Source of the DNA: Acutalibacteraceae bacterium
GTDB lineage: Bacteria; Bacillota; Clostridia; Oscillospirales; Acutalibacteraceae
DNA length: 64,000 bases
NCBI GenBank assembly: GCA_045605825.1
Contig: JAZUQS010000060.1
Span: 302 to 64,301 of the forward strand
Direction: 5' to 3'
The notes beneath the pieces are model-generated. The model did not search any database. It saw only the letters and a list, made by a program, of their open reading frames with translations, and was not told the origin of the DNA. Positions within the stretch are counted from its first letter, which is position 1. Each line of letters starts with the position of its first letter. Positions 1 to 64,000 of this stretch are shown here, piece by piece. A program made the position numbers and the translations under genes.

Positions 1-1633
1 TTAATTCCTGTTCAACGTCTGTAAGCTGAGTATAGCAAAAGCCTATCATTCTCGGATTATCAAGAAGAGCATCGGTAAGACCTGCGTAACGCTCGTAAAA
101 CTCCTCGTAGCTTGTAGCTGCATTGCCGTAGCCCCAGGCTTTTTTGTGGTCGTTTTCTGCAGGGTCCTTAAGCTCAATTCTTATTCCGCCGTATTCACTC
201 ATGAATACGGGCTCACCTTTCCAATGTTGTTTTTCGGGGAAGCGGTCATAAAGGGAATTTTCTTTAAAGAGCTTATCGTAGTTTTCTTTGAAAATGTGAT
301 AATCTTGCTCGTAATCGTGAATATCGAAAATATCTGTTTCAACGTGGAAGTTACCGCTTGTATCAATACACGGACGAGTTTTATCCATGGCCTTTACCGT
401 GCGGTAAACAACGCGAAGACTATCGTCATCCTGCTTTCTGCCGTCTATGTCCCAAGTTTCGTTGTAGGGACACCAACCGATAAGTGCAGGGTGGTTAAAG
501 TCGCGTTCAATTTCCTCTTCAATTTCTAAAAGGAAGTAACGGATTGAATCAAATTTCGACCAATCAAGACCCCAGTTGCCGTGCTCGCCCCAAACGATGT
601 AGCCTAATTCATCGCAATAATGGAGGAATAAGGGCTCAAAGACCTTCTGGTGAAGTCTTGCACCGTTAAAGCCTGCCTTCATTGAAAGGATAATATCGTT
701 TTTAAGAGCCTCTTTTGTGGGGGCAGTGTAAATTCCGTCGGGGTAGAAGCCTTGGTCAAGTATAAGTCTTTGGAAAACGGGTTCACCGTTAATTTCAACA
801 GCATTCTCTGTAAGCTTAACCTCTCTTAAACCGAAAAAGCTTGTTACAACGTCATCACCGAAGGTGAGAGTAAGCTCGTAAAGACCGCCTTTTCCAACCT
901 CCCAAAGATGCTTTTCGGCAAGGTCAAGAGTGATTGTTGCAGTTTGACCGTAAGTCTTAACTGCCTTTGAGCCAACCTCTTTACCGTCCCAGAATGCCTT
1001 TGCAGAAAAATCACCGTTACCGGAAAGGTCAGCGGTAATTGTAATTGTACCCTCTGCAATATTGGGGTAATATTTTACGTTTTTAATATAATTTTCGGGG
1101 CAAAATTCCATATAAACAGTCTGCCAGATGCCTGTTGTTCTTGTGTAATCGCAGCCGTGAGAATAGAAAAGCTCACTCTGCTTACCTCTTGCCTGATGAT
1201 AATCTCTCGTATCATCCTCAGCGTAAACAGTAATTACGTTTTCGCCCTCTTTTAAGAATTTAGTTGCATCTATACGGAAGGTTGTGTAGCCGCCGAAATG
1301 CTCACCTGCAAGCTCACCGTTTACGTAAACCTTTGAGTGAAAATCTACCGCACCGAAAACAATGAATGCCTTTCCTTTTAACTGCTCTTTTGATATTTCA
1401 ACAGTTCTTTTATACCATACGGCAGGAATAAAATCTTTATAATTTATGCCTGAAAGCTCACTTTCGGGGCAGAAGGGTACGTTGATTTTTTTGGAAAACT
1501 CAGAGTCTACAGCAAATAAATTTCTTTCTTCACCGCTGTTTCCAAAGTCAAATTCAAAATCCCATTCACCGTTAAGAATAATGTAATCTGCTCTTTTAAA
1601 ATTAGGATTAGGATGTTCATTTCTTGGTATCAT
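1..1633 (-). CDS. Glycoside hydrolase family 2 (beta-galactosidase/beta-glucuronidase-like), N-terminal ~544 aa; C-terminus runs off the window
   Basis: Absent from the supplied ORF track because it has no stop in the window. My translation from ATG 1633 (AAGGAG 7 nt upstream) stays open to nt 1: MIPRNEHPNPNFKRADYIILNGEWDFEFDF... It contains GH2-like motifs FNHPALIGWCPYNET and CYTQLTDVEQE. Confidence 0.75.
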   Translation of the reverse strand, partial: MIPRNEHPNPNFKRADYIILNGEWDFEFDFGNSGEERNLFAVDSEFSKKINVPFCPESELSGINYKDFIPAVWYKRTVEISKEQLKGKAFIVFGAVDFHSKVYVNGELAGEHFGGYTTFRIDATKFLKEGENVITVYAEDDTRDYHQARGKQSELFYSHGCDYTRTTGIWQTVYMEFCPENYIKNVKYYPNIAEGTITITADLSGNGDFSAKAFWDGKEVGSKAVKTYGQTATITLDLAEKHLWEVGKGGLYELTLTFGDDVVTSFFGLREVKLTENAVEINGEPVFQRLILDQGFYPDGIYTAPTKEALKNDIILSMKAGFNGARLHQKVFEPLFLHYCDELGYIVWGEHGNWGLDWSKFDSIRYFLLEIEEEIERDFNHPALIGWCPYNETWDIDGRKQDDDSLRVVYRTVKAMDKTRPCIDTSGNFHVETDIFDIHDYEQDYHIFKENYDKLFKENSLYDRFPEKQHWKGEPVFMSEYGGIRIELKDPAENDHKKAWGYGNAATSYEEFYERYAGLTDALLDNPRMIGFCYTQLTDVEQEL

Positions 1634-1684
1634 AATAAAGCTCCTTTATAACGGAAATTTTTGCTTTTGAGTTAAATTGACGGA

Positions 1685-3550
1685 TTATTGTCTTAAGTAT
1701 ATAAGCAATACCGCTATATCGGCAGGGGAAACACCGCTGATACGTGATGCCTGTCCGATAGTTTCGGGGCGAATTTTTTTAAGCTTTTCAATAGCCTCAA
1801 GACGAAGATTTAATATCTCGTCATAATTGATATCCTCGGGAATCTTTTTAACCTCAAGCCTTTTTTGTTCTTCAACCTGAGCTAACTGACGCTTGATATA
1901 GCCCTCGTATTTCAGATTGATTTCAACCTGCTCGAATACCTCTCTCGGTAAATCGGGTCTTTTTTTGTCAAAGGGAGTGAGAAGCTTGTATGAAAGCTGA
2001 GGTCTTTTAATAAGCTCTGAAAGCCTTGCACCCGTAACCGTTGGGGCAGTCCCTGCCTCTTCAAGAACCTTTGAAAGCTCTTGTGAAGGGGGAATTGTAA
2101 TTTTAGAAACTCTTACGGTTTCCTCTTCAATAAGACTTATTTTTTCTAAAAGCTTATCGTATCTTTCCTGGCTTATAAGACCTATTTTATAGCCCATTTC
2201 AGTAAGTCTTAAATCTGCATTATCTTCTCTTAAAATAAGTCTGTATTCGCTTCTCGAGGTCATCATTCTGTAGGGGTCACGGCACCCCTTTGTAACAAGG
2301 TCATCAATGAGAGTACCGATATATGATGTGCTTCTGTCAAGGGTGAAGGGCTCTTTATTTTGCACCTTATGAGCCGCATTTATACCTGCTATAAGACCTT
2401 GTGCAGCGGCTTCCTCATAGCCCGAAGAACCGTTAAACTGCCCCGCACCGAAAAGACCTGAATGCTCTGTAAATTCTAAAGTTGATTTAAGTGCAAGAGG
2501 GTCAACGCAATCATATTCAATAGCGTAAGCAGTACGCATAACCTTAACGTTTTCAAGACCCTTTATGCTTCTTAAAATTTTAAGCTGTACGTCCTCCGGA
2601 AGAGAAGATGAAAGGCCTTGTAAATATAATTCTTCTGTGTTAAGTCCGCAGGGCTCAATGAAAACCTGATGCCTTTCCTTCTCTGAAAATCGAACGATTT
2701 TATCTTCAATGCTTGGGCAGTAACGAGGACCTACACCCTCAATTTTATTTGAATAAAGGGGTGAACGGTGAAGATTATCAAGAATAACCTGCTTCGTTTC
2801 GGGGTTTGTATAAGTAATATGGCAAATAGCCTTGTTTTTTAAAGTGTCGTAAGGTGTTTCGAAAGAAAAGGGTGTAATTCCTTCGTCACCAATCTGCTCC
2901 TCAAGGCCCTCAAAATTCACGCTGTTTCTGTTAACTCTCGGAGGAGTACCTGTTTTAAATCTGCGAAGAGGAATTCGAAGCTTTGCAAGAGAATCCGAAA
3001 GGTCGTTAGAGGGAAACATACCGTCGGGACCGCTTTCATAGGAAACGTCACCAACGAAAACCTTACCTTTTAAGAAGGTACCCGTAGCAATAATTACGCA
3101 TTTAGCGGTATATTCTGCTTCAAGGCGTGTAGAGAAAACCCATAAACCGTCTTCGTTTTTATGTAACGAAACAATTTCGCCCTGCTTTAAATCAAGATTT
3201 TCTTGATTCTCAAGGCAATGCTTCATATATTGAGTGTATTCCTTACGATCAATTTGTGCTCTTAAAGAATGAACGGCAGGACCTTTACCTAAATTAAGAA
3301 TTCTGCTTTGAATAAGTGTTTTATCTGCCGCTTTTCCCATCTCACCGCCTAAAGCATCAATTTCTCTTACGAGATGTCCTTTAGAAGTACCGCCGATAGA
3401 GGGGTTACAAGCCATATTGCCAACCCAGTCAAGATTTACCGTAAATATAACTGTTTTAGCACCTAATCTTGCGGAGGCGAGAGCCGCTTCAATACCTGCG
3501 TGCCCTGCACCGATAACCGCAACGTCGTAATTGTCTGCAAAATATTTCAT
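1685..3550 (-). CDS. mnmG: tRNA uridine 5-carboxymethylaminomethyl modification enzyme MnmG (GidA)
   Basis: 621-aa ORF. FAD-binding N-terminus [23 protein letters not shown], and C-terminal [14 protein letters not shown] are typical of the MnmG/GidA family at full length. Confidence 0.95.
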
Positions 3551-3577
3551 ATAAATTCCTCGAGTTTTGTTGTCGGA

Positions 3578-4117
3578 TTATTTAATAAATTTAACGTGAC
3601 CGTCTTCTCTGTCCTTAAAAGGCGGTTTTTCGTTCGGATAGCCTAAGGTAAGACCTAAAAGGAAATGCCAGCTTTCAGGTACGTCTAAAATTTTCTTCCA
3701 TTTTTTTGCACCGTTTTCATCGTCAAAAAGACCGCCGATAGAGCCTATCATACAAGAACCAAGCCCTAAAGCGTGGGCGGAGAGTGCAATATTTTCCGCC
3801 ATAAGCCCTGCCGCCATGTCAGCCTTACTTTCGGCAAAAATGAAAATAAACGTAGGTGCATTATGATAAACGGGGCGAATATCCCAGCCTGTGTAAGCGG
3901 GGGTATCCCAACCAACGATGTTTTTGAAATCCGTGTTCATTTCGTCAAGCAAATCTTTATTCTGAAGCACTCTGAGGTGACAAGGCTGAGTGTTTCTTCC
4001 GCTTGGTGCTCTTATTGCCGCATCAAGAATAACTCCTAAAAGCTCATCGGGGACTTGCTTCTCGGTGTATTCGCGAATTGTCTGACGTGACATAATATTT
4101 TTAATAGCTTCGTTCAT
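3578..4117 (-). CDS. Nitroreductase family protein
   Basis: ORF 3578-4135. Start moved to ATG 4117 (AAGGTG 7 nt upstream), which abuts the stop of the upstream gene at 4119. Nitroreductase-fold motifs RQTIREYT and RAPSGRNTQP are present. Confidence 0.8.
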   Translation of the reverse strand: MNEAIKNIMSRQTIREYTEKQVPDELLGVILDAAIRAPSGRNTQPCHLRVLQNKDLLDEMNTDFKNIVGWDTPAYTGWDIRPVYHNAPTFIFIFAESKADMAAGLMAENIALSAHALGLGSCMIGSIGGLFDDENGAKKWKKILDVPESWHFLLGLTLGYPNEKPPFKDREDGHVKFIK

Positions 4118-4118
4118 T

Positions 4119-5108
4119 TTATGCACCTTTTTCATTCATAATAAGGTTGTAATACCCCTTTGCAACGTCGTTTGTAACCTTAATGTTTGTAGCAAGAGAA
4201 TTTTCGATTTTCTCATCAATTTCATCACCAACAATGATTTCTATCATCTCAGGCTTTTTCTCTTTAAAATATTCGCTGTTCGTATCTGCATCACCTCGTA
4301 AAACGAGGAAAATGTAATCATTGGTGCCGATAACCGTTGCAAGACGGGCTTCAGTTGCCTGCACCTTTTGGAAAAAGCCTGCAGGATAGCTTGTATCATC
4401 CTTGTGAAGAATAACTGTCTGTGCGGAGCTTTGATAGCCTGTAGAAGCGAGGAAATCTGCCGCTTCTTCCATAGTCTGCTCGCCTGCGTTTACCATAGTA
4501 GCCATATTCTGAAATTTCAAAATAAGGGCCTCGCTGTCGTTTTCGTTTATTCTTACGGTTTTACCGTTTGAATCGGTTGTTGTAAAATACCCTGTAATTG
4601 ATTGGAAAACAATGTAATTCGTTTTGAACTGTGCGTAAAGACGGGTTAATGGGATTTCCTCTTCACCGCCCGTGCCGTAATAGTGAAGAAGTAAAGCACT
4701 TCTGAAGCTGTCGGCAGTAAAAACTTTTGTAAGAGTTTCCTTTGAAACGCCTATTTTAGTGTAGTAGCTACCGAAAATATTCCAATATGCATTTACCTTT
4801 TCGGAAACCTTTGCTTTTTCAGCGGTTGTAAGAGTTATACCTGCCATATTAGCAAGGGTGTTTGTTTTAAAATAGGTTGAAGCATAGGTTTTTGCTTTTT
4901 CTCTTAAAGCATCAAAGGAAGCATCCTTTCCCATTTCTACGGTTGCCAAATCTAAAAAATAAGTAAAAACGTCATTGCTTATTTCTACGTTGTTTATTGT
5001 CATTGCAGGCTTTTCGCTAACGATAGAGCAACCCGAAAAAAGCATAACCGATGCAAGACAGCTGATTGTTAATATTAAAGCTATAAAGCGTTTGAAAATT
5101 GTTTTCAT
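4119..5108 (-). CDS. Putative lipoprotein of unknown function
   Basis: 329-aa ORF with a signal peptide and lipobox (MLFSG/C). No catalytic motif recognised. Same strand and tightly packed with the nitroreductase and mnmG genes. Confidence 0.6.
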   Translation of the reverse strand: MKTIFKRFIALILTISCLASVMLFSGCSIVSEKPAMTINNVEISNDVFTYFLDLATVEMGKDASFDALREKAKTYASTYFKTNTLANMAGITLTTAEKAKVSEKVNAYWNIFGSYYTKIGVSKETLTKVFTADSFRSALLLHYYGTGGEEEIPLTRLYAQFKTNYIVFQSITGYFTTTDSNGKTVRINENDSEALILKFQNMATMVNAGEQTMEEAADFLASTGYQSSAQTVILHKDDTSYPAGFFQKVQATEARLATVIGTNDYIFLVLRGDADTNSEYFKEKKPEMIEIIVGDEIDEKIENSLATNIKVTNDVAKGYYNLIMNEKGA

Positions 5109-5271
5109 AATCCACTTCCAAAGTAATAAAATAGATATTTTTATACATAAATATACATAATACAGTATAGCAGACCAAAGCCTTTAAAACAAGTATAATC
5201 AGTAAACAAATTTCAAATAATATAATGCAAAACAACTTTATAATCCGCTTTTACATAAGGGAGGTGCGTTT

Positions 5272-5439
5272 ATGAATAATGTTAACGGCAAGAAACAGCG
5301 TAAAACGGTTAAAATCAACGGAGTTAAAATTGTAAATGCAGAAAATTCTAAAAAGCAACAGGAAAAACCCAAAAGAGATGCTACCGCAGGTACAAAGGAT
5401 TTAATCTGGATAACCGATAAAGACAATCTTGAATTGTAA
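5272..5439 (+). CDS. Small basic hypothetical protein (55 aa)
   Basis: Below the ORF-track size cutoff. ATG 5272 is preceded by GGGAGG at 7-nt spacing. Translation: MNNVNGKKQRKTVKINGVKIVNAENSKKQQEKPKRDATAGTKDLIWITDKDNLEL. It is followed by the hairpin at 5457-5485. The antisense track ORF 5238-5426 has no RBS. Confidence 0.5.
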   Translation: MNNVNGKKQRKTVKINGVKIVNAENSKKQQEKPKRDATAGTKDLIWITDKDNLEL

Positions 5440-5456
5440 TTACTAATTACAGAAAA

Positions 5457-5495
5457 ACACCGTTGCGAAAAAATCGTAACGGTGTTGGTGTTTTA
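5457..5495. terminator. Bidirectional rho-independent terminator
   Basis: Stem ACACCGTTGCGA / TCGTAACGGTGT (one G-U pair) with an A5 loop. A-run before and T-rich run after. It sits between convergent genes ending at 5439 (+) and 5509 (-). Confidence 0.7.
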
Positions 5496-5508
5496 TGATT
5501 TAATTCTA

Positions 5509-6948
5509 CTATGCTTCAATTTCTTGGTTTGCCTTACGCACGTATTCGTAAACGGGCTCAAGCCTTTCTTTTGTAAGCGGGAAGAAGAATTTGTAAAGTA
5601 TAAATACGAGTGTGTACGTAATTGCGGGGATAAGAGTGCAAACTGTTAAAATACCCTCGCTGATACCGGGAACGAAGCCTGCGTTAGCCATAGTTTCAGC
5701 CTCGTAACCGATTTTGCCTAAAAGCACAAGTCCGCCGTAGTCAGCGGCAGTCTGACCAAGCTTTCTGCAGAAGGTATAAACTGCGTAAACGGCACTTTCG
5801 TTTTTGATGCCCGTTTTATAAAGCTGATAGTCGATAACGTCTGCAACAATAGCCCAGTTTGTAATAGAAACGAAGGAGTAGCCAAAGCCGATAACAAACT
5901 GCATAACAAGGAAAAGCCATGCTTGGTCGGGAGCGGGCTTAATAAAGAAGGTAAGAATAGCCGCAGCCGCCGCAAAGAAGGAGGTGAAAGCACAAATCTC
6001 TTGCTTACCGTATTTTTTGATGATTTTCGCAGAGAAGGGAAGCATTAAAACTAAAGGAGCGTATTGTGCGATAGTGCCTATAACGGAAAGAGAGGTGTTG
6101 CAGAAATAGTTTTTATAGAGATATTGGTTAAGTGACCCGAACTGAAGCTGACCGCTTATAAGAATGCCTGTAAGAGCAAGAACAACGAAGGGCTTACTCT
6201 TAATCATACCGCCGTAGATTTTTTTCATATCCACGTTAGGCTCTGCTTCTGAGGGGACACGTTCTTTCGTTGTAAAGTAGCAAGCGTAGTAGAAAATTAC
6301 TGAAAGCACGCCCATTACTATTGCGAAGCTGAGCATACCCTGAGCATCAGCTACGTTATATGTACCGCCTTTGCCGTCGTCAACCTTACTGTAAATAAGA
6401 AGGGGAGCAAGAAGTGCGGGTGCCGCACCGCCAACACCGCTACCGATTGTACGGAAGGTTGAGAGCAACGTTCTGCCGTCGGGGTCGTCGGTGATAACCG
6501 ATGCCAACGAGCCAAAGGGTACGTTCATACCCGTATAAAGCATACCGAAGGCAATATACGTAACGTAAGCAAATACAAGAATATTTGCTTCACTTAAGGA
6601 AAGAGAAACGTCAATAAAGCAAAGAACCTGTGAAAGTGCAAGGGGGATAGCAAGCCATTTCAGATATGGGCGGTATTTGCCGTCTTTATTAGGTCTTTTC
6701 TTTGCAACTATTGTACCCCACATAGGGTCGTTTATTGCATCCCACAAACGAGTGAACAAGAAAAGGTTTGCAACCTTGCTTGTGGGTATTCTTAAAATAT
6801 CTGTGTAGAAAACCTTGAGGTATGATGAAACGTAGGTGAGAACGAAAAGGTTGCCACCGTCGCCTAACATATAACCGATGCCTTCACGCACGCCGATTTT
6901 GTTAGGATGCTCGTTTGTTGTAGTGATTTCGGATTTTTCTTTTGCCAT
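5509..6948 (-). CDS. Glycoside-pentoside-hexuronide (GPH) family sugar:cation symporter
   Basis: Polytopic MFS-like ORF with MelB/XylP-type N-terminus (GIGYMLGDGGNLF, DAINDPMWG). Start set to ATG 6948 because AAGGAG lies 8 nt upstream. Confidence 0.8.
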   Translation of the reverse strand: MAKEKSEITTTNEHPNKIGVREGIGYMLGDGGNLFVLTYVSSYLKVFYTDILRIPTSKVANLFLFTRLWDAINDPMWGTIVAKKRPNKDGKYRPYLKWLAIPLALSQVLCFIDVSLSLSEANILVFAYVTYIAFGMLYTGMNVPFGSLASVITDDPDGRTLLSTFRTIGSGVGGAAPALLAPLLIYSKVDDGKGGTYNVADAQGMLSFAIVMGVLSVIFYYACYFTTKERVPSEAEPNVDMKKIYGGMIKSKPFVVLALTGILISGQLQFGSLNQYLYKNYFCNTSLSVIGTIAQYAPLVLMLPFSAKIIKKYGKQEICAFTSFFAAAAAILTFFIKPAPDQAWLFLVMQFVIGFGYSFVSITNWAIVADVIDYQLYKTGIKNESAVYAVYTFCRKLGQTAADYGGLVLLGKIGYEAETMANAGFVPGISEGILTVCTLIPAITYTLVFILYKFFFPLTKERLEPVYEYVRKANQEIEA

Positions 6949-6987
6949 ATTTACCACTCCTTACTTTGATTTCGAAGAAATTAATTC

Positions 6988-8193
6988 TTAATCTAAAGCC
7001 TCGTAGTTAGCGGCAAGACCGCCTTCGCTTGTTTCACGGTATTTATGCTTTAAGTCTTTGCCTGTTTCGTACATAGTGTGAACAACGGTGTCAAATTTAA
7101 CCTTTCTTGTAGAGGTTAAAAAGTTTGCAAGTGAAAGTGCGTTGATAGCTCTCATAGCCGCCACTGCATTTCTTTCAATACAAGGAATCTGAACAAGACC
7201 GCAAACGGGGTCGCAGGTAAGACCTAAATAATGCTCCATTGCATTTTCAGCGGCGTACTCAATCTGGTCTAAATCCATAAAGTGAAGCTCTGCAAGTGCT
7301 GCCGCCGCCATTGAGCAGGCGGTACCGATTTCTGCCTGACAGCCTGCTTCAGCACCGCTGATAGATGCATTTTGCTTTACGATATTACCTACAATACCTG
7401 CCGCCGCAAGAGCCTTTGCAATTTCAAAATCAGTAAAGCCTTTTTTTTCTTGCATATAAAAGAGGACTGCAGGAAGAACGCCTGAAGCACCGCAGGTAGG
7501 TGCGGTGGTGATTGTGCCGCCGCCTGCGTTTTGCTCGCTTGCGGCATATGCGTAAGCACAAACAAGTCTGTTTTCTCTTGTTTCGGGAGTTTCGTCCATA
7601 TGGCGTTGAGCATAAAGATATTTTGCTTTTCTTTCAACCTCAAGTCCACCGGGTAAAATACCCTCAACGTTAAGACCCTCTCTTACGGTCATTTTCATTT
7701 GCTCCCATACGGTTTTGAGGAAAAGCATAATGCCTTCGCCCTCGTAGGAAGCAACATAGTCGCTAAGCCTTAAATGATGCATAAGGCAGTAGTCTTTAAC
7801 CTCTTCAAAGTTTTTCTGCGGGTAAACCTCGGGGGCGGTAACTGCAGGCACGCCCTCAATTCTTATTTCGCCACCGCCGATGCTCATCGCACGAACCTTT
7901 TTAAGCTCGTTTTCGCTTTTATCGCAAATAATGAAATCAAGGGTGTTGGGGTGCGGTAAATCCTTTGTGGTTGTGTCAAGAATAAGACGGTGAGGTGCTT
8001 TGATGGTACTGTTCAGCACCTTGTCCGTGCCGTGACCCTCACCCGTAAGAGCAAGCGAGCCGTAAAGGATAACCTTTATAAATTCAGCATCGGGATAATT
8101 ATTATTAATATACTCTGCCGCATATTGAGGACCCATTGTGTGAGAGCTTGAGGGGCCTTTTCCGATTTTGTAAAGCATTCTTAAAGATTGCAT
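6988..8193 (-). CDS. sdaA: L-serine ammonia-lyase (iron-sulfur dependent L-serine dehydratase), single-chain type
   Basis: N-terminal KIGKGPSSSHTMGP motif and C-terminal SGAEAGCQAEIGTA region are characteristic of Fe-S serine dehydratases. 401 aa. Confidence 0.8.
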   Translation of the reverse strand: MQSLRMLYKIGKGPSSSHTMGPQYAAEYINNNYPDAEFIKVILYGSLALTGEGHGTDKVLNSTIKAPHRLILDTTTKDLPHPNTLDFIICDKSENELKKVRAMSIGGGEIRIEGVPAVTAPEVYPQKNFEEVKDYCLMHHLRLSDYVASYEGEGIMLFLKTVWEQMKMTVREGLNVEGILPGGLEVERKAKYLYAQRHMDETPETRENRLVCAYAYAASEQNAGGGTITTAPTCGASGVLPAVLFYMQEKKGFTDFEIAKALAAAGIVGNIVKQNASISGAEAGCQAEIGTACSMAAAALAELHFMDLDQIEYAAENAMEHYLGLTCDPVCGLVQIPCIERNAVAAMRAINALSLANFLTSTRKVKFDTVVHTMYETGKDLKHKYRETSEGGLAANYEALD

Positions 8194-9215
8194 ATTGTTC
8201 CACCGCCTAATAAAATATCGTCTTTATAAAACACTGCCGTTTGCCCTGGAGCTGCGGCACGTTGAGGATTTTCGAATTCGATAATTGCTTTGTCACCGTC
8301 TATCGACACAAGTGCATCAGCCGGTCTTGCGGCACAACGGATTTTAACCTGACATTTAAAGGGGCTTTCGGGAGCATTTCCCGAAGTAAAGCTTAAATCA
8401 TTTGCAATAATTTTACTTTTAAAAAGCATATCGTTATCGCCGATTGTAACTGTGTTGCTTTCAGGGTTTATAGAAAGCACGTACATAGGCTTGCCGAATG
8501 CACCTAAGCCTTTTCTTTGACCTATAGTGTATTTATAAATTCCCGAATGAGTGCCTAGCTTTTCGCCCTCCGGTGAAATGAAATCACCCGTGTTTTCAGG
8601 AGGGTTAAACTCTCTGTCAATAAAAGAAATGTAGTCGTTGTCGGGGATAAAGCAAACCTCTTGACTATCCTTCTTTTCTGCAACAGGGATATTGTGTGAA
8701 AGTGCTAATGCACGAATATCATCCTTCGGCATATCGGCAATAGGGAAAATAACTTTTGAAAGAATATCCTGATTAAGACGGCAAAGAAAGTAGCTTTGGT
8801 CTTTAGACGACGGATTTCTTTTTATTGCGTAAACTCCGTTTTCATCTTTTATTATTTTTGCATAATGACCCGTAGCTAATAAATCACCGCCTTGAGTCTT
8901 AACGTAATCAAGAAGCAAGCCTAATTTAATAGTAGGGTTACAGAAAACACAAGGGTTAGGCGTTCTGCCTTCAAGGTATTCTCTACAAAAGTAATCGGTG
9001 ATTTTTTTAAATTCCTCTCTCATATCAAGGACGTCAAGAGAAATACCGAGTGTATCGGCTACCGCCTTTGCATCTTCAATATCCTTGTCAGCAAGATTAT
9101 CAGGTTTAAGGCGTAAGGTAACACCGCGGACTGTGAATCCACGTTCCTTTAAAAGTATTGCCGCTGCAGCGGAATCAACCCCGCCGCTTAAGGCTACATA
9201 AACTGTTTTACCCAT
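8181..9215 (-). CDS. mnmA: tRNA-specific 2-thiouridylase MnmA
   Basis: 344 aa. PP-loop ALSGGVDSAAAA. Conserved NPCVFCN and QSYFL motifs of the MnmA/TrmU family. Confidence 0.93.
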   Translation of the reverse strand: MGKTVYVALSGGVDSAAAAILLKERGFTVRGVTLRLKPDNLADKDIEDAKAVADTLGISLDVLDMREEFKKITDYFCREYLEGRTPNPCVFCNPTIKLGLLLDYVKTQGGDLLATGHYAKIIKDENGVYAIKRNPSSKDQSYFLCRLNQDILSKVIFPIADMPKDDIRALALSHNIPVAEKKDSQEVCFIPDNDYISFIDREFNPPENTGDFISPEGEKLGTHSGIYKYTIGQRKGLGAFGKPMYVLSINPESNTVTIGDNDMLFKSKIIANDLSFTSGNAPESPFKCQVKIRCAARPADALVSIDGDKAIIEFENPQRAAAPGQTAVFYKDDILLGGGTICNL

Positions 9216-9515
9216 AACTCACCGTACAAAATTAATCTATTCTAAATAATATCATACAAGCCCTGAAAAAGCAAATATTACAAACAATAATTTTTAGTTT
9301 TTTATAAGAAAAAAGATGGATTAAATGTAAAATTTTCACTTGATTTTTTGTACAAAATAGAGTAAAATAACACCATAAACTATATTCGGGGTATTTCTGC
9401 ATTTTTTAATATGTGATATTTTTAACAAAATTTACGGTTGAAAATGATTCCCGAAAAGGTTTGGGGTAAAATATGGTATCAGCCCTGAAAGCAGGGTGAA
9501 GAAAGGAAGATTATT

Positions 9516-10382
9516 TTGTCAGCGGATTTACATTGCCATACCAGATTATCTAACGGCTCATTAGGTATCGAGGATTTGATTTTACTTGCAAAAAAACGCG
9601 GAGTTACAACAATTGCAATTACTGACCACGACTGCCTCGCCGGTACGGTAAGAGGAAAGGTAATTGGAGAAAGACACGGAGTTACTGTTATTCCTGCGGT
9701 AGAGCTTTCAGGAACAGATAAAACAAACGGTCAGGAAATACATATGCTTTGCTATAAGCCTGACTTTCCGGACAGGCTTGAAGGTCTTTGCCGTCGTAGT
9801 TCGCTTATAAGAAGAAAATCTTCTCATAATATGATGCTCAAAACAGCTCAAAGATATCCCATTACAACAGAATTTGTTGTGAAATGTGCTTCGGGCTCAA
9901 CTAATATTTTTAAGGTTCACATTATGCAGGCTCTTATTGAAAACGGCTTTGCTGACAGAATTTACGGCGACCTTTATAAACAGCTTTTCTCTTCAGACGT
10001 TGAGGGTAATATAAACAATGTTCCTGATTACGACGATATTTTTGATATTCTTTCGGCTATTCACGATGCAGGAGGTATTGCAGTTCTTGCGAACCCTCAA
10101 AAATGCAAAAACCAGAAGCTTGTTGACGAGCTTGTTGCCGCAGGTCTTGACGGTATTGAGGTTTACTCTCCCGACCTTACTGCAGAAGAGAAAGCGTATT
10201 TTGTAAAATACGCTAAAAAGAATAAGATTCTTACAACAGGCGGTTCAAACTTCAAGGGCCTTTACAATAAAACAGTTCTTTCTGTCGGTGATTGTGATTT
10301 GCCCGACGAATGTGTTCAAGAACTTAATTCTTATAAGGCTCGTAAGAGAAAACAAGAAAAGAAAGCTGCAGCTGCTAAATAA
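9516..10382 (+). CDS. PHP-domain metal-dependent phosphoesterase (TrpH/YciV-like)
   Basis: TTG start with GAAAGGAAG upstream. PHP His/Asp motifs DLHCHT and ITDHD. 288 aa with a Lys/Ala-rich tail. Confidence 0.7.
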   Translation: MSADLHCHTRLSNGSLGIEDLILLAKKRGVTTIAITDHDCLAGTVRGKVIGERHGVTVIPAVELSGTDKTNGQEIHMLCYKPDFPDRLEGLCRRSSLIRRKSSHNMMLKTAQRYPITTEFVVKCASGSTNIFKVHIMQALIENGFADRIYGDLYKQLFSSDVEGNINNVPDYDDIFDILSAIHDAGGIAVLANPQKCKNQKLVDELVAAGLDGIEVYSPDLTAEEKAYFVKYAKKNKILTTGGSNFKGLYNKTVLSVGDCDLPDECVQELNSYKARKRKQEKKAAAAK

Positions 10383-10401
10383 AATTTAAAAACCGAAAAT
10401 T

Positions 10402-10435
10402 AACACCCGTCATTCGATTTCGAATGACGGGTGTT
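10402..10435. terminator. Bidirectional terminator-like hairpin
   Basis: 15-bp perfect stem AACACCCGTCATTCG / CGAATGACGGGTGTT between convergent genes ending at 10382 (+) and 10445 (-). The U-tract is weak on the + side and better on the - side. Confidence 0.6.
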
Positions 10436-10444
10436 ATGTGGTTA

Positions 10445-12070
10445 TTAAGAGTTTTCTTTTATTGCATTGTTAACCTTTTCTCTTAAGTTGAGCAACCATT
10501 CTTGAGTTGTGGGATAGCAGTTGAAACTTAAGGGAATATCCAAATCCTCCTCTATGAGTTTTAAAACATCTTCACGAGAGGTAAGCTTTTCTAAAAGTTT
10601 TAGGGCTCGCAAATCCTGAAAACCGTTGTAGAAAACCTCGTGACGAAGAGAGTTCAGAGGTTCACCGTTTTTGCCTGGGTACACAACGAAAGAATCTCCG
10701 GAGGGGAAGGCGTTTCCTGCATCCGTAACTTTATAGGGGTTAATTTCATATTTAGAATATTGAGAATACCAAAAGTTATGGCCCCAGTGCAAAAAGCCTT
10801 CGGCATCGTATTTGTAAAGAAGAACACCTAAAATTCTATTTCTCAGCGAAGGCTGTGAAAACATTCTGTTAGGTAATAATTTATCTACCTGACCGCAACA
10901 GTAATAGGTCCAGAAATGGTCTACCTGCTTTCTGAAAATATCTGCTTTATCCTCGCAGCAAACAGGAGTTTTTACAAGACCTTTTTTGTAAAACTCTATT
11001 TCGGAAAGAGCGTCGAGGTTGTTAAAATCGGGGAAAGCTTCGCGAAGTATCTTCGCCGCTTTTTTATAGCTTGAAATCTGCTTTTCGTTAGGTTCGTCTG
11101 AAACGTGAAGCCAGCAACGGTCTTTGATACCTAAGGCAATAACCTCTTTGGTGAATTCCTTTGCAAAAGCATTTAAAAAGTCTTTGTAAGCTTTGCCGCT
11201 TGCCTTTGTTTCCCAACCGAAAATCTTTTTTTCTTTGCCGTTTACGGTGGCTACGATTTTAGGTGCGGAGGTTGCACCCCATTGAGTAAAGAAATGAGAA
11301 ATTTCGAAAGCTTCAACACCGTTTTTCAGGCAAATTTCTACGTATTTACGGAAATTTTCAAAGCCGAAAAAATACTCACCGTTTTTCTTTTCAACGTCTA
11401 CAAGCTGTACGGTAGGTCTTTCACCGCCAACCTCAGTATCAAGAGGGGGAGTGAAAACGGGCGTGAGTATCATATTTACACCGTGTTCTACAGCATTTTT
11501 CAAAAATCTTTCGAAAATCACCCAATATTCATCAGAGAAGGGCTTTACTTTATAGTAGGTACAAAGGCAATCGTTGTGAAACCAGTTTGTGAAAAGAAGC
11601 TCTTGTTTGGGTAAAGCTTTATCAATTATTTCAAGAGAAAAAGTTTTTTCAACAGTTTCTTTTTCTGTTTGCAAAATAATAGTAATATTATGTTTTCCTG
11701 AAAGCTCACCGTTGCCTGAAAACTCAACCCATATTGCGGTAGCTGTGTCAGGTTTGATTTTAATCGTATCTTTTATGGGCTTTAATAAATCGGGGAATTC
11801 TTTTCTTGTTAAATCATAATGAAATTTATCGGAGTTGTCGTAACCTGTTTTCCCTGCAGGAATATTAACAACCTCGTATAATTTAATGGAATCCTTTAAC
11901 GGTGAAGAAACGGAAATTTTCAGTTCTTTTCCGTCTTCGCAAGAGGGGATTACGGCAATCTGAAAAGAGAATCTTTCGTTTCTAAGGCAAGAAGCGCTTG
12001 TGTATTCTTTAAAATTAAGCTCACTGTCTTTAAAAACCTTTACGAGAGATGAAAGTGATAAGGTTTTCAT
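10445..12070 (-). CDS. DUF4091-like putative glycoside hydrolase
   Basis: 541-aa cytoplasmic ORF. The N-terminal SSLVKVF... beta-sandwich-like region followed by a TIM-barrel-like region resembles DUF4091/GH123-like proteins as I remember them. Family call not verified. Confidence 0.45.
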   Translation of the reverse strand: MKTLSLSSLVKVFKDSELNFKEYTSASCLRNERFSFQIAVIPSCEDGKELKISVSSPLKDSIKLYEVVNIPAGKTGYDNSDKFHYDLTRKEFPDLLKPIKDTIKIKPDTATAIWVEFSGNGELSGKHNITIILQTEKETVEKTFSLEIIDKALPKQELLFTNWFHNDCLCTYYKVKPFSDEYWVIFERFLKNAVEHGVNMILTPVFTPPLDTEVGGERPTVQLVDVEKKNGEYFFGFENFRKYVEICLKNGVEAFEISHFFTQWGATSAPKIVATVNGKEKKIFGWETKASGKAYKDFLNAFAKEFTKEVIALGIKDRCWLHVSDEPNEKQISSYKKAAKILREAFPDFNNLDALSEIEFYKKGLVKTPVCCEDKADIFRKQVDHFWTYYCCGQVDKLLPNRMFSQPSLRNRILGVLLYKYDAEGFLHWGHNFWYSQYSKYEINPYKVTDAGNAFPSGDSFVVYPGKNGEPLNSLRHEVFYNGFQDLRALKLLEKLTSREDVLKLIEEDLDIPLSFNCYPTTQEWLLNLREKVNNAIKENS

Positions 12071-12274
12071 ATTTCAACCTCCATTTTTGAAGCTTTTATG
12101 ATTAGTTAAATTATAATTTGAAAAAATATAACTGTCAAGAAAAGAGCGTTGAATAAAAAAGTTATTTCAACCAATAATTTTTTGAGAAATATTTTTTTTC
12201 GGTTTACAAATTATTTTACGTGTGATAATATAGTAAAGTATGCACTTATGGATTCACGAAAGGAGGGTTTTACA

Positions 12275-13669
12275 ATGAAACACCGTTTAGTTCATTTTGC
12301 TGCTGATAAGGCTCTTTCAAAAATATTGAAATATATTGATAAAGCACCGGAAGAAAATCTTTTAAAGATTTTAAACGTTGCTGAAAAATATTTCAAAATG
12401 TATCCGCAGAAAAATTTTGAAAAAATGAGAAATGCTATTGGCGATGATGAAAACGTTTATATGCAGTTGACTAAAAACATTCTTAATGACGTTGACCGCG
12501 ATCTTGTAAAATCTCTTCTTATTTCGTTAGGTATTCATGCAGGCTATTTCGGAACGAAAGCCGTCAGAGCAAACCGAGATAAATATAACTGCAACATACC
12601 GTTTATTATACTTTTTGACCCTACCTCTGCTTGTAACCTTCATTGTAAAGGCTGTTGGGCGGCGGAATACGGTCACAGTCTTCAGCTTTCTCTTGATGAA
12701 ATGAAAAGCATTGTAACTCAAGGCAAAGAAATGGGAACGCATTTCTATATGCTTACGGGCGGTGAGCCGCTTATAAGAAAGAAAGACGTTATACAGTTAG
12801 CCTCTGAAAACCCTGAATGTACTTTTCTTATTTACACAAATGCAACGCTTATTGACAAAGAACTTTGCGACGATATCAAAAGATGCGGTAATATAACCCT
12901 TGCTCTTTCAATTGAGGGCGACGAATGCTCAAACGATGACCGTAGAGGTCAGGGTGCTTACGAAACTACCGTTAAGGCTATGGAGCTTCTTAAAAAAGAA
13001 AAAATTCTTTTCGGTATTTCCGTTTGCTATACAAGTAAAAATGTTAACGATGTTACAAGTGACGAATTTCTTGATAAAATGATAGCCTCGGGCGTAAAGT
13101 ATGCATTCTATTTCAATTTTATGCCTGTTGGTAAAAATGCTGATAAAGAGCTGATTCCCACCCCGTCGCAGAGAAAGTTTATGTATTTCTGGCTTAAGAA
13201 AATGCGTAACGGAAAGTCGGGTAAGCCCTTGTTCGTTATGGATTTTCAGGATGACGGTGAGTACGTAGGCGGTTGTATTGCCGGCGGCAGAAACTATTTC
13301 CACGTAAACTCAAATGGCGATATGGAGCCTTGCGTGTTTATTCATTATTCTGATTCAAATATCAGAACTGATACGCTTCTAGAGGCACTTCAAAAGCCCT
13401 TGTTTATGGCTTACAGAAAGGGTCAGCCCTTTAACGATAACCATCTTATGCCTTGCCCCATGCTTGAGAACCCTGATATTTTGAGAAAAATCATCAAAGA
13501 AACAAATGCAAAAAGCACTGATTTTATCTCTCAGGAAACAGTAGAGGAGCTTTGCTCAAAATGTGACGATTTCAGTAAAGCCTGGGCACCCGTTGCAAAG
13601 GAAATCTGGTATAACAATCCCCACCCGAAAACACATACACAATATTATAGAGATAGAAAAGACGTTTAA
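12275..13669 (+). CDS. Radical SAM protein with SPASM/twitch-like C-terminal Cys cluster and ~100-aa helical N-terminal extension
   Basis: CX3CX2C motif SACNLHCKGCWAAEY and GGEPL SAM-binding motif. C-terminal Cys residues sit in GGCIAGG, MEPCVF and MPCPMLENP. Start moved from 12149 to ATG 12275 (AAAGGAGGG 8 nt upstream). Confidence 0.8.
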   Translation: MKHRLVHFAADKALSKILKYIDKAPEENLLKILNVAEKYFKMYPQKNFEKMRNAIGDDENVYMQLTKNILNDVDRDLVKSLLISLGIHAGYFGTKAVRANRDKYNCNIPFIILFDPTSACNLHCKGCWAAEYGHSLQLSLDEMKSIVTQGKEMGTHFYMLTGGEPLIRKKDVIQLASENPECTFLIYTNATLIDKELCDDIKRCGNITLALSIEGDECSNDDRRGQGAYETTVKAMELLKKEKILFGISVCYTSKNVNDVTSDEFLDKMIASGVKYAFYFNFMPVGKNADKELIPTPSQRKFMYFWLKKMRNGKSGKPLFVMDFQDDGEYVGGCIAGGRNYFHVNSNGDMEPCVFIHYSDSNIRTDTLLEALQKPLFMAYRKGQPFNDNHLMPCPMLENPDILRKIIKETNAKSTDFISQETVEELCSKCDDFSKAWAPVAKEIWYNNPHPKTHTQYYRDRKDV

Positions 13670-13683
13670 AAAATCCTCTTGCT

Positions 13684-13722
13684 TGCCCAAGTGTTCTAAA
13701 GGACACTTGGGCAGTTTTATTT
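13684..13722 (+). terminator. Rho-independent terminator of the radical SAM gene
   Basis: 11-bp stem TGCCCAAGTGT / ACACTTGGGCA with an 8-nt loop, followed by GTTTTATTT. Confidence 0.75.
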
Positions 13723-13733
13723 GCCTTGCGGCG

Positions 13734-13887
13734 AGTGATATTACTTCGCAGTGACATTTGAACTTCGTTCAAGTGATATTGCCTTTTTGCAGTTTTTTGC
13801 GAATAAAATATCACTGAAATCGCAAGATTTCAATATCACTTCCCGAAAGGGAAATATTACTCTGTGCGTTTAGCACAGAATATCACT
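13734..13887. repeat. Word-punctuated hairpin array A (9-mer AGTGATATT x3 forward, then AATATCACT x4 reverse)
   Basis: Forward copies at 13734, 13750 (AGTGACATT) and 13772. Reverse copies at 13807, 13832, 13853 (AATATTACT) and 13879. Small hairpins lie between words: 13759-13771 (loop TTC), 13816-13831 (loop GCAA), 13841-13852 (loop GAAA), 13862-13878. Confidence 0.8.
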
Positions 13888-14150
13888 ACATAAAAACAGT
13901 ACTCTACAAGAGGCTAAATGTATGTATCATTCATATCAGCAAAGAAAATTCGTCACAATTTAGAAAAAGTGATGAATAAATGCTGATTCGGGGAATAAGT
14001 ATGCAAAAAAACAGCGAATAAATATACAAATCGCCCTATTGTTTCTTTGTGTAAATAAACAATGAAAAAATGACTTTGTTGTGAATTTTAACAACAATAT
14101 TGAGGAAATCTGAACATATTGTTAATAAATCACGAAAATATTTATGCATC

Positions 14151-14179
14151 TTGACTTATAAAAATGCAAATGGTATACT
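14151..14179 (+). promoter_or_regulatory. Sigma-70-type promoter of the giant dockerin protein gene
   Basis: TTGACT (14151-14156), 17-nt spacer, TGg-TATACT extended -10 (14171-14179), about 70 nt upstream of ATG 14250. Confidence 0.6.
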
Positions 14180-14249
14180 TCTATTCGTAGTAAAATATGT
14201 ATAGGTATATCTTAAATTTGGATTGACGGTATATCGGAAAGGTGATTTT

Positions 14250-17200
14250 ATGAAAAAAACAAGAAAGCTTTTATCAATTGTTCTTTCTGTTCTTGTTGTT
14301 TTCGCTAGTCTTCCCGTTGTTTATACAGCAGCGGCAGATGCAGTTACATATGCAGCAGGCGAAACAGGAACAATTGACAATCCTACACATCCCGTTTCAG
14401 CAGACGGTGTGTTCAGTTATGATGACTTGTATAAGCTCAACATTGACGTTGAGAATACAAAATACACGTTCTATCAGACTATGAATGACGAGTATTTTAC
14501 ATACACTCAGATTTTAGGCTTACAACAGAGAAATGACGTTCCTTTGTCAGGCAGAACGTTTAAATTTGTTGGCGTGGAGCATTATACAGGCGGTTCTAAC
14601 GCTACAACAACAAATGCTGACGGTTCAGCTCAGGGTACAGACCTTATGGAAGTACCTGCTATTACAACCAATACTACAGCAGATTTCCTTAATACATACT
14701 ACGTTCCTACTCATACTTGGGCTCCAATCAACAATAACGCTACAAATGATTTTCAGGGAAAAACTGAGCCGACAAACGTTCAGCTTGCAGGTTCGGTTGC
14801 TGACCTTTCAGGCTGTAAAAACTACAGCTGGTCTGATACATACGTAATCAAAGGTCTTTCTGCTTCCGAAAAAGGTGAAGTAAACACAGGCTACTACGAG
14901 GCTTATAAATGGAACTGGTCTACAAGTGATGCTTCAGCAGCATTTGAGCTTCGCCTTAAAACCTCTATCCGCATTCTTGATGCCCGTGAATTTGTTAAGG
15001 AATTAGCAGAGGCAGAGGCTGTTCTTGCAAATCCCGATAAGTATACACAGGCTTACCTTTCATCAGTTAAGGCTACTCTTAACACAATCCCCGAGGATCT
15101 TAAGGATTTATCAGTAGTTTACAGCCAGAGCGATATTGATAAATATACAAAGATGCTCAAAGACGTTAGCTTAAACTCAGCCGATTACACAGAGTTTAAC
15201 AGAACATACGAAAATCTTAAAGGTATCACTAATGCTTTAGATGCATTTACTGACGATAGCTTTAGCGCTTTCAAAGTAGAAATCGAAAAAATTAACAACA
15301 ATCTTCCTAAAAACCTTGACTATACAAAGCAGAGTGTTGTTGATGAGGCTACTCAGGCACTCAAAGATGCATATAACCTTCTTGTTACAAAGGGTGATGC
15401 TTCAGGCGGTACTTATACAGAAACAATACATGATATCAAATTTACCATTCAGAATGAATTTAATCTTATTCAGATAAAAGACGATCAGATTCTTTCTTAT
15501 ACACAGAATTGGATTGCAGACAGAAGAAATCTTGAAAGCAAAGATTCAAGAAGAATGTTCTATTCTGTAATTGACTCTTCAAGCACATTTGCTTCAAGAT
15601 TTACCGATGCAGCAGTTGATACAGTATCATCATTATCTGCAAAAGCTATTGATGGCAGCTTATCTAATGCGTTAATTTTCACTTGCTGGGAAGAAGTTCT
15701 TGCAGATGGTTCATTAAACCCCACAACAGAGGTTATTTCAAGAGATACTCATACAATTGACGGTAACTATGCAGGTTTCCAGAAAGATAAAGATTACTAT
15801 ATCGAAAATTCACCTACCTTCCGCGGCTTGTCAGCAAGCGAAACAGGTGCTCATACATTTACGTTCAATCAGAAAATTTACCTTAACTGGCAACAAAATA
15901 TTTTGGGCTTTTTAAGGGATAACTTCACTCAGACAGCGTTTGTAACTACAATCAACATTACCGATGCCCGTCCTCTTGTAAAGGCGGTAGCAGAAGCCAA
16001 TGCAACTATTGCAAATCCCGGTAGTTACAGTGACAACTATATCTCAGCACTTCAGGCTGCGGTTGACGCCGTTCCTGTTAACCTTATCAGAGGTGTTGAA
16101 TATTATACTCAGGAAGAAGTAGACGCTTACCTTAATGCAATTACAAGTGTTCAGGAAGGCTGTGCAGACTACAGTGAGTTCAACGAAGCATATGAAGAAT
16201 TAATCAATATGAAGAATAATTCTACATATACCGACGAAAGCTATAGTGCATTTATGAAAGAGATTCAAAGCATTAACAAAAATCTTCCTAAAAACCTTAC
16301 TGCAGATCAGCAAGCAACAGTTGATGCTGCAACCGAAGCACTTCACAAAGCTACTCACCACCTTGTTTATTACAAGCTTAATACAGATAACGTTTTCACA
16401 GAAGAGGATATTCCCGAGGATTTAGGTTTCAGCCCTCTTGTTTTCTCAGTTTCATCTACCAGATACGAGTTTATGCAGGTATCAGACGGTCAGCAGTTTG
16501 CTATAAGAACTGATTTCTCTGCAAGAAACAATGACTCCAGCTATACCTTAAGATTACTTTCATTCGGTTTTTCAACCGTTAACGCAGGTAACGTAACAGA
16601 TATTTGTGCCGGCCGTACAACACCTGATAAGGGCTGTCATAACGCAGCAAACGTGCCTGAACTCAATTTCTTCGACCTTGCAACATATGCAAGCACAAGC
16701 GGTACTATAACAGGTATTACATCTTATACTGCAGACGATGCAGGTGACACAGGTGAATTTAACAGCTGGGTGAATACAGATGGCGTAAACCTTTCTTCAG
16801 GTGGCGTGTTTATTGACGGTGCAGTGCTTGAGCTTTACGATTCAACGGGTTACGCAACTTATGTTTATACTGCTACAAGCGGTGAAAACCAGGAAAATAT
16901 CAACATAAACTATGCTTTCCGTCTCGGTTGGTCTTATGAGCAGTTCTGGGGCGAAACAATCCGCCGTCACGCTCATATTCCCGTTTCTCTTACAATTACC
17001 GACGCAAGAGCTCTTCATAATCTTTATAACGAGGTTGAAGATATCTTAAACGGTGAAACGGATAAGAGCTATACTCTTTCTTCTCTTGTTACACTCTACA
17101 ATGCGTTTAATAACGTTCCTTCAGATATGGCAAGCGGTGAAGCTTACTATACTCAGAGTGAGGTTAACGCAAAGTATGATGAGCTTAAAGCTGCTTACGA

Positions 17201-19208
17201 TACTCTTGTTGAAGGCGCAGATTACAGCGAATTCTTTGAGGCTTACGTAAAGGCACAGGAAATTATTAATACAAACAACAAGGATTCAGCAGGTAACTCT
17301 CTTTACGATGATGCTGCATACGAAACCTTTAATCAGCAGTTTACAGATATCATTACAGGTCTTGATATGAATCTTCCTGCAAGCGAGCAGACAACTGTTA
17401 ATGATGCAACAACTGCTCTCAACAATGCTCTTACGGCTCTTGAAGCAACAAAGCATGCTGATTATTCTGAATTCAACGATGCTTTAGCAGAGGTTGAAAA
17501 AATCTTAAAAGAGGAGCAGGAAAACCCCGGAACTTATACACAGTCTTCTCTTGAAGCAATTCAAAATGCATATAACGATGCAGTTGCTCTTGATAAGGAG
17601 CTTCCCGCAAGCGAGCAGGCTACCGTTAATGCAGTTACAGAGGCTCTCAAGGCAGCAGCAGAAAACAAAAAATATAAAGCTGATTATTCAGAATTTGACG
17701 ATGCATACAGTAAGGTTCAGGATATTTTTAATAACCCTAATAAGTATACAGACGAAACTGTAGATGCAGCTGAAAGGGCTCTTGAAGAAGCTGATAAGCT
17801 TAATAAAGACCTCCCCGATACTGCAGACAATCGTACAACAATAGAAAATGCTACAAATGCACTTGAAAATGTGTTTAATAATGCAAAAGAATCTGCTGAT
17901 TACACAGCTTTCGAAGAAGCATACAAAAAGGTTCAGGAAATTGCCGAGAATAAAGACGGCAAATATACACAGTCAACTGTAACAGCAGCTCAGAATGCAC
18001 TTGCTGAGGCTGATAAGCTTGACAAGAATCTTGAAAAGAATGATGCAAATCAGGATATTATTACCGATGCTACAAATGCTCTTCAATCAGTAATTGACGG
18101 CGCAAAAGAAAAAGCAAACTACGACGGCTATGACGATGCATATGCAGAGCTTGAAAATATCTTAAACAATAAAGATAATTACACTCAAGACACCGTAGAT
18201 GCAGCACAGGTAGCAAAGGATGCAGCGGATGCACTCGGTAAAGACCAGCCTGCAACAAATCAGGATGCTGTAAACGAAGTAATTGCAGGTATGCAGAACG
18301 TTGTAACAAACGCTCAGGAAAAAGCAAACTACGATGCATACAATAATGCAAAAGCAGAAGCAGACGCTATCATTAATTCGGGTAACGTTGATGAAAACGG
18401 CAACCCCATTTACGATGAAGCTGTTTTTGAAGCATACAAAGAAGCAGTAAACAAAATCGATTCTGAGCTCATCAAAGACCTTCCCTCAAGCGAGCAGACA
18501 GCTGTTGACAATGCAGTAACAGAACTTGAAAGCTTAAAGGCTACTCTTGAATCAAAGAAGTATTACACAGTAACGTTTAAGGATGTTGACGGTAACGTTC
18601 TCGGCACGGCTTCTTACGTAAACGGTGACGTTTTCGGTAACCTTACAGCACCTGCTCTTCCCGAGGATACAGATACAATTGCTTACGTTGGTTGGGTATA
18701 TGCAGACGGTACTCTTGCTAAGGCTGACGACGTTGTTAACGGTGATATGGACGTAACCGTTGCAAGCGAAGATAAAAAGCTTATTGCAAAAGATGAAAGC
18801 GGAGTTGCTATTGACGAGATTACAAGCTTTGTAAGCGGTATTGAAGCAGGCACAACTGTTGAAGAAGTTCTTTCAAAGTTTGATAACGACGAGCTTGTTA
18901 TTGAAATTAAGACTTATGAGGGCGTAGATCTTGCAAGCGAAGAGCTTGTTGGTACAGGTTCAACAATTACTCTCAAATCAAAATACACAGGCGTAGTTTA
19001 TGAAACAAGAATGTTTATCATTATGGGTGACGTTGACGGTGACGGCGATATCGACGATACAGACTTCGATATTTCTAAATCCGTAGGCTTTGAATCATAC
19101 ACCTACCCCGATGAACATAACTACTTCTTCATTGCTAACGATATTGACGAAAACGGTATTATTAACGTTCTCGATGCATTCTATATCGGCAGAATGAAAA
19201 CAGTTTGA
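14250..19208 (+). CDS. Giant secreted repeat protein (1652 aa) with FIVAR-like helical repeats and a C-terminal type-I-like dockerin
   Basis: Start set to ATG 14250 (GAAAGGTG upstream). Signal peptide MKKTRKLLSIVLSVLVVFASLPVVYTAAADA. Three ~330-345-aa modules each end in I(L/T)DAR (nt 14979, 15962, 17001). Then an ADYSEF-type repeat array, then the dockerin GDVDGDGDIDDTD...DIDENGIINVLD. Confidence 0.9.
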   Translation: MKKTRKLLSIVLSVLVVFASLPVVYTAAADAVTYAAGETGTIDNPTHPVSADGVFSYDDLYKLNIDVENTKYTFYQTMNDEYFTYTQILGLQQRNDVPLSGRTFKFVGVEHYTGGSNATTTNADGSAQGTDLMEVPAITTNTTADFLNTYYVPTHTWAPINNNATNDFQGKTEPTNVQLAGSVADLSGCKNYSWSDTYVIKGLSASEKGEVNTGYYEAYKWNWSTSDASAAFELRLKTSIRILDAREFVKELAEAEAVLANPDKYTQAYLSSVKATLNTIPEDLKDLSVVYSQSDIDKYTKMLKDVSLNSADYTEFNRTYENLKGITNALDAFTDDSFSAFKVEIEKINNNLPKNLDYTKQSVVDEATQALKDAYNLLVTKGDASGGTYTETIHDIKFTIQNEFNLIQIKDDQILSYTQNWIADRRNLESKDSRRMFYSVIDSSSTFASRFTDAAVDTVSSLSAKAIDGSLSNALIFTCWEEVLADGSLNPTTEVISRDTHTIDGNYAGFQKDKDYYIENSPTFRGLSASETGAHTFTFNQKIYLNWQQNILGFLRDNFTQTAFVTTINITDARPLVKAVAEANATIANPGSYSDNYISALQAAVDAVPVNLIRGVEYYTQEEVDAYLNAITSVQEGCADYSEFNEAYEELINMKNNSTYTDESYSAFMKEIQSINKNLPKNLTADQQATVDAATEALHKATHHLVYYKLNTDNVFTEEDIPEDLGFSPLVFSVSSTRYEFMQVSDGQQFAIRTDFSARNNDSSYTLRLLSFGFSTVNAGNVTDICAGRTTPDKGCHNAANVPELNFFDLATYASTSGTITGITSYTADDAGDTGEFNSWVNTDGVNLSSGGVFIDGAVLELYDSTGYATYVYTATSGENQENININYAFRLGWSYEQFWGETIRRHAHIPVSLTITDARALHNLYNEVEDILNGETDKSYTLSSLVTLYNAFNNVPSDMASGEAYYTQSEVNAKYDELKAAYDTLVEGADYSEFFEAYVKAQEIINTNNKDSAGNSLYDDAAYETFNQQFTDIITGLDMNLPASEQTTVNDATTALNNALTALEATKHADYSEFNDALAEVEKILKEEQENPGTYTQSSLEAIQNAYNDAVALDKELPASEQATVNAVTEALKAAAENKKYKADYSEFDDAYSKVQDIFNNPNKYTDETVDAAERALEEADKLNKDLPDTADNRTTIENATNALENVFNNAKESADYTAFEEAYKKVQEIAENKDGKYTQSTVTAAQNALAEADKLDKNLEKNDANQDIITDATNALQSVIDGAKEKANYDGYDDAYAELENILNNKDNYTQDTVDAAQVAKDAADALGKDQPATNQDAVNEVIAGMQNVVTNAQEKANYDAYNNAKAEADAIINSGNVDENGNPIYDEAVFEAYKEAVNKIDSELIKDLPSSEQTAVDNAVTELESLKATLESKKYYTVTFKDVDGNVLGTASYVNGDVFGNLTAPALPEDTDTIAYVGWVYADGTLAKADDVVNGDMDVTVASEDKKLIAKDESGVAIDEITSFVSGIEAGTTVEEVLSKFDNDELVIEIKTYEGVDLASEELVGTGSTITLKSKYTGVVYETRMFIIMGDVDGDGDIDDTDFDISKSVGFESYTYPDEHNYFFIANDIDENGIINVLDAFYIGRMKTV
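17215..18545 (+). repeat. Intragenic tandem array of ~70-81-aa helical (FIVAR-like) repeats
   Basis: (A/N)DY(S/T/D)(E/A/G)(F/Y) motif recurs at nt ~17218, 17461, 17680, 17896, 18116 and 18326, with periods of 210-243 nt. Each unit carries Y-T/Q...(L/Q)P...Q..V...T.AL like FIVAR three-helix units. Two more copies lie at ~15181 and ~16163 inside the large modules. Confidence 0.8.
19026..19205 (+). other. Dockerin module (two EF-hand-like Ca-binding segments) at the C-terminus of the 14250-19208 protein
   Basis: GDVDGDGDIDDTDFDISKSV ... NDIDENGIINVLDAFYIGRM is a duplicated DxDxDG-type loop plus helix, as in cellulosome/amylosome dockerins. Confidence 0.8.
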
Positions 19209-19250
19209 TAACTGTTTCAAACAAAAATTCAACTGAAAAACAACTAAAAA

Positions 19251-19295
19251 AACACTTTGCAGTGTTAATTCACTGCAAGGTGTTTTTTGTTTTTG
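19251..19295 (+). terminator. Rho-independent terminator of the giant protein gene
   Basis: Stem AACACTTTGCAGTG / CACTGCAAGGTGTT (one G-U), loop TTAATT, then TTTTTGTTTTTG. Confidence 0.8.
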
Positions 19296-19320
19296 TTCTT
19301 GTGCTTTAATGTGATGCTTT

Positions 19321-19363
19321 AAAAACAAAAAAGCCTGTAAACCCTTATATATCAAGGGATTAC
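19321..19363 (-). terminator. Rho-independent terminator of the hddC-gmhB fusion gene
   Basis: On the minus strand: GTAATCCCTT-GATATAT-AAGGGTTTAC (one mismatch), followed by AGGCTTTTTTGTTTTT. The stem overlaps the TAA stop at 19360-19362. Confidence 0.65.
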
Positions 19364-20619
19364 AAGCTTTCTGAAAACTCTTTTAACGATGAAAAAATTT
19401 GTGTTTTTTCGGGTAGATTTGCATTAGCTTTTTTACCTAAAAAAACGGGAATGCAGCCGGCGTTTATGCCTGCTTCAACGTCTCTTAAAGAGTCACCGAC
19501 CATATACGATTTTTCTAAATCAATATTGAAATCCTTTTGTGCTTTAAAGAGAAGTCCCGGTGCGGGCTTTCTGCAATCGCACTTAATTTTTAATTCTTTT
19601 ATTTCGTCAGGGAAGCCTGAATCAGGATGGTGAGGGCAGTAGTAAATACCGTCAATAAACGCTCCGTTTTCACCTAAAAGAGTTTCAATTCTGTTGTGAA
19701 TTCCGGTGAGTGCTTCGATAGTACATTCACCGCGGGCAACAACGGGCTGATTAGTTGCAATAATTACTAAAAAGCCTAAAGAATGAAGCTTGTTTATAGC
19801 CTCGCAAACGCCGTCGATTAGCTCTATTTCGCAAGGCTTTGTGATGTACCCCTTATGAATGTTTACTGTCCCGTCGCGGTCAAGAAAAACAGCTTTTTGA
19901 GGTTGCTTTTTGTGTTTTTTTGAAACTACACCGTTTTTTATGTCGTTTTCAACGGCTTTCAGCCTGTCGGGAGTGCCCATATCCTTAACGTATTCAAAGG
20001 TTTTATAAGAGTAAATTTTACCTGTTTTTATTGCGGGTGTAATAACCTCTTTGTCTAAATCGGCTTTGCCGTCAAAGCTATACATTTCAAGCAACTTAGG
20101 CGATATTATTCCTACCCCTGCGTTGCATAAATTAGGGTACGCAAAAGGTTTGTTTTCCTTAGGTAAAACACCCGTTATTACGTCACCGTCAGTTAAAAAC
20201 AAGGTGCTGTCAAAGGGGTGATTGTTTGGGTGCGTAAGAAGGGTTGCGAGGGCATTTTTTCCTTTGTGAAATGATAGCATTTCGGAGAGAGAAAAGTTAA
20301 AAATCAAGTCACCGTTACATAGTAAAAAATCCTCGTTTAAGCCTAATTTAAAAAGGGCTCCTGCAGTGCCCAAGGGCTCGTTTTCAACGTAGTATGAAAT
20401 ACTTACGCCAAGGCTTTTTCCGTCATCGAAATAAGCCTTGATTTGTTCGCTTAAATGACCTAAAACGAGAATGAATTCAGTAATTCCCTCGGTTTTTAAA
20501 GCATTAATTTGGTGCTCTAAAACGGGTTTTTCGCATAATTTTATTAATGGCTTCGGCGTGTTTTCGCAAACGTTTTTAAGACGTGTTCCCAAACCGCCGG
20601 CTAAAATAACAGCTTTCAT
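19360..20619 (-). CDS. Fusion protein: sugar-1-phosphate nucleotidyltransferase (HddC-like) plus D,D-heptose 1,7-bisphosphate phosphatase (GmhB-like)
   Basis: Start set to ATG 20619 (AAAGGTGG upstream). N-terminal half has MKAVILAGGLGTRL. C-terminal half has the HAD-IIIA motifs FLDRDGTVN, ATNQP and GDSLRD, plus the GmhB-type Zn loop YCPHHP...CDCRKP. Confidence 0.8.
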   Translation of the reverse strand: MKAVILAGGLGTRLKNVCENTPKPLIKLCEKPVLEHQINALKTEGITEFILVLGHLSEQIKAYFDDGKSLGVSISYYVENEPLGTAGALFKLGLNEDFLLCNGDLIFNFSLSEMLSFHKGKNALATLLTHPNNHPFDSTLFLTDGDVITGVLPKENKPFAYPNLCNAGVGIISPKLLEMYSFDGKADLDKEVITPAIKTGKIYSYKTFEYVKDMGTPDRLKAVENDIKNGVVSKKHKKQPQKAVFLDRDGTVNIHKGYITKPCEIELIDGVCEAINKLHSLGFLVIIATNQPVVARGECTIEALTGIHNRIETLLGENGAFIDGIYYCPHHPDSGFPDEIKELKIKCDCRKPAPGLLFKAQKDFNIDLEKSYMVGDSLRDVEAGINAGCIPVFLGKKANANLPEKTQIFSSLKEFSESL

Positions 20620-20706
20620 ACTACACCACCTTTCGAGGCTAATTGTAGCACAAATTTTTCCCTTTTTCAACGGTGGCTTTCCAAGTCTTTCAATGGTGCG
20701 TTTTCC

Positions 20707-20735
20707 TTGACAAAGTATGGTATCTATGATAGAAT
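20707..20735 (+). promoter_or_regulatory. Sigma-70-type promoter of the 12-gene glycan operon
   Basis: TTGACA (20707-20712), 17-nt spacer, TAGAAT (20730-20735). It lies in the divergent intergenic region and no other terminator is seen before 34626. Confidence 0.6.
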
Positions 20736-20819
20736 TCTATATTGGTAATATATGATATATAATAAACATATTATATGCAAATTTTGTCTATAAAGATAAA
20801 TTTGAACGGAGGGTTATCT

Positions 20820-21755
20820 GTGTCAAATATTTTAGTTACGGGTGGAGCAGGTTATATAGGCTCTGTAATGGTGCCCGAGCTTCTTAAGCTTGGCCACAAC
20901 GTTACTGTTTTAGACTCTTTTTTATATAAACAAGCCTCTTTGCTTGATTGCTGTAAATACGATAGCTTTGAAATAATTAAGGGTGATTGCCGTGACGAAG
21001 AAAATCTTAAAAAAGCAATGGATAATAAAGATTTTATTTTCCCTCTTGCAGCTCTCGTAGGCTTCCCTGTATGCGATCAGGATAAAATTGCAGCCCGAAC
21101 AACAAACCTGGGTGCAGTTGAAACTCTCTTGTCACTTCGCGAAAAAGGTCAAAAAATAATTTTCCCTTGTACAAATAGCGGCTACGGCTTAGGTCAGGGT
21201 CAGAATTACTGCACAGAGGAATCACCCATAACCCCCATATCACTTTACGGCAAAACTAAAATGGCAGCTGAAAAGGCAATTCTTGATTCGGGTGAATCCG
21301 TGGCGTTCAGGTTTGCAACTCTTTTCGGTGCTTCGCCTAGAATGAGGCTGGATTTACTTGTAAACGATTTCGTTTACCGTGCGGTGTTTGACCGCTCACT
21401 TATAGTTTTCGAGGGCCACTTTATGAGAAATTATCTTCACGTAAGAGATGCGGCAAATGCATTTATCTTTGCAATGGATAATTTCGAAAAAATGAAAGGG
21501 CAGACCTATAACTGCGGTTTAAGTGATGCAAACCTTTCAAAGTTAGAGCTTTGCGAAAGAATTAAGGCACAGCTTCCAAAATTTGAATACCTTGAAGCAC
21601 CTATCGGCGTTGACCCCGATAAACGTAATTATCTCGTTTCTAACGAAAAAATTGAGAGCTTCGGCTTTAAGCCCTCGTATTCAATCGACGATGGTATTAA
21701 AGAGCTTATAAAGGCCTACTCGATTATTAAAAATTCTTTTTACGGAAATGTGTGA
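20820..21755 (+). CDS. NAD-dependent sugar epimerase/dehydratase (extended SDR)
   Basis: GTG start at 20820 with GGAGG 7 nt upstream. Rossmann motif VTGGAGYIGS. Catalytic YGKTKMAAE (YxxxK). 311 aa. Confidence 0.8.
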   Translation: MSNILVTGGAGYIGSVMVPELLKLGHNVTVLDSFLYKQASLLDCCKYDSFEIIKGDCRDEENLKKAMDNKDFIFPLAALVGFPVCDQDKIAARTTNLGAVETLLSLREKGQKIIFPCTNSGYGLGQGQNYCTEESPITPISLYGKTKMAAEKAILDSGESVAFRFATLFGASPRMRLDLLVNDFVYRAVFDRSLIVFEGHFMRNYLHVRDAANAFIFAMDNFEKMKGQTYNCGLSDANLSKLELCERIKAQLPKFEYLEAPIGVDPDKRNYLVSNEKIESFGFKPSYSIDDGIKELIKAYSIIKNSFYGNV

Positions 21756-21760
21756 AATAA

Positions 21761-22126
21761 ATGAAGCTTGTTGAAATTTTAAAACCCGATTTCGTACATG
21801 AGGACGAAAGGGGGATTCTTTCTCAGATTACCCATACACCCTACGGTCAGGTGAATTCAGTCTTTACTAAAAAAGGTGCTATAAGAGGAAGATATCATTA
21901 CCACAAAACAACAAAAGAGATTTTTTACATCATTACGGGTGAAATAAAAGTATCGCTTTCTCTTGACGGTGCTTCAGAAGAGCATATTTTCAAAACAGGG
22001 GATATGTTTTTAGTGCCGGAATACGTGCGTCATAACTTTGATTTCCAAGAGGATACATATCTCGTTTCCTTTTACACCTCTTGCGTTGAGCTTCCCGACG
22101 GCACAATGGATATAGTAAGCGATTAG
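21761..22126 (+). CDS. Small cupin-fold protein (WbuC / CapF C-terminal-domain-like, possible sugar epimerase accessory)
   Basis: 121 aa. Cupin His-containing strands (RGRYHYHKTTKEIFYIITGE ... VPEYVRHNF). Position directly after an SDR mirrors the split CapF-type arrangement. The function is an inference. Confidence 0.5.
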   Translation: MKLVEILKPDFVHEDERGILSQITHTPYGQVNSVFTKKGAIRGRYHYHKTTKEIFYIITGEIKVSLSLDGASEEHIFKTGDMFLVPEYVRHNFDFQEDTYLVSFYTSCVELPDGTMDIVSD

Positions 22127-22144
22127 TTTTTTGGAGAATGCATA

Positions 22145-24064
22145 ATGAAAAAGAACGTGTATTTAATACAACCTACCTATATGAATGCATCTGTTGTGCA
22201 TCTTCCTTACGCAATTGGTGCTTTAGCTTCGTATGCCTGGAAATTTCAGGATATTTGCGATAGCTATGATTTAAAGGGTATTTTCTTTTTGAGAGATAAG
22301 CTTTCAGATATCGTAGAAAAGTTAGACAATCCCTTTTTAATCGGCTTTTCAAACTACATCTGGAACTTTGAATATAACAAAAAATTAGCCGAAGAGGTTA
22401 AAAAAGCCTACCCCGAATGTATTATCGTTTTCGGCGGTCCTCAGATATCTGAGGATTCAGGGCTTTTTGAAGAATGTCCTTTTATTGATTTTCTTATGTA
22501 CTACGAGGGTGAGGTACCCTTCCGTGATTTATTAAGAGCTTACGACGGCAAGCTTCAGTTAAATGAGGTAAGCAACATAGCCTACCGCTTACCCGACGGC
22601 TCAATTAACACAACGGAATTTAAGGCAGCTGAAATATCAGATTTCCCGTCACCCTACGAAAGCGGATTTTTTGACAGAATTATTGAAGAAAATCCCGATA
22701 TAGATTTTATACCTCTCATCGAAACAAACAGAGGTTGCCCTAATAAATGTGCATATTGCAGCTGGGGTAAAATAAAAACCCGTGTGCGTATGTTCCCCCT
22801 TGAAAGAGTTTTTGCGGATATTGAGTGGGTAAGTAAGCACAATAAAGAGTTTTTAGGCTTTGCCGATGCAAACTTCGGTCTTTTCCCCCGTGATGAAAAG
22901 ATTGTTGATAAAATAATTGAGTGTTATCACGAAACGGGTTATCCTAAAAAATTCCAAGTATCCTATTCAAAAGAAACGGGCGACAGAGTTTTTAACATTA
23001 CTAAAAAGCTTAACGAGCACGGTATGGATAAAGGCGTTACCCTTTCTTTCCAGTCAATGTCGAAAATTGTTCAGGAAAATATCGGTAGATCTAATATGGA
23101 TGTTGAATATTACAAAGCCTTGTTGCAGAAATATTCAGAAGCGAAAATTCCTACTTATACAGACCTTATTTTAGGTCTTCCCGGTGAAACTCTTGAAAGC
23201 TTTAAGGACGGTATTGACGAATTGCTTGAGCACGGTCAGCATACTTCTCTTTTCGTGCATTTGTGCGAATGGTTGCCGTTAGCCGAAATGGGCAAAAAGG
23301 AATATATGGACAAGCACGGAATCGGCTTTAGTAAAGTTCCTTTGAACCAACCTCACAGAAGCTCTTCTGATGAAAACGACGTTCAGGAATTTTCAAGAAT
23401 TGTTACCTCAACTTCAACAATGGATGAAAACGAGTGGAAGGCTATGGTAATGTTTTCAACCTGTGCTTTATGCTTTCATCATTTAGGTCTTCTTCAGCTT
23501 GTTGCTTTATATCTGCATTATGAAAAAGGCGTAAAATACAGCGATTTTTATAGCGACCTGCTTTCTCATCTTTTAACTGAAGAAAATATCGGTGAGGCTT
23601 TCATAAGAGTTAAAAAGCAAACTGACGACGTTATAGAGAAAAATGAGTCGGTAGTTGTTTTTGACAGGATGTTTGGCGATATAGCCTGGCCTTTTGAAGA
23701 ATATGCTTTCTTAAAAACAGTTTCAAAGAAGGATGCCTTCTACGAAAATATTGAAAGCTTTTTAGAAAAATATATCGACGATGAAAAGCTTCGCAAGGAT
23801 TTAGTACGTTATCAGAATTTCGTTGTGAAGGATATCAACGTTTCCGAAAAGCTTTTTGAGGGAGAGTACGATTGGAAAAATTATTTTCAGTCAATTCTCG
23901 TTGATGATATTCATCCCGTGCTTGAAAAAAGAAACGTGTGTTACTCGGTAAAGGATGAAAGAGTTACTCATTCCTGGCCCGAATATGCCGAAAAGGTTTT
24001 ATGGTTCGGCAGACGAGGCGGTAAGAATATCTACACTTCGGAAATCACAGAAGAAAAAATATAA
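22145..24064 (+). CDS. Cobalamin-binding-domain (class B) radical SAM enzyme, paralog 1
   Basis: 639 aa. N-terminal Rossmann-like segment (IIVFGGPQIS), ETNRGCPNKCAYCSWG (CX3CX2C), LILGLPGET, and a long C-terminal extension ending in LWFGRRGG. Confidence 0.85.
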   Translation: MKKNVYLIQPTYMNASVVHLPYAIGALASYAWKFQDICDSYDLKGIFFLRDKLSDIVEKLDNPFLIGFSNYIWNFEYNKKLAEEVKKAYPECIIVFGGPQISEDSGLFEECPFIDFLMYYEGEVPFRDLLRAYDGKLQLNEVSNIAYRLPDGSINTTEFKAAEISDFPSPYESGFFDRIIEENPDIDFIPLIETNRGCPNKCAYCSWGKIKTRVRMFPLERVFADIEWVSKHNKEFLGFADANFGLFPRDEKIVDKIIECYHETGYPKKFQVSYSKETGDRVFNITKKLNEHGMDKGVTLSFQSMSKIVQENIGRSNMDVEYYKALLQKYSEAKIPTYTDLILGLPGETLESFKDGIDELLEHGQHTSLFVHLCEWLPLAEMGKKEYMDKHGIGFSKVPLNQPHRSSSDENDVQEFSRIVTSTSTMDENEWKAMVMFSTCALCFHHLGLLQLVALYLHYEKGVKYSDFYSDLLSHLLTEENIGEAFIRVKKQTDDVIEKNESVVVFDRMFGDIAWPFEEYAFLKTVSKKDAFYENIESFLEKYIDDEKLRKDLVRYQNFVVKDINVSEKLFEGEYDWKNYFQSILVDDIHPVLEKRNVCYSVKDERVTHSWPEYAEKVLWFGRRGGKNIYTSEITEEKI

Positions 24065-24072
24065 GAGGTTGT

Positions 24073-24789
24073 ATGGAAAACAATTATTCTTTATCTGTTG
24101 CATTCTGTACCATTAACGAATCAAGCTCTCTTATAAGTGCTTACGAAAAGGTTAAGGGCTGTAGCTGTGCAGACGAGTATCTTTTTATCGTTGCAAAAAG
24201 TGCTACTGAGGAATGTAAAAAAACAGTTGAAATGCTTTGCGAAAATGAAAAATGCAGATTCGTTTTTCAAGACGGCTACGGCTTGGGCAATGCAATAAGA
24301 AAGTCCTTTGACGAGGTAAAGGGTACTCACCTTATTTTATGGCCTGCCGACGACGATATGGATATTAATGCACTTCCCGAAATGGCAAAGCTTTCAAAAA
24401 TGAACCCTGAAAAAATTGTTACCGTGAGCCGTTGGAAAGCTGATAAAGGCTTTGAGGGCTACGGTAAAATAAGAACGGTTATAAATTATATTTCTCAAAA
24501 GGCGTTTGCGATTCTTTTTAAATCAGATTTAACTGATTTCACTAACCCTACGCAGATTGCCCCCGTGAGCGTTTACAGAAAAATAAAATGGCAGGGTAAC
24601 GACTTCGACTTCATGCCTGAAATGATTTTCAAGCCCTTAAAAATCGGTTGCGAATTTATAGAGGTGCCCTGCAAAAGTATTCCGAGAAAAGACGGAAAAA
24701 CAAACAGCAGCTTTAAGAAGTTTGCCAAATATTATCCGGTGATTTTTAAAATATATAAAATGAAGCCGGAAGACGTAATGAAGGTGTAA
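24073..24789 (+). CDS. Small soluble family-2 glycosyltransferase (polyprenyl-phosphate sugar synthase-like: DPM1/GtrB/ArnC size class)
   Basis: 238 aa with no TM segment. GT-A-like N-terminus (SVAFCTINES) and acidic motif WPADDDMD. Intercalated between rSAM paralogs 1 and 2 with 8-nt and 2-nt gaps. Confidence 0.6.
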   Translation: MENNYSLSVAFCTINESSSLISAYEKVKGCSCADEYLFIVAKSATEECKKTVEMLCENEKCRFVFQDGYGLGNAIRKSFDEVKGTHLILWPADDDMDINALPEMAKLSKMNPEKIVTVSRWKADKGFEGYGKIRTVINYISQKAFAILFKSDLTDFTNPTQIAPVSVYRKIKWQGNDFDFMPEMIFKPLKIGCEFIEVPCKSIPRKDGKTNSSFKKFAKYYPVIFKIYKMKPEDVMKV

Positions 24790-24791
24790 AA

Positions 24792-26717
24792 ATGAAACGA
24801 GTGTATTTTATACAAGCAAACCTTTCCTATGGTAAGGCTTATTATCTTCCATATGCAACGGGTTGCCTGGCTGCATATGCATGGCAATTTGAAAGTATAA
24901 ATACAGAATATGAAATAGCAGAATTTATATTCAAGAGAGACCCCGTAGAAAAGGTTATGGCAGAGTTAAAAGAGCCGTCGGTTGTTGCTTTTTCCTGCTA
25001 CACCTGGACCTTTGAGTATAATAAAACACTCGCAAAAAGAATAAAAGAAAAATATCCCGATTGTCTTATAATCTTCGGCGGTCACAGTATCTCTGAAAAC
25101 GTTGACGTTTTTCCTGAGCTTCCCTTTGTTGACGTACTTATGTACGGCGAGGGCGAAAGAGATTTTAAATCTTTGTTAGAGCAGTTTAACACAGAAGAAA
25201 AGGATTTTTCTGGAATCCCAAATATCGCTTACAGAAAAGACGGTAAAATTTTCACCGCCGAAAGAAAATTCTACGATAATTTAGATGGCTTTGTTTCGCC
25301 TTATCTTGAGGGTTATTTTGATAAAATAGTAGAAGCAAATCCCGAGCAGGAATTTTGTGCGGTAATTGAAACAAACAGAGGTTGCCCCTATAACTGTGCT
25401 TACTGCGATTGGTGTTATACGGTTGATATCCGTCAATTTCCTATAGACAAGGTCAAGGAAGAAATCGTTTGGTGCAGTAAAAACAGAGTTGAATATATTT
25501 TCTGTGCCGATTCAAACTTCGGTATTTTAAAACGCGACCTTGATATTGCAAAATTTGTTGTAGAGGTAAAAAAAGAGAGAGGCTATCCGCATATTTTCAA
25601 TAACTGCTTTGCTAAAAACAGTAACGATACGGTTTTTGAAATTTCAAAGCTCTTTTACGATAACAGACTTAATAAAGCAGCAACCCTCGCTTATCAGACT
25701 GTTTGCGATGAGGCTCTTAAAAACGTAAACCGTAAAAACTTTACAATGGAAGCTTTTTCGGATTTAGTTACTAAATATAACGAGCACAATATCCCCACCT
25801 ATACGGAAATGATTTTAGGTCTTCCGGGAGAAACCTACGATAGCTTCTGCGACGGTCTTTGCAGGCTTATCGAGGCAGGTCAGCAAACTGCCCTTACTGT
25901 TTACTATTGCCAAGTTTACCCCAACTCACTTATGGGTAAAAAAGAATACCGTGATTTACACGGTATTGAAACGGCAAAGGTGCCCCTTAACTATTTACAT
26001 TCAACAATGCCTGAGGAAGAGGATATTACAGAGTATACCGAGCTTATAGTTGCAACCCGTGATATGCCCTTTGAGGATATGATGAAATCGATTATGTTCT
26101 GCACTTGCTTACAGTGCTTCCACCATATCGGTCTTTTAAAATATTTCTCAATTTACGTAAGGCATGAGCTTAATATAAGCTACCTTGAATTTTACAAACG
26201 CTTGCTTGATTTTATTTTCAAATCTGAAAACACCTTCTTAAACGAATTGTTTAACAGATTTAAAGAGCAGTGCAGCGACTTCTCAAACGGTGAATGGTCC
26301 TATTACAACGAAAAATTTGGTGATATAGGCTGGTTCCTTGAGGAAGGTGCATATATGGAAATAGTTGCAAACTACGAAACCTTCTGGAAAGAAATCATAC
26401 CTTTCCTTAAAGAATTTGATATTGCACCTGAAATTTTCGATGAATTAACAAAATTCCAGAAATTTGTTATCCGCCTTCCCGAGCAAGAAAAAATATCCTG
26501 CGAATTTGAATATGATTTTTACAATTACTTCCACAATGCTCTTTCGCAGAGCTATAAGCCTTTAGAGGCAAAGAAAAATAAAATTGAGGTTGATTTACCT
26601 AACCCCGTTTACAATTGGAAGGATTATGCACGAAAAATCGTTCTCTTTGCAAAAAGAAGAGGCGATACAATCGTAATTAACGATAAAAAGTATCTTACAG
26701 TAACTTACGGAGAGTAA
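24792..26717 (+). CDS. Cobalamin-binding-domain (class B) radical SAM enzyme, paralog 2
   Basis: 641 aa. LIIFGGHSIS, ETNRGCPYNCAYCDWC, MILGLPGETY, and C-terminal VLFAKRRGD. Confidence 0.85.
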   Translation: MKRVYFIQANLSYGKAYYLPYATGCLAAYAWQFESINTEYEIAEFIFKRDPVEKVMAELKEPSVVAFSCYTWTFEYNKTLAKRIKEKYPDCLIIFGGHSISENVDVFPELPFVDVLMYGEGERDFKSLLEQFNTEEKDFSGIPNIAYRKDGKIFTAERKFYDNLDGFVSPYLEGYFDKIVEANPEQEFCAVIETNRGCPYNCAYCDWCYTVDIRQFPIDKVKEEIVWCSKNRVEYIFCADSNFGILKRDLDIAKFVVEVKKERGYPHIFNNCFAKNSNDTVFEISKLFYDNRLNKAATLAYQTVCDEALKNVNRKNFTMEAFSDLVTKYNEHNIPTYTEMILGLPGETYDSFCDGLCRLIEAGQQTALTVYYCQVYPNSLMGKKEYRDLHGIETAKVPLNYLHSTMPEEEDITEYTELIVATRDMPFEDMMKSIMFCTCLQCFHHIGLLKYFSIYVRHELNISYLEFYKRLLDFIFKSENTFLNELFNRFKEQCSDFSNGEWSYYNEKFGDIGWFLEEGAYMEIVANYETFWKEIIPFLKEFDIAPEIFDELTKFQKFVIRLPEQEKISCEFEYDFYNYFHNALSQSYKPLEAKKNKIEVDLPNPVYNWKDYARKIVLFAKRRGDTIVINDKKYLTVTYGE

Positions 26718-26720
26718 CCA

Positions 26721-28649
26721 ATGAAAAATGTTTATTTTGTTCAAGCTAATAACGTTTACGGCACAGAGGTAAAGAATACTTATATTCCTTACTCTGTAGG
26801 CTGTATTCAGGCTTACTGTCAGAAAAACGAAATTATTTCTGCAGAATACAAATTCGGTAAATTTATATATACAAGAGAAGCACCTGAAAAGGTTATTGAA
26901 ATGCTTGACAATCCCTTTATGGTTTTATTTTCTTGCTCTGTATGGAATACCGAGTATAACAAAACCGTTGCAAAGGCAATTAAAGAGGCTTACCCATCTT
27001 GCCTTATAACCTTTGGCGGTCATAACGTTTCAAATAATGAAAACTATTTAAGAGATAATGATTTTATAGATTTTCTTACTCACCGTTTCGGTGAAGAGCC
27101 TACCGAGGGCATTCTTGAAAGCCTTGCAACAGGAAAATCTCTTGATGAAATCCCAAATATCTCATACAGAAACGAAGCAGGCGAAATAGTTACAACTGCT
27201 TACGCACCGCAGACGGGCACAGATTATCCATCACCTTATTTAGAGGGCACCTTTGATGAGATTTTAAAGGACGATATCGTTTTCTCTGCTCTTTTTGAAA
27301 CGAACAGAGGTTGCCCTAACTCTTGCTCATTCTGTGACTGGGGCTCTTTGAAATCAAAGGTAAGGCTTTTCCCAATGGAAAGAGTTTTTGCGGAAATTGA
27401 TTGGTTTGTTGAGCATAAAATCGAGTTCGTTTTCTGTACCGACGGTAACTTCTGCCTTTTCAACCGTGACGAAGAAATTGCAGATTATATCGTTCACTGT
27501 AAAAATACCTACGGTTATCCGAAAATGTTCCGTGTATGCTTTACAAAAAATAAATTCGATTTCGTATTCGATATAGGCACAAAGTTCTTCAAAAACGGTC
27601 TTGATAAGGCTCAGACGCTTTCATTCCAGAGTATGAACGAGCAGGTTTTAAAGAACGTCGGAAGAAAGAATATTTCAACCGAAAAATTCAGAGAGCTTAT
27701 GCTCAAATATAACGAAATCAATATTTCAACCTTTTCAGAGCTTATTTTAGGTCTTCCCGGTGAAACCTACGAAACCTTCTGCGAGGGTGTAAATATCTTA
27801 ATTGAAAACGGTCAGCATTATGCTATAAATATTTATCCCTGCGAACTGCTTCCCAATGCTGAAATGGGTCAGAAGGCTTATCAGGAAAAATTCGGCATTA
27901 AAAGCACAAGAGTACCGTTTAAGCTTATTCACTCAAACGAAGGTCAGAAAAAAGACGACATAGTTGAGTATTCTGAATATATAACCTCAACTGATGCTAT
28001 GAGCGAAGAGGAATGGGCAAAATCCCTTCTTTTTGCGTCATATATTCAAGGCCTTCACAATTTGGGTCTTCTTCGTGCCATTGCTATTTACTATAGACAC
28101 GAGCATAATTTGAGCTATAACGATTTCTATAACAAGCTTTTAAGCTATTCAAAAGAAAATAAAGGAACTCTTCTAAATACGGTTTACGAGAGAATCAGTA
28201 AGCTTTGCCTTGGTATAATAAGCGGTTCAAACGAGCTTGTTGCAACCTGCGAGGGCCTCGGCGACGTGCTTTGGGGCTTTGATGAGCTTATTTTCCTTGA
28301 GTTTTACAAAAATCTTGAGGTATTCTATAAAGAGGTAAAGGAATGCTTCAAGGGTATTGATGAAAACAATGACGTTGTTGACGCCTTGTTTAAATATCAG
28401 CTTGATATTATAAAGAAAATCGGTGTGGAGCATCCCGTTATTTCAAGTGAATATGATTTCTATTCATATTTCAATAATATCTTCCTCGGCGGTTATAAAA
28501 AGTTAATTAAGAATAAAACTACAATAGCTGTTGAAGACGGTGTTGTTGTAAAGGATATACACGAGTTTGCCCGTGAAATCGTATGGTACGGCAGAAACAG
28601 ACGTGCTACCGATTACACAAGCACAAACTATAAGGTTACAAAAGCATAA
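26721..28649 (+). CDS. Cobalamin-binding-domain (class B) radical SAM enzyme, paralog 3
   Basis: 642 aa. LITFGGHNVS, ETNRGCPNSCSFCDWG, LILGLPGETY, and C-terminal VWYGRNRR. Confidence 0.85.
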   Translation: MKNVYFVQANNVYGTEVKNTYIPYSVGCIQAYCQKNEIISAEYKFGKFIYTREAPEKVIEMLDNPFMVLFSCSVWNTEYNKTVAKAIKEAYPSCLITFGGHNVSNNENYLRDNDFIDFLTHRFGEEPTEGILESLATGKSLDEIPNISYRNEAGEIVTTAYAPQTGTDYPSPYLEGTFDEILKDDIVFSALFETNRGCPNSCSFCDWGSLKSKVRLFPMERVFAEIDWFVEHKIEFVFCTDGNFCLFNRDEEIADYIVHCKNTYGYPKMFRVCFTKNKFDFVFDIGTKFFKNGLDKAQTLSFQSMNEQVLKNVGRKNISTEKFRELMLKYNEINISTFSELILGLPGETYETFCEGVNILIENGQHYAINIYPCELLPNAEMGQKAYQEKFGIKSTRVPFKLIHSNEGQKKDDIVEYSEYITSTDAMSEEEWAKSLLFASYIQGLHNLGLLRAIAIYYRHEHNLSYNDFYNKLLSYSKENKGTLLNTVYERISKLCLGIISGSNELVATCEGLGDVLWGFDELIFLEFYKNLEVFYKEVKECFKGIDENNDVVDALFKYQLDIIKKIGVEHPVISSEYDFYSYFNNIFLGGYKKLIKNKTTIAVEDGVVVKDIHEFAREIVWYGRNRRATDYTSTNYKVTKA

Positions 28650-28697
28650 TATAATGCACAGTTAAAAATACAAATAAAAAACACTTCGGGGTAATTT

Positions 28698-30605
28698 ATG
28701 AAAAACATTTATTTTGTTCAGGTTGGGTTCGAATTTGACGGCTCGGTTTACCTTCCGTATGCTGTAGGCACAATAATTGCCTATTGCAAAAAAGAACCGC
28801 AAATAACAAGTGAATACAGCTTTTCAGATATCATTTTCAAAAGAGAAAAGTTGGCAGATGCTATAGCGAAAATAAAGGAGCCTTATATGGTTGCTTTCTC
28901 CTGCAGTGTCTGGAATATTGAGTACAATAAAACTCTTGCAAAAATGATAAAAGAAAAATACCCTCAGTGTTTAATTTCCTTTGGTGGTCACAGCGTTGAC
29001 GAAAGCGGTGTTCTTATTGAAAGTGAGGATTATATTGATATTCTTACTTTCGGCGAGGGCGAAAGAACCTTTTCCGATTTACTCATAAACCTTAAAAATG
29101 ATGAAATAGGCTTAACAAATAACATTTCATACAGAAAAGGCGACAGTATTATTAAAACCGAGAGAAGCTACTGTGTATCTCTTGAGGATTTCCCGTCACC
29201 CTATACAACCGGCGTGTTTGATGATATTGTTAAAAACAGTCAAGGGTTGGAATTGCTTTCTGTTCTTGAAACTACAAGAGGCTGTCCTTATTCCTGTGCA
29301 TACTGCGATTGGTGTGCGGGTAAGAAAATGCGATTTTTCCCGATGGAAAAGGTAATAGCCGAAATCAAATGGCTTTCAGAGAATAAAATAACCTATTGCT
29401 TCTGTGCTGACTCAAACTTCGGTATGTTTGACAGAGATATCGAAATAGCCCAGCATCTTATTGAAGCAAAAAAGAAAAACGGCTATCCCGAGGTTTTCAG
29501 ACCTTGTTACGAGAAAAACAGCGACGAAAGAGTGTTTAAAATTTGCAGTGCCTTGAATAGTGTAGGTATGGACAAGGGTGCTACAATGGCATATCAGACT
29601 CTTTCAGAGGAAGCCTTGAAAAACATAGGTAGAAAAAATCTTACAATGGAGCATTTTTCTAACCTTATGAAAAAATATAACGAAGCAGGAATTCCTACTT
29701 ACTCCGAGTTGATTTTAGGGCTTCCCGGTGAAACGAAGGAAAGCTTCTGCATGGGTATATGTAAGCTTCTTGAAAACGGTCAGCATAATTCAGTCAGCGT
29801 TTATCACTGTGAGGTTTTGCCTAATTCAGAGCTTGCCCAACCCGAGTACATTAAAAAGCACAAGATAGAAACGATAAAGGTTGCCTTTAACCATATTCAC
29901 AGTGCACCTAAAAAGGATGAAGAGGTTAAAGAGTATTCGTATATCGTTCGCTCAACAGCTACTCTTGACCGTGACGATTGGGTATACGCAAACCTATTTT
30001 CAATTTGTTTGCAATGTTTCCATAGTTTAGGCGTGCTTCGTTATTTTGCTATGTATCTTCATTCTTTGGGTGAGGTTACTTATTACGATTTTTACACAGC
30101 TTTATTGAACTACATTTTCGAAAGCGACGGAAAGCTTAATAAAATGTGGACTCTCTTTAAAGAGAAATATGAAAATTCTCTTTCAGGTAATTGGAATTAC
30201 TACGACGAAAAATTCGGTAACGTAACCTGGTTTTTCGAAGAGGGTGCATTTATTGAAATTGCATCAAATTACAATGAATATTTGGAAGAATTACTTGTAT
30301 TTCTTAAAAAATACGATTTTCCTGAAGACGTTTTCAGCGAGCTTTTAAAATATCAAAAGCTTCTTTTGAAAAAGCCCTTTGAAAAGGGTGCAACTGAAGA
30401 ATTCAGTTATGATTTCTATAGCTTCTTTGACGGTATTATAAAAGGTCAGGAAAAGACTTTAGAAAAACAGAAAACAAAAATAAAGGTTACGCCAAAAAAT
30501 ATTTATGATGAAGTTTCACGTTATGCAAAAGAGGTCGTTTGGTTTGGAAGACGCAGAGGTGCAACTATCTACGGTAATGACGAGGTAACCTGCGAAACAG
30601 TTTAA
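28698..30605 (+). CDS. Cobalamin-binding-domain (class B) radical SAM enzyme, paralog 4
   Basis: 635 aa. LISFGGHSVD, ETTRGCPYSCAYCDWC, LILGLPGETK, and C-terminal VWFGRRRG. Confidence 0.85.
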   Translation: MKNIYFVQVGFEFDGSVYLPYAVGTIIAYCKKEPQITSEYSFSDIIFKREKLADAIAKIKEPYMVAFSCSVWNIEYNKTLAKMIKEKYPQCLISFGGHSVDESGVLIESEDYIDILTFGEGERTFSDLLINLKNDEIGLTNNISYRKGDSIIKTERSYCVSLEDFPSPYTTGVFDDIVKNSQGLELLSVLETTRGCPYSCAYCDWCAGKKMRFFPMEKVIAEIKWLSENKITYCFCADSNFGMFDRDIEIAQHLIEAKKKNGYPEVFRPCYEKNSDERVFKICSALNSVGMDKGATMAYQTLSEEALKNIGRKNLTMEHFSNLMKKYNEAGIPTYSELILGLPGETKESFCMGICKLLENGQHNSVSVYHCEVLPNSELAQPEYIKKHKIETIKVAFNHIHSAPKKDEEVKEYSYIVRSTATLDRDDWVYANLFSICLQCFHSLGVLRYFAMYLHSLGEVTYYDFYTALLNYIFESDGKLNKMWTLFKEKYENSLSGNWNYYDEKFGNVTWFFEEGAFIEIASNYNEYLEELLVFLKKYDFPEDVFSELLKYQKLLLKKPFEKGATEEFSYDFYSFFDGIIKGQEKTLEKQKTKIKVTPKNIYDEVSRYAKEVVWFGRRRGATIYGNDEVTCETV

Positions 30606-30617
30606 ATCAGATTTGGG

Positions 30618-31877
30618 GTGAGGACGATAAAAAGCATAAAAACCTTTACCAATAAGCATTATTACGGGCTTTGTCTGTTTGCATTTTTATTTATATATTG
30701 TATAGTTGTCCCCACCGAGGGTAGACCGTGGATTGTTAATGACGCAACCTATAGCTTTTATGCAATAGATTTCAGTGTAGGCTTTTGCTCAAGAGTTATT
30801 CAGGGCGCGTTGTACAACCTTATTTTCAGAACCCCCGACCATATAACCGTTTCAATTTATCTTATCGGTGTTTTTGTCATCACCTTTGGTGCTGTAAGCT
30901 TTTTAGCTGAAAAGTTCATTAAAAACACTGATGCTCAATACAGAAAATCGGCAATTATAATTACGTTGTTTTTCCTTACAGGTCCCGCAACCTTTGCGGT
31001 GTTAGTACCCGTTTTTGGAATGATAGATGTTTTCTGGGTTTTTGCTACGGCTTTAAGTATACTTTGCTTGCAAAACAAGAAGGTGTATTTTCTTGTTGTT
31101 CCGTTAGCGGTATTTATGGTGTTTGTTTATTACGGTGCAACTCTTTGCTACGTTCCGCTTTTAGCAATTATGTTGCTTTATAAGATATCGGTAACAGAGG
31201 AAAGAAAAGAAAAACGTTATCTTACTGCAATATTCTTTGCAACGGTTGCTCTCACAATTTTCTTTACCGTGTATTTCGTAGTTTTTGAGCGTTCAAACCT
31301 TACTATGACTATGGAAGAATTTGATAAGTTCCTTGTTGGCAGGGGCGTTAGCGAGGGTGATTTGTATTATTACAACTTCAGCTACTACCGTGATATAGAT
31401 GGTTTTGAGGAAAACGGTTTCCTTGAGGTTCCCGAGTTTGATGCAGGATCTTCACCCTCCGAGGTAGTCAAGGTTCTTTTCCAGCAGGCTTGGATTTCAA
31501 TTTTCGTAAAAGAATTTACCTACGTTACATTTATAGTTGCGCTTTTAATTTTACCTATTCTCGTATTTATTTATAAATTCCTTATAACCTTTTTCAAGAA
31601 AGCAAAGGGTAACAACGTGAAAAGATTTTCATTGTTGTGTGCTATGGCACTTTTTCCCTTTGTAGTTGTAGCAGGCTTTTGCTTCTCAACTGACGTTGTA
31701 AGGTGGATAGGAAACGCATTTTTACCCACTTTTGCATTGTTTATGTATATACTCTATAAGGAAAGAGCTTGGGCAATAGAGCTCGTTCACAATTCTTTGA
31801 CTTCCATCGGCGCAACAACTCTCATACCTTATTATTTAGTTTATTCTTTAACGGTATTCCTGCCCGATTTAAGTTGA
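30618..31877 (+). CDS. Polytopic membrane protein of unknown family (about 10 TM; candidate GT-C-like transferase or polymerase)
   Basis: 419 aa, hydrophobic throughout, with one ~65-aa acidic/aromatic loop (MTMEEFDKFLVGRGVSEGDLYYYNFSYYRDIDGFEENGF...). GTG start 12 nt after, and in frame with, the rSAM-4 stop. No clear SD, which suggests translational coupling. Confidence 0.6.
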   Translation: MRTIKSIKTFTNKHYYGLCLFAFLFIYCIVVPTEGRPWIVNDATYSFYAIDFSVGFCSRVIQGALYNLIFRTPDHITVSIYLIGVFVITFGAVSFLAEKFIKNTDAQYRKSAIIITLFFLTGPATFAVLVPVFGMIDVFWVFATALSILCLQNKKVYFLVVPLAVFMVFVYYGATLCYVPLLAIMLLYKISVTEERKEKRYLTAIFFATVALTIFFTVYFVVFERSNLTMTMEEFDKFLVGRGVSEGDLYYYNFSYYRDIDGFEENGFLEVPEFDAGSSPSEVVKVLFQQAWISIFVKEFTYVTFIVALLILPILVFIYKFLITFFKKAKGNNVKRFSLLCAMALFPFVVVAGFCFSTDVVRWIGNAFLPTFALFMYILYKERAWAIELVHNSLTSIGATTLIPYYLVYSLTVFLPDLS

Positions 31878-31907
31878 TGAAAATCCGTATTTTTAGGGGG
31901 AAATGAA

Positions 31908-32699
31908 ATGAAAGCTAAAACAATTAAATTAACTTTCTGGTTTTTGTTTATAACGTTTATCAGATTTTTCCCTCAGTTAGAGTTACTTATTGAGGTGGAA
32001 TATTATATTTATCTTACGGCTATTCTTGTAAGTGCTTTATGTATTTGCCTTATACCTAAAAGAATTGTTGGCGGTATCATTGGTGTTTTAATAACCGTCG
32101 GTGTTTCGGTTTACAGTCCTGAGTATTTCCTTTTTGCACTTCCCGTGGTGTTGCTTATTTATGCCCATGGTGAAATCGTTTCTTGGAGCAATAAGCTTAA
32201 CGAAACTGAAAGCAGTGAGGTTAAGGCGAAAAGCAAAAAGAAAAACAAAGCTAAAAACCAAAAGAAAGATATAAAAGATTTTATCAGCTGTATAATTTGC
32301 GGTGTAGCGGTTGTGTGTAGCGGTTTGCAGTTTGTGTTTTTAGATACGGACCGCCCAAGAGAGCATAAAGACACAATTGGTGATTACGGATATATAATGT
32401 TTTATGCCTTGTTCTTAATCGCATTGATTGTAGTAGCTTTTGCAATAAAATCAACAAACAAAAAGCCGATAAACTCACAAATGAGCTTACAGTATAAAGT
32501 TTTTTATATTGCTTCTTTCGTTTGCTTAGCTTTGCAGGTTGTGTCAATATATTTAAGTGCTCAGACATCAACAATTACAAATAGGGTCGAGTTTCATTAT
32601 TGGTTTTTATTTGTAATAGCAATTATTTTAAATAAAGATTTTTATCTTGATGAATTGATAAATAAATTCACTCTGTCATCAATGAAAGACAGAGGGTAA
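31908..32699 (+). CDS. Polytopic membrane protein of unknown family with a Lys-rich loop
   Basis: 263 aa. AGGGGGA RBS. About 6-7 TM segments. Central loop SSEVKAKSKKKNKAKNQKKDIKD. Confidence 0.55.
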   Translation: MKAKTIKLTFWFLFITFIRFFPQLELLIEVEYYIYLTAILVSALCICLIPKRIVGGIIGVLITVGVSVYSPEYFLFALPVVLLIYAHGEIVSWSNKLNETESSEVKAKSKKKNKAKNQKKDIKDFISCIICGVAVVCSGLQFVFLDTDRPREHKDTIGDYGYIMFYALFLIALIVVAFAIKSTNKKPINSQMSLQYKVFYIASFVCLALQVVSIYLSAQTSTITNRVEFHYWFLFVIAIILNKDFYLDELINKFTLSSMKDRG

Positions 32700-32762
32700 A
32701 CAGATAAATAGGGGATAATACGGGCAAAGCGGTGAGCCCATTCTGTAGGTTGTGGTGAAGAA

Positions 32763-33644
32763 ATGATATTGATAGTCGGTTGTGGCTTTTTAGGAAGTTA
32801 CCTTTTAAAGCATATACTGAATGAAACAAATGAAGCCGTTATTGCAACGGTAAGAAATACAGAAAAAATCCCCCGTGTAGACGGAGCAAAGCTTATAGAA
32901 TGTGATATTTCAAGCGAAGAGGATTTAAAAAGTCTTGCAGATGCTTTCAAGGGTGAAGAATTAAAGGTGTTTTACTTTGCCGCTTGTCACAATATTGATT
33001 TTCTATACGAAAACATTGAAAAGGGCAAAGAAATAAATATCACCGCCTTAAAAAACTTTATTTCTTATATACCTAATATAAAAGAATTCTATTTTGCATC
33101 TACGGATTGCGTTTACGGTGAAGGTGAAAATAAAGATTACCGATTTAAAGAAACAGATGCTTTAATTCCTATAAACGAATACGGCAAACAAAAAGCCGAG
33201 GCAGAAAAAATAGTGATTGAAAACGGTTTTACTGTTTTAAGATTACCTTTTATGTTAGGCAAGTCACTTTCTTCAACGCCCCATTTTTACGACAAAATTA
33301 CCGCCTCATTAAAAAATAATGAAGAGGTTGAAATGATTGACGGAATGTACCGTTCTGTGTTAAGCTATTCTCAAGCGGCAGAGCTTATATATTCTTTGTC
33401 GCTTTTAAAAGAGAAGCCTCAGGTTATAAACGTCTGCTCAGATGAGTCTTTGAGTAAATACGATATGGGCTGTATTCTGGCAGAAAAGCTTGGTGCTGAT
33501 AAGAGTTTAATAAAAAAGATTTCCGAAGACGAGGGTAAGAAATTTTTTAAGGATAAAAGAGTTTCTTTCGGTGCTATGGATAACTCGGTTCTTAAAGCTT
33601 TACTTAATAAAGAAAAAATTACGTGGGAGGTAGAAAAATGCTGA
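32763..33644 (+). CDS. NAD(P)-dependent sugar reductase/epimerase (RmlD-size SDR)
   Basis: 293 aa. Rossmann motif ILIVGCGFLGSY. Catalytic YGKQKAEAE (YxxxK). Confidence 0.7.
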   Translation: MILIVGCGFLGSYLLKHILNETNEAVIATVRNTEKIPRVDGAKLIECDISSEEDLKSLADAFKGEELKVFYFAACHNIDFLYENIEKGKEINITALKNFISYIPNIKEFYFASTDCVYGEGENKDYRFKETDALIPINEYGKQKAEAEKIVIENGFTVLRLPFMLGKSLSSTPHFYDKITASLKNNEEVEMIDGMYRSVLSYSQAAELIYSLSLLKEKPQVINVCSDESLSKYDMGCILAEKLGADKSLIKKISEDEGKKFFKDKRVSFGAMDNSVLKALLNKEKITWEVEKC

Positions 33645-34615
33645 TTACAAGAACACCGTTCAGAGTTTCTTTTTTCGGTGGCGGAACAGATTATTATGAA
33701 TATTTTTCTGAATTCGGCGGCAGTGTGCTTTCCACAACTATTGATAAATATTGTTATCTTACAATACGTAAGCTTCCACCGTTTTTTGAGCATAAAAATC
33801 AGCTTACATATTCGAAAATTGAAAGATTTAATGAAACTGATGAAATTCAGCATCCTCTTGTAAGAGCGGCTCTTGAGTATATGCCTACTGACCGTATTCA
33901 GATTTCCTACGATGCAGATTTACCTGCAGGATCAGGTATAGGCTCAAGCTCATCCTTTGCGGTTGGTCTTCTTCAAAGTCTTCACGCTCTTAAAGACGAG
34001 TACCCCGATAAAATGGTGCTTGCAAAGGAAGCGATACACCTTGAAAGAGTAATGTGTAACGAGGGTGGTGGCGTTCAGGATCAGGTTGCCGCAGCCTTCG
34101 GCGGTCTTAACCGTATTGACTTTACAAAAGACGGTTATACAGTTACACCCGTTGAAATATCAAAGGAAAGACTTGATGAATTTCAAAGCAATTTAATTCT
34201 CTTGTTTACGGGCTTTACAAGGTATTCGGGAATTATTGCAACAGAGCAACAAAAAGGTATTCCATCAACCCTTAATCAGCTACACGAAATGAAAGCCCTT
34301 GTTGATAAAGCAGAGGATATATTAAAAAACGGAAACCTTGACGATTTCGGCAGACTACTTGACCACACGTGGCAGTTAAAACGCTCTTTATCCGATTATA
34401 TAAGTAATTCGGAAATTGACGAAATGTATCAAAAAGCAAAGGCTAACGGAGCATTGGGCGGTAAAATTCTCGGTGCAGGCGGTGGCGGCTTTATGCTTTT
34501 ATACGTGCCGAAGGAAAGCCAAGCCAAGCTTATTGAAAGCTTCAGCGATTTAAAAATTATTCCCTTTAAATTCGAAAACGAGGGGACAAAAATCATCGTG
34601 CAAAACGATACGTAA
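33638..34615 (+). CDS. GHMP-family sugar kinase, D-glycero-D-manno-heptose 7-phosphate kinase (HddA)-like
   Basis: Start set to ATG 33638 (GGGAGG upstream; 7-nt overlap with the preceding stop). MLITRTPFRVSFFGGGTDY N-terminus, GHMP motif LPAGSGIGSSSSF, and C-terminal GAGGGGF. Confidence 0.8.
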   Translation: MLITRTPFRVSFFGGGTDYYEYFSEFGGSVLSTTIDKYCYLTIRKLPPFFEHKNQLTYSKIERFNETDEIQHPLVRAALEYMPTDRIQISYDADLPAGSGIGSSSSFAVGLLQSLHALKDEYPDKMVLAKEAIHLERVMCNEGGGVQDQVAAAFGGLNRIDFTKDGYTVTPVEISKERLDEFQSNLILLFTGFTRYSGIIATEQQKGIPSTLNQLHEMKALVDKAEDILKNGNLDDFGRLLDHTWQLKRSLSDYISNSEIDEMYQKAKANGALGGKILGAGGGGFMLLYVPKESQAKLIESFSDLKIIPFKFENEGTKIIVQNDT

Positions 34616-34625
34616 AGTAAAAATT

Positions 34626-34668
34626 AATGCATCCTGACAAATAATCAGGATGCATTTTTTGTATTTTT
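34626..34668. terminator. Bidirectional rho-independent terminator ending the glycan operon
   Basis: 12-bp perfect stem AATGCATCCTGA / TCAGGATGCATT with loop CAAATAA, then TTTTGTATTTTT. Convergent with the CE15-like gene ending at 34667. Confidence 0.8.
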
Positions 34669-35695
34669 ATCTGTGCATATTAACATATTTAATAAGCTTG
34701 TTCCAGTCCTCTCGGCTGAAATAGTGAAGACCTTTTCTCATATGGTAGCCGATATCACCCTCAAAAAACATATCGTTGATTTCGGGGTATCTGTTTTCAT
34801 ATTTAAAGCCGTTTTTAAAAGCAGGACTTGCGGCAACGCAGGAAAGCATTTCTGAACGGGGGTCTGCCCATAAATCCTCGGATGCACTGCCGATAACTGC
34901 GTGTCTTGGTGCAATTGAAGCTATAAGATAATGCTGGTCAAAGGGCATAGCCGATTCATTATCTCTGTATTTATTATAATTTTCGCAAAACCAGAAGGGG
35001 AATCTGTCGGTGATTTCTTTTACTGTTTCGCCACGGGTCCAACGGGCGAGAGAAGCACCCGAGCAACCTGAATCATTTGAATAAGCAAATTTAAATCTTT
35101 CGTCAAATGCACCTGCAACGAGGGCGGTTTTGCCAAGTCTTGAGTGACCGCAAACTGTACCGCAGTCAATAAGAAGTTTATCTTGAAGAGTTTGAGCGTA
35201 GTCCATAACTCTTGATGCAGCCCAAGCCCACATAGCAATTTTACCCGAGTCAGTAGCGTTTCTTTTTCCGTCGGGGAAAAGAATACCTGCAAAACCGTTT
35301 GTAAAGTCGCCGTCGTCAGAGGTTATATCGTTGTAATAAACAGAAAAAACTGCAAAGCCGTTGTCGATAATTTCTTCAGTCGGCATATATCTGTCCGGGT
35401 TTAAATCTCTGAAATTTACGTGAATAAAGAATGGGTGTTTTTCATTGTCGGCAGGTAAATTTGCAAAAAACGGGAAAGAGAATTCTTTGCCGTTTACAAT
35501 GCAATTTGCGGTAACCTTGTTGCATACCGCTTTACCTGCACAAAATTTAGGAATAACCTCTTCCTCGACCTCAAAAGAAATGCTTTCTGGCTTTGGCGGC
35601 ATATAGCCGTAAATTTCTTTCTGTAAAATTTCAAGCATCTCTTCACGAGGTAAAAGAGGGGGTAATTTTAATTCATCAAGTATTTTTAAAAGCAT
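34667..35695 (-). CDS. Alpha/beta hydrolase, CE15 glucuronoyl-esterase-like
   Basis: 342 aa. Nucleophile region VCGHSRLGKTAL resembles the G-C-S-R-x-G motif of CE15. No signal peptide. Confidence 0.5.
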   Translation of the reverse strand: MLLKILDELKLPPLLPREEMLEILQKEIYGYMPPKPESISFEVEEEVIPKFCAGKAVCNKVTANCIVNGKEFSFPFFANLPADNEKHPFFIHVNFRDLNPDRYMPTEEIIDNGFAVFSVYYNDITSDDGDFTNGFAGILFPDGKRNATDSGKIAMWAWAASRVMDYAQTLQDKLLIDCGTVCGHSRLGKTALVAGAFDERFKFAYSNDSGCSGASLARWTRGETVKEITDRFPFWFCENYNKYRDNESAMPFDQHYLIASIAPRHAVIGSASEDLWADPRSEMLSCVAASPAFKNGFKYENRYPEINDMFFEGDIGYHMRKGLHYFSREDWNKLIKYVNMHR

Positions 35696-35744
35696 ATTAT
35701 CAGCTCCTTTGAAAAAGTTATACCATATTTAAAATAAAAGAGCA

Positions 35745-35780
35745 AGAAAAAACCCTTATATCCGTTTGCGAATATAAGGG
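35745..35780 (-). terminator. Rho-independent terminator after the HTH regulator gene
   Basis: On the minus strand: CCCTTATAT-loop-ATATAAGGG followed by TTTTTTCT. Confidence 0.7.
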
Positions 35781-35800
35781 CTTAAAATATTAACTGTTTT

Positions 35801-36412
35801 TCACTCTTTGCTTATTACCTTTTTATGCCATGTCCATTTGTGACATTGGGGGCATTTCATATATCTTGTTCTGCCTATATGAGGTGCTATAAACACTGAT
35901 TTATATTCAGGTACGTATTGATGTCGGCATTTCTGACATTCATAATAACCTGCAACCTGCTCGATACGTAGCAAAAAAGGAATTGCTACCAACAGCGGTA
36001 TCATACTTGATAAAACTATCACTACCTGCTTCCATTCTTCCATTGGCACGAATAAGCCTATTATAATACCGACTGCGAAGGGTACGCACGCCATTACACC
36101 TGCAAGTGTTTCCATACGGAGTAAGCGTTTGTCAGCTTCTTGCTTTTGCTTGACCATTTCAAGCAGATTGTTTTCTAATTCTTTGTTGTAATTATCCATT
36201 GTAACAACCTCCCCACTTAATAAATCGTTTACGCTGATATTTAAAATTTGACACAACTCCAGCATTATTGAAGAATCGGGCAATGATTTTCCCGTTTCCC
36301 ATTTTGAAACGGCTCTGTCAGTGATGTTAAGCTTTTCAGCTAACTGCATCTGAGTAATACCGTTCTTTTTTCTTTGCTCGGCTATGAACTTTCCGATTTT
36401 TAAAAGATTCAT
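35801..36412 (-). CDS. XRE-family HTH regulator with two TM helices and a C-terminal CxxC...CxxC zinc ribbon
   Basis: Start set to ATG 36412 (AGGAGG upstream). HTH region FIAEQRKKNGITQMQLAEKLNITDRAVSKWETGKSLP. TM segments follow. C-terminal ECQKC...KCPQC. Confidence 0.8.
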   Translation of the reverse strand: MNLLKIGKFIAEQRKKNGITQMQLAEKLNITDRAVSKWETGKSLPDSSIMLELCQILNISVNDLLSGEVVTMDNYNKELENNLLEMVKQKQEADKRLLRMETLAGVMACVPFAVGIIIGLFVPMEEWKQVVIVLSSMIPLLVAIPFLLRIEQVAGYYECQKCRHQYVPEYKSVFIAPHIGRTRYMKCPQCHKWTWHKKVISKE

Positions 36413-36586
36413 ATTGTGCCTCCTTTCAATATTAGTGTAAGAGTTTTGTGGGTGAAAATCTACAAACCGTTGGTTGAGTGGGAAGAAATCAACCTTTATT
36501 CTGTATGTATTATACCACAAACAAGAATTTCTAGCAAAAACCCCCCCGCAACTATCCGTTTTAGGAAAAATACGAGGGGTTAAAAA

Positions 36587-36650
36587 TCAGTCTTTGCTTA
36601 TTATCTTTTTATGCCATGATTTTTTATGACATTTAAACCATAGTGGATTT
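36587..36650 (-). pseudogene. Remnant of a second copy of the HTH/zinc-ribbon gene 3' end
   Basis: The minus-strand reading ...KCHKKSWHKKIISKD* parallels ...KCPQCHKWTWHKKVISKE* of 35801-36412. At the nucleotide level TCAGTCTTTGCTTATTATCTTTTTATGCCATG matches TCACTCTTTGCTTATTACCTTTTTATGCCATG. A degenerate copy of the downstream terminator lies at ~36535-36585. Confidence 0.6.
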
Positions 36651-36962
36651 TTATATAAATTTAACTGCAGTACCGTATGCGATAACTTCAGCCGCACCCT
36701 GCATAACAGCAGAAGATGCGTAACGGATATTAACAACCGCATCGGCTCCCAACTGTTCCGCTTCTTCAACCATTCGTTTTGTTGCAAGTGCACGTGCGTC
36801 ATTCATCATTTGGTTATAAGCTTTTAATTCGCCACCTACAAGTGTCTTGAATGCTTGAGTAATATCTTTACCCACATTTTTGCTTTGGATTGTGCTTCCT
36901 CGCACCAAACCCAACATTTCCAATTCCTTACCGGTAATGTAATCAGTATTTACTAAGATCAT
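36651..36962 (-). CDS. YbjQ/UPF0145 family protein
   Basis: Start set to ATG 36962 (GGAG 8 nt upstream; the track start at 36974 is a GTG inside the RBS). MILVNTDYITGKE...GADAVVNIRY...AYGTAV is typical of the family. Confidence 0.8.
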   Translation of the reverse strand: MILVNTDYITGKELEMLGLVRGSTIQSKNVGKDITQAFKTLVGGELKAYNQMMNDARALATKRMVEEAEQLGADAVVNIRYASSAVMQGAAEVIAYGTAVKFI

Positions 36963-37167
36963 CTTCTTCGCCACTCCTTATTTCTTTTATTCTTTCAATA
37001 CATACATAAACAGTAATTACGGCAAATATTATTGGCACAACACCAAAAATGTATTTTAAGTAACCGTCTAATAATGTAATTAAAAAGCCAAAATATACAA
37101 TAAAATATATTATCAAAAGTATGGAAATAACTATTGGGGCAATCAATTTCTTATAATTCTTTCTCAT
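36943..37167 (-). CDS. Small two-TM membrane protein
   Basis: 74 aa with two hydrophobic helices and an acidic tail (SGEEDDLSKY). It overlaps the ybjQ-like start by 20 nt, suggesting coupling. Confidence 0.5.
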   Translation of the reverse strand: MRKNYKKLIAPIVISILLIIYFIVYFGFLITLLDGYLKYIFGVVPIIFAVITVYVCIERIKEIRSGEEDDLSKY

Positions 37168-37218
37168 ACAAAACCCTCTTTTTTAGTATTAATAATATCC
37201 CATTTTATTGAGCTTTTA

Positions 37219-40200
37219 TTAATAATAATTTGCTACCTGAAGCATACCTTGTGCATACCAAATACCTAAACGTAGCATTGAGTCGCCACAATAGTGTGCA
37301 CCGTCATATTCGCCGTTTTCGTTGTTGTTAACGTATTTTGACATACACGTTGACGTATCAATCCAAATTGAGTTTGCAAGGGTTGTGCTTGTGGGTGAGG
37401 TGTTAGCATAAAGGCCTGCTGTTGTGGTATTGATTATATTACTTGTCGTATCTGCAGGTACGTACCAGAGAGAAGCATTTCTCGATTTGTAAGAGTTAAT
37501 AGTATCGGAATACACCCAACTGTTATAGGTCTGCTCGGCATTAGTTATCGGATTTAAGAATGTACGGCTGTCGTATGCAGCAATACCGCCGTCAACAAAG
37601 CCTATCTGACCGTCGACATCTCTTTGTTCAAAGTTTGTACGCACTTTATTTACAAGAATATTCTGTAAATCACCGTATTGGTTTGCCCACTGCTCAAAGC
37701 CGGAGTCGCCTTCGCCCTGATGCCATAAGAAAGATCTGATATTAATATTGTTTGCGCCGTGCAATTTTACAATATCATCAAGAGCGGTATCAACGTAATC
37801 AACCATTAAATCGCTTAAGTAGCCACCTAAATCATTATAGATATCCTGAGCGTTAACGGCGTTGTTGTAATTTGTGTCATATATCCAGTTACCGCCGAGG
37901 AAGGTGCCTGCGGCAGTATATTTAATGATATACCACATTTCGTCCTTCGTGCTTTCGTTTGTTGCAAGGAAATATGAAAGACCAACCTCGGGACCGAACC
38001 AAAGGTCTGCCTGACCGCCTATACCGAGCTTAAAGGTTTCAAACTTATCGTTTGAAAAATACGTTTTCCAGCCTGTCGTACCGTCGGTGTTAATATTATT
38101 ATATTTGATTTTTATGTTAGAAAAATCCGTAGTACCAACTGTCGCTTTAACTGCATCAGTCAAGGGGCTGGCACCGTAAGCATTTGACTGACCGCAAAGA
38201 ATAATGACGTTTGCTTTTTTTGTTTTCAAGTTCATAGCATCCTTTATTGTTACGTATGCGGGAGTATATAAAACGGGGTTTTGCTGATTTAATAGCTCAA
38301 GGTCCTTTTCGTCTGTAATGTCATCAGAATTGATATCACAAATATATTTTTGTTGCAAGGAAAGCATAGAAATATCCTTCATTGCGGTTTTCATTAAAGA
38401 AATGTCATAAGCTGTGAAAGGAACTCCGTCAAGGTCAAAATCACCCTTTAAGTAAACGGGTAGGTTAACCTTGTGACCGTTAATAAGTCTTTCGAGTATT
38501 GAACAGTCAATAACGTTTAAAATGCTATCGCTATTCATATCAGAAAGGAAAAGCTCTTTTTCGGTAACCTCTGCTTCTGAAAGAGCTGTGTTTACAAGCT
38601 GTTGTAAATCGTAGATATCCAACATATCGTTATCTACAATATCACCGATAAAGATTAATGAATAACCGTTGTTTGCAGATGCGATTACCTTATATTCACC
38701 CGTTGTATCAAATACGGGAGCGGCACCCTCAATATTCGTTTTCTGTCCCCATATTTGTTCGGAGCATTCTTTTTGAAGTAAGTATGCAACCTCACCTGAA
38801 GAGAATTCTTCTATAGTTTTACCGACGGAGCAATTACCGCTATCGGCGGTTGTGCTACCCTTAGTAGCGTTTCCTATACCATTTTGAGAGGTGCCTTTGC
38901 CGTCTTTTGCACATTCTGTAAGATAGTAGCAGTTTGTAAGGTTTGAAGATGCTGAAGCACCGCCTGCGATACCGCCACAGTAAGTGTCTGTGGCATCAGC
39001 AACGCCTACATTATAGCAGTTTTTAATTGTATTACTTGTGTAGCCTGTGATACCGCCTACGTAAGAAGCACCGTCAGAAACGATACAGTAGGAGTAGCAG
39101 TTTTCTATAGTACCCGCATTTCGTCCCGTAACACCGCCAACGTAAGAGCTACCACCGAAATAAGAGTCATCAATACCTACTTTTTTGATTGTTGCATTTG
39201 AAGCGGTATAACCGAACAAGCCAACGTAGGAATCAGTATCAGAGTCTGTATAAAGACCGCTTATTGTGTGACATTGACCGTCAAAAATGCCCTTGTACTG
39301 TGTTGATGAATTACCGATAGGTGTCCATATTTTGAATTTAGAAGTATCAGAATTCAATATACCGTAAGAGGTAAGAACGGGGGCATTATCTGTAATATCA
39401 TTTGTAAGAACTGCGTTTGCAGTCGAGTTACCGAGATTAACAAAATCGCTGAACCAGTGAAGCTGACCTGCATTTGAAATCTCATAAACGCTATCCATTA
39501 TTCCGTCACCGTTAAGGTCATACTTATTGGTTGTAAGAGTTGCCGCTTCATTTTTACCGCAAATGTTGCAGTAGCCGTTAGTGAAACCAACTTGGCAGGG
39601 GTCGTCAATATCTGTAGCAACATCCTTGAAGGTGCTTCTTATTGTGTCAACGTTACCCGTTGTAACGTAGTATGCGTAAGAATAAGGGCTAAAGCTCTTA
39701 AACGTAAAAGTATCAACGGGTGCAATATATGATGTAGGGCTTTCTGTTGCGGGAGAAACCGTTGTACATAAATCTCTGCTGAAAACACCCGTAAACATAT
39801 TTGTCTGACCGGGGGAGTAAAGACCGATACCGAAGCTATCTGCATCATCACCGATGAAAGCACACCAGTTTTCATTACAGTAGAAGTTCTGGTTGGCACC
39901 TGCGGCTTCGCCCCAGAATACAAGACTGCTTTCGTCTTTTCTTGTGTTTGAATCCGACCAAGCCTCACCGCCTGAATAGTAAACAAAATTATTAAGAGGC
40001 TCAACGCAGTAGAAAGCGGGGAGCTCCTGTGTGGTAGTTGCTTCGGGATAACCTGAAAAGTCTACGAATCTGCAAGTCGCTCTCATTAAACCGTCTTCGA
40101 GCGTGTACCAAGCCTCCATATAAGAGGGGGTGATGTGTTCTTTTGTTTTACCCCAGTCAAGCGGTCGGCATTTTACGTAGATTTCGTTTTCGGTAACTTT

Positions 40201-41883
40201 TAAGTCAACGATTTTACTTGCTTCATTATGAACGTTACCGCCTTGAACGGGATTGTAATTCCACGGTGTACCGTTGTAATCACCCATTTCATAGGGTGGT
40301 GAGCCTGTGCCGTAATAAGATTGCTGAACAAGTCTACCTGTGTCGTTACAGTTAATGAGGTTAACGCTGCTGCTTGTATTGTTGAGAAAACCGGTGCTAA
40401 CTTTACTCTTAAAGTCAACCTCTGTTATTTTTGAAGAGCCGTATTTACTTACTGAGGAATAAACATCGTTTTTTAAATCCTCAAGATATGAAAGAGCACC
40501 GCCCCAATGTAAATCAATACCGATTTTATAATCTGCACTTGAAAGATATACTAAATTATCGGGGATAGCATCTTTAGTTGTCGTAACGGATTTGAGAGAA
40601 AAATCCATAAACTCTTTATCAAGAGCTGTAAAGGTGATTGATGAAATCTGAGTTTGTGTTGTACCGTCAAGGTAACCGTCAATATATCCTGTGAAAACGC
40701 CATCCTCTGCAGGCTCAAGGAAAAATTCTTCTTGCGTTGAGCCCATAAGCATTACGGCTTTAACGTAAGCATCTGAAGAATAGTGGATTTCGTAACGGTT
40801 AAAAGCAGATGCAGTTTGATTAATTGTGTAGACGTTGTTAGCAACAGAAGCAGTGATTGTACTGTTGTTAACTGTAACAGAAACGTTTTCTGCTTCTTTG
40901 ACAGTTACGGTAAACGATGTTTGCTTACCGCCGTATTCAATGGTAATTGTTTGTTGACCAAGTGTGTCTAATATTTGAGGGTAGTAATAGAAGCCTGAAT
41001 TAAGAGCTTCAGTTGTACCGTTGGAATAGTTGATGTTGATTGATAAGCCCGAAGCATTAAGCTTTTCACCTAAGGTATAGGTTTGCTTAGTAGGGAGAGA
41101 GGCAACGGATATAGTACCGTCTAACTGAGTTTCCCATTTTGAATATAAGCTGTAGCTTGTAGCGGCAATAAGTGTGTTTTCTGTAATTCTTTCGCCTGTG
41201 CCGTCAGGGCCTGTATACCATCCGGCAAAAATAAGACCGCTTCTGTTAGGAGTGGGCAACTCACCGTAAGTATTACCTTGTGAATAAGTATAGGTTGTTC
41301 TGTAGTTGATATCCTTTGAATATTCGTAAACCGAGGCTTCACAAATTCTTATATCCTTAACCGTAGCATAAGTGCCGGGGGTGTTATTGTCAAATCTTAT
41401 CTGTATAAACGCTGCGTTAGCAGGTGTTGTGAATGTCCATTGGTTGTCACCGTACTGTGTTGCAGATGCGGTATCAAGGGATATATAAGCATCAGAAGAA
41501 TCGAAATAGAAAACGAAAGTGTCAAAGCTTGTAACAGTTCCGTTTGCATTGTATTTGAAAATATAGCTTGTGCTTGGCTTTACGGGCATTGAATAATAAC
41601 CTGTATTTGAGCCCATAGAGTGAGCGGTGTATATTTCGCTTGTAGAGTTATTGGTTAAAGTAAAGCTACCTGCAGAAATATCTTTTGTAATTTCAGCATT
41701 GGTAAGATTGGGCGAAATAACACCTGATCTTGTATGGTTAGCCCATTGCTCAAAGACAAAAATATTGTCAAATGTAAGCTCATAAATACCCTCTGCTGCA
41801 GAAACAACAGGGCTTAAAAAGCTTGATGCAAGTAAAATTACGCTTAATAACAAAGCAGAAATTCTTTTTGATGTTCTTTTCAT
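37219..41883 (-). CDS. Giant secreted multidomain protein (1554 aa): CBM-like, Listeria-Bacteroides repeat, Ig-like, unknown central domain, GLUG repeats, two internal dockerin-like modules, C-terminal SGNH/DUF303-type (sialate O-acetylesterase-like) esterase
   Basis: Start set to ATG 41883 (AAGGTGG upstream). Signal peptide MKRTSKRISALLLSVILLASSFLSPVVSAAEG. FAGWYTGPDGTGERI. GLFGY...YVGGVTG...YVGGITG...YCGGIAGG. DIVDNDMLDIYD / DMNSDSILNVID and DFDLDGVPFTAYD / DINSDDITDEKD. GQSNAYG and WHQGEGD. Confidence 0.85.
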   Translation of the reverse strand: MKRTSKRISALLLSVILLASSFLSPVVSAAEGIYELTFDNIFVFEQWANHTRSGVISPNLTNAEITKDISAGSFTLTNNSTSEIYTAHSMGSNTGYYSMPVKPSTSYIFKYNANGTVTSFDTFVFYFDSSDAYISLDTASATQYGDNQWTFTTPANAAFIQIRFDNNTPGTYATVKDIRICEASVYEYSKDINYRTTYTYSQGNTYGELPTPNRSGLIFAGWYTGPDGTGERITENTLIAATSYSLYSKWETQLDGTISVASLPTKQTYTLGEKLNASGLSININYSNGTTEALNSGFYYYPQILDTLGQQTITIEYGGKQTSFTVTVKEAENVSVTVNNSTITASVANNVYTINQTASAFNRYEIHYSSDAYVKAVMLMGSTQEEFFLEPAEDGVFTGYIDGYLDGTTQTQISSITFTALDKEFMDFSLKSVTTTKDAIPDNLVYLSSADYKIGIDLHWGGALSYLEDLKNDVYSSVSKYGSSKITEVDFKSKVSTGFLNNTSSSVNLINCNDTGRLVQQSYYGTGSPPYEMGDYNGTPWNYNPVQGGNVHNEASKIVDLKVTENEIYVKCRPLDWGKTKEHITPSYMEAWYTLEDGLMRATCRFVDFSGYPEATTTQELPAFYCVEPLNNFVYYSGGEAWSDSNTRKDESSLVFWGEAAGANQNFYCNENWCAFIGDDADSFGIGLYSPGQTNMFTGVFSRDLCTTVSPATESPTSYIAPVDTFTFKSFSPYSYAYYVTTGNVDTIRSTFKDVATDIDDPCQVGFTNGYCNICGKNEAATLTTNKYDLNGDGIMDSVYEISNAGQLHWFSDFVNLGNSTANAVLTNDITDNAPVLTSYGILNSDTSKFKIWTPIGNSSTQYKGIFDGQCHTISGLYTDSDTDSYVGLFGYTASNATIKKVGIDDSYFGGSSYVGGVTGRNAGTIENCYSYCIVSDGASYVGGITGYTSNTIKNCYNVGVADATDTYCGGIAGGASASSNLTNCYYLTECAKDGKGTSQNGIGNATKGSTTADSGNCSVGKTIEEFSSGEVAYLLQKECSEQIWGQKTNIEGAAPVFDTTGEYKVIASANNGYSLIFIGDIVDNDMLDIYDLQQLVNTALSEAEVTEKELFLSDMNSDSILNVIDCSILERLINGHKVNLPVYLKGDFDLDGVPFTAYDISLMKTAMKDISMLSLQQKYICDINSDDITDEKDLELLNQQNPVLYTPAYVTIKDAMNLKTKKANVIILCGQSNAYGASPLTDAVKATVGTTDFSNIKIKYNNINTDGTTGWKTYFSNDKFETFKLGIGGQADLWFGPEVGLSYFLATNESTKDEMWYIIKYTAAGTFLGGNWIYDTNYNNAVNAQDIYNDLGGYLSDLMVDYVDTALDDIVKLHGANNINIRSFLWHQGEGDSGFEQWANQYGDLQNILVNKVRTNFEQRDVDGQIGFVDGGIAAYDSRTFLNPITNAEQTYNSWVYSDTINSYKSRNASLWYVPADTTSNIINTTTAGLYANTSPTSTTLANSIWIDTSTCMSKYVNNNENGEYDGAHYCGDSMLRLGIWYAQGMLQVANYY
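38285..38655 (-). other. Two tandem dockerin-like modules located internally (upstream of the esterase domain)
   Basis: Four EF-hand-like loop-helix segments in two pairs (see the CDS evidence). Coordinates are approximate and were taken from the nucleotide positions of the motifs. Confidence 0.6.
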
Positions 41884-42083
41884 AAAAACCACCTTTTAAA
41901 ATGCACATAATAATACAATTATACTATATAAGAAAAATCAAAACAATGAGCTTTTTAAACAAAAGGTTGTTAGTTGGTTTGTGTATTCTATTTGAGAAAA
42001 ACGCGAAACGTGAATATAACGAGAAAAGCACCGCTTACGCGATGCTTTTTTCTGTCTGTACGAATCATTTAGATACCGGTTGC

Positions 42084-42965
42084 TTATATCAATTTATTTA
42101 TAGCGTCGGCGTAATATGAATCTTCTTTTTCTTTTACAACATAGGAATGTAGCCCGTTCGGATTTGAAACAAAACAATTTTCACCTGTTATAGCATCAAC
42201 ACTGCCTTTCCCATGAACAACGGAGTATCCCGCTTTTTCTACATCGCCGATTTACGCCAACAGACACAGCATAGGGTCCCAGGAGGAACGACCGTTAGAA
42301 GACCCGTGATCACAAAGTACAAGATAAAGCGGATCGTTTTTATCTAAATTACTACCGGTGATGACACTTGCTCCCACTTCCCATCCGAGAAAGGTTATGG
42401 GAACGGGACAAATATCACAAAATATGTTTGCGGCTACTCTTGAGCGTTCGTTTCGGGCAAAGTTGTTTTCTTTATTTGGTTTTTTATCCCATTTTCCTGC
42501 CATCATCCATATTTTTGAGACTTTGTTTTTTAAAAGTTCAACGCCGTCAAGTTCGCTTATATCGTCCGGTTTGCTTTGCAATAGTGCAGTTAAAACCTGT
42601 GGATATCCTATTTCAATCAACTCAATTTGGGAATCCGTGTCTGCAAGAAGTTTTCTGTAAAGCTTTACGGCATTTTCTGCATCGGCATTACTGTAATATT
42701 TTTTCGCATACAAAGAAAGGCGTTTCTGATAAGGCGGATTTCCACCAAAGTCAGTTGCATCAAGGTCTATTGCGATCGGAATGTCATAAACCTCATCCGA
42801 GTTAAGAAAACCTTCAAGCGAGGTAACGCTGTGCTCCATACACGCATTTATAATTATGCCAAGCAGGTTAATTTCCTTTGCTTTGTGTGCACGCGTTAAC
42901 AAACGGATTGCCACAGCATCGTCACAATCGTCCCACCAATCCGTTCCTAATATGAATTTTCGCAT
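42084..42965 (-). pseudogene. Nucleoside hydrolase-like (IUNH family) gene interrupted by one in-frame TAA
   Basis: The N-terminal 237 aa carry GTDWWDDCDDAVAI (DxDxxxDD-type). TAA lies at 42252-42254. The same frame continues for 55 more sensible codons (IGDVEKAGYSVVHGKGSVDAITGENCFVSNPNGLHSYVVKEKEDSYYADAINKLI*) to the stop at 42084-42086. Full length would be 293 aa. Confidence 0.75.
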
Positions 42966-43013
42966 AGTAGCACCTCTTTCAAATTAAGCATAGCATAAAT
43001 GTTTTAGTTTGTA

Positions 43014-43180
43014 AATGAAGCATTTGCGTTGCAAATATGAAGCAGGGCTTACGCCCTATGAAGCACTCGCTATTGCTCGTATGAAGCGAAGCGTTCCTTA
43101 ACGTGCCGCAGCACACTTCATAGCCGAAGGCTGCTTCATTAGCGTTAGCGTCTTAATGTTCCCGAAGGGAACGCTTCATC
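43014..43180. repeat. Word-punctuated hairpin array B (9-mer TATGAAGCA x4 forward, then its complement x3)
   Basis: Forward copies at 43014 (AATGAAGCA), 43036, 43057 and 43080 (TATGAAGCG). Reverse copies at 43115 (ACTTCATA), 43132 (TGCTTCATT) and 43172 (CGCTTCATC). Small hairpins at 43023-43035, 43045-43056, 43092-43103, 43103-43114, 43123-43131 and 43158-43172. Confidence 0.8.
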
Positions 43181-43185
43181 CCACC

Positions 43186-43220
43186 AAAACAAAAACCAGT
43201 CCTTTTGGACTGGTTTTTTG
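43186..43220 (-). terminator. Rho-independent terminator of the tRNA operon
   Basis: On the minus strand: CCAGTCC-AAAA-GGACTGG followed by TTTTTGTTTTGG, immediately 3' of tRNA-Tyr. Confidence 0.8.
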
Positions 43221-43223
43221 TTT

Positions 43224-43308
43224 TGGTGGGAGCGGGTGGATTCGAACCACCGAAGGCGGTGCCAACAGATTTACAGTCTGCCCCCTTTGGCCACTCGGGA
43301 ACACTCCC
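43224..43308 (-). tRNA. tRNA-Tyr (anticodon GTA), type II with long variable arm, CCA encoded
   Basis: Reverse complement is GGGAGTGTTCCCGAGTGGCCAAAGGGGGCAGACTGTAAATCTGTTGGCACCGCCTTCGGTGGTTCGAATCCACCCGCTCCCACCA. 7-bp acceptor stem, anticodon loop CTGTAAA, T-arm GGTGG-TTCGAAT-CCACC. Confidence 0.93.
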
Positions 43309-43327
43309 ATGTTCACTATTAAAAAAA

Positions 43328-43403
43328 TGGAGCTGGTGGACGGACTCGAACCCCCGACCTGCTGATTACAAATCAGCTGCTCTACCAACTGAGCTACACC
43401 AGC
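43328..43403 (-). tRNA. tRNA-Thr (anticodon TGT), CCA encoded
   Basis: Reverse complement is GCTGGTGTAGCTCAGTTGGTAGAGCAGCTGATTTGTAATCAGCAGGTCGGGGGTTCGAGTCCGTCCACCAGCTCCA. Perfect acceptor, D and anticodon stems. The T-stem has one G-G mismatch (positions 51:63) by my folding. Confidence 0.88.
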
Positions 43404-43419
43404 AACTTAATGCTTGACT

Positions 43420-43447
43420 ACTATACACAAAAGATTTTGTATGTCAA
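43420..43447 (-). promoter_or_regulatory. Sigma-70-type promoter of the tRNA-Thr/tRNA-Tyr operon
   Basis: On the minus strand: TTGACA (43447-43442), 16-nt spacer, TATAGT (43425-43420), about 17 nt upstream of the tRNA-Thr 5' end. Confidence 0.65.
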
Positions 43448-43579
43448 GAGAAAATTTTATATTTTTTTATCTTTTTTAAAATCTTTTTTTCGTGTTGTTT
43501 TCAGGTGGAAGATTTTGGCGAGTTTTCCTGATAAAATACTGCTATTTTGTTGGTTGAAGTGTAGTTGTGTGGCATTTTC

Positions 43580-43608
43580 ATTGAATTTAAGGGCGGGGTG
43601 TGTTATAC
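43580..43608 (+). promoter_or_regulatory. Sigma-70-type promoter of pepD
   Basis: TTGAAT (43580-43585), 17-nt spacer, TATACT (43603-43608), about 35 nt upstream of ATG 43644. Confidence 0.5.
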
Positions 43609-43643
43609 TTTTTATGTTCAAAAATAAAACAGAGGTAATAAAA

Positions 43644-45080
43644 ATGGATTGCATTAATACTTTGAAACCCGAAAGAGTGTTTCATTATTTTAAAGAGATG
43701 AGCCGTATTCCCAGAGGCTCGGGGGATATGGTTAAAATTGCTGATTTTTGCGAAGCTTTCGCAAAAGAAAAAGGTCTTTCTTACGTGAGAGATGATGCTG
43801 ATAACGTTGTGATATATAAGCCTGCGTCAGTTGGTTATGAAAATTCCGATACCGTTATTCTTCAAGGTCATCTTGATATGGTTTGTCAGAAAACCGAAGA
43901 GTCACAAAAGGATTTTTCAAAAGACGGTATTGACTTAATCGTTGACGGCACTTTTCTTAAAGCCGAAGGTACGACCTTAGGTGGTGATAACGGTATCGCA
44001 GTTGCTATGGTTATGGCTATTCTTGAGGATAATTCGCTTTCTCATCCTGCTATTGAGGCGGTTTTCACAACCGATGAGGAAATCGGTATGATTGGTGCGT
44101 TACAGCTTGATATGAGTCTTCTTAAAGGCAAAAAAATGATAAATCTTGATTCTGAAGAGGACGATACGGCAACCGTTTCTTGTGCAGGCGGTAGTGATTT
44201 TAACGTTTCGATTCCCGTCAAAAAAGTTGAAATGACCGGCAAAAAGGTTACAGTTACTTTAAAAGGCCTTTTAGGCGGTCATTCGGGCGTTGAGATTCAC
44301 AAGGGCAGAGCAAATGCCGATATTCTTGCGGGTAGATTTTTAAACGCTATTAAAGGTCTTGATTTCGGAATAATTTCAATAAACGGTGGAGATAAAAGTA
44401 ATGCGATACCTAACTCTTGCTGCATTGAGCTTTGCGTAAAAGACATAGATGCATTTGAAAAAATTACTACACCAGTTATTGAAGAAATTAAAGAAGAAAT
44501 TTCTGACAGAGAGTCTTTAATTTGCGAAATAGTTAAAGAGCTTGAGGGTGAGTATTCAGTATTTGATAATGAAACCGCAAAAAACCTCGTTTTTTCTCTC
44601 GTTTGTATCCCCGACGGTGTTATGTCAATGAGTGCTGATATTCCTGAGCTTGTTGAAACCTCGCTTAATTTAGGAATATTAAAAACAGAGGAAGAAAAAA
44701 TTATTCTTCATTCTGCTTTGAGAAGCAATAAAATGTCTTCGCTTTATTATCTTGAGGAAAGACTAAAGGTCTTTTTCAACGTTTTTGATTGCGAAATTAA
44801 AACCTACGGTCATTATCCTGCCTGGGAATATAACAGTAATTCCCGTTTGCAAGATTTATATTCAGAAACATACAAAGAAATGTTTAACGAAGAGCCTAAG
44901 ATAGCGGCTATTCATGCAGGCCTTGAGTGTGGAGTTTTCGCAGGTGCAATTAAGGATTTTGACTGTATTGCTATCGGTCCTAATCTTTTTGACGTTCATA
45001 CGGTAAACGAAAAACTCGATATCAAATCAACGGAAAACATTTATAATTTGTTAATTGAGATGCTTAGAAAAATGCTTTAA
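43644..45080 (+). CDS. pepD: Aminoacyl-histidine (Xaa-His) dipeptidase PepD, M20 family
   Basis: Start moved from 43410 to ATG 43644 (AGAGG upstream). The upstream extension overlaps the tRNA promoter and is low complexity. LKPERVFHYFKEMSRIPRGSG, QGHLDMVCQK and TTDEEIGMIGA are PepD-type motifs. 478 aa. Confidence 0.88.
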   Translation: MDCINTLKPERVFHYFKEMSRIPRGSGDMVKIADFCEAFAKEKGLSYVRDDADNVVIYKPASVGYENSDTVILQGHLDMVCQKTEESQKDFSKDGIDLIVDGTFLKAEGTTLGGDNGIAVAMVMAILEDNSLSHPAIEAVFTTDEEIGMIGALQLDMSLLKGKKMINLDSEEDDTATVSCAGGSDFNVSIPVKKVEMTGKKVTVTLKGLLGGHSGVEIHKGRANADILAGRFLNAIKGLDFGIISINGGDKSNAIPNSCCIELCVKDIDAFEKITTPVIEEIKEEISDRESLICEIVKELEGEYSVFDNETAKNLVFSLVCIPDGVMSMSADIPELVETSLNLGILKTEEEKIILHSALRSNKMSSLYYLEERLKVFFNVFDCEIKTYGHYPAWEYNSNSRLQDLYSETYKEMFNEEPKIAAIHAGLECGVFAGAIKDFDCIAIGPNLFDVHTVNEKLDIKSTENIYNLLIEMLRKML

Positions 45081-45092
45081 TATACAATTGTA

Positions 45093-45121
45093 TTGTATTT
45101 ATTGCGATATTATGTTATAAT
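45093..45121 (+). promoter_or_regulatory. Sigma-70-type promoter upstream of the OPT transporter gene
   Basis: TTGTAT (45093-45098), 17-nt spacer, TGt-TATAAT extended -10 (45113-45121). Confidence 0.5.
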
Positions 45122-45172
45122 AACTTGATTAAATTTATCGTTAGTGCCATGTACTGACGGATTGGAGAAAAA

Positions 45173-47086
45173 ATGGAAAACAAAAATGAATTCAAACCCT
45201 ATATTGCCGCTGAAAAGGTGACTCCCGAAATGACGGTAACGTCTATTATTATGGGCGTTATTCTTGCGGTAGTTTTCGGTGCGGCTAACGCATACCTCGG
45301 TCTAAGAGTTGGTATGACCGTTTCTGCATCAATCCCTGCAGCAGTTATTGCTATGGGCGTTATTCGTATAATTATGCGAAAAAATTCAATTCTTGAAAGT
45401 AACATTGTTCAGACAATCGGCTCTGCAGGTGAATCTCTTGCAGCTGGTGCTATATTTACTCTTCCTGCACTCTTCCTTTGGGCAGCAGAGGGAAAAATGG
45501 ACAAGCCCGATATGCTTGAAATCACTCTTATTGCTCTTATCGGTGGCCTTTTAGGTGTGTTCTTTATGGTGCCTTTGAGAAATGCACTTATCGTAAAAGA
45601 ACACGGTGTACTTCCTTATCCGGAGGGAACTGCTTGTGCAGAGGTTCTTCTTGCAGGTGAAAAGGGCGGTGCTAATGCATCAACTGTTTTTGCCGGTATG
45701 GGCTTTGCCGCTTTGTTTAAATTTATAATTGACGGACTTAAGCTCGTTTCAGGTGAAGTTTCTGCAAGCGTAAAGGGCTTTGCTGGTGAAATCGGTACTC
45801 AGATTTACCCCGCTGTTATGAGCGTTGGTTTCATTTGCGGTGCAAGAATTTCTTCATTTATGTTTGCCGGCGGTATGTTAAGCTGGCTTGTGCTTATCCC
45901 TCTTATAGTTCTTTTCGGTGCGGATATCACTCTTTATCCCGGTACAGCACCTATCAGCGAAATTTTCGCCTCAGGCGGTGCCGGTGCTATCTGGAGCACT
46001 TATATCAGATATATCGGTGCGGGTGCTCTTGCGGCAGGCGGTATTATAAGCCTTATTAAAAACCTTCCCCTTATCGTTAAAACCTTCAGCGGTGCTATGA
46101 AGAGCATGAAGGGTACAGGTGCAGCATCTCAAGAACGTACAGCACAGGACCTTAACCTTAAAATTGTTGTAATAGCAATTATTGTTCTTACTTTACTTAT
46201 CTGGCTTATTCCTGCAATTCCTGTTTCACTTTTAGGTGCGGCAATTATCGTTGTATTCGGCTTTTTCTTTGCAACCGTTTCTTCAAGAATGGTTGGTCTT
46301 GTGGGTAGTAGTAACAACCCCGTTTCAGGTATGGCAATTGCTACGCTTCTTATTGCAACTCTTATTCTCAAGGTTACAGGTATGGATGGCGTTGAGGGTA
46401 TGTGCAGCGCTATTGCGATCGGCTCTATTATTTGTATCGTTTCCGCTATTGCGGGTGATACTTCTCAAGACCTTAAAACAGGTTATATTTTAGGTTCAAC
46501 ACCTAAAAAACAGCAGATAGGTGAAGTTATCGGTTCAGTTGCTGCTGCTCTTGCTATCGGCGGAACTCTTTACCTTCTTGACAGTGCATGGGGCTTCGGT
46601 TCAGACCAGCTTGGTGCACCTCAGGCTACTCTTATGAAGCTTATTATTGAAGGTGTTATGGGTGGCGATCTTCCTTGGGGTCTTGTGTTTATCGGTGTGT
46701 TTATTGCTATTGTTGTTGAAATTATCGGTATTCCCGTGCTTCCCTTTGCAATCGGCGTGTATCTTCCCGTTCAGCTTAATGCTTGTATAATGGTGGGTGG
46801 CGTTATCCGTCTTCTTATGGAAAAGATGAATAAGAAGGAAGAAGAAAAACAGGAAATTATCAACGACGGTGTTCTTTTCTCATCAGGTATGATTGCCGGT
46901 GAAGGTCTTGTAGGTATTCTTCTTGCGTTACTTGCAGTTTTCGGCGTTGATTCTGCAATTGACCTTTCAGCAAGATTCGGTATTTCAAAAACAGTTGCCG
47001 ATATCGGCGGTATAGTTCTTTTTGCAATCATAATTCTTACGTTGCTTAAGTTCACTGTTTTCAAAAAGAGAAATAAAAAAGCATGA
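45173..47086 (+). CDS. OPT-family oligopeptide transporter
   Basis: 637 aa with about 16 TM segments. N-terminal EMTVTSIIMGVILAVVFGAANAYLGLRVGMTVSASIPAAV matches the bacterial OPT superfamily pattern. Confidence 0.85.
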   Translation: MENKNEFKPYIAAEKVTPEMTVTSIIMGVILAVVFGAANAYLGLRVGMTVSASIPAAVIAMGVIRIIMRKNSILESNIVQTIGSAGESLAAGAIFTLPALFLWAAEGKMDKPDMLEITLIALIGGLLGVFFMVPLRNALIVKEHGVLPYPEGTACAEVLLAGEKGGANASTVFAGMGFAALFKFIIDGLKLVSGEVSASVKGFAGEIGTQIYPAVMSVGFICGARISSFMFAGGMLSWLVLIPLIVLFGADITLYPGTAPISEIFASGGAGAIWSTYIRYIGAGALAAGGIISLIKNLPLIVKTFSGAMKSMKGTGAASQERTAQDLNLKIVVIAIIVLTLLIWLIPAIPVSLLGAAIIVVFGFFFATVSSRMVGLVGSSNNPVSGMAIATLLIATLILKVTGMDGVEGMCSAIAIGSIICIVSAIAGDTSQDLKTGYILGSTPKKQQIGEVIGSVAAALAIGGTLYLLDSAWGFGSDQLGAPQATLMKLIIEGVMGGDLPWGLVFIGVFIAIVVEIIGIPVLPFAIGVYLPVQLNACIMVGGVIRLLMEKMNKKEEEKQEIINDGVLFSSGMIAGEGLVGILLALLAVFGVDSAIDLSARFGISKTVADIGGIVLFAIIILTLLKFTVFKKRNKKA

Positions 47087-47430
47087 AAAAGAACAATAAA
47101 GTAAGGGAGAATTATCTTGAAAAAATCCCTGTAAAAAATCCTGAAATTAATTGGTCAACCGATGACAATGGAATAGTAACTCTTGAGGTTGAAAATAAAG
47201 GTTTGGCAAACAGAATAGCTCAAAAGCTTTTGAAAAAACCGAAAATCAGCTTTATTCATCTTGACGAAAACGGTAGCTTCGTTTGGCCTCTTATAGACGG
47301 AGAAAGGGATATAATTGAAATCGGCAAGCTTGTTGAAGCTCATTTTGGCGAAAAAGCAAATCCGCTGTACGAAAGACTAGTTAAATTTTTTCAGATTCTT
47401 GAAAATTATAATTTTATTAGTTGGAAATAA
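47083..47430 (+). CDS. PqqD-family (RRE-like) small protein
   Basis: 115 aa. ATGA start/stop overlap with the OPT gene. The C-terminal half LDENGSFVWPLIDGERDIIEIGKLVEAHFGEKANPLYERLVKFFQILENYNFI fits the PqqD winged-helix pattern. Confidence 0.5.
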   Translation: MKKNNKVRENYLEKIPVKNPEINWSTDDNGIVTLEVENKGLANRIAQKLLKKPKISFIHLDENGSFVWPLIDGERDIIEIGKLVEAHFGEKANPLYERLVKFFQILENYNFISWK

Positions 47431-47475
47431 AATTTTTTGATTCGTTTCATAATTGTTTTTTGAGGAGAAGCAAAG

Positions 47476-48492
47476 ATGAAAAAAAGAGTTTTATACTACG
47501 ATGTTTTGAATATAGTATCTGCTTTTTGTGTAATTGCGATGCATTGTAATAGCTTGGTTTATGGTTATAATGATAGCTTTGCATGGAGACAGTCCCTTTT
47601 TGTGGAAACTTTTGCATATTGGCCTGTACCGATATTTTTAATGATTTCAGGTGCAACGCTTGTTGGGTATAGAGATCGATATACTACTAGCGAATTCTTT
47701 AAAAAGAGAGTTTTAAAAACAACCATCCCATTCGTTATATGGTCGCTGATAAGTGCTTTTGCAAATAAGGCTGATTTTTCGGAACTTGGTATTCGCGGGG
47801 TTTTAAATGGTATTGTTACATGTTCTTTTGAAGAGGTTTATTGGTTTTTTCCGATGCTGTTTTCTATGTATCTTGCTATGCCTGTGATTTCACTTTTGAA
47901 GGATAACAGAAAAATCTTGTGGTATATGGTAGGAACGGCATTTATTTTGAATTCTGTTTTACCTATTGTATTTAGATGGTTAGGGCTTACGTGGAACAGT
48001 TCTTTGTCAGCGGTTACTGTGAGTGGTTTTTTGATTTTCCCTATTCTTGGATATCTTCTCTCTATCGAAGAGATAAAAAAACAAAAAAGAATAGTTTTAT
48101 ATGCAGCAGCTTTTGGTTGTGCGGCGTTTAGGTTTGGTATGACGGTTGTTTTATCAAGAAGAGATGGTGCACTGAATACAACATATTTTGATTATCTGGG
48201 CTTTTATTCAATAATTCTTTCTGCGGGTGTTTTTGTTTTTGCAAAGAACTCACGATTAATTGAAGCTATAAGCAAGAAAGAGAAAATAGTAAATGTTATA
48301 AAAATTATTTCAGGTTGTAGCTTTGGTGTTTATTTGCTTCATATGCAATTAATTAATAAATTGCTTGTTGAGGTTTTCCCGAAGGATAGTTTGGAGTGGC
48401 GAATAGTAGGACCAGTTTTAGTTTATATTTTGGCAGTTGCTATTGTTTTTGTAATAAAAAAGATTCCTCTTGTGAAAAAAATAGTACCGTAA
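47476..48492 (+). CDS. Membrane-bound acyltransferase family 3 (O-acetyltransferase-like)
   Basis: 338 aa with about 10 TM segments. N-terminal YDVLNIVSAFCVIAMHCNS is the typical Acyl_transf_3 His-containing first helix. Confidence 0.75.
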   Translation: MKKRVLYYDVLNIVSAFCVIAMHCNSLVYGYNDSFAWRQSLFVETFAYWPVPIFLMISGATLVGYRDRYTTSEFFKKRVLKTTIPFVIWSLISAFANKADFSELGIRGVLNGIVTCSFEEVYWFFPMLFSMYLAMPVISLLKDNRKILWYMVGTAFILNSVLPIVFRWLGLTWNSSLSAVTVSGFLIFPILGYLLSIEEIKKQKRIVLYAAAFGCAAFRFGMTVVLSRRDGALNTTYFDYLGFYSIILSAGVFVFAKNSRLIEAISKKEKIVNVIKIISGCSFGVYLLHMQLINKLLVEVFPKDSLEWRIVGPVLVYILAVAIVFVIKKIPLVKKIVP

Positions 48493-48519
48493 TCGGTTTG
48501 GCTGAAAGGTGGAAAAATA

Positions 48520-49485
48520 ATGTCAAAGGTAAGTATTATTGTTCCAGTTTATAACGTTGAAAAATATCTTGATAAATGCGTAGAATCTTTAGTGAATCAG
48601 ACTTACAAGGATATAGAAATTATTCTTGTTGACGATGGCTCGCCTGATAATTGCGGTAAAATGTGCGATGAATGGGCAAAGAAGGATGAAAGAGTTATCG
48701 TCTACCATAAGGAAAACGGAGGTCTTTCTGATGCACGTAATTACGGTATTGACAGATGTACAGGTGAATATATAGCATTTGCAGACTCTGATGATTACGT
48801 AGCAGAAAATTACATTGAATTTATGTACAATTTGCTTTCTGAAAATGAGAGTTGCAAGGTATCTGCTTGTGATATATGCTCTGTGAGAAATGGTGTTGAA
48901 TCACCTTATTCTGACTTTGAGGGCTCAATTGTTTTTAGTAGACGAGATGCTTTTGAAAGAGTCTTATATCATGATTTGATAGATGTTAGTGCTTACGCAA
49001 AATTATATAAAAGAGAAGTCTTTGATGATATCCGTTATCCTGTGGGTAGGATTTACGAGGATACGTATATATTCGGTGATATTTTAAATAAAACTGATTT
49101 TATTGTTTTTGGTGGAGAGGCGCTTTATTATTACGTTCAAAGAGATGATTCCATAGTTAGCGGAGCTTTTACTGAAAAAAGACTTCAATACATTGATTCT
49201 GTTGAAAGACTTGTAAAGGCGGCAGAAGAGTGTGACCCGGAGTTGAAAGAGGGGTGCATACGAAGAATGTCTCACGCGTATTTCAGCGTTTTGAGATATA
49301 TGGATAAATGCGATAAACATTTTTTTGATTTAAGAAAAGATTTGAGAAATAAAATTATTGCAACAGCAGAATCTGTGCTTAATAATCCTAAAACACCAAA
49401 AAGAGATAAACTTGCAATTATAAGTTTAAAGTTTGGTCTCAAACCATTCTTTTGGGCATGGAATTTGTATGGAAAAATAAGATAA
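48520..49485 (+). CDS. Family 2 glycosyltransferase
   Basis: SIIVPVYNVEKYLDKCVESLVNQTYKDIEIILVDDGSPD and the DSDD (DxD) motif. Confidence 0.88.
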   Translation: MSKVSIIVPVYNVEKYLDKCVESLVNQTYKDIEIILVDDGSPDNCGKMCDEWAKKDERVIVYHKENGGLSDARNYGIDRCTGEYIAFADSDDYVAENYIEFMYNLLSENESCKVSACDICSVRNGVESPYSDFEGSIVFSRRDAFERVLYHDLIDVSAYAKLYKREVFDDIRYPVGRIYEDTYIFGDILNKTDFIVFGGEALYYYVQRDDSIVSGAFTEKRLQYIDSVERLVKAAEECDPELKEGCIRRMSHAYFSVLRYMDKCDKHFFDLRKDLRNKIIATAESVLNNPKTPKRDKLAIISLKFGLKPFFWAWNLYGKIR

Positions 49486-49520
49486 TTGAGGCTGAAAGTA
49501 AAACGGTTTGTTATAATTAC

Positions 49521-49553
49521 AAAAAGTTCTGTGACTTCACAGAACTTTTTTTA
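49521..49553 (+). terminator. Rho-independent terminator
   Basis: Stem AGTTCTGTG / CACAGAACT with loop ACTT, followed by TTTTTTT. Confidence 0.8.
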
Positions 49554-49643
49554 TAGGTGATAATAATAAGATTTTTGTAATATAATAATATTATTAAGTA
49601 ATTGTAAATTATAGGAAAACAAAGAAGAATTTTTCAAAAACTC

Positions 49644-49672
49644 TTGATTATTTTATAAGAAAAGGGTATTAT
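49644..49672 (+). promoter_or_regulatory. Sigma-70-type promoter of groESL
   Basis: TTGATT (49644-49649), 17-nt spacer, TATTAT (49667-49672), directly upstream of CIRCE. Confidence 0.65.
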
Positions 49673-49676
49673 ATAT

Positions 49677-49703
49677 TTAGCACTCAAGACAAGAGAGTGC
49701 TAA
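49677..49703 (+). promoter_or_regulatory. CIRCE operator (HrcA binding site)
   Basis: TTAGCACTC-AAGACAAGA-GAGTGCTAA is a perfect match to the consensus TTAGCACTC-N9-GAGTGCTAA. Confidence 0.95.
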
Positions 49704-49722
49704 AACAAAAAACAACCCATAA

Positions 49723-50049
<327 letters not shown>

Positions 50050-50069
50050 TATATAGGAGGAAAACTTAA

Positions 50070-51716
<1,647 letters not shown>

Positions 51717-51914
51717 GCATTTTTTCGTGTTTTGCGATTTTTCACCCGCTCGACGTATCTTGATACGCCTTCGGGGATGAGAAAATCACAAACCACATCA
51801 AAAATCCAACGCTTAATATAAGTGGCAAATTTCGGAACTGCGTTGGCGATTATAAAGCTCACTACGTTCGTAAGATAATAGATAAAAGATAATATTGAAT
51901 AGATAATAGAAAAG

Positions 51915-51966
51915 GGTCTGCGACGGCGATTATGAATGCTATCGCAGACCTGTTGGTTTTTTTATA
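51915..51966 (+). terminator. Probable groESL terminator, located ~200 nt after the stop codon
   Basis: Stem GGTCTGCGA / TCGCAGACC (18-nt loop) followed by TGTTGGTTTTTTTTAT. This is the first convincing hairpin plus U-tract downstream of groEL. Confidence 0.55.
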
Positions 51967-52113
51967 AACTAAATTGTAGCGAAGCTTATCACTCTTTTTT
52001 ACCTACGGTAAAAAAGAGGAATAGGCTGTCGCAAATCTTCAATTATTTACTCCTTGCGAAGCTTTACAATCGGCACAAAGTGCACCGACACGCCTCACTC
52101 CTCATTTCTCACT

Positions 52114-52148
52114 AAAAAAAGAGATGACGTATTGTCATCTCTTTTTTA
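52114..52148 (-). terminator. Rho-independent terminator (usable on both strands) after the 52153-53082 gene
   Basis: Stem AAAAGAGATGAC / GTCATCTCTTTT with loop GTATT, flanked by A and T runs. Confidence 0.75.
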
Positions 52149-52152
52149 CAAC

Positions 52153-53082
52153 TTATTTCAAAATCTTTTCGCCGTCGAACACGATAATACCGTGACCGCT
52201 GCCTGTTTTACCACCGCTTAAAACGTGGTCTTTAAAGGCTTTTCTTAAAGAGTTATCGGTAGGCCATTTTTTAGGTGACATATAGCCGTATTTACCCATA
52301 ATTCTCCAAGCATCGTTAAATTTATCTTTAGCGTTGCTTTCTATAATTTCAAAGTCATCCATAAATTTAAGAACGTTGGACTTGGGGTTTAAGAAATCTC
52401 TGTGACCCTCGTAAAGAAGCCATGAACCGCATTCGAAAATCATAAGACCGTCTTCTCTGCGACAATCCTTAAAGAATTCGTAAGCTCTCTTATATGAATC
52501 AAGTCTTACGTCGTCAGTAAGTGAAACGCCTGAAGAGGGGATATGGAAGCCAACGGTTTTATCACCCTTTTTGATTGTAATACCGCAAGAAGATGTATAA
52601 TCATCTCTTCCGAATGTTGAGTATTCAAATTGGAATCTGCCAAGGGCGAAACGGTTAAGCTTATAGAAGCCGTCAAACCAACCGCCTACAAAAGTTCCGT
52701 ATTTTTCTTTACAGTCAACACATTCGTCGAATTTGTATTTTAAGTCTTGCATTGTGTCCCAGAAAAGCTCGTCACTTAAGTTAGCCTCTTTGTAAAGGTT
52801 ATGCATTCTTTCGCTGCAAACTAAAAGGAAAACAAAGTGAAGAGAATATTGGTTTACTCTGTGTAAAAGAGCGATTTTTGAAAGCTCTTCCATTGCTTTG
52901 CCGAAATCGTGAGCTTCGGGATACATATATGTATTGATAACGTCGTCAAATCTCTTTGAAAACAATTTGCTTTTTTCTATTTTATTTGCAATTTTCTCGA
53001 AAAGCTCTTTTGCTTCCTCGGGAAGACCTAATCTTTTTTCAACCTCTAAAAAATGTTCGTTGCAATATTTCATTATAGCCAT
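52153..53082 (-). CDS. Hypothetical protein (possibly DUF5596 / GNAT-like acyltransferase-domain family)
   Basis: 309-aa ORF with good coding character. The family assignment is from memory of similar Clostridia proteins and is unverified. Confidence 0.4.
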   Translation of the reverse strand: MAIMKYCNEHFLEVEKRLGLPEEAKELFEKIANKIEKSKLFSKRFDDVINTYMYPEAHDFGKAMEELSKIALLHRVNQYSLHFVFLLVCSERMHNLYKEANLSDELFWDTMQDLKYKFDECVDCKEKYGTFVGGWFDGFYKLNRFALGRFQFEYSTFGRDDYTSSCGITIKKGDKTVGFHIPSSGVSLTDDVRLDSYKRAYEFFKDCRREDGLMIFECGSWLLYEGHRDFLNPKSNVLKFMDDFEIIESNAKDKFNDAWRIMGKYGYMSPKKWPTDNSLRKAFKDHVLSGGKTGSGHGIIVFDGEKILK

Positions 53083-53096
53083 ACTTCCTTTACAAA

Positions 53097-54455
53097 TTAA
53101 TTCTTAAGACTGTTAAGGGGAGCAGGTATTCTGCCACCTCTTGAAATAAAATCAAAACTGCTTTCTTTATGAACGGGCATAACGGGTGCCGTACCTAAAA
53201 GACCGCCCATTTCAATTGAATCACCAACTGTTTTGTTAGGTGCAGGGATAATTCTTACAGCAGTTGTTTTATTGTTTATCATACCGATAGCGGCTTCATC
53301 GGCAATAATCGCAGAAATTGTTTCTGCAGAGGTATCACCGGGGACAGCTATCATATCAAGACCAACAGAGCATACGCAGGTCATAGCCTCTAATTTATCA
53401 AGTGTGAGAGTGCCTTGTTCTGCGGCGGCAATCATACCCTCGTCTTCAGAAACGGGTATAAATGCACCTGAAAGACCACCAACACTTGAAGAAGCCATAA
53501 CGCCACCCTTTTTAACTGCATCATTAAGAAGAGCAAGAGCTGCGGTTGTACCGTGAGTACCGCAAACCTCAACACCGATTTCTTCAAGAATTCTTGCAAC
53601 GGAGTCGCCGGTTGCGGGTGTGGGTGCAAGGCTCAAGTCAACTATACCGAATTCTGCACCAAGGCGTTTTGAAGCCTCGCAAGCAATAAGCTGACCCATT
53701 CTTGTAATCTTAAATGCAGTTTTCTTAATTGTTTCAGCAACAACGTCAAAGGGCTCGCCTTTTATACCCTTAAGTGCGTTATAAACAACACCGGGGCCTG
53801 AAACGCCAACGTTTATAGCACATTCAGGCTCACCTTCGCCGTGAAAAGCACCTGCCATAAAGGGATTATCCTCAACTGCGTTACAGAATACAACAAGCTT
53901 TGCACAGCCGAAGCCGTCACGGTCTTTAGTTATATCCGCAGTTTTCTTTATGGTTTCGCCCATAAGCTTTACGGCATCCATATTTATACCCGCTCTTGTA
54001 GAGCCTACGTTAACAGATGAACAAACAAAATCAGTACAAGCAAGTGCTTCGGGGATAGAGCTTATAAGACGTCTGTCACCGATAGTAAAGCCTTTTTGAA
54101 CAAGGGCAGAGAAACCGCCTATAAAGTTTACACCGCACTCCTTTGCAGCCTTGTCGAGAGCCTTTGCGAAGATAGTATAATCTTCGGTTTCACAGCTTTC
54201 AGCCGCAATAGCAATAGGCGTTACAGAGATTCGTTTGTTAATAATCGGGATACCCATTTCTCGTTCAAGGTCTTCACCTGTTTTAACGAGATTTTCTGCG
54301 TATTTTGTGATTTTGTCATACATCTTCTGTGCACAGATTTCGGGGTTGGGATGAGCACAGTTCCTTAAAGAAATACCCATAGTTATAGTACGGATATCAA
54401 GATGCTGGTTATCAATCATATTAAGAGTTTCAATTATTTCACGCTGATTGATCAT
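53097..54455 (-). CDS. UPF0210 (DUF711, PFL-like) family protein
   Basis: 452 aa. The N-terminus [25 protein letters not shown] is typical of the family. It is paired with an ACT protein, as is usual. Confidence 0.8.
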
Positions 54456-54463
54456 ATTACACC

Positions 54464-54733
54464 TCAGATTTTGTGCATAGCATCAAAAATTTCTTCCTTT
54501 TGTATACGGATGCTAACCCCTAAACGCTCGCCCTCTTTGTCGAGTGCTTCAACAATCTGAGCGTAGTCAACGTTAGCGTTTTTGATGTCAACAAGCATAT
54601 TCATTGTAAACATATTTTCAAGAACAGTCTGGCTGATGTCAAGAATATTTACGTTTATTTTTTCAAGGGCAACACAAACACCGGCTATAATGCCGACCTT
54701 GTCTTTACCTACAACGGTTATAATAGCATTCAT
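54464..54733 (-). CDS. ACT-domain protein (UPF0237 family)
   Basis: Start set to ATG 54733 (GTGAGG upstream). [19 protein letters not shown]... 89 aa. Confidence 0.75.
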
Positions 54734-54794
54734 ATTAAGTACCTCACTAACCAATATTTAATTCATTTTATCACAAGTAAAAATAGATTACAAT

Positions 54795-54835
54795 AAAAAA
54801 CAAAAAGAAAACTGCTCTTCTTTTCAGAAGAGCAG
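54795..54835 (-). terminator. Rho-independent terminator after the secreted PHP protein gene
   Basis: On the minus strand: CTGCTCTTC-loop-GAAGAGCAG followed by TTTTCTTTTTGTTTTTT. Confidence 0.8.
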
Positions 54836-54854
54836 CAAATTTTAAATAATTTAA

Positions 54855-56354
54855 TTAGTTAAGAGCATCCCAAAGAATCTGGAAGAATTCCAATGAACCG
54901 AGAAGTCTTACGAGAGTATCGGGGATGAAGCTTAAAATCCACCAGAAGTCTGTGAAATCCTTTGCTTCTGCTTCGGGAGCTTCTTCATACTCAAGAAGCA
55001 TAGCCTGAGTATAAGCAATACCGCCAACGCCGAAAACTTCAGCTCTTACGTAGCTGCCGATATATTTTGAATAATCGTCAAGGTCAATAGACTCGCCGTA
55101 AGCAATTGTTTCACCGTCTGCAATCCAACGAACACAAAGACCGTCTGTTACGTTAAGAGTGATTGTATCGTCACCGTCGTCAACGATTACGGAGTTAATA
55201 ACGGGAGCATCAACGTCAAGAGGTGCTTCGTATTTTGCATCGTAATCTGTTTTCTGTCTTTCAAGGATATCGTTAGCAATAGCAACTGCTTCTGCGTTAC
55301 CGTTTGCATTTTCAAGAAGATAGTTTGCAATTTCTTCAAGCTCTTCATGGTTGCCTAAACATTTACTTGAGGGGAAGAAAGCGCCCGTTTTCATTGATGT
55401 GTAAAGAGCATCAACTGTCTGCTCGGGCATAAGCATTTCTGTGTAGCCGGTGTAAGCTGCATCAGTGCTGTGAGCATCACTTGTTGCAATTGCGAAAACG
55501 TTTCTGCCTGAAGGAGCAAGGTTCATAAGAAGAATGTCCCAAAGCTTTCTGTCGAAACGTGTTCTTGAGTCACCCTTACTGTTGATATCAATACCTAAGC
55601 AAGAATCATACGTAGCAAGAAGATGTGTGAATTTATCAATGTAATATTTGTACATTGGATCACTGTAGTCATATGCATCTGCTGTAGTGTCCTCGTCACG
55701 GGCGTTTGTGTATTCGCCGGGATGGTTAATAACTGAAAGACCGCCCATTTCGTGAACTGCTTTAATGGGTGTTTCGTAGTCGCTTGTACCGCCGAGAACA
55801 CCGTTACCGTAATCAGCAAACCATGTGTTTACGTGAGCATTGTTAAGTGAACTGGGGTTCTGCTCGTTTGCGTAAGGTACGCGAAGCATTTTGTGGTCGG
55901 GAGTTGTTTCCTGGAAGTAGTAATCGCCACCGTTTTCAGTAACAACCTGATAGGGTACACCTTCAAAGGTAAGACCGCCTGATGCCTCAAGGGCAACCAT
56001 TTCTGTATTAGGGTTTCTCATATCAACGAAAACCTTAAGAGCGGGGATAACCTGCTGCTCTGTCCAGCTGTAGCTTGTAAGACCGTGGTCAGAGGTTGCG
56101 TAAATATCGAAACCGTAGCCGTAGTTAATTTCAATCATATCCTTAAGAGAACTACGACCGTCAGATGCAGTTGTATGAGTATGAAGATCAGCCTTGTACT
56201 GATTCCAAGACCAGTCAACGTCTGCATAAGGGCTTATGATTGTGTAGTCGCGTTCAGCACCTGCAGCGTAAACGCCTGTTGAAAGAGCACCTGCAAGAAG
56301 TGCAACAACACAAATAACGGAGATAATTTTTTTAATTTTTCTCATTGTAGTCAC
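54855..56354 (-). CDS. Secreted PHP-domain phosphoesterase-like protein
   Basis: Signal peptide (ALLAGALSTGVYAAGA). PHP motifs DLHTHTTASDG and ATSDH. Confidence 0.65.
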   Translation of the reverse strand: MTTMRKIKKIISVICVVALLAGALSTGVYAAGAERDYTIISPYADVDWSWNQYKADLHTHTTASDGRSSLKDMIEINYGYGFDIYATSDHGLTSYSWTEQQVIPALKVFVDMRNPNTEMVALEASGGLTFEGVPYQVVTENGGDYYFQETTPDHKMLRVPYANEQNPSSLNNAHVNTWFADYGNGVLGGTSDYETPIKAVHEMGGLSVINHPGEYTNARDEDTTADAYDYSDPMYKYYIDKFTHLLATYDSCLGIDINSKGDSRTRFDRKLWDILLMNLAPSGRNVFAIATSDAHSTDAAYTGYTEMLMPEQTVDALYTSMKTGAFFPSSKCLGNHEELEEIANYLLENANGNAEAVAIANDILERQKTDYDAKYEAPLDVDAPVINSVIVDDGDDTITLNVTDGLCVRWIADGETIAYGESIDLDDYSKYIGSYVRAEVFGVGGIAYTQAMLLEYEEAPEAEAKDFTDFWWILSFIPDTLVRLLGSLEFFQILWDALN

Positions 56355-56370
56355 CTTTCTTTATTTTTAA

Positions 56371-57810
56371 TTATTTAACTTTTAAAAATTCTTTTGGGTT
56401 TTTCATTTGAGCAATAGCTTCTTCACGGGTGATTTTACCGTTGTTTGCTTCTGTCATAAGCTGAACGTCGTGGTCGGATAATCTGTAAAGCATCCAACAA
56501 ACAGCACCGAGAGCAACACCGATTGCGGGTACCATTATGAAGATGAACCATAAGCCCTCAAGTGTTTCGGGAGTCTGAGTAATGCCAAGCTCTTTAAGCT
56601 GTTCGAAGTTTTCTGCCTGAGAAACGTCTTTCCAACCGATAACACCAAGAAGGAAAAGTGAAAGAGCAGATGAAACGGCACCTGTAAGCTTAACCATAAA
56701 GGTCTGAATAGCGAAGGTGATACCTTTTGCTTCGATACCTGTTTTGAATTTGCCGTATTCTGCACAGTCGGGTGTGAACATAAATACCATAACGCCCATA
56801 ATACCCTGAGGAATAGCACGGAGTACGCAAAGCACGATAAAGAGAATCATATTGCTGTAGCCGATGAGCCACATAACGATACTGAGAGCAACCTGAAGCA
56901 CTGCACAAGTAAGATAAATCTTCATCTTGTCGTACTTTGCAACGAACTTGGGAACAAGTGCTGCAAACACAAGCATAGGTAATGCTGAAAGCACCATAAC
57001 TACCATACTGAACATTGAGTTGTTGAAAAGGTAGAAGGAAACGAAAAGATTAAGTGCATTCATTATGTTTAATGAACTGTTGAAGAAGTAACCGAAGTAG
57101 TAAAGAAGAAGATTCTTGTTTGAGAAAAGATATTTAAACATCTTTCTGACTGTAAAGCTTTCGTCAACCTCGCCGCCACAACGTTCAACACCGTATTTGC
57201 AGATGGGGAACATTGTAGCAATAGCACCGATAGCAACAACGATTGAAACGATGCTATAAGAAAGACCAACGCCTTCACCAACAAGAATTGTTGCGATAAC
57301 AGTTGAAATACCTGAACCTAAACCGCCCCAGATACTCTTATAGGACTGTAAAGCAGTTCTTTCATCAACTCTTTCTGTCATTGCGGTAACCATACCGTAA
57401 ATCGGCACGTCGCAAAGAGTATAAGCAGTATCCCAAAGCATATATGTAATTGCATACCAAGCTAATTTAAAAGCTTCACTGCCGTCTTTAGGCATTGAGA
57501 AAAGCAATACTGTTGAAAGAGGAATTGCGAAAAGAGAAATCTTTAACCAAGGGATGAATTTTTTACCGTTTTTAAAACGGACTTTGTCAAATATAGCACC
57601 GAAAATAGCATCATTGACAGCATCCCAGATTTTGATAACTAAAGTAATACCTGCCGCTTTTGTAACGTCAAGCCCTTGGAAAAGTAAAGCAGCTGTTAAG
57701 AATGACGTTACGAGGGTGTAAATCATATTCTGACCGCAGAAATAAACGTAATAGCTTTTACGCTCCTTGTTGGTGGTCTGCCACAAGGGATTTTTATTTG
57801 GTTTTGCCAA
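56371..57810 (-). CDS. GPH/MFS-family glycoside:cation symporter
   Basis: Start moved to TTG 57810 (GGAGTGGAG upstream). The track start at 57894 adds a non-homologous hydrophobic leader. DAVNDAIFG motif and about 12 TM segments. Confidence 0.72.
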   Translation of the reverse strand: MAKPNKNPLWQTTNKERKSYYVYFCGQNMIYTLVTSFLTAALLFQGLDVTKAAGITLVIKIWDAVNDAIFGAIFDKVRFKNGKKFIPWLKISLFAIPLSTVLLFSMPKDGSEAFKLAWYAITYMLWDTAYTLCDVPIYGMVTAMTERVDERTALQSYKSIWGGLGSGISTVIATILVGEGVGLSYSIVSIVVAIGAIATMFPICKYGVERCGGEVDESFTVRKMFKYLFSNKNLLLYYFGYFFNSSLNIMNALNLFVSFYLFNNSMFSMVVMVLSALPMLVFAALVPKFVAKYDKMKIYLTCAVLQVALSIVMWLIGYSNMILFIVLCVLRAIPQGIMGVMVFMFTPDCAEYGKFKTGIEAKGITFAIQTFMVKLTGAVSSALSLFLLGVIGWKDVSQAENFEQLKELGITQTPETLEGLWFIFIMVPAIGVALGAVCWMLYRLSDHDVQLMTEANNGKITREEAIAQMKNPKEFLKVK

Positions 57811-57946
57811 TAAAATCACTCCACTCCTATTTTTATGTGAAGATACTACCACACATAATAAGTTAATATATATTGTAATACTTTGGAAAAACAATTACAA
57901 GTATCAAGTTTTATGAAATATTAAAGGAATTTATGTGCATAAAAGC

Positions 57947-57986
57947 AAAAAAGTTGCCGTCAGTTTATTCTGACAGCAACTTTTTA
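57947..57986. terminator. Orphan terminator-like hairpin in a divergent intergenic region
   Basis: Stem GTTGCCGTCAG / CTGACAGCAAC (one mismatch) with loop TTTATT, an A-run before and a T-run after. No upstream convergent gene on either strand. Confidence 0.5.
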
Positions 57987-58060
57987 TAAAATTTAATTTT
58001 TTATCTTCTTTCGTTTTGTTTGTTTTTGTGTTCGTTTTTATATATTTTTACCGTGAAAAA

Positions 58061-58089
58061 TTGACAACGTAAGACAGTTGTGTTATTCT
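58061..58089 (+). promoter_or_regulatory. Sigma-70-type promoter of bioY
   Basis: TTGACA (58061-58066), 17-nt spacer, TGt-TATTCT (58081-58089). An ACAAC-N8-GTTGT inverted repeat lies within the spacer. Confidence 0.5.
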
Positions 58090-58107
58090 TCAACGGGGTG
58101 AAAAGAT

Positions 58108-58674
58108 TTGAAGCGTACAAGAAACGTTAACACACCTTTAAAAAGTAACTTAAGGACTGTTGTTCTTATATCACTTTTTTCTGCAGTTATTGCGGTATGC
58201 TCGTTAATATGTATCCCGTTTACCGTACCCTTTACAATGCAGCTTTTCGGAGTTTTTTGTTCTTTTTACCTTTTAGGCGGTAAAAAAGGAACTCTTTCAG
58301 TTTTGCTGTATATCCTTATAGGTGCGGTAGGCTTACCTGTTTTTGCAGGCTTTCGGGGTGGGTTCGGTAGCTTGTTTGACGCTACCGGGGGATTTATAAC
58401 GGGCTTTGTATTTTCCGGTTTAGCGTATTGGCTTTCAACGAAAGCTTTAGGGAACAATAGATTCGTAAAAGAAATTTCCTTATTGATATCATTGTTGGTT
58501 TGCTATATCTTCGGAGCAGGTTATTTCGCTCTTTTTTACAGCAGAGGGGAATATTTAAAAAGCCTTGCATCTGCAATAGTAACTTGCGTATTACCTTTTA
58601 TAATACCCGACTTGTTAAAGCTTGTTTTAGCAATAACCGTTTGCCGTAAAATCGAAAAATACAAAATAATTTAA
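58108..58674 (+). CDS. bioY: Biotin transporter BioY (ECF S-component)
   Basis: 188 aa, TTG start (GGGGTGA upstream), 5-6 TM segments. TVPFTMQLFGVFCSFYLLGGKKG and GFxxGF motifs resemble BioY. Confidence 0.78.
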   Translation: MKRTRNVNTPLKSNLRTVVLISLFSAVIAVCSLICIPFTVPFTMQLFGVFCSFYLLGGKKGTLSVLLYILIGAVGLPVFAGFRGGFGSLFDATGGFITGFVFSGLAYWLSTKALGNNRFVKEISLLISLLVCYIFGAGYFALFYSRGEYLKSLASAIVTCVLPFIIPDLLKLVLAITVCRKIEKYKII

Positions 58675-58690
58675 GAAATTAAATTCCTTT

Positions 58691-58732
58691 AATCACACAC
58701 TCTTTTTTTGAAGAGTGTGTGATTATTTTTTT
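58691..58732. terminator. Bidirectional rho-independent terminator
   Basis: 14-bp perfect stem AATCACACACTCTT / AAGAGTGTGTGATT, then TATTTTTTTG. It sits between convergent bioY and the GH38 gene. Confidence 0.85.
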
Positions 58733-58733
58733 G

Positions 58734-61199
58734 TTAATCGGGAATACCCTCGAGGAAGTCAGTTTCTTTAACCTTTAAGTTGTGATCAACACGGAAGGTT
58801 TTGATTTCATGCTTTTTAATATCAAACCAGAAGCCGTTATCGAAAAGCTTTGACATAATGTAGCAACGTGTGTTTTCAAGACCCTTTGTTTCGTAAAGTC
58901 TTATGATAAGGTCGCCGCTACCGTCCTCGCAACGCTTAAGTGCCGTAATAACAACGTTATCAGCATTAGTATAAAGGAAACAATCCTTTTGAGGAAGTGT
59001 GCCTTTATGATAGCCCTCGGGTACAGCAACGATATTATTGTTGAAAAGGTGAGCCTCTTTAACGATATCGCTTTCCTCAGCCTCGCCTGAATGAAGATAA
59101 ATTCCGTAAGAGAATCTGTTCATTCCTTCATCGGTGAAGTTGAAGTTTGCATCAGGTCTGTAAGAATAATGGTCTGCAAAGATAACGTTTCGTAAGGCTG
59201 TTAATCTTAACTCTGCACCTGGGCAATCGTAGCTGTATTTTGAATCGCTGATAACTGAAAGACCCATTCTGTTACCGTTTTTAGTAACTGTAAGATCTGC
59301 CCAGTTAAGCGCGGGTTCTTCGTCACCGTCGCAGGGACGTTTAATAAATCCGCAAGGAATTTCATAGGTTGAAATTTCTTTCTTACCGCCAACGGGGAAT
59401 GCGAATTTGAGAAGAGTGAATTTTTCCTGCCAGAGAGCTTTACAGTCAACTTTGATAGTTTTCTGACCTTTTGCAAGGATGAATTCCTGCGTTAAATAAG
59501 ATTCGTTGAATTTGTGTACCGTGCGAATTACAGAGCGAAGAGCACCGTTTTCAACTCTTTCAATGCTTACAAGCTCCATAAGACCCTTGATATTATGAAA
59601 TTTGAAAACGTTGTGAGCCCAGGTATCTGTTTCGTGGTCATCAATAACCGTGGGGATTGAAAGGAAGTTGTCCTCTGCGTAATCAACGCCAGTTTCTTTA
59701 TTTACAAGGCTCTTGATGTAGCCGGTTTCGGAATCAAGCTCAACAGAAACGAATTCGTTTTCCATAAAGAAGTTGTTTTCACCGCTTAATTCCTTATCGG
59801 CTTTAAGATTGTCGCATTCAAGCCAGTAAGTTGAATAACCAAAGGGTGCAACCTTTGCCATAAATAAAGTGTCAAGATGCTCGTCGTTTGAGCGTGATGA
59901 ACGCACGTTCTGGAAAAGCACCTCGTTGCCCTCGCTGTCGGTAACTGCTTTTGAGGGGTGGTACATTCTAACGGGCATATTTACCTCGTATGAATGAGGG
60001 TTGAAAACTATTACGGGACGGGGAAAGCCCTCTCTTGCACCTGAGTAGTGACGAGCTTCTAAAATAGCATCGCTTATACCCTCAACCCAGGTGTCAACCT
60101 TACGTGCAATTTTAAGAACCGCATTATTGTAGCTTTCTGAAGCGATATTTAAAGCGTAGCCTTCGCTTTCTTTAACGTCCTCATAAGCCTCCATAATAGA
60201 GCAACCGCATAAAATATCGTGGAATTGGTTAAAGCAAACCTTTTTCCAGGCATCCTCAAACTCTTTTGTTTTAGGAGCAGAATCTGTAACGATAGAAGAA
60301 ATAGTATCCCATTTTTCTGCCGCAGCAAGAGCATTTTCAGCCTTGCGGTTTAAAGCCTTTATAAGAGAGGTTGCACTGTAGCAACCGCTTGCGTGATGCT
60401 GAAGCTCATCCTTCCATACGGGAAGGTCAAGGAATTGACCTAACATTTCTTCAAAATAAGCATCGGGTGAAGAGAATTCGAGGTCGTTGTAGCCTTCTCT
60501 TTCAAGGTTTTCTATAAGATATTCAATATCGCCTTTTGTAGGCCCGCCGCCGTGGTTGCCTACACCGTAGAAGAGCATCATACCGTGACCTGCTTCTTCA
60601 GCACGTCTGTTGATGTCTTCCATTTTATAATCTAAAGCGTTTTTACCGTCTGCACCGTAGCCGTTGGGGATTTTAAAGGCTATAACACGGGAGCCGTCGG
60701 CACTGTCCCACCAAAAAAGATTTTCGGGAATCTCTGCATTTTCATTGGGGCAGGGACGGTGGAAAACGTAAGAGGTCATACCGCTCTTTTTAAGAAGCTG
60801 AGGCATCATAGCGTTGTGACCGAAGGAATCAACGTTGTAGCCTGTTTTACAGGTGATGCCGAATTTTTCGTAGTAATATAACTGGCTGTAAAGAGCCTGA
60901 CGGGCGAAGCTTTCGCCTGAGGGCATATTGCAGCCGGGCTGTACCCACCAGCCGTTTACGGGTACCCATCTGCCACGACGCACCATTGATTTGATTTCTT
61001 CAAACATTTCGGGGTCGATTTCTTCAACCCATTGATAATACGCTGCAGAAGAGCAGGTGAAAACGAAATCGTTATACTCTTTTAATCTGTCAAGAGCACT
61101 TCTGAAGGTCTGTAAAACTTCAGCACATCCCTCCTGCCATCTCCAGAGCCAGATAGGGTCAAGGTGAGCATTACCGATAAGTCTTGTAGTTTTATCCAT
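58734..61199 (-). CDS. GH38 alpha-mannosidase
   Basis: 821 aa. N-terminal IGNAHLDPIWLWRWQEG, and GVGNHGGGP. Confidence 0.9.
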   Translation of the reverse strand: MDKTTRLIGNAHLDPIWLWRWQEGCAEVLQTFRSALDRLKEYNDFVFTCSSAAYYQWVEEIDPEMFEEIKSMVRRGRWVPVNGWWVQPGCNMPSGESFARQALYSQLYYYEKFGITCKTGYNVDSFGHNAMMPQLLKKSGMTSYVFHRPCPNENAEIPENLFWWDSADGSRVIAFKIPNGYGADGKNALDYKMEDINRRAEEAGHGMMLFYGVGNHGGGPTKGDIEYLIENLEREGYNDLEFSSPDAYFEEMLGQFLDLPVWKDELQHHASGCYSATSLIKALNRKAENALAAAEKWDTISSIVTDSAPKTKEFEDAWKKVCFNQFHDILCGCSIMEAYEDVKESEGYALNIASESYNNAVLKIARKVDTWVEGISDAILEARHYSGAREGFPRPVIVFNPHSYEVNMPVRMYHPSKAVTDSEGNEVLFQNVRSSRSNDEHLDTLFMAKVAPFGYSTYWLECDNLKADKELSGENNFFMENEFVSVELDSETGYIKSLVNKETGVDYAEDNFLSIPTVIDDHETDTWAHNVFKFHNIKGLMELVSIERVENGALRSVIRTVHKFNESYLTQEFILAKGQKTIKVDCKALWQEKFTLLKFAFPVGGKKEISTYEIPCGFIKRPCDGDEEPALNWADLTVTKNGNRMGLSVISDSKYSYDCPGAELRLTALRNVIFADHYSYRPDANFNFTDEGMNRFSYGIYLHSGEAEESDIVKEAHLFNNNIVAVPEGYHKGTLPQKDCFLYTNADNVVITALKRCEDGSGDLIIRLYETKGLENTRCYIMSKLFDNGFWFDIKKHEIKTFRVDHNLKVKETDFLEGIPD

Positions 61200-62992
61200 T
61201 ATTCGTCACACTCCTCTATAAAGCCGAAAAATCTGCCTAACCAGTAGGATAAGGTGTAAACGTAACAGCTTTCTACGCAGAAAACACCGCCACTGTCTTC
61301 ATCCTTATATTCAAGGGGGTCTCGGTCTAATTTTGCAATAAATCTTTCATCGTTTGTGGGTAAAGCACTAAGGCTCTGATAACCGCCCATATACGTTCTT
61401 ACGGGTAAATCTCTTCTTGTTGTCATTGAAACGTTGCTTGCAAGACGGGATGCGTTGAATCTGTAGAACCATGTTCTGATACGCTCTTCATCAGGCTTTG
61501 CGTTATCAGGGTCGCTGAGGAAGTAGGGGAAATCGTAAGCAGGAGTGTATTCATCTGCAAGTGAAGTTCTCCAGCTTCTGAACGCCTGACGGAACAATTC
61601 TTTTCTTTCCTCGTCTTTTTCAAGAGTTGCAAGACCCCAGAAGGAAAGCACCGCTAACATATGGTCGCCGTACATGATTTCTTCACGCACGTCAAGACCG
61701 CCGCTGAGGCTTGACTGGAAGAATCTGTCAAAATGTTTAACCGTAAGCTTGTCGTAGCCCTTTTCGCAAAGCTCGTCAAAGGCTTTTTGGAATTTGCCTT
61801 CCTCACCGGTAATATGCATTGTAACTCTTAAATACATTAGAACTTCACCTGCATTGAGGCAAGCGTCAGCCCAGCCCATACCGGTATTGAAATATTCCTC
61901 GCACCATTTTGCCCATGTGGTAGGCTTGCCGGTTGCATCACGAAGAAGATAACCGTTATCAATGATGTGGTTCATAGTGTTTGTTGCCGCAGTTTTAAGA
62001 AGAAGGTCGTATTCAGGGTCTTCACAGCCTAAAAACTCGTGAGCAACAAGCAAATGCATATAATGATGAGTAATTTCGTCACTGCTTGTATCTGCTTTAT
62101 ATGTAATATCCGTGTGGTCAAAGCCTTCTGACGTGTAATATTTACTGAGCCTTTCGGGAATGGGAGCATCTGCTTTAACTTCAAGACCAACAATGTTTTT
62201 GTTTCTTGAGTCTGTTGTATTAATGCAGGATGCGGTAGCACCGTTTTTCTTAAAGAAAATACCGTCGTCGGGTACAGGCTCCTGACTTGTAAGATAAGTT
62301 CTTGCTACAAAGCCGTCGCCACGGCCTGCGATATACATAAGAAGAAGGTTTGCTTCACTTGCACGGAAGGCAACCTCTCTTGCACGGAGAGTTTCCTCTG
62401 CATAATCGCCCTTTTCTCTTTTAAGAGTTGCGTAGTGGAATATTTCACCCATAGCGTATGCTGAAGAGAAGCTACCGTCATTATCTGAATGACCGTAGGG
62501 AAGAGCTGATTTTAAATTACTTGCCTCTGAAAGACGCTTCTGGCTTACCATACCGTGACGTTGAACGTATGTAAGTGTTTCCTCTAAAAGCTTGTAGGCT
62601 TTTTCTTCAGAGGTCATTTTTACCATATCAATATGAGTTACACCGCTTGCGGTAAGCACCCATACACCGTCACCGTCGGCAACGATATTCTGAACGGAGT
62701 TGTCCATTAAATCTCTTTTTGCAGAGAAATACATTACAACGTCGTAAATGCTTTTTGCATCGGGGTCATAGCGGGTAACACCGCCCTCGCCACCGTACCA
62801 CATAACACCGTTGTTGCCTTCGCAAGAACAGGTGTAATCCTTCTTTCTTAAGGGAAGAGGGTAGGGGAAATCTTTAAGGTCGGGTTTTTGAGGTTTAGTT
62901 TCAAGAAGACTTTTCGGTACTTCAATGTCATATTTTTTATAATGACTTGAAACTCTTGTAAGATGAGGGTAAAGCTTGATTGGTTGTGCCAT
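61199..62992 (-). CDS. Hypothetical protein, putative glycan-active enzyme co-transcribed with GH38
   Basis: Start set to ATG 62992 (AAGGAGAG upstream). 597 aa. N-terminal propeller-like repeats (GVMWYGGEGGVTRYD, DGDGVWVLTASGVTHID), then a helical-repeat-rich region. TAATG stop/start overlap with the GH38 gene. Confidence 0.35.
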   Translation of the reverse strand: MAQPIKLYPHLTRVSSHYKKYDIEVPKSLLETKPQKPDLKDFPYPLPLRKKDYTCSCEGNNGVMWYGGEGGVTRYDPDAKSIYDVVMYFSAKRDLMDNSVQNIVADGDGVWVLTASGVTHIDMVKMTSEEKAYKLLEETLTYVQRHGMVSQKRLSEASNLKSALPYGHSDNDGSFSSAYAMGEIFHYATLKREKGDYAEETLRAREVAFRASEANLLLMYIAGRGDGFVARTYLTSQEPVPDDGIFFKKNGATASCINTTDSRNKNIVGLEVKADAPIPERLSKYYTSEGFDHTDITYKADTSSDEITHHYMHLLVAHEFLGCEDPEYDLLLKTAATNTMNHIIDNGYLLRDATGKPTTWAKWCEEYFNTGMGWADACLNAGEVLMYLRVTMHITGEEGKFQKAFDELCEKGYDKLTVKHFDRFFQSSLSGGLDVREEIMYGDHMLAVLSFWGLATLEKDEERKELFRQAFRSWRTSLADEYTPAYDFPYFLSDPDNAKPDEERIRTWFYRFNASRLASNVSMTTRRDLPVRTYMGGYQSLSALPTNDERFIAKLDRDPLEYKDEDSGGVFCVESCYVYTLSYWLGRFFGFIEECDE

Positions 62993-63218
62993 CGTTACTC
63001 TCCTTTTCATAGTTGGTACGTGCTTAAAACGCCGTTTTTCAGCATTTAAAACACCAAATTTTCACATCTTACATTCTATCAAAAAAGAAAGCAAATTTCA
63101 ATAATGTGCATAGAAAATATTATATAAAATTTTTAAATACATATTGGAATATTTGAAATAAAGTGGTATAATAAACGATATATTGAACAAATTCGTGCAT
63201 TTGAAAGGAAAATGCCTT

Positions 63219-64000
63219 ATGAATACATCTGTTTTTGAAAAATACGAATCCGAGGTACGCTCTTATTGCCGTAACTTCCCCGCAGTTTTTACAAAGGCAA
63301 AGGGTTCATATATTTTTGCTGAAGACGGCAAAGAATATATCGACTTTTTCTGCGGTGCGGGTGCGTTAAACTACGGTCATAATAATGACTACATAAAATC
63401 AAGAATTATTGATTATCTTGAGAGCGACGGTATAATTCATTCTCTTGATATGTTTACCTCTGCAAAGAGAGATTTTATTGAGTTTTTCGAGTCAAAGGTG
63501 TTAGAGCCCCGTGGCTTTAACTATAAAATTCAGTTCCCCGGTCCTACAGGTACAAACGCAGTTGAAGCTGCATTGAAGCTTGCAAGAAAGGTTAAAAAGA
63601 GAAACAATATTTTTGCCTTTATGGGTGCTTTCCACGGTATGACATTAGGTTCTCTTTCAATGACTACCGACAGAGATTCAAGAGAGGGTGCAGGCGTAGT
63701 TCTTACAGACGTAACCCATATCCCCACACCCTATATGTTCCCCGAGCTTGACGTTCTCAAATATATGCAGACTCTTATTGACGATGACCATTCAGGTATC
63801 TCAAAGCCTGCCGCAGTTTTCGTTGAGCCTGTTCAGGCTGACGGCGGTATTCACGTTTTCAGCGTTGAATTTTTAAAGGGCTTAAGAGAATTCTGTACAA
63901 GAAACGATATTCTTCTTGTTTGCGACGATATTCAGGTAGGCTCTGCAAGAACAGGTACTTACTTCTCATTTGAAAGAGCAGGTATAGTTCCCGATATCGT
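63219..64000 (+). CDS. Diaminobutyrate--2-oxoglutarate transaminase-like class III aminotransferase (EctB/Dat-like), N-terminal part; continues beyond the window
   Basis: Absent from the ORF track because it has no stop in the window. My translation from ATG 63219: MNTSVFEKYESEVRSYCRNFPAVFTKAKGSYIFAEDGKEYIDFFCGAGALNYGHNN...PVQADGGI...CDDIQVGSARTG. Confidence 0.72.
   Translation, partial: MNTSVFEKYESEVRSYCRNFPAVFTKAKGSYIFAEDGKEYIDFFCGAGALNYGHNNDYIKSRIIDYLESDGIIHSLDMFTSAKRDFIEFFESKVLEPRGFNYKIQFPGPTGTNAVEAALKLARKVKKRNNIFAFMGAFHGMTLGSLSMTTDRDSREGAGVVLTDVTHIPTPYMFPELDVLKYMQTLIDDDHSGISKPAAVFVEPVQADGGIHVFSVEFLKGLREFCTRNDILLVCDDIQVGSARTGTYFSFERAGIVPDI

Follow-up and report, generated by a model that had tools for sequence, protein, structure and literature searches.

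A heptose-type sugar cassette with four TokK-clade radical SAM methylases in uncultured Oscillospirales and its putative role in surface decoration

In the window analyzed here, a stretch of 64 kb from an Acutalibacteraceae bacterium, genes for a heptose nucleotide sugar are combined with a small glycosyltransferase, two polytopic membrane proteins and four radical SAM (rSAM) proteins. This raises the question whether the locus builds a capsule or decorates something outside the membrane. The reading we favor, to which we give a probability of about one half, is that a tailored heptose, C-methylated by radical chemistry, would be placed on polyprenyl phosphate, and that a new GT-C-like family would transfer it outside the cell. 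The cassette would then be self-contained, making an unusual sugar donor for decoration and building no capsule.

Layout of the locus and the nucleotide-sugar genes

All ORFs of the locus were found at the positions given in the original prediction (Table 1). The number of co-directional genes following the divergent hddC-gmhB gene had to be corrected from twelve to 11; twelve is reached when the divergent gene is counted too. The gaps separating the plus-strand genes amount to only -22 to 63 nt and these genes therefore form one operon. Its promoter, already recognized in the original prediction, is the best promoter match of the region, and its -35 hexamer and the sequence TATGATA(G/A)A are kept in seven species-level relatives; promoter-like sites as a class were not enriched (42 found vs. 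51.6 expected). In an alignment of seven relatives both hexamers of the hddC-gmhB promoter are located inside conserved blocks, with an invariant -35 block (TTTTCAACGG on the plus strand) and a -10 block in which one position varies in two of the seven. Both divergent promoters were thus kept in seven species-level relatives though the intergenic sequence around them diverged. The strong terminator claimed for the end of the operon was confirmed as well and, judged by its T runs, works in both directions. The true start of hddC-gmhB is likely the conserved ATG at 20619, which gives a protein of 419 aa.

Table 1. Features of the heptose-type locus (positions within the 64-kb window).
Feature	Position	Strand	Evidence
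Terminator hairpin, bidirectional, between dockerin gene and hddC-gmhB; closes upstream end	19247..19288		18-bp stem, T runs on both strands
HddC-like sugar-1-phosphate nucleotidyltransferase + GmhB heptose-bisphosphate phosphatase fusion	19360..20670	-	Pfam NTP_transferase + HAD
Promoter of hddC-gmhB, TTGAAA-17-TACAAT, extended -10	20642..20670	-	10/12 match
Promoter of 11-gene operon, TTGACA-17-TAGAAT, extended -10 TG	20707..20735	+	11/12 match
SDR1, Cj1427-like	20775..21755	+	PDB 6vo6, E = 2.9e-101
Cupin, 121 aa	21761..22126	+	Pfam Cupin_2 + Polysacc_synt_C
rSAM1, cobalamin-dependent radical SAM methylase, TokK clade	22145..24064	+	B12-binding + Radical_SAM domains
GT2, soluble, 238 aa, ArnC/DPMS/GtrB-like catalytic domain	24073..24789	+	Pfam GT2, 32 bits
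rSAM2, as rSAM1	24792..26717	+	TokK, CysS, KedN5 matches
rSAM3, as rSAM1	26721..28649	+	Domains, KedN5, invariant motifs
rSAM4, as rSAM1	28698..30605	+	Domains, KedN5, invariant motifs
419-aa polytopic membrane protein (TM419)	30618..31877	+	Fold matches to GT-C enzymes
263-aa membrane protein, ~7 TM segments	31908..32699	+	Follows TM419 gene in mapped loci
SDR2, RmlD-like reductase	32763..33644	+	Pfam RmlD_sub_bind
HddA-like GHMP kinase (D-glycero-D-manno-heptose 7-phosphate kinase)	33623..34615	+	NCBIfam HddA best, PDB heptose kinases
Terminator hairpin, bidirectional, operon end	34626..34656		12-13 bp stem, T runs on both strands

The synthesis of a heptose nucleotide, as initially proposed, is well supported. 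The GmhB domain of the fusion passes TIGR00213 (150.6 bits vs. a cut-off of 149.6), and the fusion matches GmhB 2gmw (E = 6.5e-37), mannose-1-phosphate guanylyltransferases of the PDB (E = 1e-24 to 1e-28) and HddC 5xhw (E = 6e-16). HddA is the best NCBIfam match of the GHMP kinase (159 bits, below the cut-off of 600); NCBIfam equivalog or subfamily cut-offs are likewise missed by the HddC domain and by the rSAM proteins. The best solved relatives of the kinase are the heptose-7-phosphate kinases WcbL 4usm (E = 1e-44), 3k85 and 4n3o. The kinase, GmhB and the HddC-like nucleotidyltransferase would convert heptose 7-phosphate into NDP-D-glycero-D-manno-heptose, the nucleotide form probably being GDP. 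As predicted, gmhA is absent from the locus: it was not found in the window by tblastn with the E. coli GmhA sequence as query, and Pfam scans of the 64 kb, covering ORFs of at least 150 aa and two small ORFs in or beside the operon, revealed no SIS domain. GmhA would be encoded elsewhere; the relative L020 (L numbers denote the relatives compared) carries a gmhA gene (SIS_2) on the other strand, about 650 nt away from hddC-gmhB, in line with the heptose route.

The proposed tailoring by oxidation, a cupin and reduction fits the locus, except that the cupin is not of the kind envisaged. SDR1 shares about 55% identity with PDB 6VO6 across residues 18-325, i.e., over the full length. We take this structure to be Cj1427, a GDP-heptose C4 dehydrogenase, and the corresponding role of SDR1 is well supported. 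The cupin, which is always located directly 3' of SDR1, has weak PDB matches (Cap5F C-terminal cupin, QdtA, and KdgF) and resembles the C-terminal cupin of CapF, unlike the RmlC-type epimerases; it probably works as an epimerase or ketoisomerase on a sugar nucleotide in its 4-keto form. SDR2, with weak PDB matches to RmlD and MAT2B, is the probable C4 (or C3) ketoreductase setting the final stereochemistry. SDR1 would thus oxidise C4, the small cupin would epimerise or isomerise the 4-keto sugar and SDR2 would re-reduce it. SDR1 is among the most conserved proteins of the cassette and SDR2 evolves much faster (89% and 63% identity to L013, respectively). This resembles Campylobacter, where the SDR1-type C4 dehydrogenase is near-invariant across serotypes and the C4 reductases vary (PMC10680097).

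Lipid carrier, membrane pair and assembly genes

The prediction that the small GT2 is a polyprenyl-phosphate-sugar synthase was borne out at the level of the fold. The top 13 PDB neighbours of its AF2 model (pLDDT 91) in Foldseek are the polyprenyl-phosphate glycosyltransferases ArnC, DPMS, and GtrB (ArnC: E = 2e-11, TM 0.76; DPMS: TM 0.81), and an acidic DDD motif at residues 93-95 is conserved, with D93 being invariant. ArnC, GtrB, and DPMS have TM helices, whereas no TM segment is predicted in the 238-aa protein, and the model also resembles soluble-acceptor enzymes, e.g., glucosyl-3-phosphoglycerate synthase (TM 0.72). GT2 is probably a polyprenyl-phosphate glycosyltransferase, which, though anchor-less, would transfer the sugar to polyprenyl phosphate.

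TM419 has no match in Pfam and NCBIfam. The sole probable fold matches of its AF2 model (pLDDT 83.6) are the GT-C enzymes PglB, DPY19, AftA, and EmbC; these matches are weak (best E = 7.8e-3, TM-score at most 0.48) and, together with an invariant Asp51 in the first extracytoplasmic loop of the N-in protein, are consistent with the GT-C type transferase proposed originally. The protein also has a large acidic outside loop. It is a candidate for the first member of a new family of GT-C-like transferases, and the TM419 family comprises 590 clusters in 1.84 billion proteins. The 263-aa protein is its fast-evolving obligate partner, perhaps a flippase or an accessory subunit: in every locus mapped past the TM419-family gene, an ORF of 232-288 aa with about seven TM segments follows it, behind the last copy where TM419 genes are in tandem, and the pair also occurs in L003 and L004, which are without sugar genes. 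Among the loci extending past the last rSAM gene, the heptose-type cassettes carry a TM419-family gene after rSAM4, with the exception of L021. In several non-heptose variants, either a member of the TM419 family is encoded or an unrelated protein with 11-14 TM segments, in which TM1 is followed by a G..DE..Y motif. After flipping, TM419 and its 7-TM partner would pass the modified heptose on to an acceptor outside the membrane, for which wall polymers, lipoteichoic-acid-like polymers and surface proteins are conceivable. This transfer outside the cell is the weakest step of the scheme, and no flippase was identified, which counts against the favored reading.

Alternatively, the cassette may only make a modified NDP-heptose and supply a conventional capsule, EPS, S-layer glycan or wall teichoic-acid-type polymer, with GT2 as an ordinary repeat-unit transferase, TM419 as a Wzy/WaaL-like polymerase or ligase and the genes for priming, flipping and export located elsewhere. 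We regard this as unlikely. The weak GT-C fold evidence would be compatible with it, as would the distant TM419 and partner pairs adjoining ABC-2 (Wzm/Wzt- or TagGH-type) exporter genes in L003 and L004, the four tandem TM419 paralogs in L033 and a separate GT2 and Acyl_transf_3 pair 13 kb downstream in the window. However, GT2 matches polyprenyl-phosphate monosaccharide synthases better than GT2 enzymes of polymer synthesis, and structures of Wzy, Wzx, WaaL, and SEDS are absent among the 50 fold matches listed for TM419. The predicted lack of Wzx, Wzy, priming phosphoglycosyltransferase, chain-length regulator and ABC exporter held for the Pfam scans of the 64 kb, which covered ORFs of at least 150 aa and the two small ORFs, and neither a priming transferase nor an exporter was present in the flanks of full cassettes mapped ORF by ORF. 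The genomic neighbourhood differs from species to species, which suggests that the cassette is self-sufficient.

Radical SAM methylases and the modular core

The four rSAM proteins were correctly noted in the original prediction but merely listed there; as cobalamin-dependent methylases of the TokK clade they represent the most distinctive part of the locus. B12-binding and rSAM domains are present in all four (Pfam), and their best NCBIfam family is KedN5 with 229-264 bits (rSAM1 234, rSAM2 264), all under the KedN5 cut-off. TokK is matched by rSAM1 (7kdx, E = 4e-83) and rSAM2 (E = 7e-97), the latter also matching CysS (E = 7e-54). The characterised enzymes in the TokK/ThnK/CysS clade carry out several methylations one after another. 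The three signature motifs of this clade (PMC9204698), S-x-Y-x-W, CX3CX2C-x-W and D-A-N, are invariant across the four paralogs and correspond in the alignment to W76, W215, and D250-A-N252 of TokK. The paralogs are old; they are 38-40% identical to one another and their order is kept across species. Within the cassette, conservation is highest for rSAM2, which forms a fusion with rSAM3 in three genomes (L024, L031, L032), and rSAM4 is present whenever heptose genes are present. Judged by their class, the four enzymes would act in the cytoplasm and methylate unactivated sugar carbons, on either the nucleotide sugar or the lipid-linked sugar.

Related loci number about 40, and all of them belong to uncultured Oscillospirales. 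The operon was seen only in uncultured gut and rumen Clostridia and every host is a MAG. At least 15 species-level genomes and further metagenome contigs share this gene order, so the arrangement is more than chance. The synteny comparison called for in the original prediction identified rSAM1-GT2-rSAM2-rSAM3 as the constant core, and the heptose genes together with rSAM4 and the two membrane proteins as one of several modules joining this mobile core. The core occurs without any heptose genes (L008/L023, L015, L018, L022) or with dTDP-aminosugar-type genes (L006/L029), so the substrate of the methylases need not be the heptose as such.

The minimal core is also found without a membrane transferase nearby, as might be expected if the product were a small molecule or membrane glycolipid and not a polymer decoration, e.g., a methylated sugar lipid with a polyprenyl or phosphoglycerate link or a natural product secreted as a glycoconjugate, with the polytopic proteins as exporters or lipid-handling proteins. 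Characterised TokK-clade enzymes serve natural-product pathways such as those of carbapenems and cystobactamids, and KedN5 belongs to the kedarcidin pathway. The B12 radical SAM enzymes GenK, GenD1, and MoeK5 place methyl groups on carbon centres during the biosynthesis of gentamicin and moenomycin, their substrates being sugars, lipid-linked in the case of moenomycin. The likeness of GT2 to glucosyl-3-phosphoglycerate synthase points in the same direction. We nevertheless consider this explanation quite unlikely: prenyltransferase, PKS, NRPS, resistance and regulator genes are all absent from the locus, heptose-type cassettes and several variants encode polytopic GT-C-like proteins in which an acidic residue of an outside loop is conserved, and the two membrane proteins evolve faster than the cytoplasmic enzymes, as is typical of surface-exposed, serotype-like functions.

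Acceptor and biological meaning

The convergent neighbour of the cassette, announced as a secreted dockerin protein of 1652 aa, does possess a signal peptide and two C-terminal dockerin repeats; its length is 1661 aa in the longest ORF. The suggestion that it is a glycosylation target, with the cassette serving protein O-glycosylation of cellulosome- or amylosome-like linker regions on secreted dockerin/cohesin proteins, appears improbable. PMT-type GT-C enzymes do glycosylate secreted proteins in Gram-positive bacteria, and large surface proteins are found downstream in the window (1557 aa, Big_3/Flg_new/SASA) and, in L003, after the TM419 and partner pair (2355 aa). For Caldicellulosiruptor, one glycosyltransferase is reported to be needed to glycosylate secreted cellulases (PMC6151902). 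However, the dockerin gene adjoins the cassette only in the very close relatives L009-L012 and is absent beside it in L013, L014, L016, L020, and others, so that its adjacency gives the idea no support, and a strong bidirectional terminator separates it from hddC-gmhB.

Very improbable, finally, are rSAM proteins acting as non-methylating enzymes on the sugar (ring contraction, cyclisation, epimerisation or dehydration) or as modifiers of a GT2-glycosylated ribosomal peptide: non-methylating cobalamin radical SAM enzymes exist (OxsB, BchE, HpnJ), and the four proteins stay under the KedN5 cut-off and weakly match HpnJ, BchE, and the RiPP methylase family TIGR03975 (NCBIfam), but their by far strongest relatives, TokK and CysS, are proven methylases, the signature motifs are invariant, intergenic gaps of at most 63 nt leave no space for a precursor-peptide gene and the Pfam-scanned locus lacks peptidase and RiPP-recognition genes.

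The combination of a heptose pathway, a lipid-carrier transferase, a membrane transferase and four B12 methylases suggests a surface sugar with carbon-methyl groups. Full-text literature searches found no report of such chemistry on bacterial envelope glycans; if the favored reading is true, these uncultured Clostridia would carry a surface sugar with unusual carbon-methyl groups.

Organization of the locus and its heptose genes

The locus (19360-34668) comprises twelve genes between two bidirectional hairpin terminators; its coordinates and those of related loci in other genomes or metagenome contigs (numbered L001 to L040) are collected in the table. ORFs, gene order and strands agreed with the original prediction apart from a few small coordinate points, which were amended, and the number of co-directional genes, given there as twelve, was corrected to eleven, twelve being the total of the locus with the divergent fusion gene hddC-gmhB. 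The operon promoter TTGACA-17-TAGAAT shows 11 of 12 matching positions and an extended -10 element. Taken as a class, promoter-like sites show no enrichment in the region (42 observed vs. 51.6 expected), and the site is convincing not from enrichment but because its -35 element and the sequence TATGATA(G/A)A persist in seven species-level relatives, in which the flanking intergenic DNA has diverged. Likewise kept in seven species-level relatives are a back-to-back promoter on the minus strand (TTGAAA-17-TACAAT) and the probable true start codon of hddC-gmhB, an ATG at 20619. No RNA element, riboswitches included, was matched by Rfam within the locus. The GC content is 37.3% vs. 39.6% elsewhere, GC3 lies inside the range of the neighbouring genes, and the composition thus shows no sign of a recent horizontal transfer of the locus. 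In the closest relative (L009/L010) the proteins of the cassette share 92-99% amino-acid identity with those of the window.

Coordinates of features in the window and in related loci
Feature	Sequence	Position	Strand	Size or remark
GH123 glycoside hydrolase	window	10445-12070	-	
Radical SAM + SPASM protein	window	12149-13669	+	506 aa
Hairpin terminator	window	19247-19288		bidirectional, brackets the locus
hddC-gmhB (fusion)	window	19360-20670	-	436 aa
Operon promoter	window	20707-20735		
Eleven operon genes	window	20775-34615	+	intergenic gaps -22 to 63 nt
SDR1 (short-chain dehydrogenase)	window	20775-21755	+	
GT2 (small glycosyltransferase)	window	24073-24789	+	238 aa
TM419 (membrane protein)	window	30618-31877	+	419 aa
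Partner membrane protein	window	31908-32699	+	263 aa
SDR2 (RmlD-like)	window	32763-33644	+	
HddA-like GHMP kinase	window	33623-34615	+	
Hairpin terminator	window	34626-34656		bidirectional, brackets the locus
Glucuronyl-esterase-like protein	window	34667-35695	-	convergent downstream neighbour
Signal-peptide protein	window	37219-41892	-	1557 aa
Two adjoining tRNA genes	window	43227-43403	-	
Acyltransferase and soluble GT2	window	47476-49485	+	338 aa and 321 aa
Fused rSAM2-rSAM3 ORF	L024	10723-14595		1286-1290 aa in the three loci
Fused rSAM2-rSAM3 ORF	L031	801-4661		
Fused rSAM2-rSAM3 ORF	L032	10723-14583		
Fifth-type radical SAM protein	L006	10705-12231		~500 aa
Fifth-type radical SAM protein	L031	4707-6209		~500 aa
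Fifth-type radical SAM protein	L032	14642-16147		~500 aa
Fifth-type radical SAM protein	L034	14623-16128		~500 aa
Second membrane family	L031	6244-8127		627-642 aa in this family
Second membrane family	L032	16189-20040		
Second membrane family	L034	17097-19025		
Second membrane family	L040	7758-9662		
Free-standing CotH gene	L006	219-1742		beside rSAM-GT2 core
Four tandem TM419 paralogs	L033	14604-19644		after rSAM-GT2 core
DedA/VTT gene	L008	14649-15338		directly after minimal core
DedA/VTT gene	L001	15258-15983		near cassette

The glucuronyl-esterase-like neighbour (GCE_fung) downstream of the locus also occurs in L001. The 1557-aa signal-peptide protein combines Flg_new, Big_3 and SASA esterase domains, and two adjoining tRNA genes lie further downstream.

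The original assignment of the genes to a heptose route is well supported. The divergent gene joins an NTP-transferase domain to a HAD phosphatase. Its phosphatase half passes the GmhB model TIGR00213 (150.6 bits, cut-off 149.6), scores 169.9 against a cut-off of 178 on NF006506 and matches E. coli GmhB (2gmw) at E=6.5e-37. The transferase half contains a clear NTP_transferase domain, scores 98 on the HddC model against a cut-off of 300, and is nearest to mannose-1-phosphate guanylyltransferases, with a weaker match to HddC (5xhw). For the kinase the best NCBIfam match is HddA (159.5 bits, cut-off 600), and the four PDB entries closest to it are without exception heptose kinases (E=1e-44 to 2e-36). 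The strongest single pointer to the heptose route, by sequence comparison, is SDR1, which matches PDB 6VO6, presumably the C4 dehydrogenase Cj1427, at E=2.9e-101 with approximately 55% identity over 308 residues. The gmhA gene is absent from the 64-kb window; in L020, on the opposite strand, a gmhA homologue (SIS_2) lies some 650 nt away from hddC-gmhB.

With the capsular GDP-heptose pathway of Campylobacter jejuni (HddA, GmhB, HddC, Cj1427, Cj1430, Cj1428) the locus shares the predicted kinase/phosphatase/nucleotidyltransferase route, the C4 dehydrogenase and a logic of oxidation, epimerization and reduction. The combination of a conserved dehydrogenase with a variable reductase is common to both as well: across the Campylobacter serotypes carrying it the C4 dehydrogenase is 97-99% conserved and the C4 reductases differ (PMC10680097), and this asymmetry is mirrored in the comparison with L013, to which SDR1 is 89% and SDR2 63% identical. 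The Campylobacter-like SDR/cupin/SDR set that had been proposed stood for the Cj1427-like dehydrogenase and failed for the cupin. This 121-aa protein matches Cupin_2 and Polysacc_synt_C, its match to the C-terminal cupin of Cap5F is weak (E=0.004), and RmlC-type structures appear only at E>0.1, so that by size, Pfam and PDB matches an RmlC-fold C3/C5 epimerase of the Cj1430/MlghB type was rejected. In Cap5F this C-terminal domain epimerizes 4-keto sugar nucleotides at C3. In further differences from C. jejuni, HddC and GmhB form a fusion, the host is a Gram-positive bacterium, and SDR2, a candidate NADPH-dependent C4 reductase, is an extended SDR of the RmlD_sub_bind type, whereas Campylobacter uses a C4 reductase of the GDP-fucose-synthase type; moreover, the sugar appears to be bound for a lipid carrier and not for capsule glycosyltransferases.

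Cobalamin radical SAM proteins and the conserved core

The main lines of the original interpretation survived testing, but it had only listed the radical SAM proteins and had missed the real conserved core of the locus. All four radical SAM proteins of the operon (rSAM1 to rSAM4) carry the B12-binding domain PF02310, weak in rSAM3 (E=6e-4), followed by the radical SAM domain PF04055, and the cysteines of the CX3CX2C motif are invariant. Their best NCBIfam family, with a lead of more than 150 bits, is the methylcobalamin-dependent C-methyltransferase KedN5 (229-264 bits, below the cut-off of 700), and the solved structures matched are TokK (E=7e-97) and CysS (E=7e-54) for rSAM2 and TokK (E=4e-83) for rSAM1. 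TokK, ThnK and CysS, enzymes of a type that adds several methyl groups successively, have three motifs in common which are partly found in Swb9 and PctJ as well: S-x-Y-x-W beneath the corrin ring (TokK W76), a Trp one residue past the Cys loop (C-x-W, W215), and D-A-N in place of GGE (PMC9204698). The clade motifs are invariant across the four paralogs (S69/W73, W207 and D241/N243) and align to the TokK residues. Domain order and all three motifs agree with those of TokK, ThnK and CysS, a group of iterative methylases that also takes in KedN5, Swb9 and PctJ, and rSAM1 to rSAM4 are predicted to be cobalamin-dependent (class B) radical SAM methylases of this clade. With pairwise identities of 38-40% and with positions and orthology kept across species, the copies are old and specialized rather than recent duplicates. 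In three independent MAGs rSAM2 and rSAM3 form one ORF, which suggests that they act as a unit.

Unrelated to these four proteins is the 506-aa radical SAM protein with a SPASM domain which is encoded elsewhere in the window beside a GH123 glycoside hydrolase gene; it could be a maturase, for example of the anaerobic sulfatase-maturating type, or a peptide-modifying enzyme.

When 185,579 species genomes were scanned with the profile of GT2, 26 loci came up, every one in an uncultured MAG of the Acutalibacteraceae, Oscillospiraceae or Ruminococcaceae or of unclassified Clostridia; a metagenome scan added six more. Where the record names the host, the loci derive from goat and water-deer gut. 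The gene order rSAM1-GT2-rSAM2-rSAM3 is kept in almost all loci of sufficient length, usually with overlapping or nearly abutting reading frames; L019, L030 and L033 carry a different rSAM paralog at one later core position, and L019 and L030 contain five rSAM and two GT2 genes. The full heptose cassette occurs with unchanged order in at least 15 species and in differing genomic neighbourhoods. Conservation within it is highest for rSAM2, SDR1, rSAM3 and HddA and lowest for SDR2, TM419 and the 263-aa protein.

Other loci carry the core without sugar or membrane genes (L008/L023, L015, L018 and L022) or together with genes for an RmlA-like transferase, a second GT2, FdtA and DegT (L006/L029). 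rSAM4 co-occurs with the heptose genes; in non-heptose variants its place is taken by a fifth type of B12 radical SAM protein, the copies of which are 67-72% identical to each other and only approximately 23-26% identical to rSAM1 to rSAM4. Directly after the minimal core of L008/L023 lies a DedA/VTT gene, and another is found near the cassette in L001. The recycling of undecaprenyl phosphate is a process in which DedA proteins are implicated, and such a neighbour would fit a lipid-carrier intermediate.

For the GT2 protein in the centre of the core the Pfam GT2 match is weak (32 bits) and a sequence search of the PDB gave no match, so that the fold search alone was informative. Among 5.8 billion proteins 97 homologue clusters were found, all of about 240 aa, at least 42% identical and from Clostridia MAGs. 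The top 13 structural neighbours of an AlphaFold model built from 36 homologues (pLDDT 91) are all polyprenyl-phosphate glycosyltransferases, including ArnC (E=2e-11, TM 0.76), the Pyrococcus DPMS (TM 0.81) and GtrB; next in the list come GT-A enzymes with soluble acceptors such as glucosyl-3-phosphoglycerate synthase. The acidic DDD motif is conserved and D93 is invariant. Unlike ArnC, GtrB and DPMS, the 238-aa protein has no hydrophobic segment that could serve as a C-terminal membrane anchor. The fold neighbours hence agree with the predicted polyprenyl-phosphate sugar synthase, though the anchor helices are missing, and GT2 is a probable glycosyltransferase of the ArnC/DPMS/GtrB-like type; lacking a transmembrane helix, it would have to be peripheral or held by a partner.

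A soluble 321-aa GT2 (142 bits) located 13 kb downstream was considered as a second GtrB-like enzyme and rejected, for its sequence lacks a TM segment and is that of an ordinary GT2. It is encoded beside an Acyl_transf_3 membrane acyltransferase (7 TM) in the stretch of the window with the lowest GC content (about 33.5%) and the highest GC skew, possibly a separate islet for glycan modification.

The membrane protein pair

TM419, the 419-aa membrane protein of the operon, has no match in Pfam or NCBIfam and fits no described GT-C sequence family; one distant member of its family gave a sub-threshold match to DUF6057. A word-indexed search detected 22 homologues; with the full profile search the number rose to 590 clusters at E<=1e-3, of which 185 reach E<=1e-30. 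With its AlphaFold model (pLDDT 83.6, pTM 0.86) Foldseek returned no match at E<=1e-3. GT-C matches were obtained at E=7.8e-3 to 1.5 with TM-scores of 0.24-0.48, and the matches with a high probability of homology are solely GT-C enzymes, namely two entries of PglB (0.99) and the C-mannosyltransferase DPY19 (0.99). These three and AftA are the top four matches and EmbC follows at rank 34, the probability being lower for AftA and EmbC. According to hydropathy and the positive-inside rule the N-terminus lies inside, and the loop of residues 34-77 lies outside, as does an acidic loop of 81 residues. The former loop contains short helices in the model and holds Asp51, which does not vary among 18 sequences with identities down to 30%. 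The weak fold matches, the topology and the D51 loop fit the original suggestion that the large polytopic protein is of GT-C type, and TM419 may represent a candidate GT-C-like family.

In every locus with mapped downstream sequence the TM419-family gene is followed by a gene for a protein of 232-288 aa with about seven TM segments. The position of this partner holds even where the similarity to the 263-aa protein of the window has decayed, and behind tandem TM419 genes it comes after the last copy. The pair is also present in L003 and L004, where its neighbours are an ABC-2 transporter and a surface protein of 2355 aa. A few proteins of the TM419 family (P0142, P0164) bear an N-terminal CotH kinase domain and reach about 900 aa in total, and a CotH gene stands free beside the core in L006, which hints at a functional link between the TM419 family and CotH-type kinases. 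In variant loci the core is followed by a second unannotated membrane family with 11-14 TM segments, an invariant G..DE..Y motif right after TM1 and no Pfam match; a relationship of TM419 to this family was rejected after profile-profile comparison.

The four tandem paralogs of L033, which are 29-34% identical to the window protein, recall EmbCAB of the mycobacterial decaprenyl-phosphate-arabinose system (EmbC/A/B, AftA-D). In both cases several paralogous transferases of polytopic type would draw on a single polyprenyl-phosphate monosaccharide as donor, and AftA and EmbC are among the fold matches of TM419. The two systems have different donor sugars with different chemistry, no relationship shows up at the sequence level, and TM419 has no large periplasmic C-terminal domains.

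Proposed pathway and alternative readings

The arrangement of GT2 and TM419 resembles the three-component systems for extracytoplasmic glycosylation (GtrA/GtrB/GtrC, ArnC/ArnT, DPMS/PMT and CsbB/GtcA/YfhO) in the modelled fold of GT2, which best matches ArnC, DPMS and GtrB, and probably in a large polytopic protein, the sole probable, though weak, fold matches of which are GT-C enzymes. The locus contains no polymer-assembly genes, which implies the decoration with a single sugar from a polyprenyl-phosphate donor. Unlike in these systems, GT2 has no TM anchor, the putative membrane transferase stands outside the described families, and a GtrA-like flippase is not encoded in the locus. Interleaved with GT2 are the genes of four predicted cobalamin radical SAM methylases, an arrangement that we know from none of these systems.

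On the observed gene content, enzyme classes, fold relationships and cassette conservation we propose a pathway for which we infer every substrate and the order of the steps. In the cytoplasm an NDP-heptose, probably the GDP form, would be made, oxidized at C4 by SDR1, epimerized or isomerized by the cupin and reduced again by SDR2. The four cobalamin enzymes would perform a radical C-methylation and GT2 would transfer the sugar to polyprenyl phosphate; the sugar-lipid would then be flipped across the membrane, and the GT-C-like protein and its partner would pass the sugar to an acceptor outside. As to the stage of methylation, the tight and invariant coupling of GT2 and rSAM genes, whatever sugar genes accompany them, favours the lipid-linked sugar, and the high conservation of the rSAM proteins alongside the "early" enzymes favours the nucleotide sugar. 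A bolder reading, to which we assign a probability of roughly 35%, is that the four TokK-clade enzymes build a multiply C-methylated (branched or chain-extended) heptose on or next to a polyprenyl-phosphate carrier provided by the anchor-less ArnC/DPMS-like enzyme, and that an unrecognized GT-C-like family installs it on the surface; the core would be a portable module for radical sugar methylation, combinable with various sugar pathways and membrane transferases.

A conventional polymer pathway, whose assembly genes would be located elsewhere, is rather unlikely, and a glycolipid or a small molecule as end product is unlikely as well. For TM419 as a Wzy or Wzx protein there was no support: it has no Pfam match and no Wzy, Wzx, WaaL or SEDS protein is among the 50 fold matches listed.

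Known enzymes of the TokK type act on carbapenams or aromatic methoxy groups in natural-product clusters of actinomycetes and myxobacteria, unlike the four paralogs described here, which belong to a sugar/lipid-carrier operon of gut Clostridia. Sugars are the substrates of GenK, GenD1 and MoeK5, in the case of moenomycin a sugar linked to a lipid phosphoglycerate. These three enzymes are a precedent for the class in that they methylate carbon centres in the biosynthesis of gentamicin and moenomycin, and they fall into sequence clusters other than that of TokK (PMC9204698). In contrast to what is proposed for the window, they introduce one methyl group apiece within antibiotic biosynthesis, and none is known to be coupled to a pair of polyprenyl-phosphate glycosyltransferase and GT-C protein.

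As a special case of the proposed pathway, the O-glycosylation of dockerin or other surface proteins appears distinctly improbable. The dockerin protein encoded next to the cassette had been named as a conceivable target; its gene adjoins the cassette only in near-identical relatives and is separated from it by a strong terminator, and the proposal found no support. Highly improbable is a role of the rSAM proteins other than methylation or in a RiPP pathway; the RiPP reading was rejected, since the operon leaves no space for a precursor gene and the proteins resemble TokK and CysS far more than they do RiPP methylases.

Antibiotics, pigments, hopanoids and methanogen enzymes are the settings in which cobalamin-dependent radical SAM methylases are known. 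To our knowledge, none has been reported in the synthesis of cell-envelope glycans, and a full-text literature search gave no report of such a cluster or of a role in envelope glycans. New is the combination of a portable set of three to four predicted cobalamin methylases of the iterative type around an anchor-less GT2 of the polyprenyl-phosphate type, joined to unannotated polytopic families. If the bolder reading is true, radical C-alkylation would be on record for the first time in the biosynthesis of bacterial envelope glycans. The proposed model would also offer four tractable TokK paralogs with a sugar substrate and a minimal soluble polyprenyl-phosphate glycosyltransferase for study, and the unannotated membrane family of about 590 clusters would become a candidate new GT-C family. 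If the model holds, Oscillospirales of gut and rumen display a sugar with methyl branches attached by carbon-carbon bonds, which would be chemically new and resist ordinary glycosidases. Synthesis of the surface glycan would depend on vitamin B12; possible roles of the product in bacteria of the ruminant gut are those of a phage receptor, an immune epitope or a niche determinant.

Follow-up and report, generated by a model that had tools for sequence, protein, structure and literature searches.

Why would a bacterium line up four cobalamin-dependent radical SAM enzymes, almost end to end, in the midst of genes for making an activated sugar? The question is posed by a stretch of Acutalibacteraceae DNA of 64,000 nucleotides (the window), in which a sequence-only reading had picked out four open reading frames of 635-642 aa with a small GT2 intercalated among them. 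All four are intact on the plus strand, the GT2 sits where it was placed (Table 1), and the gene gaps measure 8, 2, 3 and 48 nt, in agreement with the 2-48 nt reported. The paralogs are part of a predicted operon of 11-12 tightly spaced genes, from which one further gene of the locus, the HddC-like/GmhB fusion, runs divergently. The best promoter-like site of the region lies upstream, an 11/12 consensus match only, with an extended TG; at the operon end stands a terminator-like hairpin with a T-run after the stem on both strands.

Table 1. Features of the radical SAM locus, in window positions
Feature	Coordinates	Strand	Basis or remark
HddC-like + GmhB fusion	19360..20670	-	Pfam NTP_transferase plus HAD
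Best promoter-like site of region	20707..20735	+	Upstream of operon; TTGACA-17-TAGAAT
SDR, Cj1427-like	20775..21755	+	phmmer E 2.9e-101 to PDB 6vo6
Small cupin, candidate keto-sugar epimerase	21761..22126	+	Pfam Cupin_2, Polysacc_synt_C (CapF C-terminal type)
TokK-like cobalamin radical SAM paralog 1	22145..24064	+	639 aa; Gln at TokK R280 position
Small soluble GT2, 238 aa	24073..24789	+	Polyprenyl-phosphate glycosyltransferase-type catalytic domain
TokK-like paralog 2	24792..26717	+	641 aa; Asn at TokK R280 position
TokK-like paralog 3	26721..28649	+	642 aa; Arg at TokK R280 position
TokK-like paralog 4	28698..30605	+	635 aa; Arg at TokK R280 position
Polytopic membrane protein, ~9-10 TM, candidate GT-C-type glycosyltransferase	30618..31877	+	Foldseek
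Second polytopic membrane protein, ~7 TM, flippase or accessory candidate	31908..32699	+	Hydropathy
RmlD-like SDR, candidate C4 keto-reductase	32763..33644	+	Pfam RmlD_sub_bind, Epimerase
GHMP kinase, HddA-like (heptose 7-phosphate 1-kinase)	33623..34615	+	Best NCBIfam family HddA
Bidirectional terminator-like hairpin, operon end	34626..34656	.	12-13 bp stem

Four old members of an iterative methylase clade

The motifs by which the family was first recognised are found in all four paralogs: (I/L)xFGG(P/H), starting at residues 93-96, ET(N/T)RGCPxxCxxC(S/D)W(G/C), starting at residues 191-193, and (L/M)ILGLPGET. The C-terminal motif ascribed to the whole set holds in paralogs 2-4 and is mismatched at its final position in paralog 1 (WFGRRG); across 238 homologs its W is kept in 225, its G in 217 and its two R/K positions in 232 and 190. 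Pfam finds a Radical_SAM domain in every paralog and the expected B12-binding domain above cut-off in three, paralog 3 scoring 20.1 against 32.1 bits. A suggested DUF4080 (PF13311) was absent from the Pfam matches at E<=0.01, and the C-terminal extension aligns instead with TokK's C-terminal domain. Paralogs 2 and 4 share 52 of their first 100 residues, a hand count that proved exact, and identity by domain runs from 38-46% (cobalamin-binding) and 42-50% (radical SAM) to 28-39% (C-terminal). Each paralog has its own orthogroup in other species, and because these orthologs are 50-87% identical, whereas full-length identity among the four paralogs is only 38-45%, the duplication is old, as had been proposed. 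Paralog 4 defines the most conserved orthogroup, with 23 orthologs at 50% identity or more, 23/23 of which carry Arg at the TokK R280 position; its gene adjoins the nucleotidyltransferase gene in the alternative gene order.

Judged by profile and residue conservation, the paralogs are cobalamin-dependent class B radical SAM enzymes, as supposed, and belong to the clade of TokK/ThnK, CysS and KedN5. A profile of the four matches TokK at E 6.5e-130 (positions 4-585 on TokK 12-612) and CysS, the second-best structural relative, at E 1.3e-74, the next match being OxsB at only 3.5e-7; paralog 2 singly finds TokK at E 7e-97 (residues 3-584) and CysS at 7e-54. Their best NCBIfam model is KedN5, at 230-264 bits, far under its cut-off of 700. 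Among 238 aligned relatives the Cys triad and TokK Trp76 are kept in 238 and Trp215 in 237, the roles of these residues, as Fe-S cysteines, Trp under cobalt and active-site Trp, being described in the TokK and CysS papers.

A sugar module and its recurrence

The surrounding genes had been read as making a heptose-derived sugar, and that reading is the stronger because the GmhB cut-off is passed, the best family for the kinase is HddA and the SDR is 50.6% identical over 308 gap-free residues to PDB 6vo6, which we take to be Cj1427, the GDP-heptose C4-dehydrogenase. The divergent gene fuses an N-terminal sugar-1-phosphate nucleotidyltransferase (98 bits to the HddC model, under its cut-off) to a C-terminal HAD phosphatase, which scores 150.6 bits against the GmhB model TIGR00213 (cut-off 149.6) and 169.9 against PRK08942 (cut-off 178); the fusion has homologs in 18 of the 80 related loci, a comparison set drawn entirely from uncultured Acutalibacteraceae-type gut MAGs. 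The kinase, found in 15 loci, matches the HddA model at E 1.4e-46 and 159.5 bits, under its cut-off of 600. SDR homologs across the loci are 311 aa long and 63-84% identical, and the true start in the window probably lies ~15 codons downstream of 20775. The cupin, weakly matched in the PDB by the Cap5F cupin domain, adjoins the SDR in mapped loci and is present in 19, while the RmlD-like SDR has weak PDB matches to dTDP-4-dehydrorhamnose reductases. No gmhA was found in the window; a GmhA-like gene adjoins the array in one related locus (L011).

Transfer of the sugar is suggested by the GT2 and its membrane-bound neighbours. The GT2 model (AF2, pLDDT 91.4) has ArnC, DPMS and GtrB as its top 13 Foldseek matches (E down to 1.6e-11, TMq 0.64-0.81), and its profile finds DPMS as the best PDB sequence match (E 9.1e-11); no TM segment was found in it, and its C-terminus is basic and amphipathic. 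The polytopic protein encoded after paralog 4 has no Pfam or NCBIfam match, and its GT-C assignment, without sequence support, comes from a predicted model (AF2, pLDDT 84.7) that is matched with high probability in Foldseek only by AftA and, at prob 0.99, E 0.13 and TMq 0.49, by the DPY19 C-mannosyltransferase; the resemblance is weak, and the protein is called GT-C-like here. Its residue D51, placed in the first outer loop, does not vary. The second membrane protein is poorly conserved, and in several mapped loci the GT-C-like gene adjoins a protein of 230-390 aa with 7-11 TM and no Pfam match.

Co-occurrence with sugar genes, which the sequence-only reading had proposed to survey, is kept across species. 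Each of the 80 loci holds between one and six TokK-like genes, and the recurring partners are the same GT2 (50 loci), the same GT-C-like protein (24), heptose-type genes (15-19) or an Fkp-like fucokinase/pyrophosphorylase (12), with at least one of them in 41 of the 46 loci with full flanks. In its 12 loci the Fkp-like enzyme stands in for the heptose genes: heptose is supported as the input here, and is one of at least two inputs to the wider family. When 133 further neighbours were examined, sugar-nucleotide enzymes were the one biosynthetic class of Pfam families to recur, and across the 80 loci RiPP, PKS/NRPS and tetrapyrrole genes were not found as recurrent neighbours. At the substrate-contact position (TokK R280) the residue does not change within an orthogroup but differs with the kind of sugar activation: Arg or Lys stands there in 51 of 77 genes from heptose-type loci vs 2 of 40 from Fkp-type loci (counts uncorrected for phylogeny). 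Outside the operon, a radical SAM/SPASM gene that had been missed lies 8.5 kb upstream, at 12149-13669; it has a homolog in a single related locus (L053).

The locus is not one for a polysaccharide; it is a compact single-sugar module of PPGT-like GT2, GT-C-like protein and activation and tailoring genes. Our preferred reading, of moderate confidence, is a surface glycosylation module of the Gtr/Arn kind in which the paralogs sequentially C-methylate a heptose linked to GDP or to polyprenyl phosphate; the chemistry, sugar substrate, step order and acceptor that we infer would run as follows. The heptose-type genes would supply GDP-heptose. The Cj1427-like SDR, cupin and RmlD-like reductase would re-configure the sugar via a 4-keto intermediate, and the four paralogs, with a separate step or position for every one of them, would add C-methyl groups, perhaps iteratively, to the GDP-sugar or the polyprenyl-phosphate-linked sugar. 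By homology, a first SAM would methylate cob(I)alamin and a second would be cleaved at the [4Fe-4S] cluster, yielding a 5'-deoxyadenosyl radical that would strip a hydrogen off an sp3 carbon; methylcobalamin would then give up its methyl group to the radical formed on the substrate. The ArnC/DPMS/GtrB-like GT2 would move the sugar to polyprenyl phosphate, and the lipid-linked sugar would be flipped and passed to an extracytoplasmic acceptor by the GT-C-like protein. We found no literature describing such a module, and its recurrence in many uncultured gut Clostridia points to an undescribed surface-sugar decoration.

Other substrates, other chemistries

The modified heptose might instead adorn a small-molecule glycoside or secondary metabolite (septacidin- or aminoglycoside-type), the GT2 glycosylating a soluble acceptor. 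All characterised close relatives of the paralogs (TokK, ThnK, CysS, KedN5) come from natural-product pathways, and the GT2, besides being without a TM helix, also resembles in Foldseek glucosyl-3-phosphoglycerate synthase, an enzyme with a small-molecule acceptor (E about 1e-8). We nonetheless consider this unlikely: the best fold and profile matches of the GT2 are lipid-phosphate glycosyltransferases, the conserved GT-C-like protein belongs to the module, and across the 80 loci we found no recurrent scaffold enzyme (PKS, NRPS, cyclase) or dedicated ABC exporter, small multidrug-export-type proteins appearing in just 2 of the 133 neighbours.

Some or all of the paralogs could perform epimerisation, ring contraction or rearrangement, as OxsB or HpnJ do, in place of methylation. 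At the active-site position of TokK Leu383, 230 of the 238 relatives have Cys, which could signal chemistry beyond plain methyl transfer; an active-site Cys is the hydrogen donor in other radical SAM enzymes, and weak matches to the HpnJ and BchE models were seen. That such chemistry prevails is improbable, given E-values for TokK and CysS that beat those for OxsB, HpnJ and BchE by over 60 orders of magnitude and the near-universal pair of methylase tryptophans.

Quite improbable, too, is methylation of a lipid, whether of the membrane or the polyprenyl carrier itself, comparable to that by the hopanoid methylases HpnP and HpnR. A GT2 resembling lipid-phosphate glycosyltransferases is the constant companion of the paralogs, a radical SAM gene and GT2 stand alone as a pair in L081, and TokK and CysS hold long-tailed substrates in a channel (TokK and CysS papers); yet the R280 position follows the sugar-activation type, the array is interleaved with sugar tailoring genes, and lipid biosynthesis genes do not recur among the 133 neighbours. 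Maturation of a RiPP, in the manner of PoyB/PoyC or the bottromycin methylases, is scarcely credible, for although RiPP clusters commonly carry class B radical SAM methylases and a SPASM gene lies upstream, that gene hardly recurs, the interval 19.3-34.7 kb was found to contain neither a precursor peptide nor a peptidase or ABC exporter (as previously claimed), RiPP-type models score far under KedN5 and TokK, and the recurrent neighbours are sugar enzymes.

Likeness to known systems

GenK, GenD1, Fms7 and MoeK5 are class B radical SAM enzymes whose methylation targets are unactivated sugar carbons that bear a hydroxyl or an amine; in the case of MoeK5 the sugar is lipid-phosphoglycerate-linked. 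Each works singly in an antibiotic pathway; their likeness to the paralogs is one of activity, and they were not among the sequence matches of the paralogs. All four are listed as Csp3 methyltransferases (PMC12931638). Closer in sequence are TokK and ThnK (carbapenem C6 alkylation; PDB 7kdx), with which the paralogs have a three-domain architecture in common over ~580 aligned residues, including the 'distinct' C-terminal domain of TokK, its CxxxCxxC, W76 (under cobalt) and W215 (active site). They differ in that R280 becomes Q, N, R and R in paralogs 1-4 and L383 becomes Cys, and no match was detected in the TokK comparison for their last ~55 residues, where the W(Y/F)G(R/K)(R/K) motif lies; TokK acts on a pantetheinylated carbapenam from an antibiotic cluster, whereas the paralogs come in tandem arrays of 3-6 beside sugar genes. 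CysS and KedN5 convert methoxy into isopropoxy, sec-butoxy or tert-butoxy groups by iterative methylation. The Trp under cobalt is common to CysS and the paralogs (CysS paper), but the C-terminal domain of the paralogs aligns more poorly to CysS (query positions 19-476 only), whose substrate is a carrier-linked aminobenzoate.

The capsular heptose pathway of Campylobacter jejuni employs HddA, GmhB and HddC, then the Cj1427 dehydrogenase, Cj1430 epimerase and Cj1428 reductase, and the window has in common with it the HddA-like kinase, GmhB domain, HddC-like domain and 6vo6-like SDR. Cj1430 is RmlC-like, whereas the window cupin is a CapF-type protein of 121 aa; the window locus is also without gmhA and without capsule export or polymerisation genes, and adds four radical SAM enzymes for which we know of no C. 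jejuni counterpart. The window gene set matches the C. jejuni scheme (PMC10680097), which leads from a keto intermediate through an epimerase to a reductase.

For transfer, the nearest parallels are the three-component lipid-linked glycosylation systems GtrA/GtrB/GtrV, ArnC/ArnEF/ArnT and CsbB/GtcA/YfhO, which the locus recalls in a GT2 matching the catalytic domains of ArnC, DPMS and GtrB and in a GT-C-like membrane protein with a second small polytopic partner. ArnC, GtrB and DPMS have TM helices, unlike the window GT2, and the GtrA family (PF04138) matched neither the window membrane proteins nor the 25 most frequent neighbour families. What further distinguishes the present locus from these systems is that dedicated sugar synthesis genes and radical SAM genes lie inside the same operon.

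Four TokK-related radical SAM paralogs

The sequence-only reading had placed four radical SAM genes in this locus, and all four are intact where it put them, encoding proteins of 639, 641, 642 and 635 aa (paralogs 1-4). They can be aligned end to end at pairwise identities of 38-45%, the C-terminal third being the least conserved (28-39%, against 38-50% in the first two domains); paralogs 2 and 4 agree at 52 of their first 100 residues, exactly as counted by hand, and every motif listed in that reading occurs in all four, except that paralog 1 lacks the final residue of the C-terminal motif. Its proposal of a cobalamin-type N-terminus joined to a radical SAM core is borne out by Pfam, which detects B12-binding and Radical_SAM domains: PF04055 scores 36-60 bits across the four, and PF02310 (cut-off 32.1 bits) scores 36.0, 34.1 and 32.8 in paralogs 1, 2 and 4, against a sub-threshold 20.1 in paralog 3. 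All four align with the Cbl domain of TokK, starting at residue 3-4, and the CxxxCxxC motif with the Cys triad of the Fe-S cluster is present in 4/4 paralogs and 238/238 near-full-length relatives. By domain and motif criteria, paralogs 1-4 are class B (cobalamin-dependent) radical SAM enzymes, carried in databases under generic names.

Among PDB sequences, paralog 2 matches TokK at E 7e-97 (residues 3-584) and CysS at E 7e-54, and a profile of all four paralogs matches TokK at E 6.5e-130 (profile positions 4-585) and CysS at 1.3e-74, with OxsB next at E 3.5e-7. Among NCBIfam models the best scorer is that of KedN5 (NF033712), a family of C-methyltransferases dependent on methylcobalamin, at 233.7, 263.8, 229.2 and 240.9 bits for paralogs 1-4, all far under its 700-bit cut-off; on these scores the proteins are relatives of the KedN5 subfamily and not members of it by NCBI's definition. 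ThnK, in the same clade, is iterative, and the activity of KedN5 is proposed. Judged from the alignments, homology to the TokK/ThnK/CysS/KedN5 clade runs the full length of the paralogs, C-terminal domain included. DUF4080 (PF13311), put forward for an HMM search in the sequence-only reading, is not among the Pfam hits of the four paralogs and was rejected as the identity of their C-terminal extension of about 250 aa. Since the profile alignment continues into TokK's C-terminal domain, the extension is best described as a TokK-type substrate-binding domain, which the TokK paper had termed distinct to TokK. The W(Y/F)G(R/K)(R/K) motif at its end is family-wide among relatives, with no detectable counterpart in TokK, and the last 84 residues gave chance matches only when compared with the PDB.

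When functional residues of TokK were mapped onto the paralogs and the 238 relatives, the counterpart of Trp76 (CysS W75), beneath the cobalt, proved to be Trp in all four and in 238/238, and that of the active-site Trp215 in all four and in 237/238 (roles of W76, W75 and W215 from the TokK and CysS papers). The TokK substrate anchors R280, N515 and Y652, in contrast, are not kept as a set: the position of Arg280, which binds the substrate carboxylate, reads Q, N, R and R in paralogs 1-4 and is variable in relatives, N515 falls in a gap, and the Y652 region does not align with the paralogs. Such a loss is expected if the substrate differs. In TokK the pocket is lined by Leu383, an active-site residue that tunes the number of methylations; the corresponding residue is Cys in all four paralogs (Cys374 in paralog 1) and in 230/238 relatives. 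This family-specific cysteine prompts the rival view that the enzymes perform radical chemistry without methylation, against which the comparative data weigh.

Some relatives in the representative library depart from this plan. An insertion of 130-450 aa with intein hallmarks (for example ...GCPYS|CLSENTLINT...NNVLVHN|CTFCDWGS) lies within or at CxxxCxxC in P0325, P0343, P0347, P0368 and about 20 more of the 148 best representatives, and in none of paralogs 1-4. P0282 (1283 aa) and P0283 (1271 aa) contain two TokK-like units head to tail, either fused or merged by gene calling.

Operon and sugar-activation genes

Operon genes, flanking features and their coordinates in the window
Feature	Coordinates	Strand or orientation	Remarks
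SPASM radical SAM enzyme	12149-13669		506 aa; upstream of operon
Secreted protein	14223-19208		1661 aa; follows SPASM gene
HddC-like/GmhB fusion	19360-20670	divergent	HAD half above GmhB model cut-off
Promoter-like site	20707-20735		best of region
Co-directional genes	20775-34615		gaps -22 to 63 nt
SDR	20775-21755		PDB 6vo6/6vo8
Paralog 1	22145-24064	+	TokK-like
GT2	24073-24789		238 aa
Paralog 2	24792-26717	+	TokK-like
Paralog 3	26721-28649	+	TokK-like
Paralog 4	28698-30605	+	TokK-like
Membrane protein, GT-C-like	30618-31877		419 aa; about 10 TM segments; no family match
Membrane protein			263 aa; about 7 TM segments
Cupin			between SDR and paralog 1; CapF-type; Pfam and PDB matches
RmlD-like reductase			Pfam and PDB matches
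GHMP kinase			top NCBIfam family HddA
Terminator hairpin	34626-34656		bidirectional
Carbohydrate-active genes	10445-12070, 34667-35695, 37219-41892, 58734-61199		GH123, glucuronyl esterase, GH38

The four genes and the small glycosyltransferase (GT2) intercalated between paralogs 1 and 2, with intergenic gaps of 2-48 nt as originally read, belong to one predicted co-directional operon that also encodes sugar-nucleotide enzymes. In the divergent fusion the HAD half scores 150.6 bits with the GmhB model TIGR00213 (cut-off 149.6) and 169.9 with PRK08942 (cut-off 178); the HddC model reaches 98 bits against a cut-off of 300 and is outscored by other models for nucleotidyltransferases. For the GHMP kinase HddA is the best family, at 159.5 bits against a cut-off of 600. 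The SDR is 50.6% identical, gapless over 308 residues, to PDB 6vo6/6vo8, the former of which we take to be Cj1427. 4,6-dehydratases carry T-D-E where this protein reads T-N-S, and with a close relative of the 6vo6 type the assignment as a 4,6-dehydratase (the 6-deoxyheptose route) was dropped by eye. The function of Cj1427, a C4-dehydrogenase of heptose tailoring, is described in PMC10680097. The annotated start of the SDR is probably some 15 codons too early, homologs being 311 aa long and the 6vo6 alignment beginning at residue 18; no ribosome-binding site precedes 20775.

No GmhA or SIS-domain protein is found among the window's ORFs (of at least 150 aa throughout, and at least 100 aa in 10-42 kb), and tblastn with an approximate E. 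coli GmhA sequence gave a match only in the related locus L011 (E 6e-23) and a weak one in L075; gmhA may lie elsewhere in the genome. Rfam returned two tRNAs only, with neither a cobalamin riboswitch nor any other RNA element. GC content is 0.35-0.36 at 30001-34000 against 0.38-0.41 in the flanks, a dip consistent with a variable module for surface glycans that is exchanged horizontally. The many carbohydrate-active genes around the operon, one of them for a secreted protein of 1557 aa that carries Big_3, Flg_new and SASA esterase domains, fit a gut glycan degrader.

Related arrays in gut Clostridia

A survey of one genome per GTDB species yielded more than 561 relatives, and the best 80 loci were examined; all belong to Acutalibacteraceae, Oscillospiraceae or unclassified Clostridia MAGs from animal guts. 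Together these 80 loci contain 307 radical SAM ORFs, the radical SAM genes grouping into 97 clusters at a 60% identity level, with 1-6 TokK-like genes per locus of up to 22 kb: three in 32 loci, four in 17, five in 5 and six in 3. In a representative library of 1.84 billion proteins, 2,495 clusters (50% identity) match at E<=1e-30, and at least 150 of them outscore TokK on the same profile. Other species carry separate orthologs of each window paralog, 50-87% identical to it, and the duplications are therefore older than these species, in line with the old duplication of the sequence-only reading.

De novo clustering of all neighbours in the best 80 loci recovered the partners seen in the window: the small GT2 (50/80), the 419-aa membrane protein family (24/80), the cupin (19/80), the HddC-GmhB fusion (18/80), the Cj1427-like SDR (16/80) and the HddA-like kinase (15/80), together with an Fkp-like fucokinase/pyrophosphorylase of 821 aa (12/80), a D-2-hydroxyacid dehydrogenase and a DedA/VTT protein (8/80 each). 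Heptose-type sugar genes, whose co-occurrence the sequence-only reading had proposed to survey, are found in 15-19 of the best 80 loci, and at least one GT2, membrane protein or sugar-activation gene is present in 41 of the 46 loci with complete 10-kb flanks. Two layouts recur, a heptose type resembling the window and an Fkp type in which a GT-C-like gene, a polytopic membrane protein, GT2, Fkp and four radical SAM genes follow in that order. At the position of TokK R280, R or K is found in 51/77 genes of heptose-type loci and 2/40 of Fkp-type loci, a count uncorrected for phylogeny; within the orthogroups of paralogs 1-4 that position is Q in 10/10, N in 8/10, R in 6/9 and R in 23/23. The dehydrogenase, absent from the window, sits immediately upstream of the gene for the HddA-like kinase in its eight loci (L012, L022 and L029 among them), and could regenerate alpha-ketoglutarate from 2-hydroxyglutarate for a Cj1427-type ping-pong dehydrogenase.

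These neighbourhoods bear on what else the arrays might do. Two rival proposals are that they serve a secondary-metabolite glycoside or that they methylate lipids, and the comparative data weigh against both. Among 133 further neighbours classified with Pfam, the only recurrent biosynthetic family is that of sugar-nucleotide enzymes, with no recurrent RiPP, PKS/NRPS or tetrapyrrole genes. RiPP maturation fares no better and was rejected, the operon holding no precursor peptide, leader peptidase or exporter, none of these being recurrent in the best 80 loci, and a homolog of the SPASM enzyme occurring in 1/80. That enzyme, upstream of the operon in the window, shows no array-linked conservation, nor is the 1661-aa secreted protein that follows it, which has no Pfam or NCBIfam match, conserved with the array. 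Large secreted proteins were likewise discarded as conserved glycosylation targets: they stand beside the array in 5-6 loci only and are non-homologous to the 1661-aa protein.

Proposed lipid-linked transfer and overall route

The AlphaFold model of the GT2 (pLDDT 91.4) has ArnC, DPMS and GtrB structures as its top 13 Foldseek matches in the PDB (E down to 1.6e-11, TMq 0.64-0.81), glucosyl-3-phosphoglycerate synthase being the next fold match. The family profile likewise finds DPMS best among PDB sequences (E 9.1e-11) and also ArnC, phmmer with the single sequence finds no PDB match, and the top NCBIfam models, both weak, are AglJ and dolichyl-phosphate hexose transferase. From fold and profile the GT2 is a candidate of the polyprenyl-phosphate glycosyltransferase type. 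It has no TM segment, only an amphipathic, basic helix at its C-terminus; in this it resembles eukaryotic DPM1, which depends on partner subunits. Its C12, C48, C56 and C61 are near-invariant across 50 family members, unusual for a GT2 and suggestive of either a metal site or some redox role beside the radical SAM enzymes.

The 419-aa membrane protein (model pLDDT 84.7) finds GT-C enzymes as its sole high-probability Foldseek matches, led by the C-mannosyltransferase DPY19 (prob 0.99, E 0.13, TMq 0.49); AftA follows at prob 0.23, and the sequence profile has no match in the PDB. Asp51 in its first outer loop is invariant, and we treat the protein as a candidate GT-C enzyme, as a lead from its modelled fold. 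Pfam identifies no GtrA/GtcA-type flippase among the membrane proteins of the window, nor among the 25 neighbour families that occur most often; in several mapped loci a non-GtrA polytopic protein of 7-11 TM segments adjoins the GT-C-like gene.

Taken as a whole, the evidence supports a compact module in which a nucleotide sugar, which in the window would be GDP-heptose, would first be synthesised and re-configured through a keto intermediate, then modified by several TokK-type enzymes, loaded onto polyprenyl phosphate and transferred beyond the membrane. By homology, the radical SAM step would move a methyl group from methylcobalamin to a substrate radical. In TokK and CysS, according to their papers, a long phosphopantetheine-type substrate tail is bound in a channel between the Cbl and C-terminal domains; a GDP or polyprenyl-phosphate handle could occupy the same position. 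The locus L081, where a radical SAM gene and a GT2 stand as a pair with the rest of the module farther along the same contig (L012), fits radical SAM action either before or after the GT2.

A more specific reading, which we consider possible but rather unlikely, is that the arrays are assembly lines of iterative C-methylation that build higher-carbon sugars displayed by a Gtr/Arn-like route. The substrate would be a GDP- or polyprenyl-phosphate-linked heptose, or a fucose-like sugar in Fkp-type loci, and each TokK-like enzyme would add one to three methyls, lengthening or branching the carbon skeleton to give octose, nonose or tert-alkyl sugars. If so, a family of gut Clostridia would carry hydrophobic surface sugars of higher carbon number, a class not known before, as a rapidly diversifying surface trait. 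Should the main reading of the module be right, radical C-methylation, possibly iterative, would join bacterial surface-glycan chemistry, new sugars would be predicted that standard glycan analysis would misassign, and a natural set of paralogs with one fold and differing specificities would become available for asking how TokK-type enzymes govern where, and how many times, they methylate. The hypothesis is directly testable, since enzymatic routes exist to GDP-heptose and to its 4-keto derivative (PMC10680097).

In the best 80 loci, all from Clostridia of animal guts, a TokK-like subfamily is tied to the synthesis of nucleotide sugars and to glycosyl transfer by way of lipid carriers. To our knowledge, class B radical SAM methylases have been placed almost exclusively in antibiotic, cofactor, lipid and RiPP pathways. 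A 2026 review of the family (PMC12931638) mentions neither glycans nor nucleotide sugars, and no publication found in the literature connects radical SAM enzymes that depend on cobalamin with genes for heptose, polysaccharide or undecaprenyl-linked glycosylation, in keeping with the earlier impression that the arrangement has no described counterpart. TokK and CysS are themselves iterative methylases, as reported for each. The individual parts of the module are of known kinds, and it is their combination that is new.
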